A program made the position numbers and the translations under genes. This document shows positions 1 to 64,000 of a DNA stretch of 64,000 nt, piece by piece. The stretch spans positions 3,579 to 67,578 of the IMG/VR virus record IMGVR_UViG_3300009158_000048; one strand, given 5' to 3'. Each line of letters opens with the position of its first letter. Position 1 is the first letter of the stretch. The notes under the pieces were generated by a model. It was not told where the DNA came from, did not search any database, and saw only the letters and a list, made by a program, of their open reading frames with translations. This stretch comes from a virus.

Positions 1-1
1 A

Positions 2-661
2 GATGAGATTCAAAATATATGGAACTCTGAGTCAACAAGAGCAATTACCTTAGGAACATATTATCATAACCAAAGAGAATCTGACTTGTGTTCATTAGCT
101 TCAATGGAAAGAGAAGGTGTAACTGTTCCTGTCTTTGCTCCTTTACCAGAAAAGGATGGTGCAAAATATGCTCCCTTACAGAAGTTAGAACCAGGAGTAT
201 ATCCTGAACATATGGTTTATCTTAAGTCTGCTAGTATCTGTGGGCAATCAGATTTAGTAGAAGTGGTTAATGGTAAAGTAAATATCATTGATTATAAAAC
301 TAATAAAGAGATAAAGACTGAATCTTATGTGGATTGGGAAGGCAAATCAGAAAAATTACTTGCACCAGTAGATAGTTTAGATGACTGTAATTTTAATCAC
401 TATGCATTACAGCTTAGTATTTATATGTATATTATTCTTAAGCATAACCCTAAGTTAAAACCTGGTAGAATATTTATACACCATATTACATTTGAACAAG
501 AGGATGTTGATAAGTGGGGGTACCCGGTTGCTAAACTTGATGGCAATGGTGAGCCTATAGTAAAAGAAGTAGTTCCTATGGCTATTCCTTATTTAGTAGA
601 TGAAGTAATAAGTATTATGCATTATTTGCATGAGAACAAACATAAAGTAAAAAAGAAATGA
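2..661 (+). CDS. PD-(D/E)XK family exonuclease (5'-truncated by window)
   Basis: The frame is open from base 2 (DEIQNIWNSESTRAITLGTYYH...), so the true start is upstream of the window. Motifs GT..H, GQSDLVEV...IIDYKT and Y.LQLSIY match the RecB/Cas4-like PD-(D/E)XK pattern. Confidence 0.75.
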   Translation, partial: DEIQNIWNSESTRAITLGTYYHNQRESDLCSLASMEREGVTVPVFAPLPEKDGAKYAPLQKLEPGVYPEHMVYLKSASICGQSDLVEVVNGKVNIIDYKTNKEIKTESYVDWEGKSEKLLAPVDSLDDCNFNHYALQLSIYMYIILKHNPKLKPGRIFIHHITFEQEDVDKWGYPVAKLDGNGEPIVKEVVPMAIPYLVDEVISIMHYLHENKHKVKKK

Positions 662-1173
662 TTATAAGACTATTTGATGTACAAAATGGAATTGTTATTC
701 CTACTGAACATTGCTATACATTAAAAGCTTTAAAAGATGTTATGGATAATTATCCAGAAGATTATTTAAAGATATATCTGTATCTTTTTTACATGACCTG
801 TCCTAATCCAGATATGAATCCGTTTTTTCATACTCCAGAAATTGATAAAGAAAGTATCATATTAAAAGAAATAGCAGCTGAGTTTTCTACAGAAGATGAT
901 GATATTCATATTGCTTTGCAATTTTGTCAAAGAATGTATGAAACACCAACATCTAGAGCATATAAAGGTATGGCATCTATGTTAGATAGATTGGCTAGAT
1001 ATATGGAAACAACTCAGATCACTGCCGGTAGGGATGGTAATATTAATTCACTAGTTGCTGCAGCTAAAAACTTTGACCAGATTAGAGCTTCATTTAAAGG
1101 AGTATACAAAGATCTCCAAGATGAACAATCTAGTAAAGTTCGCGGAGGCCAGGGGCTTGCATATGATTCTTAA
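658..1173 (+). CDS. hypothetical protein, candidate terminase small subunit
   Basis: 171-aa ORF overlapping the upstream stop (ATGA) and ending 3 nt before terL, with a helical C-terminus. Function inferred from position only. Confidence 0.4.
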   Translation: MIIRLFDVQNGIVIPTEHCYTLKALKDVMDNYPEDYLKIYLYLFYMTCPNPDMNPFFHTPEIDKESIILKEIAAEFSTEDDDIHIALQFCQRMYETPTSRAYKGMASMLDRLARYMETTQITAGRDGNINSLVAAAKNFDQIRASFKGVYKDLQDEQSSKVRGGQGLAYDS

Positions 1174-1176
1174 ACT

Positions 1177-3378
1177 ATGAATGAAATTTATCAAGATATA
1201 CCCTGTTGGGATAATGGTACATGGACAACAGTATCATTTGATTCTAGAGAAGAATTCTCAAGAACTATTGCAGAAATGTTTTCTGAACCTGGAAAATACA
1301 ATTTTGATGAGACTAGTTTTCTTTTTAATCAAGAAGCCGTAAAGTTTAGAGAGCAGAATGTTTATTGTATAGCACCATTTAGATCAAGAGATTTTATATC
1401 TTATTGGGATGATCAGAAACATAAATGTAGAAAAGGAGTATTCTATATAAATGGTAATAAGAAATGGTATCTTACTAGAGATTACTATATGTGGTTAAAC
1501 TTCTTACCTATCTTTGATAAGGAACAACAAAAGTTTGACTTTGCAAAAGTCAGAGATGCTCAGTATCACATGGCTTTATATGAACTACTAGCAGAACTTA
1601 ATTATAAACATGTTGCTATTCTGAAGAAACGTCAGATAGCATCCTCATACTTCCATATCTCTAAGTTACTTAATCAGCTTTGGTTTGAAGCTGGGGTAAC
1701 TTTGAAGATGGGAGCCAGCCTCAAAGATTATATCAATGAGAAAGGTTCTTGGAAGTTTATGTCAGAATATGCTGCGTTCTTAAATGAACATACGGCATGG
1801 TACCGTCCAATGTCTCCAGACAAAGTTCTAATGTGGCAGCAAAAGATTGAAGTAAGAAAAGGGGACAGAAAAACAGAAGTGGGTTTAAAGGGTACTATGC
1901 AAGGCATGTCATTTGAGAAAGATCCAACAAATGGTGTAGGGGGTCCGGTAAAATACTTCTTTCATGAAGAAGCAGGGATTGCACCAAAGATGGATTTAAC
2001 CTATGAGTATATGCGTCCTGCTATGGCATCTGGTTTAATTACTACAGGAATGTTTATTGCTGCAGGATCTGTAGGAGATTTATCTCAGTGTGAACCATTA
2101 AGAAAAATGATACTTTCACCAACTGATACAGATGTGTATGCTGTTGAGACTGACCTTATAGACTCAAAAGGAACTTATGGTATGTCAGGTTTGTTTATTC
2201 CTGAACAATGGTCAATGCCTCCATACATAGATGACTATGGTAATTCACTTGTCAAAGAAGCATTAAAAGCTTTAGATGAACAATTTGCCGCCTGGAAGAA
2301 AGAACTTGATCCAGAAACTTATCAGTTAAGAATATCTCAGAGACCAAGAAACATAGAGGAAGCATTTGCCCATAGAAGTGTATCTGTTTTTCCACCACAT
2401 CTTGTAACTGCACAACAAAGAAGAATAGAAGACAAAGAATATGCCTATGAATTCTTGGATATAAGTACTGATGAGAATGGTAAACCTTCTGTTAAACCAT
2501 CTAATAGACAGCCAATTAAAGAATTTCCAGTAACTAAAAAGACTGAAGATAAAACAGGAGTACTAGTAGTTTGGGAAAGACCAATTAAAGACCCAACTTT
2601 TGGACAGTACTATGCTTCTATTGACCCCGTGTCAGAAGGTAAAACTACAACATCAGATTCATTATGTTCTATCTATGTTATGAAAGCTCCTGTAGAAGTT
2701 ACAAAAGTAACTGGTATAGAAACTGAAACTTACATAGAACCAGATAAGATTGTAGCTGCTTGGTGTGGTAGGTTTGATGACCTTAATAAAACTCACCAGA
2801 GACTGGAGTTAATTATAGAATGGTATAATGCATGGACAGTAATTGAGAATAACATCTCATTATTTATCCAGTATATGATATCTAGAAAGAAACAAAGATT
2901 CTTAGTACCTAAAAGTCAGATCATGTTCTTGAAAGATTTGGGTGCAAATGCTAACGTCTTCCAGGAGTATGGTTGGAAAAATACAGGAACTTTATTTAAA
3001 CAACATCTTCTTAACTATGCAATAGAATATACTAAAGAAGAATTAGATGTAGAAACTAAAACAGATGGTACAATTGTACGTACAAAATACGGTATAGAAA
3101 GAATACCTGACCCCATGTTACTTACTGAAATGCGTGAATATGCACCAGGAGTCAATGTGGATAGACTAGTTTCATTCTGTGCATTGGTTGCATTTATGAG
3201 AATACAGCAATCAAACAGAGGTTATGCTAAAAGAGTAATAATGGATGATGCCGCTAAAAACTTGCAAAAGTCAGAAAATTTGTTTAAATTAAACAATAGT
3301 CCATTTAGACATATTGGTAAATCAGTTTATAGGAATAGTGATGGCGGCAAGCGGTCTCCTTTTAAACATTTTAAATAA
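1177..3378 (+). CDS. terL: terminase large subunit
   Basis: ATPase motifs (ILKKRQIASSY Walker A-like, YFFHEEAG Walker B), RNase H-like nuclease motifs (YYASIDP, VIENN, NVDRLVSF), and position directly upstream of the portal as in crAss-like phages. Confidence 0.9.
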   Translation: MNEIYQDIPCWDNGTWTTVSFDSREEFSRTIAEMFSEPGKYNFDETSFLFNQEAVKFREQNVYCIAPFRSRDFISYWDDQKHKCRKGVFYINGNKKWYLTRDYYMWLNFLPIFDKEQQKFDFAKVRDAQYHMALYELLAELNYKHVAILKKRQIASSYFHISKLLNQLWFEAGVTLKMGASLKDYINEKGSWKFMSEYAAFLNEHTAWYRPMSPDKVLMWQQKIEVRKGDRKTEVGLKGTMQGMSFEKDPTNGVGGPVKYFFHEEAGIAPKMDLTYEYMRPAMASGLITTGMFIAAGSVGDLSQCEPLRKMILSPTDTDVYAVETDLIDSKGTYGMSGLFIPEQWSMPPYIDDYGNSLVKEALKALDEQFAAWKKELDPETYQLRISQRPRNIEEAFAHRSVSVFPPHLVTAQQRRIEDKEYAYEFLDISTDENGKPSVKPSNRQPIKEFPVTKKTEDKTGVLVVWERPIKDPTFGQYYASIDPVSEGKTTTSDSLCSIYVMKAPVEVTKVTGIETETYIEPDKIVAAWCGRFDDLNKTHQRLELIIEWYNAWTVIENNISLFIQYMISRKKQRFLVPKSQIMFLKDLGANANVFQEYGWKNTGTLFKQHLLNYAIEYTKEELDVETKTDGTIVRTKYGIERIPDPMLLTEMREYAPGVNVDRLVSFCALVAFMRIQQSNRGYAKRVIMDDAAKNLQKSENLFKLNNSPFRHIGKSVYRNSDGGKRSPFKHFK
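3262..3292 (+). promoter_or_regulatory. candidate promoter inside the terL 3' end (TTG-N20-TAAATTAA)
   Basis: Same bipartite pattern and spacing as the intergenic elements at 15125, 20380 and 22747; about 90 nt upstream of the portal start. Confidence 0.35.
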
Positions 3379-3383
3379 TAAGT

Positions 3384-6137
3384 ATGCAAATATATAACGC
3401 ATTACAGTTAAAGAAAGGTGCTAAGACTCAGCATAATAGGATGGGTAGTATTACTCAACCTTTACAATTTTTATCAAATAAAGATAAAGATGAAGAATGG
3501 GCAGCATGGAACCTTGACTGGTTAGAATGGAACGGCCTTAAACAAGTCCGCAGAAATGCCCGTAGGTTAATGAAGAACTACAAACTTGCAAAGGGTATTA
3601 TTGATAAGACAGATTATCTTATGGTAGAAGATAATGAAATGAGAGATATAGTAGAAGTCTTAACTAAAGAAGATGCATCTGCTATGGAACTTAAGTTCTA
3701 TCCTATCATCCCAAATGTTATTAATGTTCTAGTAGCTGAATTTGCTAAGAGATCAACTAAACTTACATACCGTGCAGTAGATGATTTCTCATATAATGAG
3801 ATGATGGAGCAAAAGCGCAAGATGGTAGAAGATACCTTAATGGCGGATGCTCAAACTAAAATCATGGCTGCTCTAGTTGAACAAGGCCTAGATCAAAATT
3901 CTGAAGAAGCAAATAAACAATTACAACCAGATACTTTAAAGTCATTACCAGAGATTGAACAATTCTTTAAGAAGGATTATAGAGGAATGGTAGAGCAATG
4001 GGCATCTCATCAACATGCAGTTGATACTGAAAGATTCAGAATGGATGAACTTGAGGAAAGAGGATTCAGAGATATGCTTATTACAGATAGAGAGTTCTGG
4101 CATTTTAGAATGATGGAAGATGACTATGAAGTAGAACTTTGGAATCCACCATTAACATTCTATCACAAATCTCCAGATGCTAGATATATTTCACAAGGTA
4201 ACTGGGTAGGTAAAATTGATATGTTTACTGTATCTGATGTTATTGATAAATTTGGATACTTAATGACCCAAGAGCAGATGGAAGCTTGTGAAGCAATCTA
4301 CCCTATTAGGTCAGGAGGTTACATTACCGGAGGATATCAAAATGATGGTACATACTATGATGCTACCAAATCTCATGATTGGAATACTAATATGCCTTCT
4401 CTTGCTTACAGACAATATACATCAATGATGGCTGGATCTGTTTATGATGGAGGTGATATTATAAATCAAATACTCTCAGAGGGAGAAGATTACTTTGACC
4501 AAGGTACTGCATATTTATTACGTTGTACTACTTCTTACTGGAAGTCTCAGCGTAAAGTAGGACACTTAACTAAGATTAATGAAACCGGTGAAGTTATTAC
4601 AGAAATAATTACTGAAGATTATAAAGTAACAGATAAGCCAATCTATGATACAAGATTGTTTAAAAACAAAACAAGAGATAATATTGTATTTGGAGAACAC
4701 ATTGATTGGATTTGGATTAATGAAGTATGGGGCGGTGTAAAGATTGGACCAAATATTCCTTCATTCTGGGGTATGAATAATCCTGGAGGTTTCTCACCTA
4801 TCTATATTGGTATTGAAAAAAATCATATTGGCCCATTAAAATTCCAATTCAAGGGAGACAATAGCCTATATGGATGTAAACTACCCGTAGAAGGCGCAGT
4901 CTTTTCAGATAGAAATACTAAGTCAACTGCATTGTTAGATTTAATGAAACCATATCAAATTGGATTCAATATTGTAAATAACCAAATTGCAGATATCTTA
5001 GTAGATGAACTAGGTACTGTAATCATGTTAGATCAAAACTCTTTACCAAGACACTCATTAGGAGAAGACTGGGGGAAAGGTAACTTAGCTAAAGCCTATG
5101 TTGCAATGAAGAACTTCCAGATGTTACCATTAGATACTTCTATTACAAATACTGAGAATGCTCTTAACTTTAACCATTTCCAAAAACTAGATTTATCTCA
5201 GACAGAAAGATTAATGTCAAGGATACAATTGGCTACACACTTTAAACAACAAGCATATGAAGTAATTGGTGTTAATCCACAAAGGATGGGGCAACAGATA
5301 TCACAGATGACTGCTACAGGGGTAGAACAAGCCACTGCAGCCTCTTACGCACAGACAGAGGTATTCTTTATTCAACACTGTGATTACTTGATGCCTAGAG
5401 TACACCAAATGCGTACTGACTTAGCACAGTATTATCACTCAACTAATCCATCTAAAAGATTAACTTATATGACATCAGCAGATGAGAAAGTAAACTTTGA
5501 GATAAATGGTACTGACTTATTAGCAAGAGATCTAAATATTTTTGCAAGTACAACTGCAAATCATAGAGCTATCCTTGAGCAATTAAAACAAATGGCACTT
5601 ACTAATAATACTACCGGAGCATCTATCTATGACTTAGGTAAATTAGTTCAGTCAGATTCAATTGCACAAATGAACACTGTTCTTAAAGAAGCTGAGAGTA
5701 AACAAACTCAACAAAAACAACAAGAGCAACAGTCAGCACAACAAATGCAAGAACAACAACTTGCATCTCAGAAAGAACAGAAACAGATGGAGATTGATGC
5801 TGAGGCTACTAAGGAAGAGAAGAATAGACAGAGAGATATTCTGGTTGCAGAAATACGCGCAGCAGGTTATGGATCTATGTCAGATGTCAATAAGAATATG
5901 GAATCAGACTATGTTGATGCAATGAAAGAGATCAGATCAACTGATCAATATCAAGAGCAAACTAATCTTCAGAGAGAAAAGGAAGTTAACCGTATGAATA
6001 TTGATTCTCAGAAGAACCAGATAGAACGGGAAAAAATAGCTGCTCAGAAAGAAATTGCTAACAAGCAATTGCAGATTGCACAAGAAAACAAAAATAAATT
6101 TGACACCGGTAGTAAAAATAAGGGAGAGAAAAAATAG
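3384..6137 (+). CDS. portal protein
   Basis: 917 aa between terL and the capsid genes, YPIIPNVINVLVAE segment and long Q/E/K-rich coiled-coil C-terminus; crAss-like synteny. Confidence 0.85.
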   Translation: MQIYNALQLKKGAKTQHNRMGSITQPLQFLSNKDKDEEWAAWNLDWLEWNGLKQVRRNARRLMKNYKLAKGIIDKTDYLMVEDNEMRDIVEVLTKEDASAMELKFYPIIPNVINVLVAEFAKRSTKLTYRAVDDFSYNEMMEQKRKMVEDTLMADAQTKIMAALVEQGLDQNSEEANKQLQPDTLKSLPEIEQFFKKDYRGMVEQWASHQHAVDTERFRMDELEERGFRDMLITDREFWHFRMMEDDYEVELWNPPLTFYHKSPDARYISQGNWVGKIDMFTVSDVIDKFGYLMTQEQMEACEAIYPIRSGGYITGGYQNDGTYYDATKSHDWNTNMPSLAYRQYTSMMAGSVYDGGDIINQILSEGEDYFDQGTAYLLRCTTSYWKSQRKVGHLTKINETGEVITEIITEDYKVTDKPIYDTRLFKNKTRDNIVFGEHIDWIWINEVWGGVKIGPNIPSFWGMNNPGGFSPIYIGIEKNHIGPLKFQFKGDNSLYGCKLPVEGAVFSDRNTKSTALLDLMKPYQIGFNIVNNQIADILVDELGTVIMLDQNSLPRHSLGEDWGKGNLAKAYVAMKNFQMLPLDTSITNTENALNFNHFQKLDLSQTERLMSRIQLATHFKQQAYEVIGVNPQRMGQQISQMTATGVEQATAASYAQTEVFFIQHCDYLMPRVHQMRTDLAQYYHSTNPSKRLTYMTSADEKVNFEINGTDLLARDLNIFASTTANHRAILEQLKQMALTNNTTGASIYDLGKLVQSDSIAQMNTVLKEAESKQTQQKQQEQQSAQQMQEQQLASQKEQKQMEIDAEATKEEKNRQRDILVAEIRAAGYGSMSDVNKNMESDYVDAMKEIRSTDQYQEQTNLQREKEVNRMNIDSQKNQIEREKIAAQKEIANKQLQIAQENKNKFDTGSKNKGEKK

Positions 6138-6191
6138 CCTTAGCTATATAATGTGAAAATCTTTTTTTATTACTATAAATTTCTCAAGTTT

Positions 6192-6211
6192 AATTTGTAT
6201 ATTAAAGTATA
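6192..6211 (+). promoter_or_regulatory. candidate late promoter core (AATTTGTATATTAAAGTATA)
   Basis: Intergenic TTTGTATATTA element shared with 20399-20409; lacks the upstream TTG. Confidence 0.4.
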
Positions 6212-6228
6212 AACAAAAACCAACAATA

Positions 6229-7512
6229 ATGAGTGATAACACAAAAAACCCAACTGGGGAAACCCAGATGTTAGATTCTACAACGGTAGATCAAGTAGAT
6301 GTAAATTTAGATGAGATCTTTGGTAGTCCGGGTGCGGATAGCATAATGCTTCCTTCAAATGGAGAACAAGCAGAGAAACCTAAAAATTTATTTTCTAAAG
6401 AAGATGTAGTAGATACTTCGTTCATTGACATGCCTAATGTTACTGCTAAAGATAAGCAGGAAGCAGCAGAAAAGAAAGCAGATGTTGAAGAGGCAATTGC
6501 TGAATTAGATGGCTTAATCTCTCAAGAAGAGGATGCTGGAAATAAAGGAAGACCAAAGGTTGATAAATCTGGTCTTGCTGAGTTAGCATCTAAAATGATT
6601 GAAGAAGGAGCTCTAATGGCTTTTGATGATGATAAACCTTTAGAGGAATATACAACAAAAGATTTTAGAGAACTTTTTGAAGCTAATTTTGAAGATAAAG
6701 AAAATAAAGTTAGAGAGAATGTTCCAAAAGAATTCTTTAAGTCATTGCCGGAAGAACTTCAAATAGCAGCTAAGTATGTAGCTGATGGTGGACAAGATCT
6801 TAAAGGTTTGTTTAGAACACTTGCTCAAGTTGAAGAAGTATTTGAACTTGATCCAAACATTGAACAACACCAAGAAGAAATTACACGTCAATACTTATAT
6901 GCTACTAATTTTGGAACTGCAGAAGAAATTGAAGATGAGATTAATGATTGGAAAGACATTGATAAGCTTGGACAAAAAGCAAAACAATTCAAACCAAAGT
7001 TAGATAGAATGCATGAAGAAGTTGTTGCTAGAAAACTTGCAGAGCAAGAGCATAAGAAAGAACAACAAGCACATCAAGCTAAAGCTTACCAAGACAATGT
7101 GTATAACACACTTGTTGGAGGTGAGTTAGGAGGATTAAAAATTGATAAGAAAGTACAAGGTATGCTTTACTCAGGATTGGTTCAACCTAATTACTCTTCA
7201 ATTTCTGGTAAGCAAACTAACTTACTTGGACACTTACTAGAGAAGTATCAGTTTGTAGAACCAAGACATGATTTAATTGCTGAAGCACTTTGGTTATTAT
7301 CTGATCCAGAAGGATACAGAAATAAAGTAAAAGATGTAGGTGGTAAAGCTGTTGTAGAAAAAACAGTAAGGCAATTAAAAACTGAGGAATCTAGAAAACT
7401 TTCTAGTTCTTCAACAAATACAGGAGATGATGAAATCAGTAGACCAACTGGTAACAGATCATCACAAAGGACAATCCCTCGCCAGAACAATATGTTCAAA
7501 AGAGGCTTTTAA
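6229..7512 (+). CDS. acidic helical protein, probable capsid scaffold/assembly protein
   Basis: D/E-rich and coiled-coil-like, located between portal and major capsid protein as in the crAss-like capsid module. Confidence 0.55.
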   Translation: MSDNTKNPTGETQMLDSTTVDQVDVNLDEIFGSPGADSIMLPSNGEQAEKPKNLFSKEDVVDTSFIDMPNVTAKDKQEAAEKKADVEEAIAELDGLISQEEDAGNKGRPKVDKSGLAELASKMIEEGALMAFDDDKPLEEYTTKDFRELFEANFEDKENKVRENVPKEFFKSLPEELQIAAKYVADGGQDLKGLFRTLAQVEEVFELDPNIEQHQEEITRQYLYATNFGTAEEIEDEINDWKDIDKLGQKAKQFKPKLDRMHEEVVARKLAEQEHKKEQQAHQAKAYQDNVYNTLVGGELGGLKIDKKVQGMLYSGLVQPNYSSISGKQTNLLGHLLEKYQFVEPRHDLIAEALWLLSDPEGYRNKVKDVGGKAVVEKTVRQLKTEESRKLSSSSTNTGDDEISRPTGNRSSQRTIPRQNNMFKRGF

Positions 7513-7539
7513 ATAGTAACAAATAAAAACAAATAAACA

Positions 7540-9159
7540 ATGGCAACTCCAGTAATGAACAATGGTATTTTCCTAAGGGATACCGCTTACAACGCAAGTT
7601 CCCATGTGGATTCGTACCACCTGGTAAACATGCTAAAAGATGCAGAACCAATGGACTTAGGTCCAGTGGATCTATGGGCTATGGCTCAGAAAGTTGAAAT
7701 GCCTCTTTATCAAATGTCTTCATTTGGTGGGAAAAATGTAATTAATGTAGATAATGCTCGTGGAGAGTACAAATGGCAGACTCCTGTTTCTACAGATCTT
7801 CCATACATCATTGAAGATATTGAAGGACAAAATGAGTTCAAAGGTATTGATGGGACTACATTCCGTATCAAATTAAGTAGACGTGAGTTTGGACATGGTG
7901 ATATCATCACTTATGACAAATACAACGGTGTTGAGATGTACATCACAGCTGAAGACATTCTTCCAATGGGTGATGGTTTTATCTATACTGTACAGTTGGT
8001 AAACAATGACAACTTCAAATACTTGGATAACAAGTACTTGGCTAATGGTACTAAAGTATTCCGTAAAGGTTCCGCAAGAGGTGAGTATGGTGAGAGATTC
8101 TCTGACATTACAACAAGAACAGGATTCCGTGAATTCTATAACTTTGTTGGTGGTGCTGAAGCTCACGTACATTATTCTGTATCTTCAAGAGCAGACTTAA
8201 TGATCAAAGGTGGAATGAATGCAGATGGTACAGTTCCTGTAACTGAAATCTGGAGAACATTTGACAAGTCTAACTTAGATCCTTCTATTACTTCCCTAGA
8301 GGACATGGTAAAAGTAATGGGTAAAGACAAAGTGAAAAAAGCATTTGATAATGGTGATTTGTCAAGAACATTCTTGACTACTATGGAATCTGCTCACTTA
8401 TCTAAAATTGCTACTGACATTGAGACTTACTTAATGTGGGGACAAGGTGGTAGAGTTCGTCAAGATGGACCAGATGATCTTAGATTATCAGTGGGTCTTT
8501 GGAAGCAGTTAGATAACTCTTTCAAAAGAATCTATAACAAAAACAATTTCACACTTGATTTATTCCGTTCTGAGATCTACAACTTCTTCAATGGAAAAGT
8601 TGAGTTCCAAGGACCAGATCCAAAAAGATCTCTAGTAGTTCAAACTGGTATGGGTGGGATGAGAATGGTAAATGAGGCAATTAAGAAAGAAGCTGTATCT
8701 TCAGGTCTTTTAATTCAAGCTGCTGATATCGGTGCAATCACTGGTAAAGGAATGGACTTGAACTTTGGATTTGCTTACACTTCTTATGTTATCCCATTCT
8801 TGGCTAACGTGAAGTTTGTATTGAATCCTGCATTTGACAATGTTCATACAAATGATATTGAGAACCCAATCATTGATGGTTTCCCATTATCTTCTTATTC
8901 ATTCATTATCTTTGATATCACAGATAATACAAATGATAACATCTTCTTATTGAAATTATCTTGGGATAATCAATTGAAATGGTGGTATCAAAATGGTACT
9001 ATGGACTACATGGGCCGTACACAAGGATTCCAGTCTTCTGGACAATTCAATGGGTACCGCGTAATGATGTCTCAGACAATGCCAGCTATCTGGGTTAAAG
9101 ACCCAACTAAAGTGTTAAAGATTGTTATGAGAAACCCAATCACTGGTGGATCTTTCTAA
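7540..9159 (+). CDS. major capsid protein
   Basis: 539 aa, position in the module, strongly biased codons (TTC/AAC/ATC/TAC) typical of a highly expressed gene, followed by a strong terminator. Confidence 0.85.
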   Translation: MATPVMNNGIFLRDTAYNASSHVDSYHLVNMLKDAEPMDLGPVDLWAMAQKVEMPLYQMSSFGGKNVINVDNARGEYKWQTPVSTDLPYIIEDIEGQNEFKGIDGTTFRIKLSRREFGHGDIITYDKYNGVEMYITAEDILPMGDGFIYTVQLVNNDNFKYLDNKYLANGTKVFRKGSARGEYGERFSDITTRTGFREFYNFVGGAEAHVHYSVSSRADLMIKGGMNADGTVPVTEIWRTFDKSNLDPSITSLEDMVKVMGKDKVKKAFDNGDLSRTFLTTMESAHLSKIATDIETYLMWGQGGRVRQDGPDDLRLSVGLWKQLDNSFKRIYNKNNFTLDLFRSEIYNFFNGKVEFQGPDPKRSLVVQTGMGGMRMVNEAIKKEAVSSGLLIQAADIGAITGKGMDLNFGFAYTSYVIPFLANVKFVLNPAFDNVHTNDIENPIIDGFPLSSYSFIIFDITDNTNDNIFLLKLSWDNQLKWWYQNGTMDYMGRTQGFQSSGQFNGYRVMMSQTMPAIWVKDPTKVLKIVMRNPITGGSF

Positions 9160-9179
9160 CCAGACACTATAACAAAAAC

Positions 9180-9207
9180 AGGGAGGGGGTGACTCCTCCC
9201 TTTTTTT
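9180..9207 (+). terminator. rho-independent terminator
   Basis: AGGGAGG-GGGTGACT-CCTCCCT hairpin followed by a T run, just after the capsid gene. Confidence 0.85.
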
Positions 9208-9251
9208 AATTTTAATTAATTTTAACCAACAATAATAAAACCAACAACAAA

Positions 9252-10268
9252 ATGGAAAATTTCACAATGATAGAAACCGGGAGAGGCACAGTTAAACAAA
9301 CACCAATAGCTGTAAGACCTTTCTTTGATTCAAGTGCTTCTAATATGGGATTAGAAGATTATGGTATGTCTTTGTTTGATGGGGTAACTCATCATGAACA
9401 AATTGCATGTTTAGAAAATAATGGAGTAGTTAGGTACTTAACAGGACTTAATGAATTTGCTCCAGATATTAGATTAATGAATGAACAAGATAAAGCTGCA
9501 AGGATTAAAGAAATTAGAGCTGCAGTAGGTGAGTTAGAAAAAGAACTAGCTGCTAATGTTATTGACTTAGATGATCCACAATTCTGGAATAAAGTAAAGT
9601 TGCTTAAGCCAGACAATTCTGACTTCTGGAATAGAATTAGTATTGCTTGTGGTAATGAACCTGTATTCTTGGATCCTAAAGATCCTTATGATAGAATTAA
9701 GTTATATGGTATTGAAGCAGGAGGATTTTCTTTGATAGCAAAAAGTTTTGATGATGCAAGATCAAGAGCAGTAGCTCCTAAGTTTTATTTAGATAAAACA
9801 GAAGAAACTGTAATGGCAAGAACTGAATACAAGAAATTGCGTAACAAAGCACTTTCTGAACTTCAGAAATTATTTGATAAAAATAGTACTAAGTTATTCT
9901 ACATTGCAAAAGTTGTAGATATAAATAGTACACAATATAAGAAGTCAACACCTAATGATGCTATTTATGAAAACATGGATAACTACATTAATGGATTAGG
10001 TGGAGAAACAAACATGGAACGTGCAGCTAAATCTTTTGTTGAAACTGCAAATATGGATATGGAAACACTTAAAATTAAATCAATTGTTAGAGATTCCGTA
10101 TTTTTTAAGTATATTGTTAATAAGGCTGATGGTTATATCTATCACACTAAGACTAACTCATTGTTAGGAAGAAATGTATCAGATGTAGTAGAACACATGA
10201 GAAATCCTTTAAATGAGGATATCTTAAAAGATCTAAACCAGTCTTGTGAAAAGTATTGGAACTCTTAA
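9252..10268 (+). CDS. conserved crAss-like protein downstream of the capsid gene
   Basis: 338-aa ORF immediately after the MCP, the slot of the conserved 'gene 75'-type protein in crAss-like phages; synteny only. Confidence 0.5.
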   Translation: MENFTMIETGRGTVKQTPIAVRPFFDSSASNMGLEDYGMSLFDGVTHHEQIACLENNGVVRYLTGLNEFAPDIRLMNEQDKAARIKEIRAAVGELEKELAANVIDLDDPQFWNKVKLLKPDNSDFWNRISIACGNEPVFLDPKDPYDRIKLYGIEAGGFSLIAKSFDDARSRAVAPKFYLDKTEETVMARTEYKKLRNKALSELQKLFDKNSTKLFYIAKVVDINSTQYKKSTPNDAIYENMDNYINGLGGETNMERAAKSFVETANMDMETLKIKSIVRDSVFFKYIVNKADGYIYHTKTNSLLGRNVSDVVEHMRNPLNEDILKDLNQSCEKYWNS

Positions 10269-10280
10269 AACTAAAATAAA

Positions 10281-10925
10281 ATGGCGGCTAAAATGACAAA
10301 AAAACAAATGGGTGGAATGCACGTGATGCAGGATGGCTCAATGATGAAAAATTCCATGATGAAAAAAGGTGGCGCTAAAAAGAAAATGAAAACAGGTGGT
10401 ACTCCACCATCTCCTTCAAAAATTAAAGGTCAAGCTTTAAAAATGTGGGGTGATGAAAAAGCACTTACGGGTGCTATGCTTAAAGATGCTGCTGAAAAAT
10501 CTAAAAGTCAATCTTTAGGTATAAATAAAAAGGATACTCTTTTTGGTGATCATGCAATTATAAAATTAATAAATCAAAAGAATTCTGCTCAAGATGATAA
10601 AGGTAAATCAGGAGCTCAATTAAAAGCAGAAGGTTTAGCAAAGAAAAAAGTTGGTGATGCACAAAAAGCAGCAGGTAAAAAATTAAAAGAAATAGGTGAT
10701 GCTAAAAGAAGGGCTGGTGAGAAAATGAAATATGGCAAAACTGGTGGTATGGTTAAAAAAATGAAAACAGGAGGAATGGTTAATTCAAATGCTCTTGTTT
10801 CAGTAACTAAAGTTTCAAGAGGAAGACCGGTTAAATCTGCTGAACCTAAATCTGCTGCTAAAAAAGCAACAGGAAGAGTAGGTGGTACTAGTAAAGCTCC
10901 TAAAAATGCAACTCCTAAAAAATAA
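10281..10925 (+). CDS. Lys-rich basic protein with xxxGG repeats
   Basis: KQMGG, MKKGG, MKTGG x2, GKTGG; low-complexity K/A/G/M composition. Confidence 0.7.
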   Translation: MAAKMTKKQMGGMHVMQDGSMMKNSMMKKGGAKKKMKTGGTPPSPSKIKGQALKMWGDEKALTGAMLKDAAEKSKSQSLGINKKDTLFGDHAIIKLINQKNSAQDDKGKSGAQLKAEGLAKKKVGDAQKAAGKKLKEIGDAKRRAGEKMKYGKTGGMVKKMKTGGMVNSNALVSVTKVSRGRPVKSAEPKSAAKKATGRVGGTSKAPKNATPKK

Positions 10926-10930
10926 ATAAA

Positions 10931-11110
10931 ATGGCACAATACACAACTGGGAAAATTAACAACCCAAATGCAAGCGTAGAAGTACAAAAAGTTCCTGGTA
11001 GTAAAGGAGTATTTGTTAATCTTAATCAACCAGCTACTGTACAAACAGTTGCTAAAGGAAGATCAGGTGGAACAAGTGTAGCTCCTAAATCAGCTGAACC
11101 AGGGAAATAA
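10931..11110 (+). CDS. 59-aa basic protein (not in ORF track)
   Basis: ATG 10931 to TAA 11110 gives MAQYTTGKINNPNASVEVQKVPGSKGVFVNLNQPATVQTVAKGRSGGTSVAPKSAEPGK. It fills the gap exactly and resembles the C-terminus of the upstream protein. Confidence 0.75.
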   Translation: MAQYTTGKINNPNASVEVQKVPGSKGVFVNLNQPATVQTVAKGRSGGTSVAPKSAEPGK

Positions 11111-11115
11111 TTATT

Positions 11116-11454
11116 ATGCCTAAAGATGCATGTTATTCTAAAGTAAAAGCACAGTACGCTGTGTTTCCTTCAGCTAGAGCTTCTCAAGCAATTGCCAAAT
11201 GCCGTAAAGGTTCTGGTACTGTTAGAAAGACAAAAGCTGGAGCAGACTTGAAAAGATGGCAAGCAGAGAAATGGCAAGATACAAAATCAGGAAAAGCTTG
11301 TGGAGCCGGTGGTAAAAATGAATACTGCCGGCCAACAAGAAAAGTATCTAAGGATACACCTAAAACAAAGTATGAACTAACTCCTTCTAAACTAGCTGCT
11401 AAAAAAGCTGAGAAGTCTAAAGTAGGAATGGGAAGAAGAGTTAAAAATGTATAG
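11116..11454 (+). CDS. small basic protein (KDACY..VK / LKRW..EKW.D type)
   Basis: Recognised from memory as a small-protein type seen in aquatic phages; Cys- and Lys-rich. Confidence 0.65.
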   Translation: MPKDACYSKVKAQYAVFPSARASQAIAKCRKGSGTVRKTKAGADLKRWQAEKWQDTKSGKACGAGGKNEYCRPTRKVSKDTPKTKYELTPSKLAAKKAEKSKVGMGRRVKNV

Positions 11455-11456
11455 TT

Positions 11457-11684
11457 ATGGCAATTAGAAAAACAACGGCTAAGAAAACGCCTGCTAAGAA
11501 GGCATCAGTAAGCACAACTATTTCTGCAACACCAAAAGCAGAAATGAGAAAATGGGAAATTGAATCTGCTTTAAGTACATTAAAGAGAGCAGATGAGATT
11601 AGAAAAAATACTAAGATGATGGCTGATGTTAAAAAATTAGCTCAGGAACAAATGAATGTTCTTAAAACTTTTGGAACTAAATAA
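11457..11684 (+). CDS. small basic hypothetical protein
   Basis: Tightly packed ORF with a K/A/T-rich N-terminus and helical C-terminus. Confidence 0.65.
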   Translation: MAIRKTTAKKTPAKKASVSTTISATPKAEMRKWEIESALSTLKRADEIRKNTKMMADVKKLAQEQMNVLKTFGTK

Positions 11685-11686
11685 TC

Positions 11687-12205
11687 ATGGCACAGGCAAA
11701 AACTAAGAAAGTAAAAGTTACTGCAGGTGGTGAAAAACATGTAATTTATAAAAAGACTACAAAGAGAGGAGAAGGAAAAGTTGGTGACATTATGGTAAAT
11801 CATCCTACTACAGATAAAGGAGTATGGGATACTATTGACTTAACAAAAAAAGCAGGAGCTAAAACTGTTAAGCAAGGTGTTGCATCAACTAAGAAATGGC
11901 ATAAAGAAAATCCTTATCCTAAAATGGCAAAAGGAGGTTCTACACCAGCATGGACAAGATCAGAAGGTAAGAATCCAACAGGTGGATTAAATGCAAAGGG
12001 AGTAGCTAGTTATAGAGCAGCAAATCCTGGAAGCAAACTTCAGACAGCTGTGACAACTAAACCATCAAAACTTAAACCTGGAAGCAAAGATGCTAACAGG
12101 CGCAAAAGTTTTTGTGCTAGAATGTCAGGGATGCCTGGACCAATGAAAGATGAAAAAGGAAGACCAACTAGAAAGGCTCTTTCTTTAAGAAAATGGAACT
12201 GTTAA
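11687..12205 (+). CDS. basic two-module protein, C-terminal module DUF6321-like
   Basis: C-terminal module TPAWTRSEGKNPTGGLNAKG...RRKSFCARMSGM...LRKWNC starts right after the KMAKGG linker; family name recalled from memory. Confidence 0.6.
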   Translation: MAQAKTKKVKVTAGGEKHVIYKKTTKRGEGKVGDIMVNHPTTDKGVWDTIDLTKKAGAKTVKQGVASTKKWHKENPYPKMAKGGSTPAWTRSEGKNPTGGLNAKGVASYRAANPGSKLQTAVTTKPSKLKPGSKDANRRKSFCARMSGMPGPMKDEKGRPTRKALSLRKWNC

Positions 12206-12217
12206 AATATATATATC

Positions 12218-12670
12218 ATGGCAACAAAAAAATGTATGAGCTGCGGAGGCTCAATGAGTAAAATGAAAAAAGGTGGATCAAGTAAATCTTGTCCTCCAGG
12301 ATATCACTGGACCGCTGGAGGTTGTGATAAAACAACTCCTCAATCTAAAGGCCCCTTATCATCTGCTAGTGCTAGATTAGGTCTAGGTACTATAGTAGGA
12401 ATAGCCGCTTCTGGTATTACTGCTGCCCTTGCAAAAAAGAGAGCTGCAAAGAAACTTGAAAAAGAAGTTGCTGCTAAAAAAGCAGAAATGACAAAGCAGA
12501 AAAAAGGCGGAGCTATTAAGAAATATGCAATGGGAGGTTTTGCTCCTGCACAAAAAGGTGGTAGCAATACTAAAATGGGAATTTATGGAATTCCTAACGC
12601 AGGTGGAACCGGACCTGAAACAATGAAGAAAGGTGGTGCAATGAAATCTAAAACAATTAAAAAGAAATAG
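12218..12670 (+). CDS. Lys-rich xxxGG-repeat protein with one hydrophobic segment
   Basis: Five xxxGG motifs, a CPPGYHW...C mini-module, and hydrophobic LGLGTIVGIAASGITAALA. Confidence 0.65.
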   Translation: MATKKCMSCGGSMSKMKKGGSSKSCPPGYHWTAGGCDKTTPQSKGPLSSASARLGLGTIVGIAASGITAALAKKRAAKKLEKEVAAKKAEMTKQKKGGAIKKYAMGGFAPAQKGGSNTKMGIYGIPNAGGTGPETMKKGGAMKSKTIKKK

Positions 12671-12672
12671 TT

Positions 12673-13044
12673 ATGGCAACAATGGATGATTCATGTATGG
12701 AAACTGTCATGGTAGACGGTAAACCAAAAAGAAGAAAAAAGAAAAGTGGATGTAAACAAACATTTGGGCGTAGAAGTATTCCTGAAGGAGTTAAAAAAGT
12801 AGCAAAAGCTGCAGCTGTAATTGGAGGGGGTGCCTTAGCCTATGCTAAAAATGCATTTGGTGTAAAAGATAAAGTTAAAGAACTTATGGGTCAGAAGAAA
12901 GGTGGAGCTGTTAAGAAAATGGCTAAAGGTGGTTCATTAAAACCAGTTCCTTCAGACAAATCAAATTCACTTGGTAAATTACCTACAGCTGTAAGAAACA
13001 AAATGGGCTTTCAGAAAAAAGGTGGTACAGTTAAAAAGAAATAA
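12673..13044 (+). CDS. Lys-rich xxxGG-repeat protein
   Basis: QKKGG, MAKGG, QKKGG; module LKPVP...LGKLPTAVRNKMGF lies between two GG motifs. Confidence 0.65.
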   Translation: MATMDDSCMETVMVDGKPKRRKKKSGCKQTFGRRSIPEGVKKVAKAAAVIGGGALAYAKNAFGVKDKVKELMGQKKGGAVKKMAKGGSLKPVPSDKSNSLGKLPTAVRNKMGFQKKGGTVKKK

Positions 13045-13046
13045 TC

Positions 13047-13334
13047 ATGGCAACTAGAGCTGTAAAAACTTCTTGTAAAAACACAAAGGTAAGATCTGCT
13101 AGCGGGTCATGTGTTAAAGAAAGACCATCAATGAAGAAGGGTGGTCAAACTGCTAAGTTAGCAGAAGCTCCTGTTATGTTAATGAAGAAAGGTGGGTCTA
13201 CTGATAAAAAATGGATTCAAAAAGCAATCAATCCTGCACACAAAGGATATTGCACACCAATGACTAAACCTACATGTACACCAAAGAGAAAAGCTTTGGC
13301 TATCACATTAAAAAAAATGGCTAAAAATAGATAA
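13047..13334 (+). CDS. Lys-rich xxxGG-repeat protein
   Basis: MKKGG x2 followed by a KWIQKAI...KRKALAITLKKM module. Confidence 0.65.
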   Translation: MATRAVKTSCKNTKVRSASGSCVKERPSMKKGGQTAKLAEAPVMLMKKGGSTDKKWIQKAINPAHKGYCTPMTKPTCTPKRKALAITLKKMAKNR

Positions 13335-13335
13335 C

Positions 13336-13962
13336 ATGAAAAAGACAAATAAAACAAATCCTATTACTTGGTTTAGGGAACAAAATGAAAAAAGAGAAAA
13401 GCTTGTTAAAGGCTCTATGAAGAAGTTTGCAATGGGCGGACCTGAAGGAGGACCTGAAGATCCACCAACAGTACCAGCAGCTCCTAAACCAACTGATACA
13501 AATAGTTCTACTACTACTGATGCAGCATCTGCAGAAGCTGCTGCAGCTAAAGCAAAAGCAGCAAGAGATGCGGCAATTGCTGCAAAGATGGCTCAAAGTG
13601 GTAAACAAAAAAGACAACTTAATAAAGCTACAAGACAAGTAAATAGAGATGATATTAGACAGGCTAAAGTTGAAAAGAAAAAAGAAGATATAAAGTCTGG
13701 TGCACATGGTGAAAAAACTGCTAAAAGACTAGATATTCTTTCTAATACTCTTGGTATAGTTGATAAATCTTTAGGAGTAATTAATAAAGGAAAAGAAACA
13801 TTTGGTCCTCAAAGAAAAGGTGGTGCTATTAAAAAAATGGGTTATGGTGGAATACCTGAAATGCCTAAGAAAAAAGCAGTAAGACCTGTAGCACCTTCTA
13901 CTAGCCCTGGTCCAATTGGAAAAATAAAAAAGGGTGGATCCGTTACCCGTAAAAAAAGATAA
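13336..13962 (+). CDS. Lys/Ala-rich xxxGG-repeat protein
   Basis: FAMGG, QRKGG, MGYGG, IKKGG motifs. Confidence 0.65.
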   Translation: MKKTNKTNPITWFREQNEKREKLVKGSMKKFAMGGPEGGPEDPPTVPAAPKPTDTNSSTTTDAASAEAAAAKAKAARDAAIAAKMAQSGKQKRQLNKATRQVNRDDIRQAKVEKKKEDIKSGAHGEKTAKRLDILSNTLGIVDKSLGVINKGKETFGPQRKGGAIKKMGYGGIPEMPKKKAVRPVAPSTSPGPIGKIKKGGSVTRKKR

Positions 13963-13965
13963 GAA

Positions 13966-14664
13966 ATGCTTAATAGCACTATCACCATAAAAATGAAGCA
14001 AAGGCTTAACAAGCTTGACAGCAATGACTATGATAACATAGAGTGCTGGCAAGTTGTTGAGGTTTTCAATAAGGCTCAGGTTGAATGGACCCGGAGACAA
14101 CTGCATGGTATTAACCAGGTAAGGGAAGGTGATGAACAATCCACTAGAAGAAAGGATGATTTACAAGTATTATTAAGTACACAAACTTTAACATTAGCAG
14201 ATAAAGAATATTACTATACAGGTAATATTCCAGCTGAATATCTAGAATGGAAACGTGTTGATGTTAATGCTAAAAAAGATTGTTGTGAGAAAAGAAGAAT
14301 GACTGTTTATTTAGCTGAAGAGGGTAACCTTAATCAGTTATTAAGGGATGCAAATAAAAGACCTGATTTTGTTTGGGGAGAGACATTTGCTACCCTAATA
14401 GGCAACACTGTACATATCTACACAAACAATGAATTTGAAATACAATCCGCAGATTTAGTATATTACCGTCAACCAATTAAGATACAAATACAAGGTTGTG
14501 TTGACCCTTATACAAGTGTAGAATCTCCTGTAAATGTACCATGTGAATTTAAGGATGATATAATTGAATTAATAATTGATGAAGCTGTTGCAATACTTGC
14601 CGGTGATATTGAGTCTAGCAACCAATACACAAGAGGTACTGAAGGGGCGGAACGTAACAACTAA
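13966..14664 (+). CDS. putative tail ring / head-tail connector protein
   Basis: 232 aa with an N-terminal helix ending FNKAQ, Y(Y)RQP and a C-terminal IIDEAV helix, as in crAss-like ring proteins; synteny. Confidence 0.55.
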   Translation: MLNSTITIKMKQRLNKLDSNDYDNIECWQVVEVFNKAQVEWTRRQLHGINQVREGDEQSTRRKDDLQVLLSTQTLTLADKEYYYTGNIPAEYLEWKRVDVNAKKDCCEKRRMTVYLAEEGNLNQLLRDANKRPDFVWGETFATLIGNTVHIYTNNEFEIQSADLVYYRQPIKIQIQGCVDPYTSVESPVNVPCEFKDDIIELIIDEAVAILAGDIESSNQYTRGTEGAERNN

Positions 14665-14669
14665 AAATA

Positions 14670-15122
14670 ATGGATAAACCTAGAATGTTAAAAAGAGATG
14701 CGGTGTCAGGTACATCATACTCAAGTGCACCTGCAGGTGGAAGTTGTGATACAATGACTGCAGCTTGTGTATCAGAGTTAATGAATGCTGGAACAAGTTT
14801 TCATAAGTTACATCTTAAAGTAACTGGTACTGGATCATATGCAGCTCATAAAGCTCTTAATGATTTATATGATGCAATGCCTGAACATGCTGATGCTTTA
14901 GCAGAAGGATACCAGGGAGCAGCAGAAATGTTACTTACTTATTCTGAGTCAGCTCCTAGAACTTTAAATAGTGTAGAAGATGCATTAGGATATATTAGAG
15001 ACATGATAAGTATGGTATCTAACTTACAAGCTAAAATGCCTTACTCTGAAATAGTAAATGAACTTGACACAGTTAAGTCAACATTAAACTCAGCTAAATA
15101 TAAATTAAAGTTCTTGAAATAA
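14670..15122 (+). CDS. ferritin/Dps-like four-helix protein
   Basis: HKLHLKVTG..SYAAHKALNDLYD...HADALAEGYQG matches the Dps ferroxidase-centre pattern (H...D..AE). Confidence 0.7.
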   Translation: MDKPRMLKRDAVSGTSYSSAPAGGSCDTMTAACVSELMNAGTSFHKLHLKVTGTGSYAAHKALNDLYDAMPEHADALAEGYQGAAEMLLTYSESAPRTLNSVEDALGYIRDMISMVSNLQAKMPYSEIVNELDTVKSTLNSAKYKLKFLK

Positions 15123-15124
15123 TT

Positions 15125-15154
15125 TTGTTATATCAAAAACTTTTACTATATTAT
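15125..15154 (+). promoter_or_regulatory. candidate promoter TTG-N19-TATATTAT
   Basis: Intergenic element resembling the Bacteroidota -33/-7 promoter architecture. Confidence 0.5.
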
Positions 15155-15188
15155 AGTATATTATATTATTAACTAAAAACAAAACAAA

Positions 15189-16838
15189 ATGGCTTATTTT
15201 AATCATGCTTTTAAGAAAGCATTTCTTGCCACAGGCGGGACACAAATCGGTACAGTAATTACATATCCTAATGGTAGTACTACAACAGCTACTACATCTG
15301 AAGGTTATTTAACTACTCAAGGTTTACCAACTTATGCACTTAACCAATTATCTGCAAATGCTGCATCTGCAACTACTGATGGATATATTGGATGGTTTGA
15401 CCCAAAATTAAATGTATCTGTTGATATCAATAATGAAGGATTTGCACCTTGTTGTAATTTATATCTTGCTGGTTCAGCAATTTATTCTAATGACAAGATC
15501 GGTCCTTTAACTGGTGGTTATCAAGAGACTAACAAGTCTAAAATGGTTAACCCTAAATATGTATCTAGATTTTATTCAGTAGAGCCATGTACTCCACAAA
15601 ACAATATAATCCATGTAGGTTCTACATATTGGACTGCAGGTGGTGGTGTATTAAGTCAAACTATTCTTGTTAATGGTTCAGGTTATGCTCTTATAGGTGT
15701 TACTACTACAACTGGTGGTACAGGTGAAGGATTAGTTGTTTCTTTTACTGCCGATGGTGGTGGTAATGTTTTAACAGTAGCTGTTCTTAATCCAGGAAAA
15801 GGATATACTGCTGGTGATGTAGTAACTTTAGTTGGTGGTGGTAATGATGCTACATTAACTATTAATACAGTAACTGCAGCTCATGCTCAAGAAGGATGTG
15901 GAATTTCTCCAGATTGCTGTAAAGAATATTTATGTGGTGAGACTTACTCTTTACGTTTAGATGTAAAAGGTTCTCCAGCTTTGAGATTCTTAAATCACAA
16001 TGCATACAATACTGTTGATGCTTATACAGGATGTTGTCCAGCAGATGCAATTGCTCCAGTTGCAGTTGACTCTACTGAGGTAATGATCTTATGGGCAAAT
16101 GGTTTAACTACTAATCCAATTGTTGGTCCTTTTGTACAAATTGTTGTACAAGCTGAAGACGGAACATTATGGTATGCTCCAGGAACATCTGCTGCTTTCT
16201 TAGCTGCTAATGGTGCTGATACTTGGGATAACTATGTATCTCCAGGACACGTTGTTGATGCTTGTGCAGGTTTAATCTTAAATGGTGCTTATGTTGATAC
16301 TAAATTTGGTGACTGTACATTCCAATTATCTGACTTCTATGAAAAAGAGCCAGTTAGATTGTACGCATCAGAAGTAGATTTAAATGGTGACCCATGTGCA
16401 TTTACTACTCTTTGCGTAGTAACAGAATGTCAAGGTCTTCAAGTTCAAGGTTTAGGAGAAACAGTAGTAAGAGAATTGACTATGTCAGAATCTTACAGAC
16501 AAAACTTCTTAGCAACTGACTTTAGGATCCGTGAGATTACTCAAGGAAACCAAATCATTAGTTCTATTGATAGAAGTGCATTATACTACAGATATATTTT
16601 ACAACACAATGTTCCAAGAAATTATAATCCTTCTGGTACATTTGATGCTGATCAGTACTTATTAGAAGTATACTCTTTAGAATCTTTAAATACATTCTTT
16701 GATGATACTGCTGGATGGTTAGATTCTTGTGGTGTATGTGAGATTGATCAATACGCTTGTAATTCAGTATGTAAAGTTCCAATTGCATTCCCTGCTGTAC
16801 CAGTATACAATCCGTACAATGTAGTTTCTTGTAACTAA
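15189..16838 (+). CDS. structural protein, probable auxiliary capsid protein
   Basis: Has its own promoter-like element and terminator (highly expressed); Cys-rich; GSGY/GKGY beta insert; crAss-like synteny. Confidence 0.5.
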   Translation: MAYFNHAFKKAFLATGGTQIGTVITYPNGSTTTATTSEGYLTTQGLPTYALNQLSANAASATTDGYIGWFDPKLNVSVDINNEGFAPCCNLYLAGSAIYSNDKIGPLTGGYQETNKSKMVNPKYVSRFYSVEPCTPQNNIIHVGSTYWTAGGGVLSQTILVNGSGYALIGVTTTTGGTGEGLVVSFTADGGGNVLTVAVLNPGKGYTAGDVVTLVGGGNDATLTINTVTAAHAQEGCGISPDCCKEYLCGETYSLRLDVKGSPALRFLNHNAYNTVDAYTGCCPADAIAPVAVDSTEVMILWANGLTTNPIVGPFVQIVVQAEDGTLWYAPGTSAAFLAANGADTWDNYVSPGHVVDACAGLILNGAYVDTKFGDCTFQLSDFYEKEPVRLYASEVDLNGDPCAFTTLCVVTECQGLQVQGLGETVVRELTMSESYRQNFLATDFRIREITQGNQIISSIDRSALYYRYILQHNVPRNYNPSGTFDADQYLLEVYSLESLNTFFDDTAGWLDSCGVCEIDQYACNSVCKVPIAFPAVPVYNPYNVVSCN

Positions 16839-16863
16839 TCAAGTAACTCAATTTTAAAAACAT

Positions 16864-16901
16864 AAAGGGGAGCTGAGTTTCAAACTCCTCCCCTTTTTTT
16901 T
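16864..16901 (+). terminator. rho-independent terminator
   Basis: AAAGGGGAG...CTCCCCTTT stem followed by a T run. Confidence 0.85.
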
Positions 16902-16912
16902 ATACAATACTT

Positions 16913-17473
16913 ATGGCTAATCACGTATTAAGTTTAGAGGTCCCTACAGTAATGAACACTTGTATCATGACTATTTTTGATACTAGTGTCTATTCTACAT
17001 TGTTAACTATAAGCTGTCCTACATTACATATTACTGTACCGGGATTTACTTATTCAAATGAAATTACTGGAACAACTATGACTGACTTTGTAAACTACGG
17101 GCATTTAAATGTAACTGCTTGTAATTTACAATTACAAACCCAAGATTGTGGTACTAGTTACACAGATATTCCAGATGGTATTTACATTATTAAATATACT
17201 GTAGAACCAGCTGCTCAAGTGTATGTAGAGTATAACCACTTGAGAATATCAAAAGCATTAAATAAATACAATAAAATTTTATGTAGTGTGGATGCAAATG
17301 CATGTGATCCACCATTTAAAATAAAACAACAACTTGAAGCATTAAGATTAATTAATATGTATCTTCAAGCAGCAAAAGCTAAAGTAGAAACTTGTCATGA
17401 GCCACAGAAAGGTATGAGCTTATACAACTATGCACTTAAGCTTTTAAATAAAATGGATTGTGTGAATTGTTAA
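16913..17473 (+). CDS. putative tail hub / fibre-attachment protein
   Basis: IPDGIYIIKY motif and helical C-terminus; position after the auxiliary capsid gene. Confidence 0.45.
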   Translation: MANHVLSLEVPTVMNTCIMTIFDTSVYSTLLTISCPTLHITVPGFTYSNEITGTTMTDFVNYGHLNVTACNLQLQTQDCGTSYTDIPDGIYIIKYTVEPAAQVYVEYNHLRISKALNKYNKILCSVDANACDPPFKIKQQLEALRLINMYLQAAKAKVETCHEPQKGMSLYNYALKLLNKMDCVNC

Positions 17474-17493
17474 ATTATTAAAACCAACTAATT

Positions 17494-17697
17494 ATGTCAA
17501 ATAGTAAATGTCCAAATTGTGGAGCAAGAATGTCCTGTGGATGTCAAAGAAGACAAGCATCAAATGGAGCTAGTGCTTGTTCAAGTTGTTTAAGTGCTTT
17601 AGAAGCACAGATTAAAGTATTAAAACAAGCTACTGCAACAACTACTCCAACAACTATTCAACCACAATGGGGAGCTAATAGATACAAAACAAAATAA
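17494..17697 (+). CDS. small Cys-rich protein
   Basis: CPNC..CGC..CSSC in 67 aa; fills the gap between genes and has an A-rich leader. Confidence 0.6.
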   Translation: MSNSKCPNCGARMSCGCQRRQASNGASACSSCLSALEAQIKVLKQATATTTPTTIQPQWGANRYKTK

Positions 17698-17701
17698 TAA
17701 A

Positions 17702-20392
17702 ATGTCAGCACTAGTACCATATTATTCAATTACAAGTTGTTGTGATCAAAGTACAACTCAAGGATTTTTTACAATTCCTGGAAGTACAGTTGTTGTAACT
17801 GATGGGGTATATACATTTACTGGTATAACTTTTTTAGAAGGAAGTACAGGTATGTGGTTCTATTCTGGATTTTGTTATACAATACAATATGCTGGTACTA
17901 CTTTAGGTGTATATCCACCTGCATTTAATTATTTGGATGTATTTCCTGCAGCAGGAGATACGTGTTCATCATCAGATTGTACAGAATGTAGTACTCCTGT
18001 TGCAACAGCATACTCAGTATATAATTGTTGTGATGCGGCTGTAATAGTTAATTTAAATATAGATTTAACTGGTTGTTTAGGAGTAGTTGATGGTGTTTGG
18101 GTATATGATGGAAATGGTTTTTCAACTGATAGTGGTTTTGAATTTGTTAGGGGGGACTGTTACAACTTTACACAAATAGAAGATGGTGTATATGAAAATG
18201 GTCCACCTTGTTATGAGTTTACTACATATGATAGTACTTGTCAAGAGCAACAAGCTGGTGGTAAGTGTCCTGCATGTGACCTAGGATTACAATACTTAAA
18301 ATTCCAAAGTTGTTGTTCTGAAAATTATATATTATTCAGGGGATCTGATGTTGCTTCATACTATGGAGTTAGAGAATACTTAGGAGCTTTAGTAAATGGA
18401 TTAGAAAATATTTGTTATTCAATTACTATTGGTAATGTAGGTGATCTCTTTGTTCCTGATGTACCAGCATTTAATGCATTACCATTTCCTCCAGCATATA
18501 TTGAAGGAGTAACTTTTAGTATATTATCTAATGAAGATACAGATTGTACTTTATATACTGCACAATGTCCAAGTTGTTATCCTCTTCCCTGTTATACATT
18601 GTATAATTGTGACGGAGAATCTTTTAACACTACAATAGACCTATCAGGATATCTAAATTCATTTATTACTATTATTGATGCATTAGGTGTAGCAAGTGGT
18701 CCTTGGTTTGTTGTAGAAAATAATGATACATGTGATGGTGCAATAGATACATTTACTGTAGATCCTGTAACACCAGATCCTTGTATACCAATGTGTTATG
18801 ATATACAAGGGACAGGCACAGTAATATATATTGGTTATGATTTAGAATTAACTAGAGATTATTTACCAATTAAAATTTGTTCTTATATATATCCTCAAGT
18901 TACAGGATCATTTACTATTACAGAATATGGTGAATGTACATTTAATGAAACAGGATTAGAGTGTCCAGAACTTTGTTTTTTATTAACAAACTGTGAAGAC
19001 CCTCTTATAACTTATAATTCAAACTCACAAAACTTACTTAACAATGTTGGAGAAGTTGTAACTATAGCTGGTTATGATGGTTGTTGGGAAGTTTCTATTA
19101 ATGATGGTATATGTGATTGTCCTATTAATGTTATTGTATTAACAAGTTCAGTAGACTGTGAAACGTGTAAGACTTTAATTGCTTATAAATTAACTAATTG
19201 TGATAATCCCTTTTCTATACAATATACATATGATGATTTATCACAGTATGTAGGACAAACAGTTCTCACAGATTGTGGTTGTTTCATAGTGGAGTTAATT
19301 AACTTTGCTCCTCCTGCTATACAACCTATTGTAATAATTACAGCTTTTGATAATTGTGTGGATTGTAAAAGACCATACTATAAGTTATTAGACTGTAATA
19401 CACCAAAGGAGATTTATACATTTAGTGATTTAAGTCAATATGTTGGTACAGTAGTAAAGATTGCAAACTGTGATGAATGTTGGACAGTATCAGAAACAGA
19501 TGTTCCTATCAATCCAGGTATTGTAACAGTTATTAGTTCTCACATAAATTGTATTAGTTGTGTTACAACAGCACCTTGTATTTGTTCTAATGTAAGAAAT
19601 GATAATGCTATTGCATACACATATGATTACATTGACTGTTATGGGGCAACTCAATCAGTAACTGTACAACCAGGAGAAACAAGTCCTAAGATTTGTTTAA
19701 TTAAATGGTTAGAACCAGAAGGATGTGAGTGTATAATTAAGACAGTAACTATTGGATCTAGTGTAACTAGTAATGTGTTGAATGCATCAGGTGTTTTAAT
19801 CAATTTTAAAAATTCTTGGGATGCATTTCCAAGTGGGTCATTATATATTTATTATGATGGTACTCAATGGATTATGAATGATTCTGCGGAAAATCCCGCA
19901 TATTATTTACTACCATCAAAATCTGATTGTCCAGCAGGAACATGGCATCCGGTATCAAGTATTCCTGTAGCAGATGCTATAACAATATCAACAGTCTCTT
20001 GTCAAGGTTTTTATCAATACTTTGGAGACTGTACTAATGGAGTATGTCCTGCTCCAATATATCATTTAAGAACTGTAAAACCTGGATACAATACTCCAGC
20101 ATGTAGTGCAGAAAAATATGAAAGAATCTCATGTAAGGCAGCTCAGATACTTTATAGAAATGTTCTTACATTAAGATATGGAATAAGTAACTGTTGTCCC
20201 GAAGATGATGAGTATTGGTTAATTAAAAAAGAATTAATAGACTTAGCAGCTTTATATAATCCAGATTATCCATGTGCACCAAATAATCCATGTGGATGTG
20301 GATGTGGTAGTCAAGGAAGTTGTGGTTCAAGTTGTGGGTGCGGACAACCAGATGATTGCTCATGTAATCAACTAAGAAGTTGCAATTCTTAA
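17702..20392 (+). CDS. Cys-rich repeat structural protein (fibre/hub-like)
   Basis: Three N-terminal Y...(S/N)CC(D/S) repeats, four Y.L.NC...DLS.YVG..V repeats, and a Cys/Gly tail. Confidence 0.6.
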   Translation: MSALVPYYSITSCCDQSTTQGFFTIPGSTVVVTDGVYTFTGITFLEGSTGMWFYSGFCYTIQYAGTTLGVYPPAFNYLDVFPAAGDTCSSSDCTECSTPVATAYSVYNCCDAAVIVNLNIDLTGCLGVVDGVWVYDGNGFSTDSGFEFVRGDCYNFTQIEDGVYENGPPCYEFTTYDSTCQEQQAGGKCPACDLGLQYLKFQSCCSENYILFRGSDVASYYGVREYLGALVNGLENICYSITIGNVGDLFVPDVPAFNALPFPPAYIEGVTFSILSNEDTDCTLYTAQCPSCYPLPCYTLYNCDGESFNTTIDLSGYLNSFITIIDALGVASGPWFVVENNDTCDGAIDTFTVDPVTPDPCIPMCYDIQGTGTVIYIGYDLELTRDYLPIKICSYIYPQVTGSFTITEYGECTFNETGLECPELCFLLTNCEDPLITYNSNSQNLLNNVGEVVTIAGYDGCWEVSINDGICDCPINVIVLTSSVDCETCKTLIAYKLTNCDNPFSIQYTYDDLSQYVGQTVLTDCGCFIVELINFAPPAIQPIVIITAFDNCVDCKRPYYKLLDCNTPKEIYTFSDLSQYVGTVVKIANCDECWTVSETDVPINPGIVTVISSHINCISCVTTAPCICSNVRNDNAIAYTYDYIDCYGATQSVTVQPGETSPKICLIKWLEPEGCECIIKTVTIGSSVTSNVLNASGVLINFKNSWDAFPSGSLYIYYDGTQWIMNDSAENPAYYLLPSKSDCPAGTWHPVSSIPVADAITISTVSCQGFYQYFGDCTNGVCPAPIYHLRTVKPGYNTPACSAEKYERISCKAAQILYRNVLTLRYGISNCCPEDDEYWLIKKELIDLAALYNPDYPCAPNNPCGCGCGSQGSCGSSCGCGQPDDCSCNQLRSCNS

Positions 20393-20410
20393 TTATAATT
20401 TGTATATTAT
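20380..20410 (+). promoter_or_regulatory. candidate promoter TTG-N20-TATATTAT
   Basis: Same motif and spacing as at 15125 and 22747. Confidence 0.45.
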
Positions 20411-20425
20411 ATTAATAGTAAAAAT

Positions 20426-22102
20426 ATGAAACCGTTAAATTTAGATAACTCCCCATGTAGTCCAACATCCAGTAACTGTGTTATTTGGCAAGGACCAGAC
20501 TTGGCTTGTATTAAATTGTGTAAAGGTGATACAGTATCTGATGTTATAGCAGCATTAGCTACTGAATTATGTACTATCTTAGATCAGCTTAATGTAAACA
20601 ACTATGATTTAAGTTGCTTTGCATCAACAGCATGTCCTCCAGCAGATTTCCAAGCATTGATTCAATTTTTAATTGATCAAATTTGTGAAGCTCAAGGAAT
20701 TACAGTTGACACAACAAGAACAACTTCAGCATGTCCTGATTGTGTAGTAACTGTTGCTGCTTGTTTTATTGTAGGTAATACAACTACTATGCAGTTAGTA
20801 GATTATGTAAATCTAATTGCAGAAAGAGTTTGTTCTATCATTGATCAAATAAGTTTAATAAATAATCAGATTTCAATTTTAGATAGTAGAGTAACTGTAT
20901 TAGAGAATACACCTCCGCCAACATTTACTCTTCCAAGTATTTCTACAGGATGTTTAGCGCCTTATATGGCTAGTTTAGCTTCTGCACCAATTGATCAAGT
21001 ACTAAGTACTTTATTAAACAATTCTACAATTGGATACTGTGCCTTAATTCAAGCAACGGGATTACCTGCTGCTATCCTATCAGCCGTAGCAAGTCAATGT
21101 ATTGCTTCAACTGACACATCATTAGCTTATTCACCAGATACTATGGGCACTGCTTATTTTGGTTCTTGGGTTAATTCTCCGGTAACTGCAGCAAATGCTA
21201 TTACTAATCTTTGGATTTCTATATGTGATATTAGAAAATATTTATTAGAGCAAAGTTTTTCTGTAGTTGATACTAACACAGTTAACTTAACATATACTGC
21301 AGGTGTATTAACTGCAGAAGTACAAGATACAGGATGGGTAAGACTAAATGGTTTTTCATATATTCCTGATACTAACATACAAGGTGTTCCAATGGTAAGA
21401 AGAATTGGAAATGTATTACATTTTAGAGGTACAATTATTGTTCCTTTACCTAATGGAGCAGCTCCTTTAACTTGGAATTATTCAGCAGGAGTTGATAGTT
21501 ATTTTACAGCTCTTGGTGTTGCACCATTTCAAGGAGTTGGTGGAGTTTTAGTAAATACTTTTGGTTCAATTACATTTAATAATAATGGGGCAGGTTCATG
21601 TGATTCTGTAATTCCATTAAGCGTTATTCCAGTAGGATGGGCAATTGATGGTTCATATACAAATCCAGCAGGATGGAAAGTTGCATTAAGAAGTGTTCCA
21701 ATAGATCCCGATAATAGTACAGTTTTAACAACTGTGGTTACTCAAAATATTGAAGCTAATGGAAATTTATCACTTCAACTATTAAGAGATCTTGAAGCTA
21801 CAAGTGTTCCAGGAAGAGGTAGTACCGCCTCATATGATACAGCACATTTAAATGTTGTTATATCACATGTTGGAGGGGGTGCGCAACCACCAAAATATAG
21901 TAATCCTGGAACTAGTCTATATGATTTTGCTGGTACAGGTACTCAACCAACATCAATATTTTATGAAACAGCTGCATATCAATTAAGTTGTAATGCTAAC
22001 AATCCTGATCAACTTGGTGGATTTTTTCAAAGTCTAGATGGTTTAACAGCTTTCATTTCACCTTGTTCTAATTTACTTCCTACTCCTGTACCTTGTGCAT
22101 AA
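20426..22102 (+). CDS. putative tail fibre protein
   Basis: Cys-rich N-terminus, short coiled coil (ISILDSRVTVLE), and DTGWV.L...VRRIGNVLHFRG, a motif typical of phage fibre C-terminal domains. Confidence 0.6.
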   Translation: MKPLNLDNSPCSPTSSNCVIWQGPDLACIKLCKGDTVSDVIAALATELCTILDQLNVNNYDLSCFASTACPPADFQALIQFLIDQICEAQGITVDTTRTTSACPDCVVTVAACFIVGNTTTMQLVDYVNLIAERVCSIIDQISLINNQISILDSRVTVLENTPPPTFTLPSISTGCLAPYMASLASAPIDQVLSTLLNNSTIGYCALIQATGLPAAILSAVASQCIASTDTSLAYSPDTMGTAYFGSWVNSPVTAANAITNLWISICDIRKYLLEQSFSVVDTNTVNLTYTAGVLTAEVQDTGWVRLNGFSYIPDTNIQGVPMVRRIGNVLHFRGTIIVPLPNGAAPLTWNYSAGVDSYFTALGVAPFQGVGGVLVNTFGSITFNNNGAGSCDSVIPLSVIPVGWAIDGSYTNPAGWKVALRSVPIDPDNSTVLTTVVTQNIEANGNLSLQLLRDLEATSVPGRGSTASYDTAHLNVVISHVGGGAQPPKYSNPGTSLYDFAGTGTQPTSIFYETAAYQLSCNANNPDQLGGFFQSLDGLTAFISPCSNLLPTPVPCA

Positions 22103-22113
22103 TACTATAAAAA

Positions 22114-22668
22114 ATGGCAACACTAAATACATGTAAAAAATGCGGATGTCAAGATGCTTTCTTGACAACGCCACCTCCATGTCCTACTCCAGCAGGATGT
22201 CCTGATCCAGAACCATGTTCTGAAGTATTTAATGCAGAGTGTATAGTTTATACTGGTGCAGATATTGAATGTGGTGATGATACAGTTGTTACTACTGATA
22301 CAAATGTAGCAGATGCATTAAATGATGTTGTAACTTATTTTTGTGATAATCAAACAAGACACTTAAGATTTGTAAAAGAATTTACTTCCAATCTTGATGC
22401 TGCACTTTTAACTATAACAAGAGCAGAACTTACTGCATGTGGAATTAATCCTTCATTATGTAGTGAAGATGGTTCTGAATTTTCAGATTTTATTATAAAT
22501 ATATGGTTTATAATACCCAGTTCAACTGCATGGAGACTTCTTCAACCATATAGTTTAGGTGGTTCTTGGGCAGCAGCAGTAGATGATGCTACAGGAGATA
22601 TAACACTTTTATTAAATCAAGCACCCGTTGATCCTCCTGCAAGAGTGAGGGTTGTAATCATATTTTAA
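22114..22668 (+). CDS. Cys-rich structural protein related to the N-terminus of the upstream fibre
   Basis: CIVYTGADIECG...VADAL resembles CVIWQGPDLAC...VSDVI of 20426..22102. Confidence 0.55.
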   Translation: MATLNTCKKCGCQDAFLTTPPPCPTPAGCPDPEPCSEVFNAECIVYTGADIECGDDTVVTTDTNVADALNDVVTYFCDNQTRHLRFVKEFTSNLDAALLTITRAELTACGINPSLCSEDGSEFSDFIINIWFIIPSSTAWRLLQPYSLGGSWAAAVDDATGDITLLLNQAPVDPPARVRVVIIF

Positions 22669-22671
22669 GAA

Positions 22672-22696
22672 GTTACAGTTTGTTGGTTTCTGTGAC
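22672..22696 (+). other. RNA hairpin with loop UUUGUUGGUUU (candidate antisense element)
   Basis: Stem GTTACAG/CTGTGAC (one G-U pair) with an 11-nt loop, directly before a terminator. Confidence 0.4.
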
Positions 22697-22702
22697 AACA
22701 AC

Positions 22703-22736
22703 GGCAAAGCCCTCGCACTTGCGGGGGTTTTGTTTT
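22703..22736 (+). terminator. rho-independent terminator
   Basis: GGCAAAGCCCTCGC-ACTT-GCGGGGGTTTTGTT stem-loop with a T-rich tail. Confidence 0.8.
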
Positions 22737-22746
22737 ATACCTATAT

Positions 22747-22777
22747 TTGTTAAAGTCATTTATTTTTAGTATATTAA
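22747..22777 (+). promoter_or_regulatory. candidate promoter TTG-N20-TATATTAA
   Basis: Lies immediately after the terminator and abuts the ATG at 22779, so the transcript may be leaderless or the start codon may be further downstream. Confidence 0.45.
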
Positions 22778-22778
22778 T

Positions 22779-23360
22779 ATGAAGGAATTTAACAATCCGA
22801 ATGTAAAGGCACCTAGGTTTAGACCAGATGTTTATAATGTAATGAACAAAAAGTTCTTTGAAAGTTTTAGAGAAAAATATCCAAAATACAAACACTTGGA
22901 TGATGCTCAGTTAAAGAAGATTGGAAAAACCTTTAACCAGATTATGTATCAAGCTGTTATAGATAATAGAGATGGAATACAACTTCCTGAACAAATTGGA
23001 TGGATTTTTATTGGAACATGTCAACAAAGTAAAAAACAAAATATTGATTTTGCAAAGTCAAAACAATATGGAATTAAAGTGAGCAATAATAATTGGGCAA
23101 CTGATGGTAAACTTGCAAAGATATTCTTTTCAAATTTTGCTCCTAAGCATAAAATAAGAAATAGAGAATACTGGATATTTATAGCATGTAGAGAATTTAA
23201 AAGAACTGTAGCTAAAACTTATCCAGAGAATTGGAATATGTATCTTACAATAGATGCAACAAGACAAGCAAAACTTGCATATGCAAAGCATGTGTATAAG
23301 GACATAAAAAATAAAGAAACTATTAAAGCTTTAGAGAACTATAATGAATTTGATTTATGA
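22779..23360 (+). CDS. basic protein, possible IHF/HU-like DNA-binding protein
   Basis: Helix followed by DGIQLPEQIGWIFIG; crAss-like phages carry IHF-like genes just upstream of the tail tubular and stabilisation genes. Confidence 0.4.
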   Translation: MKEFNNPNVKAPRFRPDVYNVMNKKFFESFREKYPKYKHLDDAQLKKIGKTFNQIMYQAVIDNRDGIQLPEQIGWIFIGTCQQSKKQNIDFAKSKQYGIKVSNNNWATDGKLAKIFFSNFAPKHKIRNREYWIFIACREFKRTVAKTYPENWNMYLTIDATRQAKLAYAKHVYKDIKNKETIKALENYNEFDL

Positions 23361-24019
23361 CAACAATTGGACAAGCAATTTCAAGAGTAAGAAATACATT
23401 AAAGGCCGTTAAGGAAGATCCTTTCTTAACTGACCGGACAATATATTTTGCATTACTCAAGTATGCTCAAACTCTTATAAAAAGAGAAGACAATCAGTTT
23501 AGACTGATGAAGATGAGTCAGATATTTAAAGTTCTACCTTATGTAGAACTAATTGATGTAGATAAAGTAGAAGCTCAATGTATTGGTGTATACTCTGAAT
23601 GTTACTTCAAAAGATCTAAAGATAAGTTGCCAAGTATATTAGATGGAATGTTTGGTCCTATTATACGTACTACATCTTCAATAGATGGTTCAATAGAAAT
23701 GTTTAGAACAGATCCCGGAACATGGATATCAATTACTAAATCAACTACATATAAATATAACAAAAGACCTTACTTCTGGTATCTTAATGGTTATATCTAT
23801 TGTCCAAATATTGATTGGGATGCCATAAGAATAGAAGCTATTTTTGATGGCCAACTAGATACTTGTGATACTGATCCATGTCTTATTAGACAAGATGATG
23901 CCTTTGTAATTCCAGAGTATTTATTTTCTGAAATGGAACAGTTTGTAGTAAAAGAATTAACCATGACTATGTCAGTTCCAAGTGATGGACCTGATGATAG
24001 TCAAAATGCTCTTAGATAA
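23357..24019 (+). CDS. putative tail ring protein
   Basis: 220 aa, YFWYLNGYIY motif; synteny with ring genes upstream of the muzzle gene. Confidence 0.5.
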   Translation: MTTIGQAISRVRNTLKAVKEDPFLTDRTIYFALLKYAQTLIKREDNQFRLMKMSQIFKVLPYVELIDVDKVEAQCIGVYSECYFKRSKDKLPSILDGMFGPIIRTTSSIDGSIEMFRTDPGTWISITKSTTYKYNKRPYFWYLNGYIYCPNIDWDAIRIEAIFDGQLDTCDTDPCLIRQDDAFVIPEYLFSEMEQFVVKELTMTMSVPSDGPDDSQNALR

Positions 24020-25059
24020 TGGATTTTAATTACACACTTAAGTATAGAACATTTGATCAGTTGTTTGAAGATGTTACTATTGACCTAAATACATTTGCTC
24101 TTGAAAACATGATAGAGCCTCAGCAACTTATTAAGTTAGCAAGAAAGCTGAATTATGAATTAGGTCTTAGAATAAATCAACAAAAAGAAATTGTTCTTGA
24201 TGTATGTCATGGGAAAGTTAAACTTCCTGATGATTTTTATGTGTGGAATTATGCAATGATATGTGATCAATATACAGATACTGTAGTTGGTTATGATGGA
24301 TTTGCTGGAGGAACTAATATGCAAGAAGTAAGATATCAAGAAGTTCCAGCAAATGTAGATCAGTGTGCATTACCTACTGTTAACTGTAGAACATGTAATT
24401 CTAATCCATGTAATCATACTGCCGCATGTGATCTTAATCATCCTATAGTAGATCCAATACCAACTGCTTATGACCCCTTAAATCCTACAGGTAATACATG
24501 TATTGCTCCAAGAGTATTTATGAATTGTAAAGGAGAAAAATGGGAACTTATTCAGGTAATCAATCCTTCAGTTACAAGAACATACAGATCTTTGCGTCCA
24601 TTACGTATGATAAGAAGTCAGGAAATTAATTGTGATTGTCCAAATTTGTATTTTAATACAAATGATCAAGGATGGTTAAAAGGAGGTTTCTTGTTTACTA
24701 CATTTGACACAGGTAAAGTATATATTAATTACATGGGAGAAATGGAAGATGATCAAGGACAGTTGATGGTTCCTGATCATGCTTTAATAAATGAGTATTA
24801 TGAATATGCTCTTAAAAAAAGAATCATAGAGAACCTTGCACTTAACGGAGAAGATGTAGCACAAAGATTACAGATACTACTTCCTGACTATAAAGCTGCA
24901 AGAAATCAAGCGCTTAGTTTAGTTAATACTCCAAACTTCAGAGAGATGGAAGAACTTTGGTGGACAAATAGACGCGCACAGTATTCAAAATATTATGATA
25001 TGTTTAAATCATATCAGAGAGGTAATTATACAAGAACTAGCAATAATAGAATTATCTAA
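24019..25059 (+). CDS. tail tubular / ring protein with Cys-rich insert
   Basis: VKLPDDF and GKVYINYMG...DDQGQLMVPD motifs as in crAss-like tail tubular proteins; translationally coupled (TAATG). Confidence 0.6.
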   Translation: MDFNYTLKYRTFDQLFEDVTIDLNTFALENMIEPQQLIKLARKLNYELGLRINQQKEIVLDVCHGKVKLPDDFYVWNYAMICDQYTDTVVGYDGFAGGTNMQEVRYQEVPANVDQCALPTVNCRTCNSNPCNHTAACDLNHPIVDPIPTAYDPLNPTGNTCIAPRVFMNCKGEKWELIQVINPSVTRTYRSLRPLRMIRSQEINCDCPNLYFNTNDQGWLKGGFLFTTFDTGKVYINYMGEMEDDQGQLMVPDHALINEYYEYALKKRIIENLALNGEDVAQRLQILLPDYKAARNQALSLVNTPNFREMEELWWTNRRAQYSKYYDMFKSYQRGNYTRTSNNRII

Positions 25060-28000
25060 TGGCTAAGAATAATATTCAAAATACTACAGAAAACCAAACA
25101 AAGTCATTTGTTAAAGGTCTGAACAAAGATTCAGATCCTTCATTTGTACAAGATGGAATGTGGACTCATGCCATTAACGCAATGAACAATACATCAGAAG
25201 GTGATGTAGCTACATTGTCAAATGAAAACTCAAATTTTCTTTGTGCTCTGACTGGAACAACTATGCCCATTACTGTTACAAATAAATATATAATAGGGGC
25301 TATTCAAGTTTTTTCAGACAAGTGGTTAATTTTTACTGCAGGACATAATGGATTAGGACAACCTGTTATGTCTGAGATAGGTTTATTTGAAGATGACTTA
25401 TGTAAATACCGTCCTATAGTACAAGATGCATGTTTAGGATTTGATAAAAGATATTTGATATCTGGATCTTCTAGGGAAAAAGAAGATTGTACATGGCAAG
25501 TTTACTGGGCGGATGGTCTGAATCCAGATAGATATTTAAATATTGGTGATCCAAAAACTTGGCCAACCCCAGACTTTACTTGGTTGGGAGGTGGTCCAAC
25601 TACTATTAACTTTTATGGTAATACTGTAGGTCAAACTTTACTTTGGCCAGGAGTAGCTTGGAATCAAGATCCAACTACAGTAAATAACTGTACTACTTAT
25701 ACTGAATTAAATTCATTAGACTGTCAGCACATTAGACTAGCAAGATTAATGTCTACTCCTTGTCTTAATTTAAAGTTAGGACAACAAGGTGGTACAATGG
25801 CTAACGGTACATATTTTGCAGTTATTGCTTATTGTATTAAAGGTCAAAAAGTAACTGATTGGTTTTCACCAAGTAATAACCAATTTGTATTTACCCCTAA
25901 TGATCTTGAGAGTTCATTACTTCTTGAAGTATCTGCTGACTTTGAAAACTTTGATGAGTTTGTTTTAGGATTAGTTCAAAATATAAATCAAGGAACTGTT
26001 GCAAAACAAATTGGTTTCTATTCTACAAAAACTTCTGTAATTGCAATTGATCAAGTAGATCCAAGTGTAGTAACTATTCCAATTGAACAACTACCTTTAC
26101 AAACACCAGTGTTTGAAAAGTCTGATCAAATGACTGATGTAAATAATTACTTACTACGTGTAGGCCCTACATCTAAGTTTGATTTTAATTATCAACCACT
26201 TGCTAATCTTATTGAAGCTAAGTGGGCTTCAGTTGAATATCCTGCTGATTATTATATACAGGGAGGTAACAATACTAATTACTTGCGTGATGAAGTATAC
26301 ACATTCTTTATCCGTTGGATCTATAATACTGGAGATAAGTCTGCTTCTTACCATATTCCTGGTAGAGCACCACAACCTTTTACTATTCCAACTACAGGAG
26401 CTTCAGTAGCAGAGACATCAACAGCTGTGTTACCAAATAATTTAGCTACTGATGATAAAGTGTTTGAAGTTTACAATACTGCTTATTCTACTGGTGGTGC
26501 ATATGTTGGTACAACTCTTCCTGATGGTGGTGTTGTATTGGATACAGGTAACATGGGATATTGGGAATCAACAGAAGTATATCCTGACAATAGACCAGAC
26601 ATCTGGAATTCAAGCACATATTGTTGGACAACTCCAGCAGGACAAAATCCACAGCATGATTTATGTGGTCAACCAATTAGACATCATAAGTTTCCAGAAA
26701 ACTTTTTAAATAATAGTGCTAGTACAACAACAGTGCACTTTAGAAATAATCCTAACCCAAGTACAGTTGGTAATGATTATTTTATTAGACTAATGGGTGT
26801 ATACTTTGAAAATATTATTCTTCCAAAAGATCAAGAAGGAAAAGATATCCCAGGTATTGTAGGTTATGAAATTCTACGTGGCTCCCGTGAAGGAAACAAG
26901 ACTATCATTGCAAAAGGAATGGTTAATAATTTTAGAACCTATACAATAAAAGGTTCAGTAGCAAAAGGCCGCACCGGACTCTATGGTAATTATCCATTTA
27001 ACACAATTAACCCTATAAGCCCTAACGCAGGAGATATGGTTGGTGTAGATGATCCATACATGCATGATATTAATCAGAGTATTCCACAGGATTTAATTTC
27101 TTTTCATTCACCGGATACAATGTTTAGAACTCCTTTCTTATCTACTACTGAGTTAAAACTCTATGGTAATTTGTCAGGATATACTTCACAGCAATTTATT
27201 GAACCTGATAAACATCCTAAGTTCAAATTACTTGCTGATGCTGCAATAATACCAATGTTTATAATTGGTCTTGCTGAAGCTATAGTATCTATGATAGGTA
27301 AAAGAACATTTACTATGCCTGAATATGCTCCAGCTTCTGGAGCAAGTGATGCAGCTGGTCTGGCATTGGCAGCATATTTAGGTGGTGCTGCAGTAGCTGC
27401 AGGTGCCGCTACAACCTATGAAGGTTTTTTAGCTACTTATTATAGTACAGGAGTGGGACCTATTACAGATGTAGGTTTAATGATTGCTGGTGGTTATCCA
27501 TTAACGTCAGTTGGTATAGCTGAAGAAGCTTTAATAACTTCAATGAATCTTACAACTATTCCTGGCGTAAATGCTCCAGCTGTAAGAACAGGTAATATTG
27601 TATTGCCTGACTTTGCTTATTTACCATTACCATTAAGATTACTTGGTGCTGCAAATCAAATATTATTTTATTTCTCAGAAGGAGCTGATGCAACTTTACA
27701 GTTAATATATGCATTACTTCCTTACCGTCAATTTGCATTACAGCAGATTGCTCATGGTTTTTACAGTGGGATGAATAGAAATACTGCAACAAATTTATAT
27801 AGATTTAAGATTGAAGAAAGTTTTTACATGCGGGATAATATCCAAGAAGTTTCTAGATATCAAACTAACACAGGTGTATGGAACTCATACAGTATAAACA
27901 ATCTTAAAAGACCTGACTCAGTTGTAGTACGTACTAAATCTGGACCTTATTATAATCCTGTATATCCTAACGGTGTAACAACAGGACCTAGCTTATTAAA

Positions 28001-30422
28001 TAGTGATAAATCATTAGTTACTTTAGGTTCAATAGTTCAAGCTGGAGCATGGGGTGGAAGTTCATATTTTGCACCAGGAACACGTCCTGATTTTGATAAT
28101 TTTGAAACTCCTTTTAGTTTACCAATTGGTAGCCACTATGCAGGACTTAAAGGAAGAGTTAGAAATCAGTATGGACAACTTAACGGAATTAAACAAATTA
28201 CAATTACTCCATGTGAGCAAAAGTTTAATCCAACTACTATACCTCCCTTAGGACCGTATTCATTACCCGGATGTGTAGGATCATTTAGTTATAAAAAAAT
28301 TGATGTCTCACCAATATTATTTAACGGTGATACATACATTAATAGATACACTGAAAAGAATACAATGTGTTTCTATTATGATTGGTTATATGGTCAACCT
28401 GATGGTATGGAGTATAATTACTATTTACATCAGATGATTCCTCAAACTAGATTTAATGTAAACAGCATTAAGTATGATGTTAGTGATTTAGCTGAAGCAT
28501 TAAACTTTTCTTCACCAACAATCCCAGGAACCGGAGCTCTCCCTACAAGATTTTACAACCTTGATTACTATAAGAGTTTTACAAGGAAGTATGACTATAT
28601 AACAGATCAACCAATAGGATTCCCAGATACATATCCAGGAGTGTTTGGAGTTAAGCAATCTAAGTTCTATATAGCAAATTCATCTATCAGAGATTTCTTT
28701 GTAGAATCAGATGTATTAGTAGACTTTAGAAAACAAGGAGATTATGATTGGGAAAAACACTATGATCCATATAGATATACAAATTATAACTTTATGTTTA
28801 ATGCAGACCCAAATATTTTGGGAAGAGGTAATGTTTTTATTTATGATTACTCTCTAAGTGTATCTAAACTATATAATCAATATTTCTCTGCAGGCAATGT
28901 ACAAAGTAAATACTATGACCCTAATGTGGCCAAACTTTGCTTTACATATTATCCTGATAGATTAATATATTCTTTACCACAACAGACAGAAGCTATTAAA
29001 GATAGTTGGTTTGTTTTCTTGGCTAACAACTATTCTCAGTTTAGATCAAAGATCTCTGGAGTTAAGTCAATAAACAAGTCAGGTCTATTTATTACATTCA
29101 AGAATGATAGCCCATTAATGTACCAAGGTGTAGATACTTTACAGACAGATTTAGGAACTAAGATTACAATTGGTGATGGTGGGTTATTTTCTCAACCAGG
29201 ACAATCTGTATCTAATGCTGATAAACCATATGAATATGGATCATCTCAGAATAGATTAAGTGTTATTTCTACACCAGCTGGTTTGTTTTATGCATCTCAA
29301 AATCAAGGTAAGATATTTTCTTATAGTGGTGGTTTAGATGAGATATCTCAAAATGGTATGAAGTGGTGGTTTATTTTATTTATGCCATACAAACTTACAG
29401 ATGATTTTCCTGATTACCCCTGGCAAGATAACCCAGTAGCGGGAATAGGTATCCAAGGTGTGTATGATAATAATAATGCTATTCTTTATTACTCTAAAAA
29501 AGACTATGCAGTAAAAGAACAGTTTAAAGGTCAATTAATTTATGTTCCTTTAGATGCTAAAAGAAAAGGAGACTATTTTACTCTACCATCTCAACCAGGT
29601 TCACAGTTCTTATTAGGAGATCCTATTGTTTTTGATAATGCATCATGGACAATGAGTTATGATCCTAAGAGTAAGTATTGGATTAGTTTCCATGATTGGC
29701 ATCCAGATCTTATGATACCTGCTAAGGATGTATTTTTGACTACAAAAGATACCGGAATCTGGAAACATAATTTAGTATGTGATAACTACTGTAACTTTTA
29801 TGGAAAAGATTATCCATTTGAAATAGAAGTACCTATCCCTACAGGACAAAGCGTAACAACTGTAAAATCAATTGAGTATATACTAGAATGTTATAGAAGA
29901 TCCGCATTTAATTGTGTTGATCAATTTCATGTTCTTGATTTTAACTTTGATCATTTAGTAATATACAACTCAGAACAAGTTTCAGGATACCTTAACTTAA
30001 ATTTATTCCCTAAGAATAATGTTACACTAAGTTTACAGTATCCAAAACTTAATGCAAACCTTGCATCTTTTGATATATTATTTTCTAAAGAAGAACAGAA
30101 ATATAGAATTAATCAATTCTGGGATATTACTAAAGACCGTGCGGAGTTTCCTGTTGGTTCAAATTATCCACCAACAGGTCCTGTAGTTCCTGGAACAACA
30201 ATTCTTCAAGGAAGCTATGATAGCAATTACACATGGTTAACGGGTCCTGATGGATACACACGAGTTCTTAATCCAGCTAACATGGATTATGATAAAGCTC
30301 AAATGCAAAGAAAAAAGTTTAGACATTATCTTAATCTTGTAACTTTAAGAAAAGATGTTTCAGGTGATGTCAATATGATCTATAAATTAATAAATACTAA
30401 AAATCAAATGTCCCTTAGATAA
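25059..30422 (+). CDS. tail stabilisation / muzzle protein
   Basis: N-terminal F.KGLNKD, YLRDEVYTFFIRW, IRHHKFP, WTMSYDP...WISFHDW; 1787 aa, beta-rich; follows the tubular gene. Confidence 0.7.
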   Translation: MAKNNIQNTTENQTKSFVKGLNKDSDPSFVQDGMWTHAINAMNNTSEGDVATLSNENSNFLCALTGTTMPITVTNKYIIGAIQVFSDKWLIFTAGHNGLGQPVMSEIGLFEDDLCKYRPIVQDACLGFDKRYLISGSSREKEDCTWQVYWADGLNPDRYLNIGDPKTWPTPDFTWLGGGPTTINFYGNTVGQTLLWPGVAWNQDPTTVNNCTTYTELNSLDCQHIRLARLMSTPCLNLKLGQQGGTMANGTYFAVIAYCIKGQKVTDWFSPSNNQFVFTPNDLESSLLLEVSADFENFDEFVLGLVQNINQGTVAKQIGFYSTKTSVIAIDQVDPSVVTIPIEQLPLQTPVFEKSDQMTDVNNYLLRVGPTSKFDFNYQPLANLIEAKWASVEYPADYYIQGGNNTNYLRDEVYTFFIRWIYNTGDKSASYHIPGRAPQPFTIPTTGASVAETSTAVLPNNLATDDKVFEVYNTAYSTGGAYVGTTLPDGGVVLDTGNMGYWESTEVYPDNRPDIWNSSTYCWTTPAGQNPQHDLCGQPIRHHKFPENFLNNSASTTTVHFRNNPNPSTVGNDYFIRLMGVYFENIILPKDQEGKDIPGIVGYEILRGSREGNKTIIAKGMVNNFRTYTIKGSVAKGRTGLYGNYPFNTINPISPNAGDMVGVDDPYMHDINQSIPQDLISFHSPDTMFRTPFLSTTELKLYGNLSGYTSQQFIEPDKHPKFKLLADAAIIPMFIIGLAEAIVSMIGKRTFTMPEYAPASGASDAAGLALAAYLGGAAVAAGAATTYEGFLATYYSTGVGPITDVGLMIAGGYPLTSVGIAEEALITSMNLTTIPGVNAPAVRTGNIVLPDFAYLPLPLRLLGAANQILFYFSEGADATLQLIYALLPYRQFALQQIAHGFYSGMNRNTATNLYRFKIEESFYMRDNIQEVSRYQTNTGVWNSYSINNLKRPDSVVVRTKSGPYYNPVYPNGVTTGPSLLNSDKSLVTLGSIVQAGAWGGSSYFAPGTRPDFDNFETPFSLPIGSHYAGLKGRVRNQYGQLNGIKQITITPCEQKFNPTTIPPLGPYSLPGCVGSFSYKKIDVSPILFNGDTYINRYTEKNTMCFYYDWLYGQPDGMEYNYYLHQMIPQTRFNVNSIKYDVSDLAEALNFSSPTIPGTGALPTRFYNLDYYKSFTRKYDYITDQPIGFPDTYPGVFGVKQSKFYIANSSIRDFFVESDVLVDFRKQGDYDWEKHYDPYRYTNYNFMFNADPNILGRGNVFIYDYSLSVSKLYNQYFSAGNVQSKYYDPNVAKLCFTYYPDRLIYSLPQQTEAIKDSWFVFLANNYSQFRSKISGVKSINKSGLFITFKNDSPLMYQGVDTLQTDLGTKITIGDGGLFSQPGQSVSNADKPYEYGSSQNRLSVISTPAGLFYASQNQGKIFSYSGGLDEISQNGMKWWFILFMPYKLTDDFPDYPWQDNPVAGIGIQGVYDNNNAILYYSKKDYAVKEQFKGQLIYVPLDAKRKGDYFTLPSQPGSQFLLGDPIVFDNASWTMSYDPKSKYWISFHDWHPDLMIPAKDVFLTTKDTGIWKHNLVCDNYCNFYGKDYPFEIEVPIPTGQSVTTVKSIEYILECYRRSAFNCVDQFHVLDFNFDHLVIYNSEQVSGYLNLNLFPKNNVTLSLQYPKLNANLASFDILFSKEEQKYRINQFWDITKDRAEFPVGSNYPPTGPVVPGTTILQGSYDSNYTWLTGPDGYTRVLNPANMDYDKAQMQRKKFRHYLNLVTLRKDVSGDVNMIYKLINTKNQMSLR

Positions 30423-33400
30423 TGTATAATAAAAAACTACTTAAGAACATAGTTGATGGTTTAGATAAAGCAAAGAAACCTAAAGCTGCAAAAGATATTA
30501 TTTATGATCCAAAAGGTCAATGGAAACATCCTGGTGAAGTAACACGTATTCCTTCTAGTTCAATTACTATGAAAGGAGTAGGGTATCCTGTATTAGGTGT
30601 TCCCAATAAGGGAGCGCCTTCTATGATGCAACCAAACCAAGATTATAACTTTCCAAATGCTGATTATGTTGATGAGTATCCACACATGGATGGTGGTGGA
30701 CAAATCTATACATATGCTGCAAGACCTGGTTCTTACTATAAGAAAGATGTAAATGGTAAGTGGTTGATTAAGAATGAAGGAACTAAAGGTAAATATGTTG
30801 CAGTTGATGATCCAAAAGGAACAAGAACAAAAGCTTTAAATGCTCAGGCAAAACCAATGCCTGCTAAAAAACCTGCTGTACAACAATCTAAGTATGATCC
30901 TTTGCATGATACAAGTAGTGTTCAAAAAGCTAATACAACCCAAGTAAGTAATCTAATAAAAAGAGATACGCCTGAGTTTATTACCAATCCCATAAAATAT
31001 AAGCATGATCAAGAAGTAAAGGCAAAGAAAGAAGTAAGAACAAAAGTACAAGATAAAAATAAAAAAGTAAAACAGTTTTATGAAGAGTATCATGAGTCTC
31101 CAAGATATACTGAGATGATTCAAAATAGTGATCCTGAAAACTGGACTGATTTTTACTTTGGAAGAAAAGAAAATTTAAAAGGACCACGTGTTGTAGTTAA
31201 AGATAAACAACCATTAGATAGCCCTAATACAGGTGGCTTTTCTATGAGTGATACTGGATGGATTACAGTATTACCACAAGGACAGGGTGTAAACGGCTTA
31301 TTACCTCATGAGTGGTCACATTCAACTGATAGACCTCTTAATCCTTGGGCAATAAATCCTTATACTAATAAACGTTATAACTTAGGTAACAATAATAATG
31401 ACAGATTAATTCCTGCAAAAGATCAACAATGGATAGCAAAACATAGAACTAATGATTGGTATCATTCACCTGAGTTTCAAAAGCTACCTCTTGAAGAAAA
31501 AAAAATTGAATGGAGAAATGTAAATGATCCTTGGTACAAAGCAAATGCTCAACAACAAAAAGAATGGTATGACTATGTAGGAGAAGACACTGAGACAAGA
31601 GCAAGGTTAAATGATATAAGATATCAATCTAAAGAAAGAGGTATCTATGATCCATTTACAGAAAAAGTAAGTCCGGCTACTTATAAAAAATTATTAAATA
31701 CAAAATTTGAAAGTGGTGATAAAGAAGGATTTGATGCACTTAAACAATTAAAAGATGTTTACACTGATGAAGAAATTCAATGGATGCTAAACAACATATC
31801 TAAAAATGAAAATCAAGAAGAAGATGTAAATGAAGGTATGGCAAGAAAAGGTGGTTCATTAAAGTCTAAGAAATATACAAGAAATTTAGATGGAACAAAT
31901 TATCTTTTTGCTGAGTCAAGTTTATTTAAAAAACCTAAGAAACTATCTAAGAAAAGAATCTTTCATCCTCATGCAAAATATTATAAAACAGGAGGTGAGT
32001 CAGGTTGTCCAGAAGGATATGCATTTAATCCTGTAACTGGAGAATGTGTTGAATGGGATCCTGAAGTATGGGACTCAGAAGAACAAGCAACATCCTATGA
32101 TCCAGTTGGAGATGTAATTTATATGAATCCAAATGATAGACCGGAAGGAATGTCAGATGAAGAGTATCAGCAAATGTATCAAGATCAACTTGAACACGAA
32201 CAATTGCACAGGCTTCAATGGGTAAACGGAGACTTAAAAGGTAGAACAGGTACACCATTAAGAATGCCATCTACAGTAGATAACCAAGAATATGATGGTG
32301 ATCATTATTATAACCGTAGATCAGAAGATGAAAGTGATTTAGGTAATTATTGGATGGAACAACATCCTAATGAAGCAAACTTTATTCCGGGTGATGTACT
32401 TTATGATAAAGTAATTAATCCTGCTATGTATGAAGTTCCTTGGACATCAGAGGGAGAAGCTAGAGGTTATGAATATAATGTACATGATGGCATGCCTTCT
32501 TTTTTTCCTAAAAAGAAAAAAGGTGGTGCATACTATGATGACTCTAGAGATGCTTGGGTAGATGCAGATGGAACAGTAGGACCTAATGGTCCTGCAAATT
32601 ATCAAGATGGTGGAGATTATATTGAAGCAGATCTTACACCAGAAGAGATACAAGAGTATGCTAAAGGTGGTTATATAGTAGAAGACATCTCTATACCTTC
32701 ATTAAATCAAAAACAAGTAGGAGGACCTCAAGGACCACCTCTATTAGTTAACAATGCTTTGTTAACATCAAATCAAAAGATTGCAGCAGCGGCACATACT
32801 TCCCCTACTAGGGAGAATGCAGCTAAACTCCAAAGTCTTAAAGACCAAAAAGTAAAAGAAGAAGCTGATAAAGCAGCAAGGATAGCAGCTTATAAAAAGA
32901 AACAAGCTGAAGAAAAAGCAAAGGCTGAAGGAATAGCTAGATGGTATGAAGAAGAAAAGAAAAGAAGAGCTGAAGAAGAAGTTCTATTTGGAAACAATGG
33001 CGTTCAAGCTTCTGATGCAACAAGAGTTGATATTGGATATTTGTCTCCTCTTGTTGGTATAGCTAAAAGAGAAGAACAAGATAAAAGAAATCAAGAAGAT
33101 AAAATATATAACTCTCAGCAAAACGCTATTAAAAAAGGATATAAGACCATCTATGATTATGAGAATGATCCAATGGGTGCCCAATGGGATAAAGCACAAG
33201 CTAATGAAGCTGCATGGCTTCAATCAGGTGCTGAAAGACCAATGGTCAACACAGGTGAGATGGGTTATAACAAAGGATTTACAAATGATAAAAGTGGTTG
33301 GGATCCTATAACTAAAAAGTATTATACTAAAACTGGTATCTATGATCCTAAAACTAAAAAATGGAAACCAAATCCATCTTACTTTAAAGGGTCAGGAGCA

Positions 33401-36199
33401 ATACAATCAGTAGATGAAGTTTGGGCAGCACCTATTGCTATACCAGCTGCTCTTGAAGGTATTGGTGCTTTAGCAGCATTAGAAATTCCAGGTCTTGGAG
33501 CAACAGTTGGTCAAGCAGTTAATGCGGGATTTGTTGCTCATGGTATAACTAAACTACCTGAGACAGGTGGAGCTTGGTATGATGCCTATAAATCTGGAAC
33601 AGGAGACTATAGAGATGCTATTGAAAAAACTTTTTGGAATGCATTAGATTTTGCTGGAGCAGGTGAATTAAAAAGTCCACTTAAACTACAAGCAGCAACT
33701 GCTGAAAAAGCATTAGCTGAAACACCATTACAAAAGTTTATTGGTAAGACTGGAGTAACTGCTGAAGAAATAGCTAATACTCATGTTGATGACTTTGATC
33801 CAATGGCATTTACAGATGACTTTGACAAGCTTCATACAGAAGGCTATCTGCAAGATGATTTAGCTGAAGCATTCCGTAGAATGGAAAATAGATCTAATCA
33901 ACTACCTGAACCACAAGTTGGAGAAATGATAAATCATCCTTTTCAAAACCGTGTTGTACCAATAGAAAATATTTCTAATGAAATAGATTATTTCCATCTT
34001 AAAGCAAGTCCAGAGAATATAGGCTATCCAGCTGCAAGAAATAGTGATCATTGGAATCAATTAAATAATGATTCTAGATTTTTTGTAAAACGCACAGATA
34101 GAAATGCTCATGCTATGGTAGATATGCCAATAAGTTTTGGGGAAGATTTACAAGATTTTCAAATGTTACCTATACCTATTGATAAGCTTGATCAATTTAG
34201 AATAAAACCAGCACTTGCTGGTGATGGATCAAAGGCCGCTCTAACAGCAGAAAGAGATTGGCTAATGGATGAGTATAAAAGTCTTGGTTTAGAAAAATAT
34301 GGTGATGATTATATAAATCATGCACCACATGACATTGGTCAAAGAGCATATGAGTTAGAAGCTGAAATTACAGCATTAAATAATAGATTAAGAACACAGG
34401 TTCAAAATGCAACAACATCTTCACCAGCTGCTGCGGATATAATGAATTTTAGAAATCAACCTGGATACATTAGTTCAACAGAACAAGCGGCAGTTGATAA
34501 TGCTTTTACAACTAGAGTACAATTACCAGTTGATGATATTGAAGAGTTTGCACATAATCCTTTTGCTGGATTACGCGGAGAAAGAGATATTGAAATAACA
34601 CCACTTAGAAGGGATACTGCATTGCGTATAAATAGTAATGTAGTTCCAGGAACAGGAGGTAGAACAGTTGCTGAAACTCTTGCAATGCATGACAATCCTT
34701 TAAATGCTATGATTGATGTGAGAAGATTTGCACAAGAAGGCATCATTGGTGAAAACAGTGCTGCAGATCTAATGACATATTTAAGACAGGAAATTAAAAA
34801 AATGCCTATAAAAGGTGATGAGAAAAAATTCTTTATAAAAGAAGCTAAAAGAATAAGTAATGTTCCAAAAGATGTTCCATATACAGGATCAGCATTGACT
34901 GATAGGGAACTTGATAAGTTAATGACAGCAATACCTCTTGAAGAACGTGAAGCTATACTTGCTAAGTATGGATATACTGTTGATGACTTAATTCAGTTTG
35001 ATGGTAAGTATGGAGCTAATGATCAATTAATGAACGTTGCACAAAACCAAGTATATGATGATATAAGATATTTTAAAGACCATGGTATTCCAAATCCTAA
35101 TCCTCCAGCTATTAATTTTAAAACTGGTGAAATATCTGATCTTTTAAAAGAAGACAATGAACTTGTTAATATTGGACTATCTGAAGAAACCTTAAAAACC
35201 ATTAATGAAACAAGATACCCTGGTACATTAAATGAACAAAGGGTAAAACCAAAAACTTCAGGTGTAGTAGAATATAATTATGTTGAAGAACAACAAATTC
35301 ATAAACTAAAGGATCCTAGTATAATTCCAGAAACAAAAGATCTTGATAAACTAATTAAAAGTTATGAAGAAGCAGTATCTAAATTACAAGATGGAGATCT
35401 TAAAGATGCATTAACAACACAACTTGAAGATTATAAAAGTACTAAATGGCTTAGAACAGAATATGCAGATGAATTAAAAGCTCAAGGACTTACACCAAGT
35501 GAAATTGAAAAAGCTTCAATTATTTCAAATCATGGGGGTAGAAAAAATATAATTGATGGAAAAGGAAATGTTGTTGGTACGTTAAATGCATATGCTGCAA
35601 AAACTTATGAAGGAACAAAAGGTTTTAAAATTGGAAGTACCGGAGTAAATTATAAATTTCACCCCTATAACTTAAAGCATAGTAAGTTTAAAAGCTGGGA
35701 TAAGGCACAAGAATATTTTGAAAAACAAATATTAGAAAAGAATTTAGCTACTATTACAAATGAAGCTGATAGGACAAATCCTATTATGATAAAACACTTT
35801 AAAAGACAAGCTAAAGTAAAAGCGGAAGAACTTGTAAAACAACTTCAAGATAACAATAATAACAGATGGGGTGAAGCATTATACCGTGGAGTACATCATG
35901 GTGTAAAAGATACTAAAGGTCCAGTATTTACAGATCAACATTTTGTAAGCACTAGTTTACCTGATGCATTTACTGGTACAAGAATTGAAAGGTATAGAGC
36001 CGAAGATTATTGGAATAGTCAAATGAAACAACTTAATGAACTAGGAGTTCCAAAAGCTGCAGCAGTTAAAATGCCTTCAACACATCCGGCATACAGTCAG
36101 TATGATATAAATGATTTAAATAATTTACCTCCAACAAATCTTGTTATTAAAAGAAAACAAGGAGGAGATATTGATAAACTAAATAAGTTTATTTATTAA
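30422..36199 (+). CDS. large modular virion cargo protein with two zincin-like HExxH domains
   Basis: HEWSH (31307) with downstream ETRAR and HEQLH (32195) with downstream EGEAR; eight xxxGG motifs; hydrophobic Ala/Gly segment. Confidence 0.6.
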   Translation: MYNKKLLKNIVDGLDKAKKPKAAKDIIYDPKGQWKHPGEVTRIPSSSITMKGVGYPVLGVPNKGAPSMMQPNQDYNFPNADYVDEYPHMDGGGQIYTYAARPGSYYKKDVNGKWLIKNEGTKGKYVAVDDPKGTRTKALNAQAKPMPAKKPAVQQSKYDPLHDTSSVQKANTTQVSNLIKRDTPEFITNPIKYKHDQEVKAKKEVRTKVQDKNKKVKQFYEEYHESPRYTEMIQNSDPENWTDFYFGRKENLKGPRVVVKDKQPLDSPNTGGFSMSDTGWITVLPQGQGVNGLLPHEWSHSTDRPLNPWAINPYTNKRYNLGNNNNDRLIPAKDQQWIAKHRTNDWYHSPEFQKLPLEEKKIEWRNVNDPWYKANAQQQKEWYDYVGEDTETRARLNDIRYQSKERGIYDPFTEKVSPATYKKLLNTKFESGDKEGFDALKQLKDVYTDEEIQWMLNNISKNENQEEDVNEGMARKGGSLKSKKYTRNLDGTNYLFAESSLFKKPKKLSKKRIFHPHAKYYKTGGESGCPEGYAFNPVTGECVEWDPEVWDSEEQATSYDPVGDVIYMNPNDRPEGMSDEEYQQMYQDQLEHEQLHRLQWVNGDLKGRTGTPLRMPSTVDNQEYDGDHYYNRRSEDESDLGNYWMEQHPNEANFIPGDVLYDKVINPAMYEVPWTSEGEARGYEYNVHDGMPSFFPKKKKGGAYYDDSRDAWVDADGTVGPNGPANYQDGGDYIEADLTPEEIQEYAKGGYIVEDISIPSLNQKQVGGPQGPPLLVNNALLTSNQKIAAAAHTSPTRENAAKLQSLKDQKVKEEADKAARIAAYKKKQAEEKAKAEGIARWYEEEKKRRAEEEVLFGNNGVQASDATRVDIGYLSPLVGIAKREEQDKRNQEDKIYNSQQNAIKKGYKTIYDYENDPMGAQWDKAQANEAAWLQSGAERPMVNTGEMGYNKGFTNDKSGWDPITKKYYTKTGIYDPKTKKWKPNPSYFKGSGAIQSVDEVWAAPIAIPAALEGIGALAALEIPGLGATVGQAVNAGFVAHGITKLPETGGAWYDAYKSGTGDYRDAIEKTFWNALDFAGAGELKSPLKLQAATAEKALAETPLQKFIGKTGVTAEEIANTHVDDFDPMAFTDDFDKLHTEGYLQDDLAEAFRRMENRSNQLPEPQVGEMINHPFQNRVVPIENISNEIDYFHLKASPENIGYPAARNSDHWNQLNNDSRFFVKRTDRNAHAMVDMPISFGEDLQDFQMLPIPIDKLDQFRIKPALAGDGSKAALTAERDWLMDEYKSLGLEKYGDDYINHAPHDIGQRAYELEAEITALNNRLRTQVQNATTSSPAAADIMNFRNQPGYISSTEQAAVDNAFTTRVQLPVDDIEEFAHNPFAGLRGERDIEITPLRRDTALRINSNVVPGTGGRTVAETLAMHDNPLNAMIDVRRFAQEGIIGENSAADLMTYLRQEIKKMPIKGDEKKFFIKEAKRISNVPKDVPYTGSALTDRELDKLMTAIPLEEREAILAKYGYTVDDLIQFDGKYGANDQLMNVAQNQVYDDIRYFKDHGIPNPNPPAINFKTGEISDLLKEDNELVNIGLSEETLKTINETRYPGTLNEQRVKPKTSGVVEYNYVEEQQIHKLKDPSIIPETKDLDKLIKSYEEAVSKLQDGDLKDALTTQLEDYKSTKWLRTEYADELKAQGLTPSEIEKASIISNHGGRKNIIDGKGNVVGTLNAYAAKTYEGTKGFKIGSTGVNYKFHPYNLKHSKFKSWDKAQEYFEKQILEKNLATITNEADRTNPIMIKHFKRQAKVKAEELVKQLQDNNNNRWGEALYRGVHHGVKDTKGPVFTDQHFVSTSLPDAFTGTRIERYRAEDYWNSQMKQLNELGVPKAAAVKMPSTHPAYSQYDINDLNNLPPTNLVIKRKQGGDIDKLNKFIY

Positions 36200-36206
36200 A
36201 TTAAAA

Positions 36207-36219
36207 ATTAGTATATTTA
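36207..36219 (+). promoter_or_regulatory. candidate promoter core (ATTAGTATATTTA)
   Basis: Intergenic variant of the TTWGTATATT element. Confidence 0.35.
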
Positions 36220-36235
36220 GATATATAGTATAATT

Positions 36236-39200
36236 ATGGCAAAAGTAAGAATACGTAGAGCTGGTCCTGGGGAAACTGCAGGATACTATAATAAGACAGC
36301 TATGTACTTAAAAAAAGCACAGATGGGACAAGAAGTACAAGCAGAAGAAGGTCAAGGACAAACACAAGATGAAATGGTTCAGGCATATTATATGTATGCT
36401 GAAGAACAGTTATCAAATGATATGTCACCTGATAAGGTGTATACTGAACTTGTAAGTAATGGTTTACCGGAAAAGATTGCATATCAGATGATTACATCTC
36501 TTATGGATAAACTTGTTGATGAAGGTGTTGTTAATCCAGACTATAAAAGAAACAAAGAAGATCAAGCTGCTGAAGAACAAAAAAGTCAAGAACAACAAGG
36601 TCAACAAGAACAAGCTCCAGCAGAACCATCAGCTGATCAACAACAACAAGATCAATCAATGTTTGAAGAAGATCAAGCCGCTGCTGATGCAGAAGAGGGG
36701 TACATTCAAGATAGGTCTTATATGCAAGATGGTGGTTATACAGAAGATGAACTTGCCGGTCAAAGTAATATAATGGATCAGTATAATCAAGTTAAAGATA
36801 ATGATACTGAACAGTTTGATTTTCAAGAACTAATAAGTAAAACTCCTGGTATTCAAGCTGGTTTAAACTTTCCAAGTTTAAGTGAATACATACCAGATTA
36901 TCAAGAACTTAAATGGAATAATATTGATGCTTTACAACCTACGCAAGATGATCAAAATTCATCACAACAACTTGATTCACAAAGAGTTGGTGGTATGGTT
37001 AGAAAAAAACAGTTTGTTAAAAATGTAATGTCTCTTTTGAAAAAACAAGCTGGAGGAGATGCTGCTGAACAACCAATGCAACCTGGACAAGAGGCAGCAC
37101 CTGAAGAAGAAAATAAAGATACCACATTAGGTAAAGGTAATCCAATGGATACACTTACGGAAGATGTTCAGAAACATAAAAATAATTTTTTAGGAGCTCT
37201 TAAAACTAAAGCAACTACAGTCAAAACAGAAGAGATGTATGACAAGTTGAAGAAGTCTAATGATCCTGCTTTGCAACAAATGGGAATGCAAGGAGAACAA
37301 CCAGAACAACAACCATTTCATCAAACAGGTGGTATGACTGGTGGTCAAGATCCATTGTTTAAATTTCTTGGTGGTGGTCAAGATTTTCAAGAAGACCCTA
37401 ATTACTATGAAGCAGATTTTTTACCTGAAGCAAAGTATGGTTATTCTACAGGAAACTTAAGAAGAGCTAAGGATGGTGTTGGTGTTGGTTTACATATAGA
37501 AACTGTTTATACTAATCCTCCAACTTATATTGTAAGAGATGAGGATGGTAAAGAAGTATTTAGTTCAAAAAATCCAGGTGAAGCCCAATCCTTTAAGGAT
37601 GGTAATAAAGAATCAAGTAATTCAGGAACGCATATTAATCCTGCTACAGGTAAAGCATTTACAAAAGAAGAATGGGATGCTGCATCTGCAAATAATAGAA
37701 AGATAGTTGAAGATGCAACTAATGGAATGTCTAAAAGACAAAAGGAAGCATGGATTCAACAACAACTTTATCTTAGACAACAACAACCAAGAGTAAATGC
37801 TGATGGAATTCCTATGGGTAGATATATTCCTCATTATGTAACTACTCCAGGAACATCCTTAAGAAGTTTAACTCCATGGAATCCTATATTCCAGTCTTCA
37901 GGTTTTACTGCTCAAAGAGGTAATCCTTATATGTATGGAACTAATACACCTTACATGGATCCATTAACTGGAATGAAGCCTGTTGCTAGACAAGTAACAA
38001 AAAGAGGTATGTTTGGAAGACCAAAAAGATATACTGATATTTATTCTATTTCAGGATTTCAAGGAGGTCAAGATGATAAAGGAAACGGAAACATAATAGC
38101 TGACGGTAATACTTTAATATTTCCACAAAGGGATTCAAAAGGTCATATAGATATATCTAATCAAGAACGTAATAGTGTTACTAGAGGTTTGAGTGCAAAT
38201 GCACAAGAAGCAATTAGAATGGGTGACAGACAAATGGATAGAAATGATAGGAGACTAGCAAGACATCCTGAATTACTTGATTCTGGTGTTGATAATAAAA
38301 CTGATGAGCAAGATGTACAAGAGTTTCAAGCCCGTCAAAAAGCACAAGGTAAAGTTTGGAATGAACAAACTGGACGTTGGGAAATAGCAAAAACAGAAGC
38401 AAGTGATCCTAATAACACTATGTTACTTGAAAGAAATCAACCTATTGAAACAGAAAGAGAACAACCTATTCAACCGGAACAAGGTGGTAACAATGTTGGA
38501 CCAATGGTAGATGGAGAAATGGCTTATGGAGGTTATATACCTCAAGGACGTTGGATGCCTAAAGCATCTGGAGGAATTGAGATCAATGATCCTAGCGCTC
38601 CTCAACCGCAACCAGGTAATCCTGATCTTGCAATGGGTACTCAACAAGCAGGGTTTATGGGTGATGTTACCCAAGGACCTAATAGTTCTTGGGGTGCAAT
38701 GCAATCATTTAATGCACCACCTCCAGCAGCCCCTGCAAGTATTCAAGCATACAATAATGATCCTATGAACAACATGACTGTTGAACCTGAGGGTGATGAT
38801 TTATCTAATTGTACAGAAGAACAAAAAAGAGATACAACTAGTAAATGTTATCAAGCTGGTCAACAAACTAAACTTGTTGGAGTAGACTTTGAAAGAAGTA
38901 AAAATAAAACTATTGATCCTGAAGCGGGAGTAAATGTTTTAAATGCAGGTGTCAGAGGTGTAACAGGATTCTTAAATAGAAAAGATGAGAAGAGAAAAGA
39001 AAAACAGATGTATGATAACTTATCATCTGATAATCTTTATGCTTCTCAAAGTACTAAACACCGTGGGGACTGGGTTGATATTGGATCTCAAGCAGGTCAA
39101 TACCGTTTTGATCAAATGGGTCAAGATAGAAGTGGTTTCTCCTCTTATGGTAAATATGGAGGATACATGCAAGATGGCGGAGAACAAGCTTACCTATCAG

Positions 39201-39313
39201 GAGATGACTTTCCTTCAGAAGATCCTCAATACAATGAAGGTGATGAAGTTTACATGACTGAAGATGATGTCAAAAACTTTATGGCTAATGGTGGACAAAT
39301 TGAATATTTATAA
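36236..39313 (+). CDS. Q/E-rich, largely disordered putative cargo protein with xxxGG motifs
   Basis: About ten xxxGG motifs; N-terminal KVRI shared with the next gene. Confidence 0.6.
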   Translation: MAKVRIRRAGPGETAGYYNKTAMYLKKAQMGQEVQAEEGQGQTQDEMVQAYYMYAEEQLSNDMSPDKVYTELVSNGLPEKIAYQMITSLMDKLVDEGVVNPDYKRNKEDQAAEEQKSQEQQGQQEQAPAEPSADQQQQDQSMFEEDQAAADAEEGYIQDRSYMQDGGYTEDELAGQSNIMDQYNQVKDNDTEQFDFQELISKTPGIQAGLNFPSLSEYIPDYQELKWNNIDALQPTQDDQNSSQQLDSQRVGGMVRKKQFVKNVMSLLKKQAGGDAAEQPMQPGQEAAPEEENKDTTLGKGNPMDTLTEDVQKHKNNFLGALKTKATTVKTEEMYDKLKKSNDPALQQMGMQGEQPEQQPFHQTGGMTGGQDPLFKFLGGGQDFQEDPNYYEADFLPEAKYGYSTGNLRRAKDGVGVGLHIETVYTNPPTYIVRDEDGKEVFSSKNPGEAQSFKDGNKESSNSGTHINPATGKAFTKEEWDAASANNRKIVEDATNGMSKRQKEAWIQQQLYLRQQQPRVNADGIPMGRYIPHYVTTPGTSLRSLTPWNPIFQSSGFTAQRGNPYMYGTNTPYMDPLTGMKPVARQVTKRGMFGRPKRYTDIYSISGFQGGQDDKGNGNIIADGNTLIFPQRDSKGHIDISNQERNSVTRGLSANAQEAIRMGDRQMDRNDRRLARHPELLDSGVDNKTDEQDVQEFQARQKAQGKVWNEQTGRWEIAKTEASDPNNTMLLERNQPIETEREQPIQPEQGGNNVGPMVDGEMAYGGYIPQGRWMPKASGGIEINDPSAPQPQPGNPDLAMGTQQAGFMGDVTQGPNSSWGAMQSFNAPPPAAPASIQAYNNDPMNNMTVEPEGDDLSNCTEEQKRDTTSKCYQAGQQTKLVGVDFERSKNKTIDPEAGVNVLNAGVRGVTGFLNRKDEKRKEKQMYDNLSSDNLYASQSTKHRGDWVDIGSQAGQYRFDQMGQDRSGFSSYGKYGGYMQDGGEQAYLSGDDFPSEDPQYNEGDEVYMTEDDVKNFMANGGQIEYL

Positions 39314-39322
39314 TTTCACAAG

Positions 39323-42300
39323 ATGTTAAGAAAAGTAAGAATTAAAAGACTGCCTCAAGCAAGAACTGGATACCAAGTACGTGGTTCATTATATAATGAT
39401 GTACCTTCTATGGGAGGTGGTGCTGACTATAATGCTTACATGGGGGAACCAAAACTTCAGGCAAGCAAATATATAACTGCTGTTCCAAGAGAAGACGCTA
39501 ACTTAGAAGCTGAAGGTGGAGAGACTGTATACGGTGACATCAATGGTGATGGTATGCCGGAACACAAAACCATTAAAGGTCCAAGACATAGTGAAGGTGG
39601 TGTACCATTAAAGTTACCAGATGATAGTTTTATTTTCAGTGATACAAAATCAATGAGAGTAAAAGAACCTGAGTTCTTAGCAATGTTTGGTAAAAAGAGT
39701 GGTTCATATACTCCCGCTGATTTAGCTAAACAGTATGATATTGAAAGATATAGAAAGATTTTACAAGATCCTAACTCAGATGTATTAGATAGAAAGACTG
39801 CAGAATTAATGCTTAAGAATTATACACTTAAGTTAGGAGCTCTTGCATTAGCACAAGAATCTAAAAAAGGATTTCCTCAAGGAATTCCAGCTGTTGCTCA
39901 ACCTTATATGCAAGCAATGGGTATCAAAGAAGAAGATGTTCTTCCGGAAAAACAAATAACAGATACTATACAACAGTTAGATCAACAACAACAACAATCT
40001 AATGATCAAAGAAGTGCAGATACTATGGCTTCTCCTACTGAACAACAAGATGAACAGTATGGGGCCGGAGCTGAAGAAGCACAAATGATGAATAGTGACC
40101 GTCCTGTGGCACAACCAGAGCCTATGCAAGATGAAGCTGCAGGTATGACACCAGAAGAAACGCAGATGCGTTATGGAGGAATGTCTCAGTATGCACATGG
40201 TGGATGGATGCCAGAAGAGATTGCTACATTTACAGGTAGTGTTCCTGAAGCAGCTTATGGTATGGCTATGGGAGCTAATCCACAAAACTATCAAGGACGT
40301 ACTAAACAACTTAGAGGTGCTTCCCGTTTCTTTAGTGAGGGTGGTTATTTACCAAAAGCAGCAAATGGTTTTGAAGTTGATGTAACCGGTATGACACCAG
40401 AACAAAGAGAGCGCGCATTATATGAGGCAAGAAAAGCTCATGCTGGTCAAGACATCATTCAAGTTGATAATGGTAAAAAAGGAAAAGTAACATATTCTAA
40501 AACAGGAAGTACAGATGTAGAAGGTGTTGACATGACTACATTTGGTAAAACACCAACGTCAGTTGCTGCTGCAGCTCAATACAAACTTCTTGAGAATAGT
40601 ATGAAGGATTCTGACATCAAGAAAAAACTTTGTGATGAGACTCAGGCTTCCCTAAAGGACCCAAAATCATACACAGGTAAAGGAGGAAAACCACAAAAAA
40701 CATGGGAACAAAGAGGCTATAAGATGCCAGACTGTGACGAAATTGCACAACAATTCTTAACACACCAAAAAAGAAACTTATCATTCCAAGGTCAAGGTAT
40801 TGATTCAAAATTATTTACAGATACAGGACAAGGTCTTGCATCTGCAGAGGATATCTTAAAAAGAAAAGCTATGAATCCTGAAACAGGTCAACCTGTTAAA
40901 GATTTAGCTGAGGCAACAAAAGTTAAAGAATACATGCGTACTACTTATGGTGGTGGCCGTGGTGGTGCTTATGGAAAACCAGGAGATGTAAAAGATGTTT
41001 CTATTGATGAGGTATCTGGTAAACTTGGTGTTCCATTAGATAATGATACTAAGACTAGAGCTTTACAACAAGCTACCTTCCATGGTTATGCACACATGGC
41101 TGAGAATAGAGGTAACTATGATGCGGACTTACAATATAAAACCCGTAACTTCTTAGGTGATCTTCAAGCAGGTGTGAATGATGAAAGCAGTATGGCAGGT
41201 GTATTTAACACTAAAGGTGTTCAGATATCTCCTATTGATGACTTTTATAAACCACAAGAAGGTAAGTATGGTAATACTACATTGGGTCACTTAGCTGGAA
41301 CAGGTCTTGACAAATATGATGTTGAAGACATTGTAGAAGGACCATGTCAATGTACTGATCCAACAGGAAAGATAGGACCATACAAACCAATGGTTGATGG
41401 TAAATGTTCATGTGATCCGGTAGAAAAGAAAAAATGTCCATGTATAAAACCTGATGGTACAAAAGTTGAATTAGAACCAGATCCTAATACTGGTATATGT
41501 CCTCCATGTGATGAGCCTGTAGAAGTTAAGAAACCAGCTGAATGGTGGTTACAAGATACTATTAAAACTACTGGAGCTTTTGGTGACTTAATGGGAATTA
41601 AAAAGCAAATGCCGTGGGCCCCTAGGGTAGATCTAGAGACTCCGCGTCCTACTTTCTTGGATCCTACAAGAGAACTTGCTGCTAATGCAGAACAAGCAAA
41701 CATTCAAACTCAAGGTGCAGCACAGTTTGCTGGACCACAAGCAATGTCTGCTAGATCATCTTCTGTTCAAGGACAAGCTTCTAAAAATGCTGCTGATATC
41801 CTTTCAAGATATAATAATGCAAATGTTAATACTGCAAATCAATTTGAGATGCAGGCAACAAACATTAGAAATCAAGAACAAGGAATGAACCAAGCTGCTA
41901 CTCAAAGAGTTTATGATCAAAATACAATGGCTAATCAACAATATGATAATGCTAAGTTGGCCATGAGAAACAATATGAGAAACCAGTATACTAATGCTGT
42001 TACAAATAGAGCTAAGACAGATGCAATGAATCAAATGTATCCACAGTTTGCTGTAAGTCCTGGTAATGGAGGCTTCATGCATTTTACTGAAGGACGTGAA
42101 CTTACAGGAGAAGCTTCTGGAAAAGGTGCCGACTACTGGACAGAAAGACAGAAATGTGTTGATGCGGGTGCAGAAGATCCGGATGCATGTGCTAAGAATG
42201 CTGTAGCTAATGCCGGAGGTGGTGGAGGCGGAACAGATAAATCTGAAGTTCTTAAACAAATGTATGGCAAAAGAGGCGGGCAAATGAAAGAAGGAGGTTT

Positions 42301-42337
42301 TATGTATGGAGATATTACTTATCCCTTTCTCATGTAA
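39323..42337 (+). CDS. putative virion cargo/ejection protein
   Basis: N-terminal EAEGGE...GPRHSEGGV...FIFSD module, xxxGG motifs, Cys cluster and Q/N-rich helical C-terminus. Confidence 0.6.
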   Translation: MLRKVRIKRLPQARTGYQVRGSLYNDVPSMGGGADYNAYMGEPKLQASKYITAVPREDANLEAEGGETVYGDINGDGMPEHKTIKGPRHSEGGVPLKLPDDSFIFSDTKSMRVKEPEFLAMFGKKSGSYTPADLAKQYDIERYRKILQDPNSDVLDRKTAELMLKNYTLKLGALALAQESKKGFPQGIPAVAQPYMQAMGIKEEDVLPEKQITDTIQQLDQQQQQSNDQRSADTMASPTEQQDEQYGAGAEEAQMMNSDRPVAQPEPMQDEAAGMTPEETQMRYGGMSQYAHGGWMPEEIATFTGSVPEAAYGMAMGANPQNYQGRTKQLRGASRFFSEGGYLPKAANGFEVDVTGMTPEQRERALYEARKAHAGQDIIQVDNGKKGKVTYSKTGSTDVEGVDMTTFGKTPTSVAAAAQYKLLENSMKDSDIKKKLCDETQASLKDPKSYTGKGGKPQKTWEQRGYKMPDCDEIAQQFLTHQKRNLSFQGQGIDSKLFTDTGQGLASAEDILKRKAMNPETGQPVKDLAEATKVKEYMRTTYGGGRGGAYGKPGDVKDVSIDEVSGKLGVPLDNDTKTRALQQATFHGYAHMAENRGNYDADLQYKTRNFLGDLQAGVNDESSMAGVFNTKGVQISPIDDFYKPQEGKYGNTTLGHLAGTGLDKYDVEDIVEGPCQCTDPTGKIGPYKPMVDGKCSCDPVEKKKCPCIKPDGTKVELEPDPNTGICPPCDEPVEVKKPAEWWLQDTIKTTGAFGDLMGIKKQMPWAPRVDLETPRPTFLDPTRELAANAEQANIQTQGAAQFAGPQAMSARSSSVQGQASKNAADILSRYNNANVNTANQFEMQATNIRNQEQGMNQAATQRVYDQNTMANQQYDNAKLAMRNNMRNQYTNAVTNRAKTDAMNQMYPQFAVSPGNGGFMHFTEGRELTGEASGKGADYWTERQKCVDAGAEDPDACAKNAVANAGGGGGGTDKSEVLKQMYGKRGGQMKEGGFMYGDITYPFLM

Positions 42338-42394
42338 ACTTTTGAAGTTTATTAAACTTTAAAAATTTTAATATTTTTACATCAAAGATAAATT

Positions 42395-45300
42395 ATGGCA
42401 ACGTATTTACAAGGAGTCACAGATTACATACCGGATTATCAGCCGTTTCAACCGGATCTGAATTTCTATTCTAATGTTTTGCAGACTAAGCAAACACAGT
42501 ATGATTCCAATTGGAAATCATTAAATAATCTATATGCAGATTTGCATAATGCAGACTTGACACATGATCAAAATATTAAGAAGAAAGATGATTTATTAAA
42601 ACAAATTGACTTTAATCTTAAAAGAGTTACAGGATTAGATTTATCATTGCAACAAAACGTAGATCAAGCTACACAAGTATTCAGACCATTTTATGAGGAT
42701 AAGTATTTGATGAAAGATATGGCTTGGACAAAAAATTATTCAAGTACAGTTAGCCGTGCACTTAATCTTAAGAATTCACAAGATGAAAAAATGCGTGCAC
42801 AATACTGGGATACCGGTATAAAGGATATGCAGTACCGCAAAGAAGAGTTTAAAGATTCTACATTAGAAGAAACACTTAACATGGGGAATGTAAGTTACAC
42901 ACCTTATGTTAACTCAATGGAGAAGTATCTTAAGCTTGCAAAAGAAACTGGTCTATCTATTGATATAAAAGATGTTGATGAATCTGGATTGTATTTTGTT
43001 AGAGAGAAAAACGGGAAAGCCCTACTCTCTCCTCTACAAAATCTTTTTATGAGTGCATATGCAAATGATCCAGCCCTACAGGCCGTATATGCTACGCAGT
43101 CTTATGTAAAAAGAAAAGACTATGCAGAACAACATGCTACTAAATTTAATGGTAATAAAGTAGAAGCTGAGAAAGAATATTTAAAAGAACAATATAAATT
43201 CTTACAGAACTATACTTCTAAGAAAAATATTGAGGCTAAAGAAAATGTAGATGTAAATAAAAACAAAACAACATCAACTGAAAAAGATAAAGCTAATAAT
43301 GAAGCAAATCCATTTACAGAATCTTATTTTGAGAGTTTAAATAAAGCACTAGCAATTGATGAAACAGTTGCTGATCATACTGACAAACTAGATAAAGATA
43401 TTAATGGTGGTAACTCAAGTACAGTTGCTACATCAGGTGTTAATGGTGATCCTAATGTCCTTGATTTAAATGACATGGAACTTGCCAGATTAAGAGTTGA
43501 TGGTGGTACGGCTTCTATATTAGCTGAACAAGATATACTTGGTGCTGCTGATATCTATGCATATAAAGATTATGTCTATGAAAAATCTGCTAACCCTGTA
43601 GGGTTGGAGAATCTAAGACAGCAAAATGCTCTTGCAAGAATTGACTATACTCATAAACTTAAAGAAGATGAGATAAAGTTAAAAGCTGGTTATGATTTAG
43701 AAAAAATTAGAATTGCTAATGGTGTTGCTAATGGTACAATAACTTATGATAAAAATGGAAATATACAAGAGAATGATGGATCAGCTCATCCAATTACATT
43801 AGGTCCAACATCTGGTCAGTTTTCTGATGAAATAAATGTACTTGCTCAAAATGCTAAAGATTATAATGATAAAGTTTCTAGTATGACAGGAACTTACATT
43901 GGTAATACTTTACTTAGATTAAAACTATTAGCTGATACAGGTGAGATAACAAGTAAAGAAGCATGGGATGCTGTATCTTGGTTAGATCCTAATAGTAAAG
44001 ATGCAAAAAGTAGATATGGTACTAAAGATGGTAAACAATTAGTTTACAAACTATGGAATCAATATGAAAATAATAATGATAAATTCATTCTTAATTTTAC
44101 AAAAAGCAACCAAGTTATAAAACTTAAAAAATTTATGGATGGTTGGGCAAGTAAAAATACAGGTCATTCAATTGCTACTGCATATCATAGTGACAAAAGT
44201 GCTTTAAATGTTCAAAAGTATGCCATATATAGAGATCAAGCTAAAGTTGTTACTGAACATAATGAAACTAAGATCAGTAAGAATCTTATAAGTGCAATGG
44301 ATCAAACAGATCTTAAAAGATTAAAACCTGAGACTAAGCAACAGATAGTTAATCTTTATATTAAAAAAATAAAAAGTGGTGCTAAAGTAGATGAAGATGA
44401 TTTTGCAAAATTTGTAGATAAAAATCTTAATTATGAAATAAAAGGATATAGTCCTACAGGTAATAAGACCTATGATAAACAATTTGAATCTCTTATAGGA
44501 AAACAAAAAACTAAAGAGTATAATGAATACATGCGTAGTGAAACATTAAAATGGCATGATAAAGATTTCTGGAAGTCTGCTGAAGGTAAAAAGTTAGCTG
44601 CTTCAGGATATACTGCAAATAATTTTCAAGAATATCTAGACAAACAATCAAATAAATTTGTTTCACAAAACATGAATGATGCTGAGTTTAAAAAGTTATT
44701 AGCAAAAGATGTTTGGAAATATAATAAAGCTATTAAAGATAGACATGAAGTAGATACTAGAGACTCAGGTCTTTTCCAAAGTGGCTCTTCAAAAGTTCAA
44801 GAAGAATTAAAATTTGCAAAACAAGAACTTACAAAACTTAATCATACACTAAATACTGATAATAGAAATATCTATGGTCCTAATAAATCTAATCTTAAAG
44901 CTGATATAGCAGCTAAACAAAGAGTAATCAAAAGTTTAGAATCTAGATTAGGTAATCAAAAAGGTAAAGAAGATAATGATTATAAGAAAAAATTAAAAAA
45001 ATCTCCATATGAGTATACTGCTGAAGAATTAGCAAAAGCTAAAATTCAGTATATAAAAAATATGGATACATTAAATGTAGGTCACCGTGAGTTATATCAA
45101 GAAATACCAGATTACCGTGAAACTTTTAGTAAAAGAACTGGTACGGATATGAATGATTTATTTGATACATTATCTGATGCTTATTTACAAACGGTTAATG
45201 AAACAGGCCCTGAAGGTCTTAGAAGTTATGCCGGATATGTAAGAACTAAAGGTGGTAGATATTCTCTTGGTACAAATCAATTTACAGCTAAAGATGTTTA

Positions 45301-46084
45301 TTTAAACAACCCGGGCTGGGGCGGATTTAATGATTTCCAACAAGGTATGGCTGATATCAATAGAATTAGATTTAATCAAAATTCAGATAAGTATGCAGTT
45401 ACTTATGGAGGTGTAACTAAGACTGCTGCTACAGATAATCCTCTAGATGCTGCAGAAATGAAAGCTATGTTAAGAGAACTTCAAATGTCTGCTGGTAGTA
45501 AAAGTAAAACACGTTTTAAAATTGCAAGATCTAGTGTAGCTATGGAAGATCCAAATCTTAGAGCTTTAATTATTATTCCACCACAAGATGTATTGAAAAA
45601 ATATATTAAAGATAAAGATGGTGCTGTTGACTGGAATAGAATTAAAAAAATTACATCCAATGGTATTAGTTTTATTGCTCCAAAAAGTGAATGGACAAAT
45701 GATTTTGTATTAGAAAATGAACTTACTCCAACAGAAATGATTATTAATGCTTCAGGCCAAATGAAATATCAACATGGTAACGGAGCTGGTGGATTTACTA
45801 TTGCTAAAGTAAAAAATGTTCCTGGTGTAGATTATTCTATTAGTTATACAGGTAAGATGATAAATGATGATGGTACAGTTTCAATTAAATCAGACTACTT
45901 ACCTTTTCAAAAATCAGGAAATAAAATAGATGATAGTCAAGAATCAGTGTTTAATTTAATACAGGCTATTGATGAAGAAAATTTAGCAAAATTCAGACAT
46001 TTTCAAGAGACAGGAAATCAGAAAGCAATTGATAATGTTCACAAATATTATAAGCAACCAGATTGGTCAGGCTTTAAATACTAA
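42395..46084 (+). CDS. large hypothetical protein, putative virion/ejection protein
   Basis: 1229-aa helical ORF, first of three giant genes ending in the RNAP, as in crAss-like RNAP loci. Confidence 0.55.
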   Translation: MATYLQGVTDYIPDYQPFQPDLNFYSNVLQTKQTQYDSNWKSLNNLYADLHNADLTHDQNIKKKDDLLKQIDFNLKRVTGLDLSLQQNVDQATQVFRPFYEDKYLMKDMAWTKNYSSTVSRALNLKNSQDEKMRAQYWDTGIKDMQYRKEEFKDSTLEETLNMGNVSYTPYVNSMEKYLKLAKETGLSIDIKDVDESGLYFVREKNGKALLSPLQNLFMSAYANDPALQAVYATQSYVKRKDYAEQHATKFNGNKVEAEKEYLKEQYKFLQNYTSKKNIEAKENVDVNKNKTTSTEKDKANNEANPFTESYFESLNKALAIDETVADHTDKLDKDINGGNSSTVATSGVNGDPNVLDLNDMELARLRVDGGTASILAEQDILGAADIYAYKDYVYEKSANPVGLENLRQQNALARIDYTHKLKEDEIKLKAGYDLEKIRIANGVANGTITYDKNGNIQENDGSAHPITLGPTSGQFSDEINVLAQNAKDYNDKVSSMTGTYIGNTLLRLKLLADTGEITSKEAWDAVSWLDPNSKDAKSRYGTKDGKQLVYKLWNQYENNNDKFILNFTKSNQVIKLKKFMDGWASKNTGHSIATAYHSDKSALNVQKYAIYRDQAKVVTEHNETKISKNLISAMDQTDLKRLKPETKQQIVNLYIKKIKSGAKVDEDDFAKFVDKNLNYEIKGYSPTGNKTYDKQFESLIGKQKTKEYNEYMRSETLKWHDKDFWKSAEGKKLAASGYTANNFQEYLDKQSNKFVSQNMNDAEFKKLLAKDVWKYNKAIKDRHEVDTRDSGLFQSGSSKVQEELKFAKQELTKLNHTLNTDNRNIYGPNKSNLKADIAAKQRVIKSLESRLGNQKGKEDNDYKKKLKKSPYEYTAEELAKAKIQYIKNMDTLNVGHRELYQEIPDYRETFSKRTGTDMNDLFDTLSDAYLQTVNETGPEGLRSYAGYVRTKGGRYSLGTNQFTAKDVYLNNPGWGGFNDFQQGMADINRIRFNQNSDKYAVTYGGVTKTAATDNPLDAAEMKAMLRELQMSAGSKSKTRFKIARSSVAMEDPNLRALIIIPPQDVLKKYIKDKDGAVDWNRIKKITSNGISFIAPKSEWTNDFVLENELTPTEMIINASGQMKYQHGNGAGGFTIAKVKNVPGVDYSISYTGKMINDDGTVSIKSDYLPFQKSGNKIDDSQESVFNLIQAIDEENLAKFRHFQETGNQKAIDNVHKYYKQPDWSGFKY

Positions 46085-46089
46085 TACTA

Positions 46090-49000
46090 ATGGCAGAAGA
46101 AACTAATGTACCAGAGGAGGGTGTAAAAGATCTTACTCAGCAAAGTGAATTTATTGCTCCCGCAGAAATTGGAGCTAATTTGTATCGTCCAATTGTTGCA
46201 CCAACATTTGATATTAGGTCACTTACTTCAAAAACTAATATTGAGAATCCTGCTTTAAGAATTAAAGATACTTCAACAGGTTCTGCTCCATATCATCCTA
46301 AGAAAGTTCAGACTACTGACTCACAAAAGTTTAATGGTCTTGATGCCCTCTTTGCAAAAACTAAAGCAGAGCTTTCAGGTAATGTAGATAAAAATGCATA
46401 TAGTAAAATCTATGCATATGATTCTTCCCCTAAAGGAGCACACAAAGCTAGATATAAAGGTTACGGTCAAGAGACATATGATAGAATTGGATTCAGTCCA
46501 GAGATAGATAATGAGACTTGGTACAATGAAAATACTTCTCAGTATGATGACTGGAAGCGTATGGCAACTCAATCAGCATGGCCTATGTTAAAATTGGGTT
46601 TTATGAGTCCAATCAAATCATATGCTAAATTATTTGGTCAAGCAGACATTGGACAAGACTTAGCAGAAGCAAGAGATTATGAAGAATACAACGCAATTGG
46701 TTATTCTACTAAGGGTGGTATTGGCGGTTTTGCTATTAACCTACAAAACTCTGCTGCATATTCAGTGGGGATACTTACTGAAAGTGTTGTGGAAGGGGCT
46801 CTTATCGGTGCTGCTGTAGGTGCAGTAAGTGGTGAAGGTGTTGGTGCAGCGCCAGGTGCATTGATTGGTGGTGTAGTAGAAGGTTTTGAAACATTATTAA
46901 AATTACCAAGTACTCTAATAAATATGAGTAAGAATCTTGGTAAGATGACCATGAATCTTAATAAGCTTAAAAATATATCTGAAGTAAGAAATGTCTTTAA
47001 TGGTGCTGCTAAATCAATGGGTAACTTTATAAACCCTATTAGTAATACTTCTGAAGCAGCAATGAAGTATGTTTTTAAAAATCCAGATGATCTTAGTAAT
47101 CTTGCAAGATCTGCAAGAACTGTTGGAGCTATGTGGCATGATGTTAAAAACATGAATGCTGCCTTATCTGAAGGGAGACTTGAAGGTGGATTCTCAGAAC
47201 AGAGAATCTATGATGATCTTTATAACAAGTACTATGATAAAAATGGAGAAGCACCAAGTGATCTTCTTCAAAAAGATATGCGTAAGCAAGCAAAAGTAGG
47301 TGGTTTCCAAAACACTTTTAAAAATACATTGCTTGTATATTATAGTAATAATCTTGCTTTCCCTTCAATTACAAAAGCAGGATTCATGAAAGGCCTTCCT
47401 AAATTTAGTAAGACCTTTGGTACAGTCGGACCTTTTCAATTAGTATATAATCCAGCTAAAAGAGCAGCTGGTGAAGCATTATACTCAGCTGAAAAGATCT
47501 CACTTAAAAATGCAGCAAAAGCATTTACTAAACCTGCTGCATATGGTAAAACAGCATTAAATTATTTTAAAGCTAATCTTGTAGAAGGTTTTCAAGAGAC
47601 AGCACAAGATGTTTTATCAGATGCAACTGAAAACTATTATGTTAATAGTTTTAAAAACAAAGACCGTCAGAACTTTGAATATTCAATGGCTACATTTAAT
47701 GCAGGCATGAAGAAACAAATAAGTGCTCAAGGTGCTGAAACATTTGCTTCAGGTTTTGCAATGGGTGCTATTCTTGGTATTCCAGGTAGTGTTAAGAATT
47801 TTATGAGTGTTGGATACAATAAGTATTTTAAACACCGTAATAACTATACTGAATATCTTGCAGAAAGACAAGAGGAAGTTGACTCAATTGTAAATACATT
47901 AAACACAATGGACAAAGGAGCTAAACACTTTTTTGATCCAAGACTTACAAACTATACTACACAAATGCTTGCGGGTAAAGTTGTAGATGACCCAGAAGGA
48001 GTATCAACCAAAGAGGCAAAAGATACAAGCTTTGCAGCATTTCAATCTGCTGTAAGAACTTCATTAAGATCAGGAACTTTTGATATGTTCATTGATAACT
48101 ATGAAGGATATAAACAAGCTACTCCTCAAGAGTTAGAAGAGGCATGGAGATTAGAACCAGGACAAGGTGAGAAAGCACTAGCAAATATTGACAAAGCAGT
48201 TAGTAGTGCAAAAGTAATGGCATCAAGATGGCAGGAAGTAAAAAACAGAATGAAACATGTTGTTAATCCTGCAAACTTTCCAGAGAATACCCCTGAAAGA
48301 GAAATGGCTGAGGTTTACAATGAAGCTTACCTTACAGGCCTTGACAACTTAGTATTCATGGGAGGTGCCTTTGACAATAATAGTGAAAGGTTAGGTAAGA
48401 TGTATAACAAGTTAGCATCTATTCCTGTAATTCAAAACTCAAGATTTTCTGATATTGCAACTATTACTGATCCAGCAAGATTAAATAAAGAGATTGCAAT
48501 GCTCCGTACAGATGTTGACCTTGGTAAAAGTGCAACAACTCCAGAAGGAAAAGAACAATATCAAAAACAAAAAGATCTTCTTGAGAAATTAGAAAGCTAT
48601 AAAAAAGAACAAACAGGTGTCACTGTAGATTTTTTTCAAAGAATTCAGAATGCTCAAAAAGAAATTGTAAAATCTGAAGGTATTTCTAATGATGAAGCAC
48701 ATGATAAAGCTGTTGAACAAGTTACAGCTGAATATGAAAAAGAAGGATTAAATCCTTTTGAAAATTATAAAACAAGTTTCAGAGATTTATTAGATAATCT
48801 TGCTGGAACAGAAGAAAATAAAGCAAACCTTGGTAGACAGTTAGATGATGCCGGTGGTTTTGAAAATATTTTTGAAATGTTAATGGATACACATGTTCTT
48901 AGAAATGAGAATATGAATCTTAACAAATACATTAATCTTTTAAGTAGCCCACAAGATTTCTATGAACATGTCAATAGAAACTTTGAGTGGATGAAGAAGT

Positions 49001-52000
49001 TGTATAAAAACAGACAAGACTACTATGATGAGTTAATTAATAACTCTATTACAGCTATTCAAAGAAATACACTTTTAGAAGAACTAGCTGAGAAAGGTAT
49101 TTATGTTGACTTAGAAGAATTTGCTGATTGGTGTGAAGATAATTCTAAATTACCTACGTATCTTATTGATCAAGTAAATAATAGAATTATAAATAGAGAT
49201 AGTTATCTCTATGACCAATATATTGAAATTTTTAATTTAGCAGAAAATGCTGAGACTACTAATCCTCCAAGACCAAAAAGTACTGAAGAGCAAAAACTTG
49301 ATATAACAATTGAAAACTATAATGATCAAAGAGAGGGTGAATTAGAAACTGTTCAAAATGCATATGATGTTAATTTAAAAGATCTTGTAGGATATACACA
49401 AGATGAGATTGACAATATGCGTAATGAAGCAATGACTAATTCAGATATGACTCCTGATGATGCTGTTGAAGAAATTGCATTAGCACAAAAAGCTCTTATG
49501 CAATTAGAATCAGATAATCATCTTGAGATTCAAGCTGTATTTGATATGGCTGCAGAAAAAGAAATGTTTACTCCAAAAGAGTATAACATGGCTAAAGAAG
49601 ATCTTTTCTCAAGTGAAACAGCAGCCGAAGAAGTAGCAAGCATTGCGCAGAAATTTACAGATGTAGAACAAGAAGAAGAAGCTATTGAAGCAGCATCTAA
49701 TGTAGTAATACTTAGACCATTACTTGAAAGTAGAATTAAAGTACTTCAAGCACTTGCTGATGGGACCGGAATGGAAGGTATCCCAACTTATGAAGAAACT
49801 CTACCCTATGAGGATTACACAAAAGCAGTAGATGAGATTAATACAAAGTATGATGATCTTATAGATAAAGCTAGAACAGACTTTGAAGAGGCTGTTAAGG
49901 AGAGTGTTGAATCCAATAGGCCTGAAGAGATGAAACAATCTATCCGGGAGGTTCAAGAGTTATTTGCCGGGAAAGAAGATATTGTTCAGACTAAAAGAAA
50001 CTACATTGTAGATGGTGAGCTCCATGAAAGAATGTCAAACAGAATCAAAACTGGTTATGACACTTATGGATACTCAGGTGAAGCTGATCTTATAGATCTT
50101 TATGATGAGACTATTGGTGCTGCATTAAAAGGTGAAAGATCTAAAACTACTAATACAAATGCTAAGGCAGCTATAGAAAAAAGAAGACAAGAAGAATTAA
50201 AAGAAAAAGCTCCATATGTTTTAACTAAAGACTATTTTGAAGGTGATAATAACACAATAGCTACATTAACTTTTAAAAGTAATATAGATAAGACATATGC
50301 TTATACTCAGGAACAAGTAAGTATATCTATAGGTGATTTGAGAGATGACTCTAGACTTTCAAAAATAACTGAAGAACAATATGATGCAGCTATAAAAGCA
50401 CCTGAATTAGTAAAAGAAATCAATGCTAAATATGATGCAGAATTAGCTGCTTTAGATAATACTGAAGAAACAACAGAACCTAGAGAATTAGACCAAGATT
50501 TAATTAATGAATTCATAGAAGCTTTAGTAGCTGCTGATCTACCTGGTGTCAACACAAATAAATTCACTGTAGATATAGTAAGAGATGAATTAGAAACATT
50601 ACTTAAAACTGATGGCACTAAGTCTAAAAAAATTCAGAAATATATCTCTAAGTTACAAAATCAGTTAAGTGATATCAACAGTAAGTTAGAATCAGTAAAA
50701 GATAAAAAGCGTCTTGCAAGCTTGCAAAAACAGAAAACTCAGTTAGAGCAAGCTATTAAAGATGAAGAGACAGGTAAGTATGATGAGCCATTTGAAATGA
50801 ACTCAGTTAATCTTAAGTCTTTTATTCTAAACACAGTAAAAGAAAATGCATATGAAGAGTCTAGAGATGGGGGAAATATAATTGACCCTATGCTCAAAGA
50901 CTATCTTGATACAGCAACTTCTGTAAAACCTAAGTGGGATAAGACTGAGATGAGCAAAGAAGCATATGATGCTTTATTTGATGATGAGACTGGTTATCTT
51001 ACTAAGTTTAAAAGAATGGCTGACAATGGTGAGATTTATATATTCACCAAAGATCTTATTGTGCATGCTAATGATCTAGTAGATGCTGAAGGTAATAAAC
51101 TTCCTAATGTTGCTGGTGAAATTGATATGATCATTGTTGACCGCCAAGGAAGAAAATTCATTGTGGATTTAAAAACTGGTAAGGTTAGAAAATGGTTTAA
51201 CTATAAAACTGTTGGTACAGATTCATTTAAGAAACAATTAGAGAATACCTTACAACAAACCGGTTATGCAAATCTTGCAGAAGATATGTCTGGTCAACAA
51301 TTTGGAATTAAAATCTTCCCAATTGAAATTGGTTTTGATTCAAGTGGTTATATAGTAACAGCAGGTGAGCCAACAAACCCATCATTATTTGTAGGAGAAG
51401 AAGTAATTGGAGATGAAGGAACAATGCCTTATACTATTTCATTAGATAAGGGTAATGTTATTCAAATTAAAAATGAAGAGACTGGTGCCTATGGAACTCA
51501 ATCAATTGATGAGTTCATGCAAAATTTAATACCTGTTAGGGGAAGAAAAGCTGGTCAGCTTAAAACTCAACCTACTCAGAAAAATAATATCCCGGAAGAA
51601 GAAAGACCACTAGTTGATGAGTTCATGAGTAAGATGGCAGAAATTAGTGATACTAAAGAAGGAAATGATGCTTTAGATGGCTTAATGGAATTAGCTTTAG
51701 AGTTAGATGCAATGAAACCTAAATTAAGTAAAGAAGCATATAACAATATGAAATCTCAACTTGATGCAAGAATGTCATTAACTTTTGATGAAACAGGAGA
51801 AATAGTATTAAACATCGGAGAAATTTATATCTTTACGGAACCAGTAAAAGCACACAAAGTTACTGAAGGTTACAGAGTAAAAGTAGATACTTTTGATCCT
51901 GAAGCTGAAACAGTTACTTTGTCTAGAGTTGGTCCAGGTAGAAAGAAAACTTTTACCATGAGTATACAAGATTTTAATGCATATGCTATGAGTGAAGAAT

Positions 52001-52200
52001 TAATAAACAACATGCCAAAAGAAGAAGAGCCTTATGTTCCTTCTGAAGAAGAGGTGGGTCACTTAACAGAAAGTATGGCTGTTACAGATGAACAGTTATC
52101 TGACTTTGAGCAACTTGCTAAATGGGAAGATGAAGCTTCAGCAGATACTATATCTCTTGACCAATTAAAAAATGATTTCTTTAATAATTTTAAATGCTAA
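46090..52200 (+). CDS. giant putative virion protein with glycine zipper and C-terminal PD-(D/E)XK nuclease domain
   Basis: GALIGAAVGAVSGEGVGAAPGALIGG; AGEIDMIIVD...IVDLKTG...QQTGYA at about 51110-51270. Confidence 0.65.
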   Translation: MAEETNVPEEGVKDLTQQSEFIAPAEIGANLYRPIVAPTFDIRSLTSKTNIENPALRIKDTSTGSAPYHPKKVQTTDSQKFNGLDALFAKTKAELSGNVDKNAYSKIYAYDSSPKGAHKARYKGYGQETYDRIGFSPEIDNETWYNENTSQYDDWKRMATQSAWPMLKLGFMSPIKSYAKLFGQADIGQDLAEARDYEEYNAIGYSTKGGIGGFAINLQNSAAYSVGILTESVVEGALIGAAVGAVSGEGVGAAPGALIGGVVEGFETLLKLPSTLINMSKNLGKMTMNLNKLKNISEVRNVFNGAAKSMGNFINPISNTSEAAMKYVFKNPDDLSNLARSARTVGAMWHDVKNMNAALSEGRLEGGFSEQRIYDDLYNKYYDKNGEAPSDLLQKDMRKQAKVGGFQNTFKNTLLVYYSNNLAFPSITKAGFMKGLPKFSKTFGTVGPFQLVYNPAKRAAGEALYSAEKISLKNAAKAFTKPAAYGKTALNYFKANLVEGFQETAQDVLSDATENYYVNSFKNKDRQNFEYSMATFNAGMKKQISAQGAETFASGFAMGAILGIPGSVKNFMSVGYNKYFKHRNNYTEYLAERQEEVDSIVNTLNTMDKGAKHFFDPRLTNYTTQMLAGKVVDDPEGVSTKEAKDTSFAAFQSAVRTSLRSGTFDMFIDNYEGYKQATPQELEEAWRLEPGQGEKALANIDKAVSSAKVMASRWQEVKNRMKHVVNPANFPENTPEREMAEVYNEAYLTGLDNLVFMGGAFDNNSERLGKMYNKLASIPVIQNSRFSDIATITDPARLNKEIAMLRTDVDLGKSATTPEGKEQYQKQKDLLEKLESYKKEQTGVTVDFFQRIQNAQKEIVKSEGISNDEAHDKAVEQVTAEYEKEGLNPFENYKTSFRDLLDNLAGTEENKANLGRQLDDAGGFENIFEMLMDTHVLRNENMNLNKYINLLSSPQDFYEHVNRNFEWMKKLYKNRQDYYDELINNSITAIQRNTLLEELAEKGIYVDLEEFADWCEDNSKLPTYLIDQVNNRIINRDSYLYDQYIEIFNLAENAETTNPPRPKSTEEQKLDITIENYNDQREGELETVQNAYDVNLKDLVGYTQDEIDNMRNEAMTNSDMTPDDAVEEIALAQKALMQLESDNHLEIQAVFDMAAEKEMFTPKEYNMAKEDLFSSETAAEEVASIAQKFTDVEQEEEAIEAASNVVILRPLLESRIKVLQALADGTGMEGIPTYEETLPYEDYTKAVDEINTKYDDLIDKARTDFEEAVKESVESNRPEEMKQSIREVQELFAGKEDIVQTKRNYIVDGELHERMSNRIKTGYDTYGYSGEADLIDLYDETIGAALKGERSKTTNTNAKAAIEKRRQEELKEKAPYVLTKDYFEGDNNTIATLTFKSNIDKTYAYTQEQVSISIGDLRDDSRLSKITEEQYDAAIKAPELVKEINAKYDAELAALDNTEETTEPRELDQDLINEFIEALVAADLPGVNTNKFTVDIVRDELETLLKTDGTKSKKIQKYISKLQNQLSDINSKLESVKDKKRLASLQKQKTQLEQAIKDEETGKYDEPFEMNSVNLKSFILNTVKENAYEESRDGGNIIDPMLKDYLDTATSVKPKWDKTEMSKEAYDALFDDETGYLTKFKRMADNGEIYIFTKDLIVHANDLVDAEGNKLPNVAGEIDMIIVDRQGRKFIVDLKTGKVRKWFNYKTVGTDSFKKQLENTLQQTGYANLAEDMSGQQFGIKIFPIEIGFDSSGYIVTAGEPTNPSLFVGEEVIGDEGTMPYTISLDKGNVIQIKNEETGAYGTQSIDEFMQNLIPVRGRKAGQLKTQPTQKNNIPEEERPLVDEFMSKMAEISDTKEGNDALDGLMELALELDAMKPKLSKEAYNNMKSQLDARMSLTFDETGEIVLNIGEIYIFTEPVKAHKVTEGYRVKVDTFDPEAETVTLSRVGPGRKKTFTMSIQDFNAYAMSEELINNMPKEEEPYVPSEEEVGHLTESMAVTDEQLSDFEQLAKWEDEASADTISLDQLKNDFFNNFKC

Positions 52201-52204
52201 TTAG

Positions 52205-55200
52205 ATGATCAGTTGTCCAATTACTCAACTACCACTTGAAAATTTTTACAAGTATGTATTCCGTGCTATCAAAGATAAGCTAGGGAATGATAAGACCTTT
52301 GATGTAAATGATTTCATGGAGAAGTTGTTTGAGGAATCAGTTAAAAATGGTGATCCTGAAACTGCAGCCAAATGGTTGCAAAGTACTCCGCGTGTTATAA
52401 ATTTAATTATTACTAAATCATTCAGTGATAAAATTCCTTTAGTAAAAGGTTTAGATAGCATCTATGGATTAATGGCTGACTTCTCAAAAGCAAATGGTGA
52501 AGGATTTCAGAATGTACTTAAAAAATATTCAAAGCCTGTTGATGTAAAAAATGTTAAAGAAGCAGCAGCTCATCAGTTAACACTTGAATTTTCTGATGAA
52601 GAAGAGGAGGGTCCAGAAGATGAGAAAAAAGAAACAAATTCAAGAGTTGAAGCTAGACTTAAAACTCCTGTAGTTATGTCAGGTACTCTTCAATCTTTTA
52701 TACCTGTAACACCAGATAAAAAATCTGATACTTATGTAGAAAGACTTGATAAACCCAGAGCTAGAATTCTTACTAATCTTGCAATTTTAGGTGATGCCTT
52801 AAGTATGCATGATACTTTTTCCGGAGACTTCACATATCAGGGAAAGAAAGTAAAAGTTAAAGCAACTAACATGTATGCTTTTTCTCAACAGAACTTTAAT
52901 GATTTAGATCCTACAACCCAAAAAGAAATTAAGGATTCAAATTTCTTTACTACTACAGGAAGAAACCAATCAGGAGTTACTCAAGCAGATAAAAGAGTAA
53001 TGCTTGTTATAACAGATCAGGCTGGAGAGAATCTTTATTTTGATCAGGAAGGAAACATTACTACAAAAGGTAATGGATCTCTAGTGTATCAATTCATGAG
53101 AGATGTTAGACAAACTGCAAAAGGTTATACAGTAACTGATATCTACGGAAAAGAAGAACAGTTGATGCCCATTGATGAATATGCTCAAATGACATATGAC
53201 TCAGCAGTTGATGGAGACTTTGCTACATATCTTGAGAAAGTAAAAGATGATAGAGAAAAAGAATTAAAAAAATTATTTGAGATAAGAGAGAAGTCTTTAG
53301 GTAATGATATGATGTTGGACTTCTCAGGTATTAGTACCGGAGTTACTTCAGATCTCACGGCAACCAAGCTACCCCTATCAGACTTCCTAAAGATACCAGG
53401 AGCAACAAAGAAAAGTCTTAAGAATATCCGTACTCTAAAGAAAGCAGAAGGTAACTTTAAAAAAGGTAGAGCAGTAATCAATTTAAATGGTACAGACTTC
53501 CAAGTAAATAGATCTTCTATGCCAGACAGTGTAGCTGATCAAATTGCTGCAGTTATGTTTGATCCTACTATTCCTTTTGAAACTAAGAAAGATTTCTATT
53601 CTCAGTTCATTCCAGAAGATAGTGAGACAATGCTTGCATACACAATGCGTAAGCATGAGATCATTCCTGATATGGCAAAACAAACATTCAGGATTAAGCT
53701 ATATGATACAGTTGGTGATAAGGAGGGATTTGTTACTGAACCTATTTTTGACTTTGTTATTTCTAAATCTTCACTAGATAAAGCTAGTAAGGAAAAATTA
53801 GAGGCTGGTATTAAAACTTTTAGTGATACTTTAAAGGAAGGTAGAGCAAATAATAAGGCTACTTACATGTCATACAAGTCTGACTTGTTGAATGATGAAG
53901 AATACTTAACCTATAATAGCAATACAAAACAAATTGAAGTTGCAAACTATATTGATTTCTTAACTACGCTTGATGGTTATGTTGATTTATTTGACGGTGA
54001 TCCTGGTTTTTATAACAAACACTTGTTGTTTAATGAAGAGACTAAAGTGGATAAAGAAATTAAGAAAGCAAATACGGCAGCAACATTAACATTTGAAGAG
54101 GAGATTGAAGAAGCACGTAGGTATGCAGAAGAACAAAGAGCATTAGAGAATGCTAATAAATCTCCAATAGAAATTGAGGCACAAATTCTTGCTGACCGTG
54201 CTATTAATCCTGAGTATAGAGCTCAGTTAGCACTACAGGGCACAGAAGGTAAGTATGATAGTTTCTATTATGCTGCAAGTCTTATTGGAGCAATCAACAA
54301 TAACCGTGATCAAAGATATACTAGAGAAACTGCTGAACAGTTAAGAGATGTGTTTGTTGGTGCAAACTATATAAGTGGCAAACAAATCAATACAATTAAT
54401 GATACTATTGATAGAATCTTTCCTAAACCTAATGCAGATTTACAAAGAGATGTAGAGATAATTCAAAAGACTATTGAGCCTGAGATGCCAGATCCAACAA
54501 CAGTAAATCCAATTGTTAAAAAAGGAAGCTTACGTTCTAGAGGGCCTAAGAATGATACTCTAAACCGTGCAGGATATATTGCTGATGAAATTGGTGAAGA
54601 AGATACAGCTAAAGTACTTGACTTTTGGGATAATACTAAACTTGGTAAAGAACTTCAAAAGCATATTGAATTACAACATGCTTATAATATCGCTAACTCA
54701 GATGTATTTGCAAGATTTGTAGTTACAGGAGCAACACTGAATAACCCAGATATTAAAGGTAAGATACAAATTAACAAAGGGATAGGTACACTAGTTGACA
54801 TTTATCATGAAGCATTCCATGCATTTACACAATTATATTTAACCCGTGAAGAAAAGTATAATCTTTATGATGAGGTAATTAATTATAAAGATGCAAGTGG
54901 TAAACAACCCTATAAGTCTATGAACTATAAGGAAGTTGATGAACTACTTGCTGAAGACTTCAGAACTTACATGAAGAGCAATTACATTAAGAAAGGCTCT
55001 CCTGTAAGAAATAAATTATTTAGAAAAATCTTAAACTTCCTTAGAGCATTGTTTGGTAAAACAGCAATTAATCCTACTGAAGTTATCACAGATGTAATGA
55101 ATGTTCCAGCTGTAAGAGAAATGTTTGAAAAATTAAACTACTCTTCTAACAAGAAATCATTACTAAGATCATATAAGGCCAACATGGATAATGTTGACTT

Positions 55201-58200
55201 TATGGTATTAAACCGTGGTATTAGTAAATTAAATAGACCAAGTGACAGTGCACTTAGTGATCAAGATTCAAGATTAGTATCTGACACAATGGATATGGTC
55301 ATGTCTGATTTTGTTGATGATTGGTATAGAGAACGCTTAGAGGAAGCAGAAGAAACCGGTAACTATAATAGTTTAAAGTCTGGAACAATAGGTTTACTTA
55401 TAGATCCTGAACACCGTGCATTTATGTATGAGGTGATCAAAGAAAGACTAGAAGATAAACTAAAAGAGTTCAAAGAACAATTACATTCTGAACCAGGTAT
55501 AACTCCATTTAGTAAAATTGAAAAGCTTAAATCTGATGATGAAAATGAAAAAACAATTGAGTCAGAAGCAGTAGCTGTATTAAGATCTGCAAAAGGAGAA
55601 GACAAGTATGTATTCCTTAAGTCACAGATTGATGGCTTTGATAAGCTTGATGCCAACATGCGTAAAGGTACTAGAGTTAAAGGTGAGTCTTGGCATGGAA
55701 TTAAAATAGTTGGTGATTTCTATTCACACAAGTCTATTAAGAATCAGAAAAAGCCGGTAGGGATAATTGTGGTTTCTAGTTTAGAGGATGCTCAGGTTCA
55801 GTTTAACAATTATGTTGCTGGAGGAGCTGAGGAATATACCAGCTTTGAACAAAAGGATGTTCCTGACTATATGTTATCTGCAGAACAAGAATTTACTTTA
55901 GACAATGTAAGAATTCTTCAAGCAGCAGTAGATAACTTTGGAGATCCACAATGGGACTTAAAGGGTATTGATCCAATAGGAACCATAGCATATCATTTAG
56001 AAAACTCAGACTTTGATTTATCAAAGAAAAAGTATGAGCTTGATATGGTTGAAATGGATGAAAATGGTGATGAGATTGATGAAGATGTAGAAAATCAAAC
56101 TCATGATTCTGAAACATCTTATGGTAGTGAAGCCGCTAGTAAAAAGTCTTTACTGCAGTTAGCTGATAAAGAAGTTGTTTACATACTTAAAAGTTTACAT
56201 AAAGTTGACCGTAATGGTGAAGTATCATACAATAGACTTGGTTTTAAAGAACGTGCTGACTTCAGAAAGGTTTGGAATATTGTAACTAAAGCAATTGGTG
56301 GTGTAAGAGATAGAGTTAAAGTATATGAAATATTACAAGCGGAAGCAAAAAACTTTCCTGAAATAGCTCAACTTATTGAAACTAAATTTCCTGACCCAAG
56401 ATTGATTACTAATACATTTGAACAAGATGTGAGTACTTCATTCTGGCAAACTTTTGCAAAACCGTCAGTTAAGTTTTGGCAGTTTACAGTGTTTCCACAA
56501 TATGAAGCAAGTATAAATTTCATTACAGGACAAGTAGAAGATGTTCTTTCTGGATTTGAAGCTGATGTAACTCAATCTTCTATTGAAGTTGATAGCACTA
56601 TTAGAAAGTTTGAATCTTTATTTAAAGGTAGTATTGCTAATGATTATATAGAAAAGAATTCAGATAATCAATCTGTATTAAAACTTAATAATGTAATTAC
56701 AGCATTTGAGAATAAGAAACATTCAGGCCAATTAGATCCCGCTAAAGCATATGAATTTGCTGCAGCATTAGGAATGAAGCTTGATAGTTTGCCTGTGATC
56801 AAAAAGAACATGCAAGAAAGAGCAGAGTATTTTGGATTGCCTTATATCTATGACATTGTAAAAGATTTTGCAGATATTCAAAAATCAGATAAGTCTACCC
56901 CGGAACAAATAGAGTACTTAAATAAATTTATTAGTAATCCAATTGCTACCCTAAGAGGTGAAATACCAAAAGGAATTTTAAAAAGCTTTAAAAGAGAAGT
57001 TGCAGAAAAGAACATACTTAAAAGAATTGCTGAATTGCAATCTCAATATGGATATGATTCTGCTAATCCTGGAATTTTATTGCCTGATGGTAACAGAGTA
57101 TTTGAAAATGTAAATCATAGTCAAGTTACAGTTACTGTGGATGCAATAAACAATGTTGAAAATCTTAGTGACTTCTGGACTAACCCTGAATTAGGTTATA
57201 TGTCTCATTTGAAACCAGGTAAATCATTCTTTACTTTAAGATCTAAAGTCTTAGGAGCAATGTTTGATACTGCACAAGGTACTTTTGATGCAAAAGGTAA
57301 TAGATTCTTAGAGCTCATTCAAACTGCAGGAACACAAATTGCAGATGTTGAAGGAATAAATACATCTGACTTAGATAAATTAGGTAAGTTCTTCCAAGAA
57401 TTCCACACTATGAGTTTAGGTGGAGTTGCAGAATTTATCCGCCATGCAGAAAAGAAATCTGCATTTGGTATTAAGATGGTTGGTGGTAAAATGAAAGTGG
57501 TTGTTAACGGCATTACAAATGGTGTTGACCAAAACTTATATATTGATATTAGTAAGTTTGTAGCTAAACCAGGTGAACAAATTAGTGATGGAGAAATAGT
57601 TGCCGTAGGTGGTTATTTCCTTGACTATATTGCTGCTGAGTTTGATAGAATCAGATACTTTAAACAAAATCCGCAAGATTTAATAAATATTATAGGTTAT
57701 AATAGAGAGATTAAAGATGATGATGGTAAAGTAATAGGAAGAGCGGGAGAATTTTTCAGTGCTTTTGATAATATCTTAAGAGACAGTACAAAGAAAAAAT
57801 TATATAAACTTGCATCTGACCCTTTAATAGACTTACCTACCCATATCAGGAATGACCAAGGGTTATACCTTGATGTACAAAAAGATATTTCTGACTACTT
57901 CCAAGAGAAGACTGAGTCAATGAATGATGAGTTCTTCAGTAAACTGCCATACATAGACAATAAAGTTTATGAGAAAGCAGGTATTGTAATGGATAAATCT
58001 GGTAAGTATGATGATGCACAAAAGGCAGTTCTTAAAGCTTACTTATTTAATGACTGGATTCACAAGTTTGAAATGTTTAACCTTTTCAACGGTGACTTAT
58101 CTCAGTTCAATCATGACAAACAACAAGCAAGTAAACGTGCTCCTGGTTCTACATCAGATGGTGATGGATTTGTCAATGATAAATACATGCATGAATTTAT

Positions 58201-61200
58201 AAACAAAGTTTTTAACAAAAATACTTATGCTAAGAAACTAGCAAAAGAACTTGATCTTGACTTAGATAAATTTGTCATGTCAGGTACATTAAATACCGGT
58301 GTCATTGCAGATGCAGAAAGAAAGTCAGTATATTTAGATAACATGTTAGGAGGATGGGAAGAAAAATACCGTGCTGCTTTAACTCCTTTATATAAAGATA
58401 AAACTGCATTAAAGAATGAAATAGATAGAAGACTTGCAAAAGATGCTAAGGCTTATAAGGAAATGAAGGAATCTGATGGTGCTGCATTTATGACTTTTGA
58501 TGCTTACCGGACTCTTAGAAAAATGGGTAAGAGTTGGAGTATTCCACAAGAGGCCCTATATCAACAGATTGTTGAAGGAAAAGAAGTAGACCCTTTAAAA
58601 GTAAAAGAATTCTTTTCTATTTACAAACTTCATTACTATGGTTCTATTGCTAATGCTCCAATTGCTACAACAGGAATGCATAAGTTTGCCGTAGCTCCAA
58701 TTATTCCTACCATTGCAGTAAAAGGTACTGAACTTTATAATCTACATGTAAAAATGTTGAATGAAAATCTTCAGTATGTAACATTTGGTTCAGGTTCTAA
58801 AGTAGCTGCACTTACAACTAATGGAGAATTTGATAATATTTTTGGTGATGAAACACAAAAAACAGTTTCTGCAGATGCGCCAATTAAAAAAAATGTAATT
58901 CATATAGAGTATCTTAAAGATGTAACTAAAGTTGCTACCAAGCTTAAAAAAGAAATCAGCTATCCTACTCAGAAACGTGTGTTATTGTTAGATGGTCTTT
59001 TCAATGTTGGAGAAATTATTAATGAAGCAAATGCTGATATAGCTAATGAATATAAAGCATCTGTTGAAGATTATACTGAAACTTTAGCTCTTGAGTTATT
59101 AAACAAGATTGGTTATGAGTATGATCCTGCAACAGAAAAGTATGTAGGAAAGTTAGATAAGTTTATTGAACTTATCAGAGATGAATTAGGAGCTAAAGAA
59201 GTTCCTGAACATTTAATTAAACTTCTTGATACTACACTAAGTGACCAGTTATCTATGGACTTTTCAATTCACCCAGAGGCTGATACACTTGAGAAGATTA
59301 TTGTAAATAGAATTCAAAAAAGTGTTGTAAAACAGAAGACAAAGGGAGAAGCAATGGTTCAAGCGCCATCCACGTTCTATAACGGTGTGTGGGACAGTGC
59401 CTTCCAAAGAGATGAAGCTATTTTAAAAAATGATGAGTTAATTAGAAAATACCTTGGTTCTAACAATTTACCTTTTTATGATACATCATTTGATAAAGAT
59501 GGTAATAGATTAGCTACTTCAGCAATGAAAGTTGCAATACCAATGAATGGTGACTTCTTACATATACTTAAGTTAAAACATCCTGATGGAGAGCTAATTG
59601 GAACTACTGACCGTTTGAATGATCTTATTAAAAATGATGCTTGGTTAGATGAGAATAGAGAGCTTGTTACTATTGTTGGGCCAAGAATCCCAACAGATGC
59701 TGCTAACTCTATGGAGTTTGCTGAAGTATGGCATTTCTTAGATGCATCTGCAGGTAACACAGTAATTGTACCAACAGAGATAGTTGCAAAAGCTGGATCT
59801 GACTTTGACGTTGATAAGATATTCTTTATGTTACCAAACATAACTTCTGATGGTACTTTAGTTAAAGCACCTGCAGAAAGTTTAGAAGAACTTACCAAGA
59901 TGGTAAAAGAAGCTAATGGTATGAGTAAGAAAGAAAGAATAGAAAAAGGAATAAAAAATCCACAGGCTCTTATTGATCAGTATAAAAAAGCTGCACAAAA
60001 CAAGTTAATCAAAAATACCCGGTCAATACTCTCCCTACCAGATAACTACGCAAGTTTAACTAAACCTAACAATACATATCTTGTAGAAGATGAAGTAGAG
60101 TTCTATGATAAAAACTCTTCAGGATACAACAATAAAAAGAATGCACACGGAGAAACAGTAAGAAAGAATGACGGTAAAGAAGTTATGAGTCCATCAAGAG
60201 CTTTGGATAATGACTATAATTTAAGTCAACATGAGGCTATGCTATCCGGTAACTTACCACTTGGTATTATGGCCAAGAAAAATAAAGTGCATGCATTATT
60301 CAAAAGTGTAGGAGCCCTGATGCCAGCATCATATAATGCAACTATATGGAATGATGAAACTAAAAAATATGATGAGATTCCTGCTAAATATGATGTAGTA
60401 ATCCGTATGAAAACTAATAAAACTACTAATACAAAAGGTCAACAAGTTGTTTCTTTATCTAATGAAAACAATGTAGATGGTGAAAAGATTGGAGATATTT
60501 TTTCTCATGGTCTACAAGGTATTCTTGACCGTGCTAATAATCCTTTCCCTTTTAAATTACAAATTGTAAAAGAAGCCTTAAGTACAATTAACCATCTTAT
60601 TGAAGCTGGTGTAAGTGTACCAGAAGTATTTGCTTTTATAAATAATCCATGGATTGTAGAATACATTAAGAAACAAATGTATTATGGAGGCTCTATGGCT
60701 AAACTACAAGATGAACCAGTTCTTAAACACCAGGTAAAATCTAAAGCTCTTAGGGAAACTATTAATGACATGATTGCTCAAGGGGGCACAGACATGGAGA
60801 AGACTGTCAAACAACTGGCTAGTTATGCAAATGACCGTAGAATGGGTGATATTGCAGACATGCTTAAGAAGGAAGATAAAAAGAAAGTATACCTCTTTAC
60901 AATAAGAGATAAAGATGGTAAAGAAAGTATTGGTAGAGCAACTGGAAATACATTATTTCATAAAGCTTTTCAATTAGATCAAATTGTTGAATTAAAAGAG
61001 TTTAAAGAAAACACTGTATATGAAATGCAGAAAACTTTATTCAAAAGATCTTCAGGTATTGCAAATAATGATAACTTCTACTATGCTGCAGAAGCTGCAT
61101 GGAGAAGAGCATTTGGTGGTCCGTTTGATACTAATAAAGATGAATTACAATCTTTAGTAAAAGAGGGGCTTAATCCTAGCATAAAAAACTTAGCCATCTT

Positions 61201-64000
61201 AATGCATATGATGCAGTTAGAAAAGCAATTTAAAGGAATGGATGAATTAGAAATGGCTTTCAGTCCAGACACTGGATTAATGGACACTACTTTACAGATT
61301 AGAAAAAGAGATAAAGCATTTAAAGTATTGGATGAAGAACAATCTAAGGTTGATTCTGATTTTTTAGAAAGATTAAGATATAAGTCTCTTCTTTCTTCAT
61401 TCTACAAGAGCGGTATGATCATGGATCTTGTTGTTCCATTATTCCCATTAAGACTTAATGAATCTATCTTAGACTTTATTGAGAAAAAGATAGATCAGAA
61501 TAGAGACATGATTGCTCAGAAATTTGGACCTGGTATAAAAGGTCAAGAAAGATTTATCAACAACTATAATAATGCTGTTGTAAATTACATCTTCCAAAAT
61601 ACTATGTCTAATTTCCCTGATGAGAATGGAAATCCAGTAATCCTACCAGAAACATTACATAAGTTAGCAGTTACAGAAGTAACTACAGGACAAGCAGTAA
61701 CAGTTACTGATAAGGATATAAAAGTTAATTTAGAACAAGCTAAAAAAGATTTTAGTACTAAAATATTCTTAAGTTCTAACAATACTACAGAAGGTAACGT
61801 AGCTAAAAACTTGGATACATTTGATGCAACAGAAAATCCTTTTCCAACATTTGCAAGCTATCTTAAATTTGTAGTAGAGAAAGAATACTTGACTACTGTT
61901 TATACTAAAGAATCTTTAGCTAAAAACAAAGACTTCACTAAACTTTCTTTCCAAGCAGGTTCAGAAGATTTGGGTTATGATAAATACATTACTCAAAGAG
62001 CATTAATGAACAGCTTTAACCGTGCATTTATTATGGGTACTACTAAGTATTCATATACAGGAATGGTTATGGATATGATTAATGAGTTTGAGGATCAGAA
62101 CATCAAAGATAACTTCCCAGTACTTGCTCAGTTAGCTCCAGCTAAATTTACAAAAGATGTAAATGTTTTAGAGTTAAATGATAAAGCTACAGCTAAGGGT
62201 ACTATTGCAGATGACTACTACAAGAATCTTAAACAACTTGGTGATTTTACGGTAAGAAAAGTAATAAATACAGATAAGGAAGTTCAAAAAATGGATAACA
62301 AAAGAATTACTGATGTATTTAGTAACTTCTCTATGCTTATGTTCTACCAACATGGAACAGGTTATTCTAAATTAGGATTTGTAAGAGTATTAGATCCGGA
62401 AGCATTCACTCAAATTATGCAGAATGCAGCTAACTCTTTCTTAAACAATAATCTATCAGAAGAAACTTTTGAAAGAATCTATAACAGATTGAATACAAGA
62501 TCTCAGTTTAAAGACTATACAGTTGATCCAGGTAATTTAAGTGGAGAAGAATCTGTAGACTCATACTTAGAGACATTCTCTGATGATGACTTTGCTGATA
62601 TGGCTGACTTTTTAGGAGAAGCTCCTGCTAAAGATGAATCAGGTAAAGTACTTGAGGGAGACATCTTTACCCTATCAGGCATACCAGTAATTACAACTAA
62701 TTTAGGTGGTGTCCATGGTGCAGGTCTAGCACAAGCAGCTAAAGCAAAAGGTCTTGTTACTCAAGGTGATGGTAACTTCAAAGCTACTGATACAGTAGTA
62801 CAGTTACCAGTTAAACAAAAGTGGAGTGATTCAATGGCAATGAATAACAATATGGAATTGCTTAAACAAAGTCTTAGAAGTTTGATTAAAACTGCTAGGG
62901 ACAATAAAGACAATACATATTTATTACCATTAGCTGGGTTAGGTCACGGTGAAGGTTCAATTGCGGATATTCTACCATTACTCATTAAAACTGTACAAGC
63001 TGAAGACAATATCAAACTTGTTTTACCTGCTGAGAATGTAAATCTTGGAAGACAAGGTACTGTAAGAAAAGATACTACTAGAGAGAATATGCCTCAGATA
63101 AAAGCTATGCTTGAAGAAGCTGGTCTTTTAGGTGATACTTCTGAAAATCAACCTACAGGTTTATCTCAATTTACAAATCACTCAGGTGGTGCATATGGTG
63201 GAGATACTTACTGGGATATGATAGGTAGAGAATTTGGTGTAACTAATCACAAGCATTATAGACATGCAGGTAATACATCTTTATCAGCACAGTTAAAAAA
63301 GGCTGGTGTTGAAGCAGAAGTTCTTACTGAAGAACAAATGGATACTGCAAGAACTGAAGTAGAAAAATTACTTGGAGAAAAATATCCTGATACTATACAA
63401 GGAAATTTACAAGTAAGAAATTATTATCAAGTAGCTAATGCAGATGCTGTATTTGCTATTGCTGAAATCACACAAGTAGTTGATAAAGATGCTCCTAAAA
63501 ATACTACTGATATAACAAAATCAGTAAATTCTTATAAACATATTGTAAAAGGAGGAACAAATACAGCAGTACAACTGGGAATTAAATTAGGTAAACCTGT
63601 TTATGTATGGGATTTAGCTACACAATCTTGGTATAAATGGGATGGAAATAGATGGTTTGAAGAAACTGATACACCTACTCTTACTAAAAACTTTGCCGGT
63701 ATAGGTTCAAGAGATATTGAATCTTATAATATACAAAAAGAAGGTAAATGGGTACCAAGAGAGCAATATAAAGGATCTGAAGTAGAAGCTGCAGCTAAAC
63801 AAGCTATTAGAGATGTGTATGAGAAAACATTAAATCAAACTGCACAACCTGCAGCTCAGACTGAAGGTATTCCAAAAGGTCAAGAAGTTGTACCGGGTGT
63901 TTATGTTAATCAAGGAGCTTTGACTCAAGATGAACAAATGGAATTATTTGATTACATGAAACCATATCTTGAAGAGCAAGCTGCTAAAACACTTAAAGGA
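52205..64000 (+). CDS. giant virion-associated two-barrel RNA polymerase polyprotein (3'-truncated, at least 3932 codons)
   Basis: ATG at 52205 (MISCPITQLPLENFYKY...). In-frame motifs checked: HEAFH at 54806, PRIPT at about 59680, GSDFDVDK (DFDVD at 59801-59815), macrodomain from 62651 and SLOG from about 63176. Continuity is inferred from these in-frame checks and from the ORF track listing no fragment in this frame. Confidence 0.85.
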   Translation, partial: MISCPITQLPLENFYKYVFRAIKDKLGNDKTFDVNDFMEKLFEESVKNGDPETAAKWLQSTPRVINLIITKSFSDKIPLVKGLDSIYGLMADFSKANGEGFQNVLKKYSKPVDVKNVKEAAAHQLTLEFSDEEEEGPEDEKKETNSRVEARLKTPVVMSGTLQSFIPVTPDKKSDTYVERLDKPRARILTNLAILGDALSMHDTFSGDFTYQGKKVKVKATNMYAFSQQNFNDLDPTTQKEIKDSNFFTTTGRNQSGVTQADKRVMLVITDQAGENLYFDQEGNITTKGNGSLVYQFMRDVRQTAKGYTVTDIYGKEEQLMPIDEYAQMTYDSAVDGDFATYLEKVKDDREKELKKLFEIREKSLGNDMMLDFSGISTGVTSDLTATKLPLSDFLKIPGATKKSLKNIRTLKKAEGNFKKGRAVINLNGTDFQVNRSSMPDSVADQIAAVMFDPTIPFETKKDFYSQFIPEDSETMLAYTMRKHEIIPDMAKQTFRIKLYDTVGDKEGFVTEPIFDFVISKSSLDKASKEKLEAGIKTFSDTLKEGRANNKATYMSYKSDLLNDEEYLTYNSNTKQIEVANYIDFLTTLDGYVDLFDGDPGFYNKHLLFNEETKVDKEIKKANTAATLTFEEEIEEARRYAEEQRALENANKSPIEIEAQILADRAINPEYRAQLALQGTEGKYDSFYYAASLIGAINNNRDQRYTRETAEQLRDVFVGANYISGKQINTINDTIDRIFPKPNADLQRDVEIIQKTIEPEMPDPTTVNPIVKKGSLRSRGPKNDTLNRAGYIADEIGEEDTAKVLDFWDNTKLGKELQKHIELQHAYNIANSDVFARFVVTGATLNNPDIKGKIQINKGIGTLVDIYHEAFHAFTQLYLTREEKYNLYDEVINYKDASGKQPYKSMNYKEVDELLAEDFRTYMKSNYIKKGSPVRNKLFRKILNFLRALFGKTAINPTEVITDVMNVPAVREMFEKLNYSSNKKSLLRSYKANMDNVDFMVLNRGISKLNRPSDSALSDQDSRLVSDTMDMVMSDFVDDWYRERLEEAEETGNYNSLKSGTIGLLIDPEHRAFMYEVIKERLEDKLKEFKEQLHSEPGITPFSKIEKLKSDDENEKTIESEAVAVLRSAKGEDKYVFLKSQIDGFDKLDANMRKGTRVKGESWHGIKIVGDFYSHKSIKNQKKPVGIIVVSSLEDAQVQFNNYVAGGAEEYTSFEQKDVPDYMLSAEQEFTLDNVRILQAAVDNFGDPQWDLKGIDPIGTIAYHLENSDFDLSKKKYELDMVEMDENGDEIDEDVENQTHDSETSYGSEAASKKSLLQLADKEVVYILKSLHKVDRNGEVSYNRLGFKERADFRKVWNIVTKAIGGVRDRVKVYEILQAEAKNFPEIAQLIETKFPDPRLITNTFEQDVSTSFWQTFAKPSVKFWQFTVFPQYEASINFITGQVEDVLSGFEADVTQSSIEVDSTIRKFESLFKGSIANDYIEKNSDNQSVLKLNNVITAFENKKHSGQLDPAKAYEFAAALGMKLDSLPVIKKNMQERAEYFGLPYIYDIVKDFADIQKSDKSTPEQIEYLNKFISNPIATLRGEIPKGILKSFKREVAEKNILKRIAELQSQYGYDSANPGILLPDGNRVFENVNHSQVTVTVDAINNVENLSDFWTNPELGYMSHLKPGKSFFTLRSKVLGAMFDTAQGTFDAKGNRFLELIQTAGTQIADVEGINTSDLDKLGKFFQEFHTMSLGGVAEFIRHAEKKSAFGIKMVGGKMKVVVNGITNGVDQNLYIDISKFVAKPGEQISDGEIVAVGGYFLDYIAAEFDRIRYFKQNPQDLINIIGYNREIKDDDGKVIGRAGEFFSAFDNILRDSTKKKLYKLASDPLIDLPTHIRNDQGLYLDVQKDISDYFQEKTESMNDEFFSKLPYIDNKVYEKAGIVMDKSGKYDDAQKAVLKAYLFNDWIHKFEMFNLFNGDLSQFNHDKQQASKRAPGSTSDGDGFVNDKYMHEFINKVFNKNTYAKKLAKELDLDLDKFVMSGTLNTGVIADAERKSVYLDNMLGGWEEKYRAALTPLYKDKTALKNEIDRRLAKDAKAYKEMKESDGAAFMTFDAYRTLRKMGKSWSIPQEALYQQIVEGKEVDPLKVKEFFSIYKLHYYGSIANAPIATTGMHKFAVAPIIPTIAVKGTELYNLHVKMLNENLQYVTFGSGSKVAALTTNGEFDNIFGDETQKTVSADAPIKKNVIHIEYLKDVTKVATKLKKEISYPTQKRVLLLDGLFNVGEIINEANADIANEYKASVEDYTETLALELLNKIGYEYDPATEKYVGKLDKFIELIRDELGAKEVPEHLIKLLDTTLSDQLSMDFSIHPEADTLEKIIVNRIQKSVVKQKTKGEAMVQAPSTFYNGVWDSAFQRDEAILKNDELIRKYLGSNNLPFYDTSFDKDGNRLATSAMKVAIPMNGDFLHILKLKHPDGELIGTTDRLNDLIKNDAWLDENRELVTIVGPRIPTDAANSMEFAEVWHFLDASAGNTVIVPTEIVAKAGSDFDVDKIFFMLPNITSDGTLVKAPAESLEELTKMVKEANGMSKKERIEKGIKNPQALIDQYKKAAQNKLIKNTRSILSLPDNYASLTKPNNTYLVEDEVEFYDKNSSGYNNKKNAHGETVRKNDGKEVMSPSRALDNDYNLSQHEAMLSGNLPLGIMAKKNKVHALFKSVGALMPASYNATIWNDETKKYDEIPAKYDVVIRMKTNKTTNTKGQQVVSLSNENNVDGEKIGDIFSHGLQGILDRANNPFPFKLQIVKEALSTINHLIEAGVSVPEVFAFINNPWIVEYIKKQMYYGGSMAKLQDEPVLKHQVKSKALRETINDMIAQGGTDMEKTVKQLASYANDRRMGDIADMLKKEDKKKVYLFTIRDKDGKESIGRATGNTLFHKAFQLDQIVELKEFKENTVYEMQKTLFKRSSGIANNDNFYYAAEAAWRRAFGGPFDTNKDELQSLVKEGLNPSIKNLAILMHMMQLEKQFKGMDELEMAFSPDTGLMDTTLQIRKRDKAFKVLDEEQSKVDSDFLERLRYKSLLSSFYKSGMIMDLVVPLFPLRLNESILDFIEKKIDQNRDMIAQKFGPGIKGQERFINNYNNAVVNYIFQNTMSNFPDENGNPVILPETLHKLAVTEVTTGQAVTVTDKDIKVNLEQAKKDFSTKIFLSSNNTTEGNVAKNLDTFDATENPFPTFASYLKFVVEKEYLTTVYTKESLAKNKDFTKLSFQAGSEDLGYDKYITQRALMNSFNRAFIMGTTKYSYTGMVMDMINEFEDQNIKDNFPVLAQLAPAKFTKDVNVLELNDKATAKGTIADDYYKNLKQLGDFTVRKVINTDKEVQKMDNKRITDVFSNFSMLMFYQHGTGYSKLGFVRVLDPEAFTQIMQNAANSFLNNNLSEETFERIYNRLNTRSQFKDYTVDPGNLSGEESVDSYLETFSDDDFADMADFLGEAPAKDESGKVLEGDIFTLSGIPVITTNLGGVHGAGLAQAAKAKGLVTQGDGNFKATDTVVQLPVKQKWSDSMAMNNNMELLKQSLRSLIKTARDNKDNTYLLPLAGLGHGEGSIADILPLLIKTVQAEDNIKLVLPAENVNLGRQGTVRKDTTRENMPQIKAMLEEAGLLGDTSENQPTGLSQFTNHSGGAYGGDTYWDMIGREFGVTNHKHYRHAGNTSLSAQLKKAGVEAEVLTEEQMDTARTEVEKLLGEKYPDTIQGNLQVRNYYQVANADAVFAIAEITQVVDKDAPKNTTDITKSVNSYKHIVKGGTNTAVQLGIKLGKPVYVWDLATQSWYKWDGNRWFEETDTPTLTKNFAGIGSRDIESYNIQKEGKWVPREQYKGSEVEAAAKQAIRDVYEKTLNQTAQPAAQTEGIPKGQEVVPGVYVNQGALTQDEQMELFDYMKPYLEEQAAKTLKG

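What the first reader, a model, noticed from the sequence alone, without database searches (positions are those of the whole stretch)
10281..42337. A recurring xxxGG motif punctuates small basic proteins and giant cargo proteins: candidate processing or packaging code
Seen: about 20 copies of a motif such as MKKGG, MAKGG, QKKGG, YAMGG or MKTGG in six small genes (10281-13962). About 23 more occur in three unrelated large proteins: MARKGG, YYKTGG, KKKKGG, YQDGG, YAKGG, RKQGG in 30422..36199; MQDGG, HQTGG, MAYGG, GKYGG, MANGG in 36236..39313; MRYGG, YAHGG, FSEGG, MKEGG in 39323..42337. The copies sit at module boundaries. The DUF6321-like, KWIQKAI and LKPVP modules each begin just after a GG, each zincin domain is bracketed by GG motifs, and several proteins end a few residues after one. 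Established: adenovirus protease cuts (M/L/I)xGG|x and ASFV polyproteins are cut at GG|x. Inference: this phage tags internal virion proteins with a di-glycine motif used as a maturation cleavage site or capsid-loading signal, making these genes polyproteins of swappable cargo modules.
Basis: partly seen in the sequence, partly recalled or inferred. Interest (0 to 1): 0.85.

Follow-up and report, generated by a model that had tools for sequence, protein, structure and literature searches.

The report
Gly-Gly seams in phage cargo proteins
An uncultured crAss-like phage marks the ends and joints of the modular proteins it probably carries inside its particle, and many tiny basic proteins beside its capsid gene, with one short peptide ending in two glycines; the pattern is real and I found no description of it, but the evidence leans towards an uncut hinge or docking handle rather than a protease cutting site.

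Summary
The window is part of an environmental crAss-like phage: terminase, portal, capsid and muzzle genes. The motif is real. [MYF]-x-x-G-G occurs 13 times in the eight small Lys-rich proteins (1.1 expected) and 13 times in the three post-muzzle proteins (3.2 expected). It is not enriched in the other 22 proteins (9 vs 7.5). Relatives show the same enrichment. Mosaic junctions cluster at the GGs. New here: in cargo proteins 1 and 2, paired GGs frame a ~30-residue strand-helix-strand mini-domain, found in 1151 protein clusters. Its second 'GG' keeps only one invariant Gly and lies in the confidently modelled stretch. Five protease families gave 0 of 5 near-complete relatives each. In cultured crAss001, gp45 carries a variant motif, x-A-[YF]-G-G. 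One copy is inside the continuous cryo-EM fragment 425-552. The virion-RNAP-like giants lack the motif. I read it as an uncut module cap and hinge, probably a docking handle. Cleavage is not excluded. This scan noted the same motif earlier in at least eight other crAss-like genomes. I found no published description.

The parts
10281..10925 (+). Small Lys-rich protein (214 aa, 22% K), 6 GG, 3 strict motifs, tandem YGKTGG-MVKK-MKTGG; 12 residues after last GG
10931..11110 (+). 59-aa ORF (below the 60-aa listing limit) resembling the post-GG tail of the preceding protein; ends 12 residues after a GG
11116..11454 (+). Small basic protein, Pfam DUF5872 (E 1.3e-12); one GG, no strict motif
11457..11684 (+). 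Small basic protein (75 aa) of the same cassette, no GG
11687..12205 (+). Small basic protein with MAKGG at 80-84 followed by Pfam DUF6321 (residues 94-170, E 1.2e-24)
12218..12670 (+). Small basic protein, 8 GG, 4 strict motifs incl. paired QKKGG-AIKK-YAMGG; ends 10 residues after MKKGG
12673..13044 (+). Small basic protein, paired QKKGG-AVKK-MAKGG; ends 5 residues after QKKGG
13047..13334 (+). Small basic protein, two MKKGG
13336..13962 (+). Small basic protein, FAMGG near the N-terminus, paired QRKGG-AIKK-MGYGG, ends 7 residues after IKKGG
25059..30422 (+). Muzzle protein (context: fixes the next genes as the cargo position)
   Evidence: Pfam crAss_MUZ E 3e-29; weak BLAST to crAss001 gp44
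30422..36199 (+). Cargo protein 1 (1925 aa), mosaic. Alignment breaks with relatives fall at residues 87-95, 473-476, 525-528, 721-734 and 767-773. GGs lie at 91-93, 477-478, 524-525, 730-731 and 767-768. Two HExxH motifs at 296 and 592.
32594..32689 (+). Internal copy of the strand-helix-strand mini-domain (aa 725-756 of cargo 1), framed by YQDGG and YAKGG. In relatives of 751 and 759 aa the protein ends with this domain, so this gene looks like a fusion.
   Evidence: (E 1e-10)
36236..39313 (+). Cargo protein 2 (1025 aa), acidic, 5 strict motifs
39152..39310 (+). C-terminal mini-domain of cargo 2 (aa 973-1025): GKYGG-YMQDGG ... MTEDDV..FMANGG-QIEYL-stop
   Evidence: (E 2e-9)
39323..42337 (+). 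Cargo protein 3 (1004 aa). Motifs at 282-286, 290-294 and 337-341 lie in a low-confidence linker (208-347) just before a folded domain (350-610). Tail motifs at 985 and 991.

Best explanation
The Phi-x-x-G-G peptide (Phi = Met, Tyr or Phe) is an uncleaved boundary element of the internal, probably ejected, proteins of this crAss-like lineage.

The hydrophobic residue caps or anchors the neighbouring module. The Gly-Gly makes a tight turn or hinge. Each protein is therefore a chain of separately folding or docking beads. Such a chain can be stored extended in the particle and threaded out through the tail. Beads can also be swapped by recombination without damaging their neighbours.

In cargo proteins 1 and 2, two such seams and a helix make a ~30-residue strand-helix-strand mini-domain. 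It closes the protein at its C-terminus and persists at fusion joints.

The small Lys-rich proteins beside the capsid gene carry the same seam in tandem and near both ends. I infer that they are co-packaged partners of DNA or of the acidic cargo, held by the same kind of contact.

Shown: enrichment, conservation, position at mosaic junctions, the mini-domain, and the absence of five protease families.

Inferred: that the seams stay uncut, that they dock, and that these proteins are in the virion at all.
For: Enrichment is confined to two sets of proteins. Small proteins: 13 vs 1.13. Post-muzzle proteins: 13 vs 3.19. Other 22 proteins: 9 vs 7.51. It is repeated in relatives: 294 vs 31.2 and 352 vs 75.9.

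Mosaic junctions lie at GGs. In the cassette, 54% of 286 junctions are within 6 residues of a GG, against 28% for random positions. In the cargo proteins, 34% of 660 are within 5 residues, against 10%. The window's own breaks match GG positions.

Seams are conserved in cargo 3: GG285 is kept in 42 of 46 sequences, with Met at -3 in 43 of 46.

AlphaFold2 of cargo 3 (mean pLDDT 57.9) puts motifs 282-341 in a low-confidence linker that ends about 9 residues before a confident domain at 350-610.

The mini-domain:
- An HMM finds it at the C-terminus of cargo 1 and 2 in nearly all relatives, plus an internal copy.
- It occurs in 1151 clusters at E <= 0.001, with 2-6 copies per protein among the 150 best listed.
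- Only the Gly before the aromatic residue is invariant; the other Gly is often Q, D, L or R.
- The first GG is absent in some copies.
- AlphaFold2 gives a mean pLDDT of 93 for residues 21-40, which include the second GG.

crAss001 gp45 has x-A-[YF]-G-G four times against 0.10 expected (0 of 5000 shuffles). The paper's two assigned ordered fragments start at such a motif: 425-552 begins A-F-G-G, and 214-245 begins 4 residues after GG210.

No C5, C48, C39, S78 or S77 protease in 5 near-complete relatives.
Against: Nothing shows directly that the seams are uncut in this phage.

The lineage has no cultured relative in the GenBank phage set by my probes (the best capsid match is 28% identical).

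Homology of the three proteins to crAss001 gp45 or gp46 was not detected, and the gp45 motif is a variant. The strict pattern is not enriched there (3 vs 1.23). The crAss001 evidence is therefore by analogy.

HExxH motifs kept in relatives leave a candidate protease.

The cargo 3 model is poor overall, and the mini-domain model is 58 residues with pTM 0.40.

Half of the cassette proteins in relatives lack the motif.

No binding partner is known.
Confidence: 0.5

Rival explanations
1. The seams are protease sites. A phage enzyme cuts after Gly-Gly during maturation or after injection. This would release small basic peptides and separate enzymes from polyproteins. The enzyme might be the HExxH (zincin-like) modules of cargo 1 or of the giant RNAP-like protein.
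For: The motif lies at module joints and near termini.

HExxH at 296 and 592 of cargo 1 is kept in 3 relatives (HELSH twice, HENFH once). YHEAFH is shared by the window's giant ORF (aa 868) and crAss001 gp47.

Iyer et al. 2017 (PMC5512222, passages read) predict that zincin-like peptidases process polyvalent phage proteins. They cite P1 DdrB as cut before packaging.

GG|x cutting by adenain, the ASFV protease and others is established knowledge (recalled).
Against: No Pfam family matches the HExxH regions even at E <= 10.

0 of 5 relatives have C5, C48, C39, S78 or S77.

The hydrophobic residue is at P5, not the P4 of adenain sites.

One Gly of the second site is freely replaced, and the site lies in the stretch modelled at mean pLDDT 93.

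The gp45 fragment 425-552 runs through A-F-G-G.

crAss001 virion gels show bands of about 150, 270 and >300 kDa as well as 85 and 100 kDa. The band assignments are in a figure I could not see.

Free N-termini do not map to the residue after GG.
Confidence: 0.2
2. The motif is a dedicated loading tag. One receptor site in the procapsid (portal, scaffold or capsid interior) recognises Phi-x-x-G-G, and any protein that carries it is packed. This would resemble the T4 capsid-targeting sequence or an encapsulin cargo-loading peptide.
For: The same short motif occurs on two otherwise unrelated sets of proteins with opposite net charge, about +203 and -99 summed.

It is placed preferentially near the ends. 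In relatives' cassette proteins the last loose motif is followed by 4-9 residues in 49 of 156 (14.7 expected), and the first ends within 30 residues in 93 of 156 (59.9 expected).

The C-terminal tails after the last Gly are conserved per ortholog group.

A 43-aa basic protein with MMKYGG sits next to the capsid gene of pelagiphage HTVC104P.
Against: The RNAP-like giants are not enriched: 0, 0 and 3 copies (expected 0.4, 0.75, 1.5). Their crAss001 counterparts gp47, gp49 and gp50 are packaged. The 7 partial fourth-gene products in relatives have 0 copies.

Many copies are internal.

Half of the cassette proteins lack the motif.

No receptor is identified.
Confidence: 0.15
3. The motif has no function of its own. 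It would be a by-product of Lys/Gly/Met-rich low-complexity sequence and of recombination between short shared stretches, which leaves the same scar at every joint.
For: The cassette after the capsid genes is hypervariable: 1.5-5 kb and 5-10 genes in loci whose capsid protein is over 90% identical. Junctions coincide with the motif. The small proteins are predicted disordered (Atlas model pLDDT 0.53).
Against: Shuffles that keep each protein's composition never reach the observed counts.

The motif also occurs in acidic, non-repetitive contexts with Tyr or Phe in place of Met.

Codons vary, so there is little DNA identity to recombine on.

Seams are conserved among 46 orthologs that are 49-77% identical to the window's protein.
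Confidence: 0.1

Closest known systems
Cargo protein C1 (gp45) of Bacteroides phage crAss001 (Bayfield et al. 2023, PMC10172136)
   Same: The gene lies right after the muzzle gene. The protein is long and partly disordered, with separate short segments docked to the portal and tail rings. It carries a significant Gly-Gly motif (x-A-[YF]-G-G, 4 vs 0.10 expected). Both assigned ordered fragments start at such a motif. It has a basic ...GGTKKAKGGK... C-terminal tail.
   Different: I detected no sequence homology to the window's three proteins. The motif register differs. crAss001 has no cassette of small Lys-rich proteins after its capsid genes in the stretch I read: gp34-36, gp39 and gp40 have 4-8% Lys and 0 motifs. 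The paper does not mention the motif: 0 occurrences of cleav-, proteoly- or protease.
Polyvalent proteins of phages and conjugative elements (Iyer et al. 2017, PMC5512222)
   Same: Large mosaic proteins delivered with the DNA. Enzymatic modules are swapped freely: relatives of cargo 1 carry a Phage_lysozyme module between seams. HExxH modules are present.
   Different: That paper describes domains, not a joint peptide. 'Glycine' and 'linker' occur 0 times in its main text. The HExxH regions here match no Pfam model.
T4 internal proteins with capsid-targeting sequence and gp21 prohead protease; phiKZ-type inner-body proteins (recalled, not looked up here)
   Same: Small basic internal proteins and large internal proteins share one short motif near their ends.
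   Different: Those motifs end in Glu and are cut by a prohead protease encoded in the head module. Here no S77 or S78 family was found (0 of 5), and cutting is not shown.
Adenovirus core-protein maturation by adenain at (M/L/I)xGG|x
   Same: Very basic DNA-associated proteins carry a hydrophobic residue followed by Gly-Gly.
   Different: The hydrophobic residue is one position further away. No Peptidase_C5 or C48 was found (0 of 5). The residues after GG are also conserved.
Encapsulin cargo-loading peptides (recalled)
   Same: Short Gly-containing terminal peptides that load cargo into an HK97-fold shell without being cut.
   Different: Those occur as one copy at one terminus. Here there are many copies, often internal, and no shell contact has been shown.

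Membership tests
Adenain / clan CE type GG|x maturation system | Site consensus with hydrophobic residue at P4: (M/L/I)-x-G-G|x (recalled) | tested here: not met
   Met/Tyr/Phe sits three residues before the first Gly, i.e. at P5 if cut after GG
Adenain / clan CE type GG|x maturation system | A clan CE cysteine protease gene (Peptidase_C5 or C48) | tested here: not met
   0 of 5 near-complete relatives at E <= 1 for PF00770 and PF02902. No protease family appeared in the Pfam or PHROGs scans of the window's proteins that I ran; not every window protein was scanned with Pfam.
Adenain / clan CE type GG|x maturation system | New N-termini after GG in virions | not testable with these tools
   Needs proteomics; no cultured relative found
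Prohead-protease processing (T4 gp21 S77, HK97 S78) | Prohead protease gene in the head module | tested here: not met
   PF03420 and PF04586: 0 of 5 relatives. The gene between portal and capsid (6229..7512) has no Pfam, PHROG or PDB-sequence match.
Double-glycine leader / C39 peptidase | C39 peptidase domain | tested here: not met
   PF03412: 0 of 5 relatives
Polyvalent proteins (Iyer et al. 2017) | Mosaic multidomain architecture varying between close relatives | tested here: met
Polyvalent proteins (Iyer et al. 2017) | Zincin-like metallopeptidase hub domain | tested here: inconclusive
   HExxH is kept in 3 relatives and in crAss001 gp47, but no Pfam match at E <= 10 and no fold was made of these regions
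crAss001 cargo proteins C1/C2 | Gene position directly after the muzzle gene | tested here: met
crAss001 cargo proteins C1/C2 | Sequence or profile homology to gp45 or gp46 | tested here: not met
   BLAST best E 0.015 without composition correction, and none with it. hhalign probability 0.13. Profile against PDB sequences found nothing.
crAss001 cargo proteins C1/C2 | Presence inside the virion | not testable with these tools
   Inferred from gene position only
Pfam DUF6321 and DUF5872 | Score above Pfam's gathering cut-off | tested here: met
   DUF6321 87.2 bits (cut-off 28.5) in 11687..12205; DUF5872 48.8 bits (27.5) in 11116..11454

The most novel reading that the evidence does not exclude
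The seams are a virion-wide processing code. A new kind of phage protease, perhaps the HExxH modules carried in cargo 1 and in the giant RNAP-like protein, would cut after Gly-Gly inside the particle or just after injection. It would release dozens of small basic peptides together with separate enzymes (lysozyme, peptidases). That would be a bacteriophage counterpart of adenovirus core maturation, in the most abundant phage order of the gut and of many waters.
Probability: 0.15. Interest if true: 0.85.

Novelty: new variant of a known kind. Interest (0 to 1): 0.6.

Why it matters
How crAss-like phages choose, pack and eject several megadaltons of protein is an open question (Bayfield et al. 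2023). A short conserved peptide that marks the joints and ends of the early-ejected proteins gives a concrete handle for experiments. It can be mutated, fused to reporters, or sought in unassigned cryo-EM density. It can also be searched for in virion proteomes as cut or uncut.

The ~30-residue mini-domain is in 1151 protein clusters and matched no Pfam model in the two window proteins that hold it. It could serve as a sequence marker for cargo proteins in metagenomes.

If the seams tolerate module exchange, they also explain how these phages vary their injected enzymes so quickly.

Tried and rejected
DNA-level signal (Shine-Dalgarno-like AAAGGAGG or recombination site): rejected, because Gly and Lys codons vary within the motif.

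Identity of cargo 3 with crAss001 gp45: by eye I saw a resemblance around E-G-G ... D-D-x-F-x-F-S-D. BLAST, hhalign and a profile search of PDB sequences did not support it, so I do not claim it.

Fold searches: Foldseek against the PDB with the cargo 3 model and the mini-domain model gave nothing at E <= 0.001.

ESM Atlas look-ups gave only unnamed viral clusters with scores of 0.79-0.85.

Close relatives of cargo 2 by the search for related loci: none. I used the muzzle gene as an anchor instead.

tblastn against GenBank phages found nothing with the 6229 product, the 13047 product or the cargo 1 head.

Complex prediction, mini-domain of cargo 1 against the C-terminal mini-domain of cargo 2: no verdict (score 0.00, controls not run). 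This is no evidence either way.

Mapping N- and C-termini of free-standing proteins onto longer relatives gave broad distributions with no sharp peak at the residue after GG. I use this only as weak evidence.

Literature:
- The first search was swamped by Neurospora crassa.
- Searches found no description of the motif.
- Of Bayfield 2023, Shkoporov 2018, Iyer 2017 and the 2023 Crassvirales review I read passages found by term, not whole texts.
- Figures and supplementary tables were not available. These include the gel band assignments, the gp45 peptide map and Extended Data Table 3, and they may bear on whether gp45 is intact.

Full report
**What the window is.**
The 64-kb window is most of a 67.6-kb contig. 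All long ORFs are on one strand. PHROGs names a large terminase (1177..3378), a portal (3384..6137) and a major head protein (7540..9159). Pfam names the 1787-aa product of 25059..30422 as a crassvirus muzzle protein (E 3e-29). This is therefore an uncultured crAss-like phage.

Its capsid protein is over 90% identical to those of the 80 IMG/VR contigs kept, out of 595 confirmed relatives. Some of those contigs are near-complete genomes of 115-123 kb. The best GenBank phage match is only 28% identical.

The eight (with a 59-aa ORF, nine) small genes at 10281..13962 lie between the post-capsid gene and a ring-type virion gene. The three large genes at 30422..42337 lie directly after the muzzle gene. 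In cultured crAss001 that position holds the cargo proteins C1 (gp45) and C2 (gp46).

The small proteins are 17-22% Lys. Around their 29 GG sites, Met is at -3 in 11 and Lys dominates -4, -2 and -1. Ser, Ala or Thr follow, with Lys at +3 and +4. The 70 GG sites of the control proteins show none of this.

Counts of [MYF]xxGG against composition-preserving shuffles:

| Protein set | Observed | Shuffle mean | Shuffles reaching observed |
|---|---|---|---|
| Eight small proteins | 13 | 1.13 | 0 of 2000 |
| Three large proteins | 13 | 3.19 | 0 of 2000 |
| Other 22 proteins | 9 | 7.51 | 682 of 2000 |

I chose the pattern after seeing the data, so the controls and the relatives are the real test.
- In 305 distinct cassette proteins from 46 other loci the count is 294 against 31.2 +/- 5.3.
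- In 99 distinct proteins encoded after the muzzle gene of 48 loci it is 352 against 75.9 +/- 8.9.
- These relatives are kin, so the numbers show conservation, not independent recurrence.
- Gly codons in the motif follow the genome's usual mix, so the signal is in the protein.
- Only 156 of the 305 cassette proteins carry even a loose form of the motif.

**Position.**
The cassette after the capsid genes is hypervariable. It spans 1.5-5 kb and holds 5-10 genes in loci with near-identical capsid proteins.
- Of 286 internal alignment breaks between cassette proteins, 54% lie within 6 residues of a GG, against 28% of random positions.
- For the post-muzzle proteins, 34% of 660 breaks lie within 5 residues of a GG against 10%. 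For the strict motif the figures are 21% against 4%.
- In the window's cargo 1, the breaks cluster at 87-95, 473-476, 525-528, 721-734 and 767-773. GGs lie at 91-93, 477-478, 524-525, 730-731 and 767-768.
- In relatives' cassette proteins, the last loose motif is followed by 4-9 residues in 49 of 156 (14.7 expected). The first ends within 30 residues in 93 of 156 (59.9 expected).

**The paired motif in cargo proteins is a mini-domain.**
The C-termini of the first and second post-muzzle proteins are conserved across relatives.
- Cargo 1 relatives end in ...KKGG-(I/V)V..L(S/T)..EI..YI..GYIVE(D/E)..-stop.
- Cargo 2 relatives end in ...MQEGG..EGDEV.MTEEEL..F.ANGG.VEY(I/L)-stop.

An HMM built from these tails finds the unit in three places:
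- at the C-terminus of cargo 1 and cargo 2 in nearly all relatives;
- as an internal copy in most cargo 1 proteins;
- in the window, at residues 725-756 of cargo 1 (E 1e-10) and 973-1025 of cargo 2 (E 2e-9).

Relatives of 751 and 759 residues end with this unit, while the window's 1925-residue protein continues beyond its copy. The window's gene therefore looks like a fusion.

In an alignment of 71 copies, the only invariant column is the Gly before the aromatic residue. Its partner Gly is often Q, D, L or R, and some copies lack the first GG altogether.

AlphaFold2 with that alignment gives mean pLDDT 93 for two ten-residue blocks, residues 21-40 of the piece. This stretch has a helix at 26-34 followed by the second GG. 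The flanks score 54-70.

A profile search of 1.84 billion representatives finds 1151 proteins at E <= 0.001. The 150 best listed have 2-6 copies each and are 261-3301 residues long.

Small members read as beads on a string. One of them has a Pfam Phage_lysozyme module between two seams (E 6.9e-5, above the cut-off). Pfam has no model for the unit: searches gave no hit in the two window proteins that hold it.

**Cargo 3.**
1599 homologs were found. Among 46 aligned sequences:
- GG32, GG92 and GG916 are invariant;
- GG285 is kept in 42, with Met at -3 in 43;
- GG293 (11 of 46), GG340 (20) and GG991 (29) vary. At GG991 the Gly before the aromatic residue is the conserved one.

The AlphaFold2 model is weak overall (mean pLDDT 57.9). 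It shows a confident domain at 350-610. The motifs at 282-341 lie in a low-confidence stretch (208-347) that ends just before that domain. The tail motifs lie in another low-confidence stretch.

**Are the seams cut?**
Evidence against cutting:
- Five Pfam protease families were sought in five relatives that CheckV rates 97-100% complete. They were adenain C5, Ulp1 C48, C39, HK97-type S78 and T4-type S77. Each gave 0 of 5.
- No protease family appeared in my scans of the window's proteins.
- The mini-domain data above argue that at least the second GG of each pair is a structural turn.
- In crAss001, gp45 carries x-A-[YF]-G-G four times against 0.10 expected (0 of 5000 shuffles). The strict [MYF]xxGG is not enriched there (3 against 1.23).
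- Bayfield et al. state that residues 425-552 of gp45 are seen bound to the portal and residues 214-245 to the tail rings. In the GenBank sequence, 425-428 is A-F-G-G, and 214 is four residues after GG209-210. Both assigned ordered pieces therefore begin at a seam, and one runs through it.
- The paper's main text has no word beginning cleav-, proteoly- or protease.
- Shkoporov et al. list virion gel bands of 15 to >300 kDa and found gp47, gp49 and gp50 as high-molecular-weight species. I could not see which band was gp45.
- N-termini of free-standing proteins do not map sharply to the residue after GG in longer relatives.

Evidence that keeps cleavage open:
- HExxH at 296 and 592 of cargo 1 is kept in three relatives.
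- YHEAFH is shared by the window's giant ORF and crAss001 gp47.
- Iyer et al. 2017 predict that zincin-like peptidases process such polyvalent proteins.
- On the other hand, these regions match no Pfam model even at E <= 10.

**Is it a general loading tag?**
The three RNAP-like giants (42395.., 46090.., 52205..) have 0, 0 and 3 strict motifs against 0.4, 0.75 and 1.5 expected. The seven partial products of the fourth gene in relatives have none. Their crAss001 counterparts are packaged. The motif therefore marks the small basic proteins and the C1/C2-position proteins, not all cargo.

**Reading.**
I take the seam to be an uncut cap-and-hinge at module boundaries, probably with a docking role (0.5). 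It lets these proteins be stored extended and threaded out, and it lets modules be swapped. The rivals are:
- protease sites (0.2);
- a dedicated loading tag with one receptor (0.15);
- a functionless by-product of composition and recombination (0.1).

That these proteins are in the virion at all is inferred from gene position only.

**Comparison and novelty.**
The closest known object is crAss001 C1, by gene position, by its variant motif and by its piecewise docking. I detected no homology to it. The architecture fits the polyvalent-protein theme of Iyer et al.; in that paper 'glycine' and 'linker' occur 0 times.

T4 or phiKZ-type targeting and cleavage motifs, adenain sites and encapsulin loading peptides are analogies that I recall from memory and did not test beyond the protease searches.

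I found no description of the motif or the mini-domain in these searches:
- 2 papers, both on Porphyromonas phages, seen as a listing only;
- DUF6321, 0 papers;
- Crassvirales plus 'cargo proteins' since 2023, 5 papers hold the terms, 3 listed;
- the 2023 Crassvirales review, where proteoly-, protease and peptidase occur 0 times.

This scan's earlier notes describe the same 'Gly-Gly seams' in at least eight other crAss-like genomes, also without settling cut versus uncut. What I add:
- the mini-domain and its single invariant Gly;
- the crAss001 fragment boundaries;
- the five protease searches;
- the absence of the motif from the RNAP-like cargo;
- the occurrence of DUF6321-type small basic proteins, and one motif-bearing 43-residue protein, beside structural genes of unrelated aquatic phages.

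Noticed in passing
window 10931-11110 (+): A 59-aa ORF, just under the 60-aa listing limit. Its product resembles the last ~50 residues of the preceding 214-aa protein (N.NA.V.V.KV ... G..GGTS.APK). The same module therefore exists free and fused.
   Followed up: partly
window 11687-12205 and 11116-11454; L130, L131, L132: The DUF6321 protein matches 537 GenBank phage records: T4-like cyanophages, pelagiphages and Methylophilales phages. In the three annotated records I inspected (S-CAM4, HTVC104P, MEP401) it sits among small genes in or near structural modules. In pelagiphage HTVC104P it follows the capsid gene, preceded by a 43-aa basic protein with MMKYGG and KGHGG. Small basic DUF6321/DUF5872 proteins look like a widespread accessory of aquatic phage head modules.
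   Followed up: partly
window 30422-36199, aa 296 and 592; 52205-64000, aa 868; L081 gp47 aa 2157: HExxH motifs are kept in relatives (HELSH, HENFH). A YHEAFH motif is shared by the giant RNAP-like ORF and crAss001 gp47. None matches a Pfam peptidase model.
   Followed up: partly
window 36236-36300 and 39323-39390; L081 gp45 N-terminus: Cargo 2 and cargo 3 start with a similar basic leader (M-A-K-V-R-I-R-R / M-L-R-K-V-R-I-K-R). It is conserved in relatives. crAss001 gp45 starts M-A-K-K-K-I-K-R-R.
   Followed up: no
window 39323-39655 (aa 1-111 of cargo 3): The N-terminal 111 residues are the most conserved part of the protein, with dozens of invariant columns in 46 sequences. AlphaFold2 nevertheless gives pLDDT below 50 throughout. 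They may fold only on a partner.
   Followed up: no
P0188, P0203 (relatives of cargo 1): Short relatives of cargo 1 carry a Phage_lysozyme module between two mini-domain copies. The first post-muzzle protein may therefore deliver a cell-wall enzyme in some phages.
   Followed up: partly
window 10281-13962 versus 30422-42337: Summed net charge (K+R-D-E) is about +203 for the nine small proteins and -99 for the three post-muzzle proteins. The two motif-bearing sets are thus charge-complementary.
   Followed up: no
L134 (Leptolyngbya phage Lbo-JY46, PP438436): The nearest GenBank phage by capsid protein (28% identity over 99% of the protein) is a 125-kb cyanobacterial phage. It has the same terminase-portal-(gene)-capsid order but no small basic cassette after the capsid genes.
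   Followed up: no
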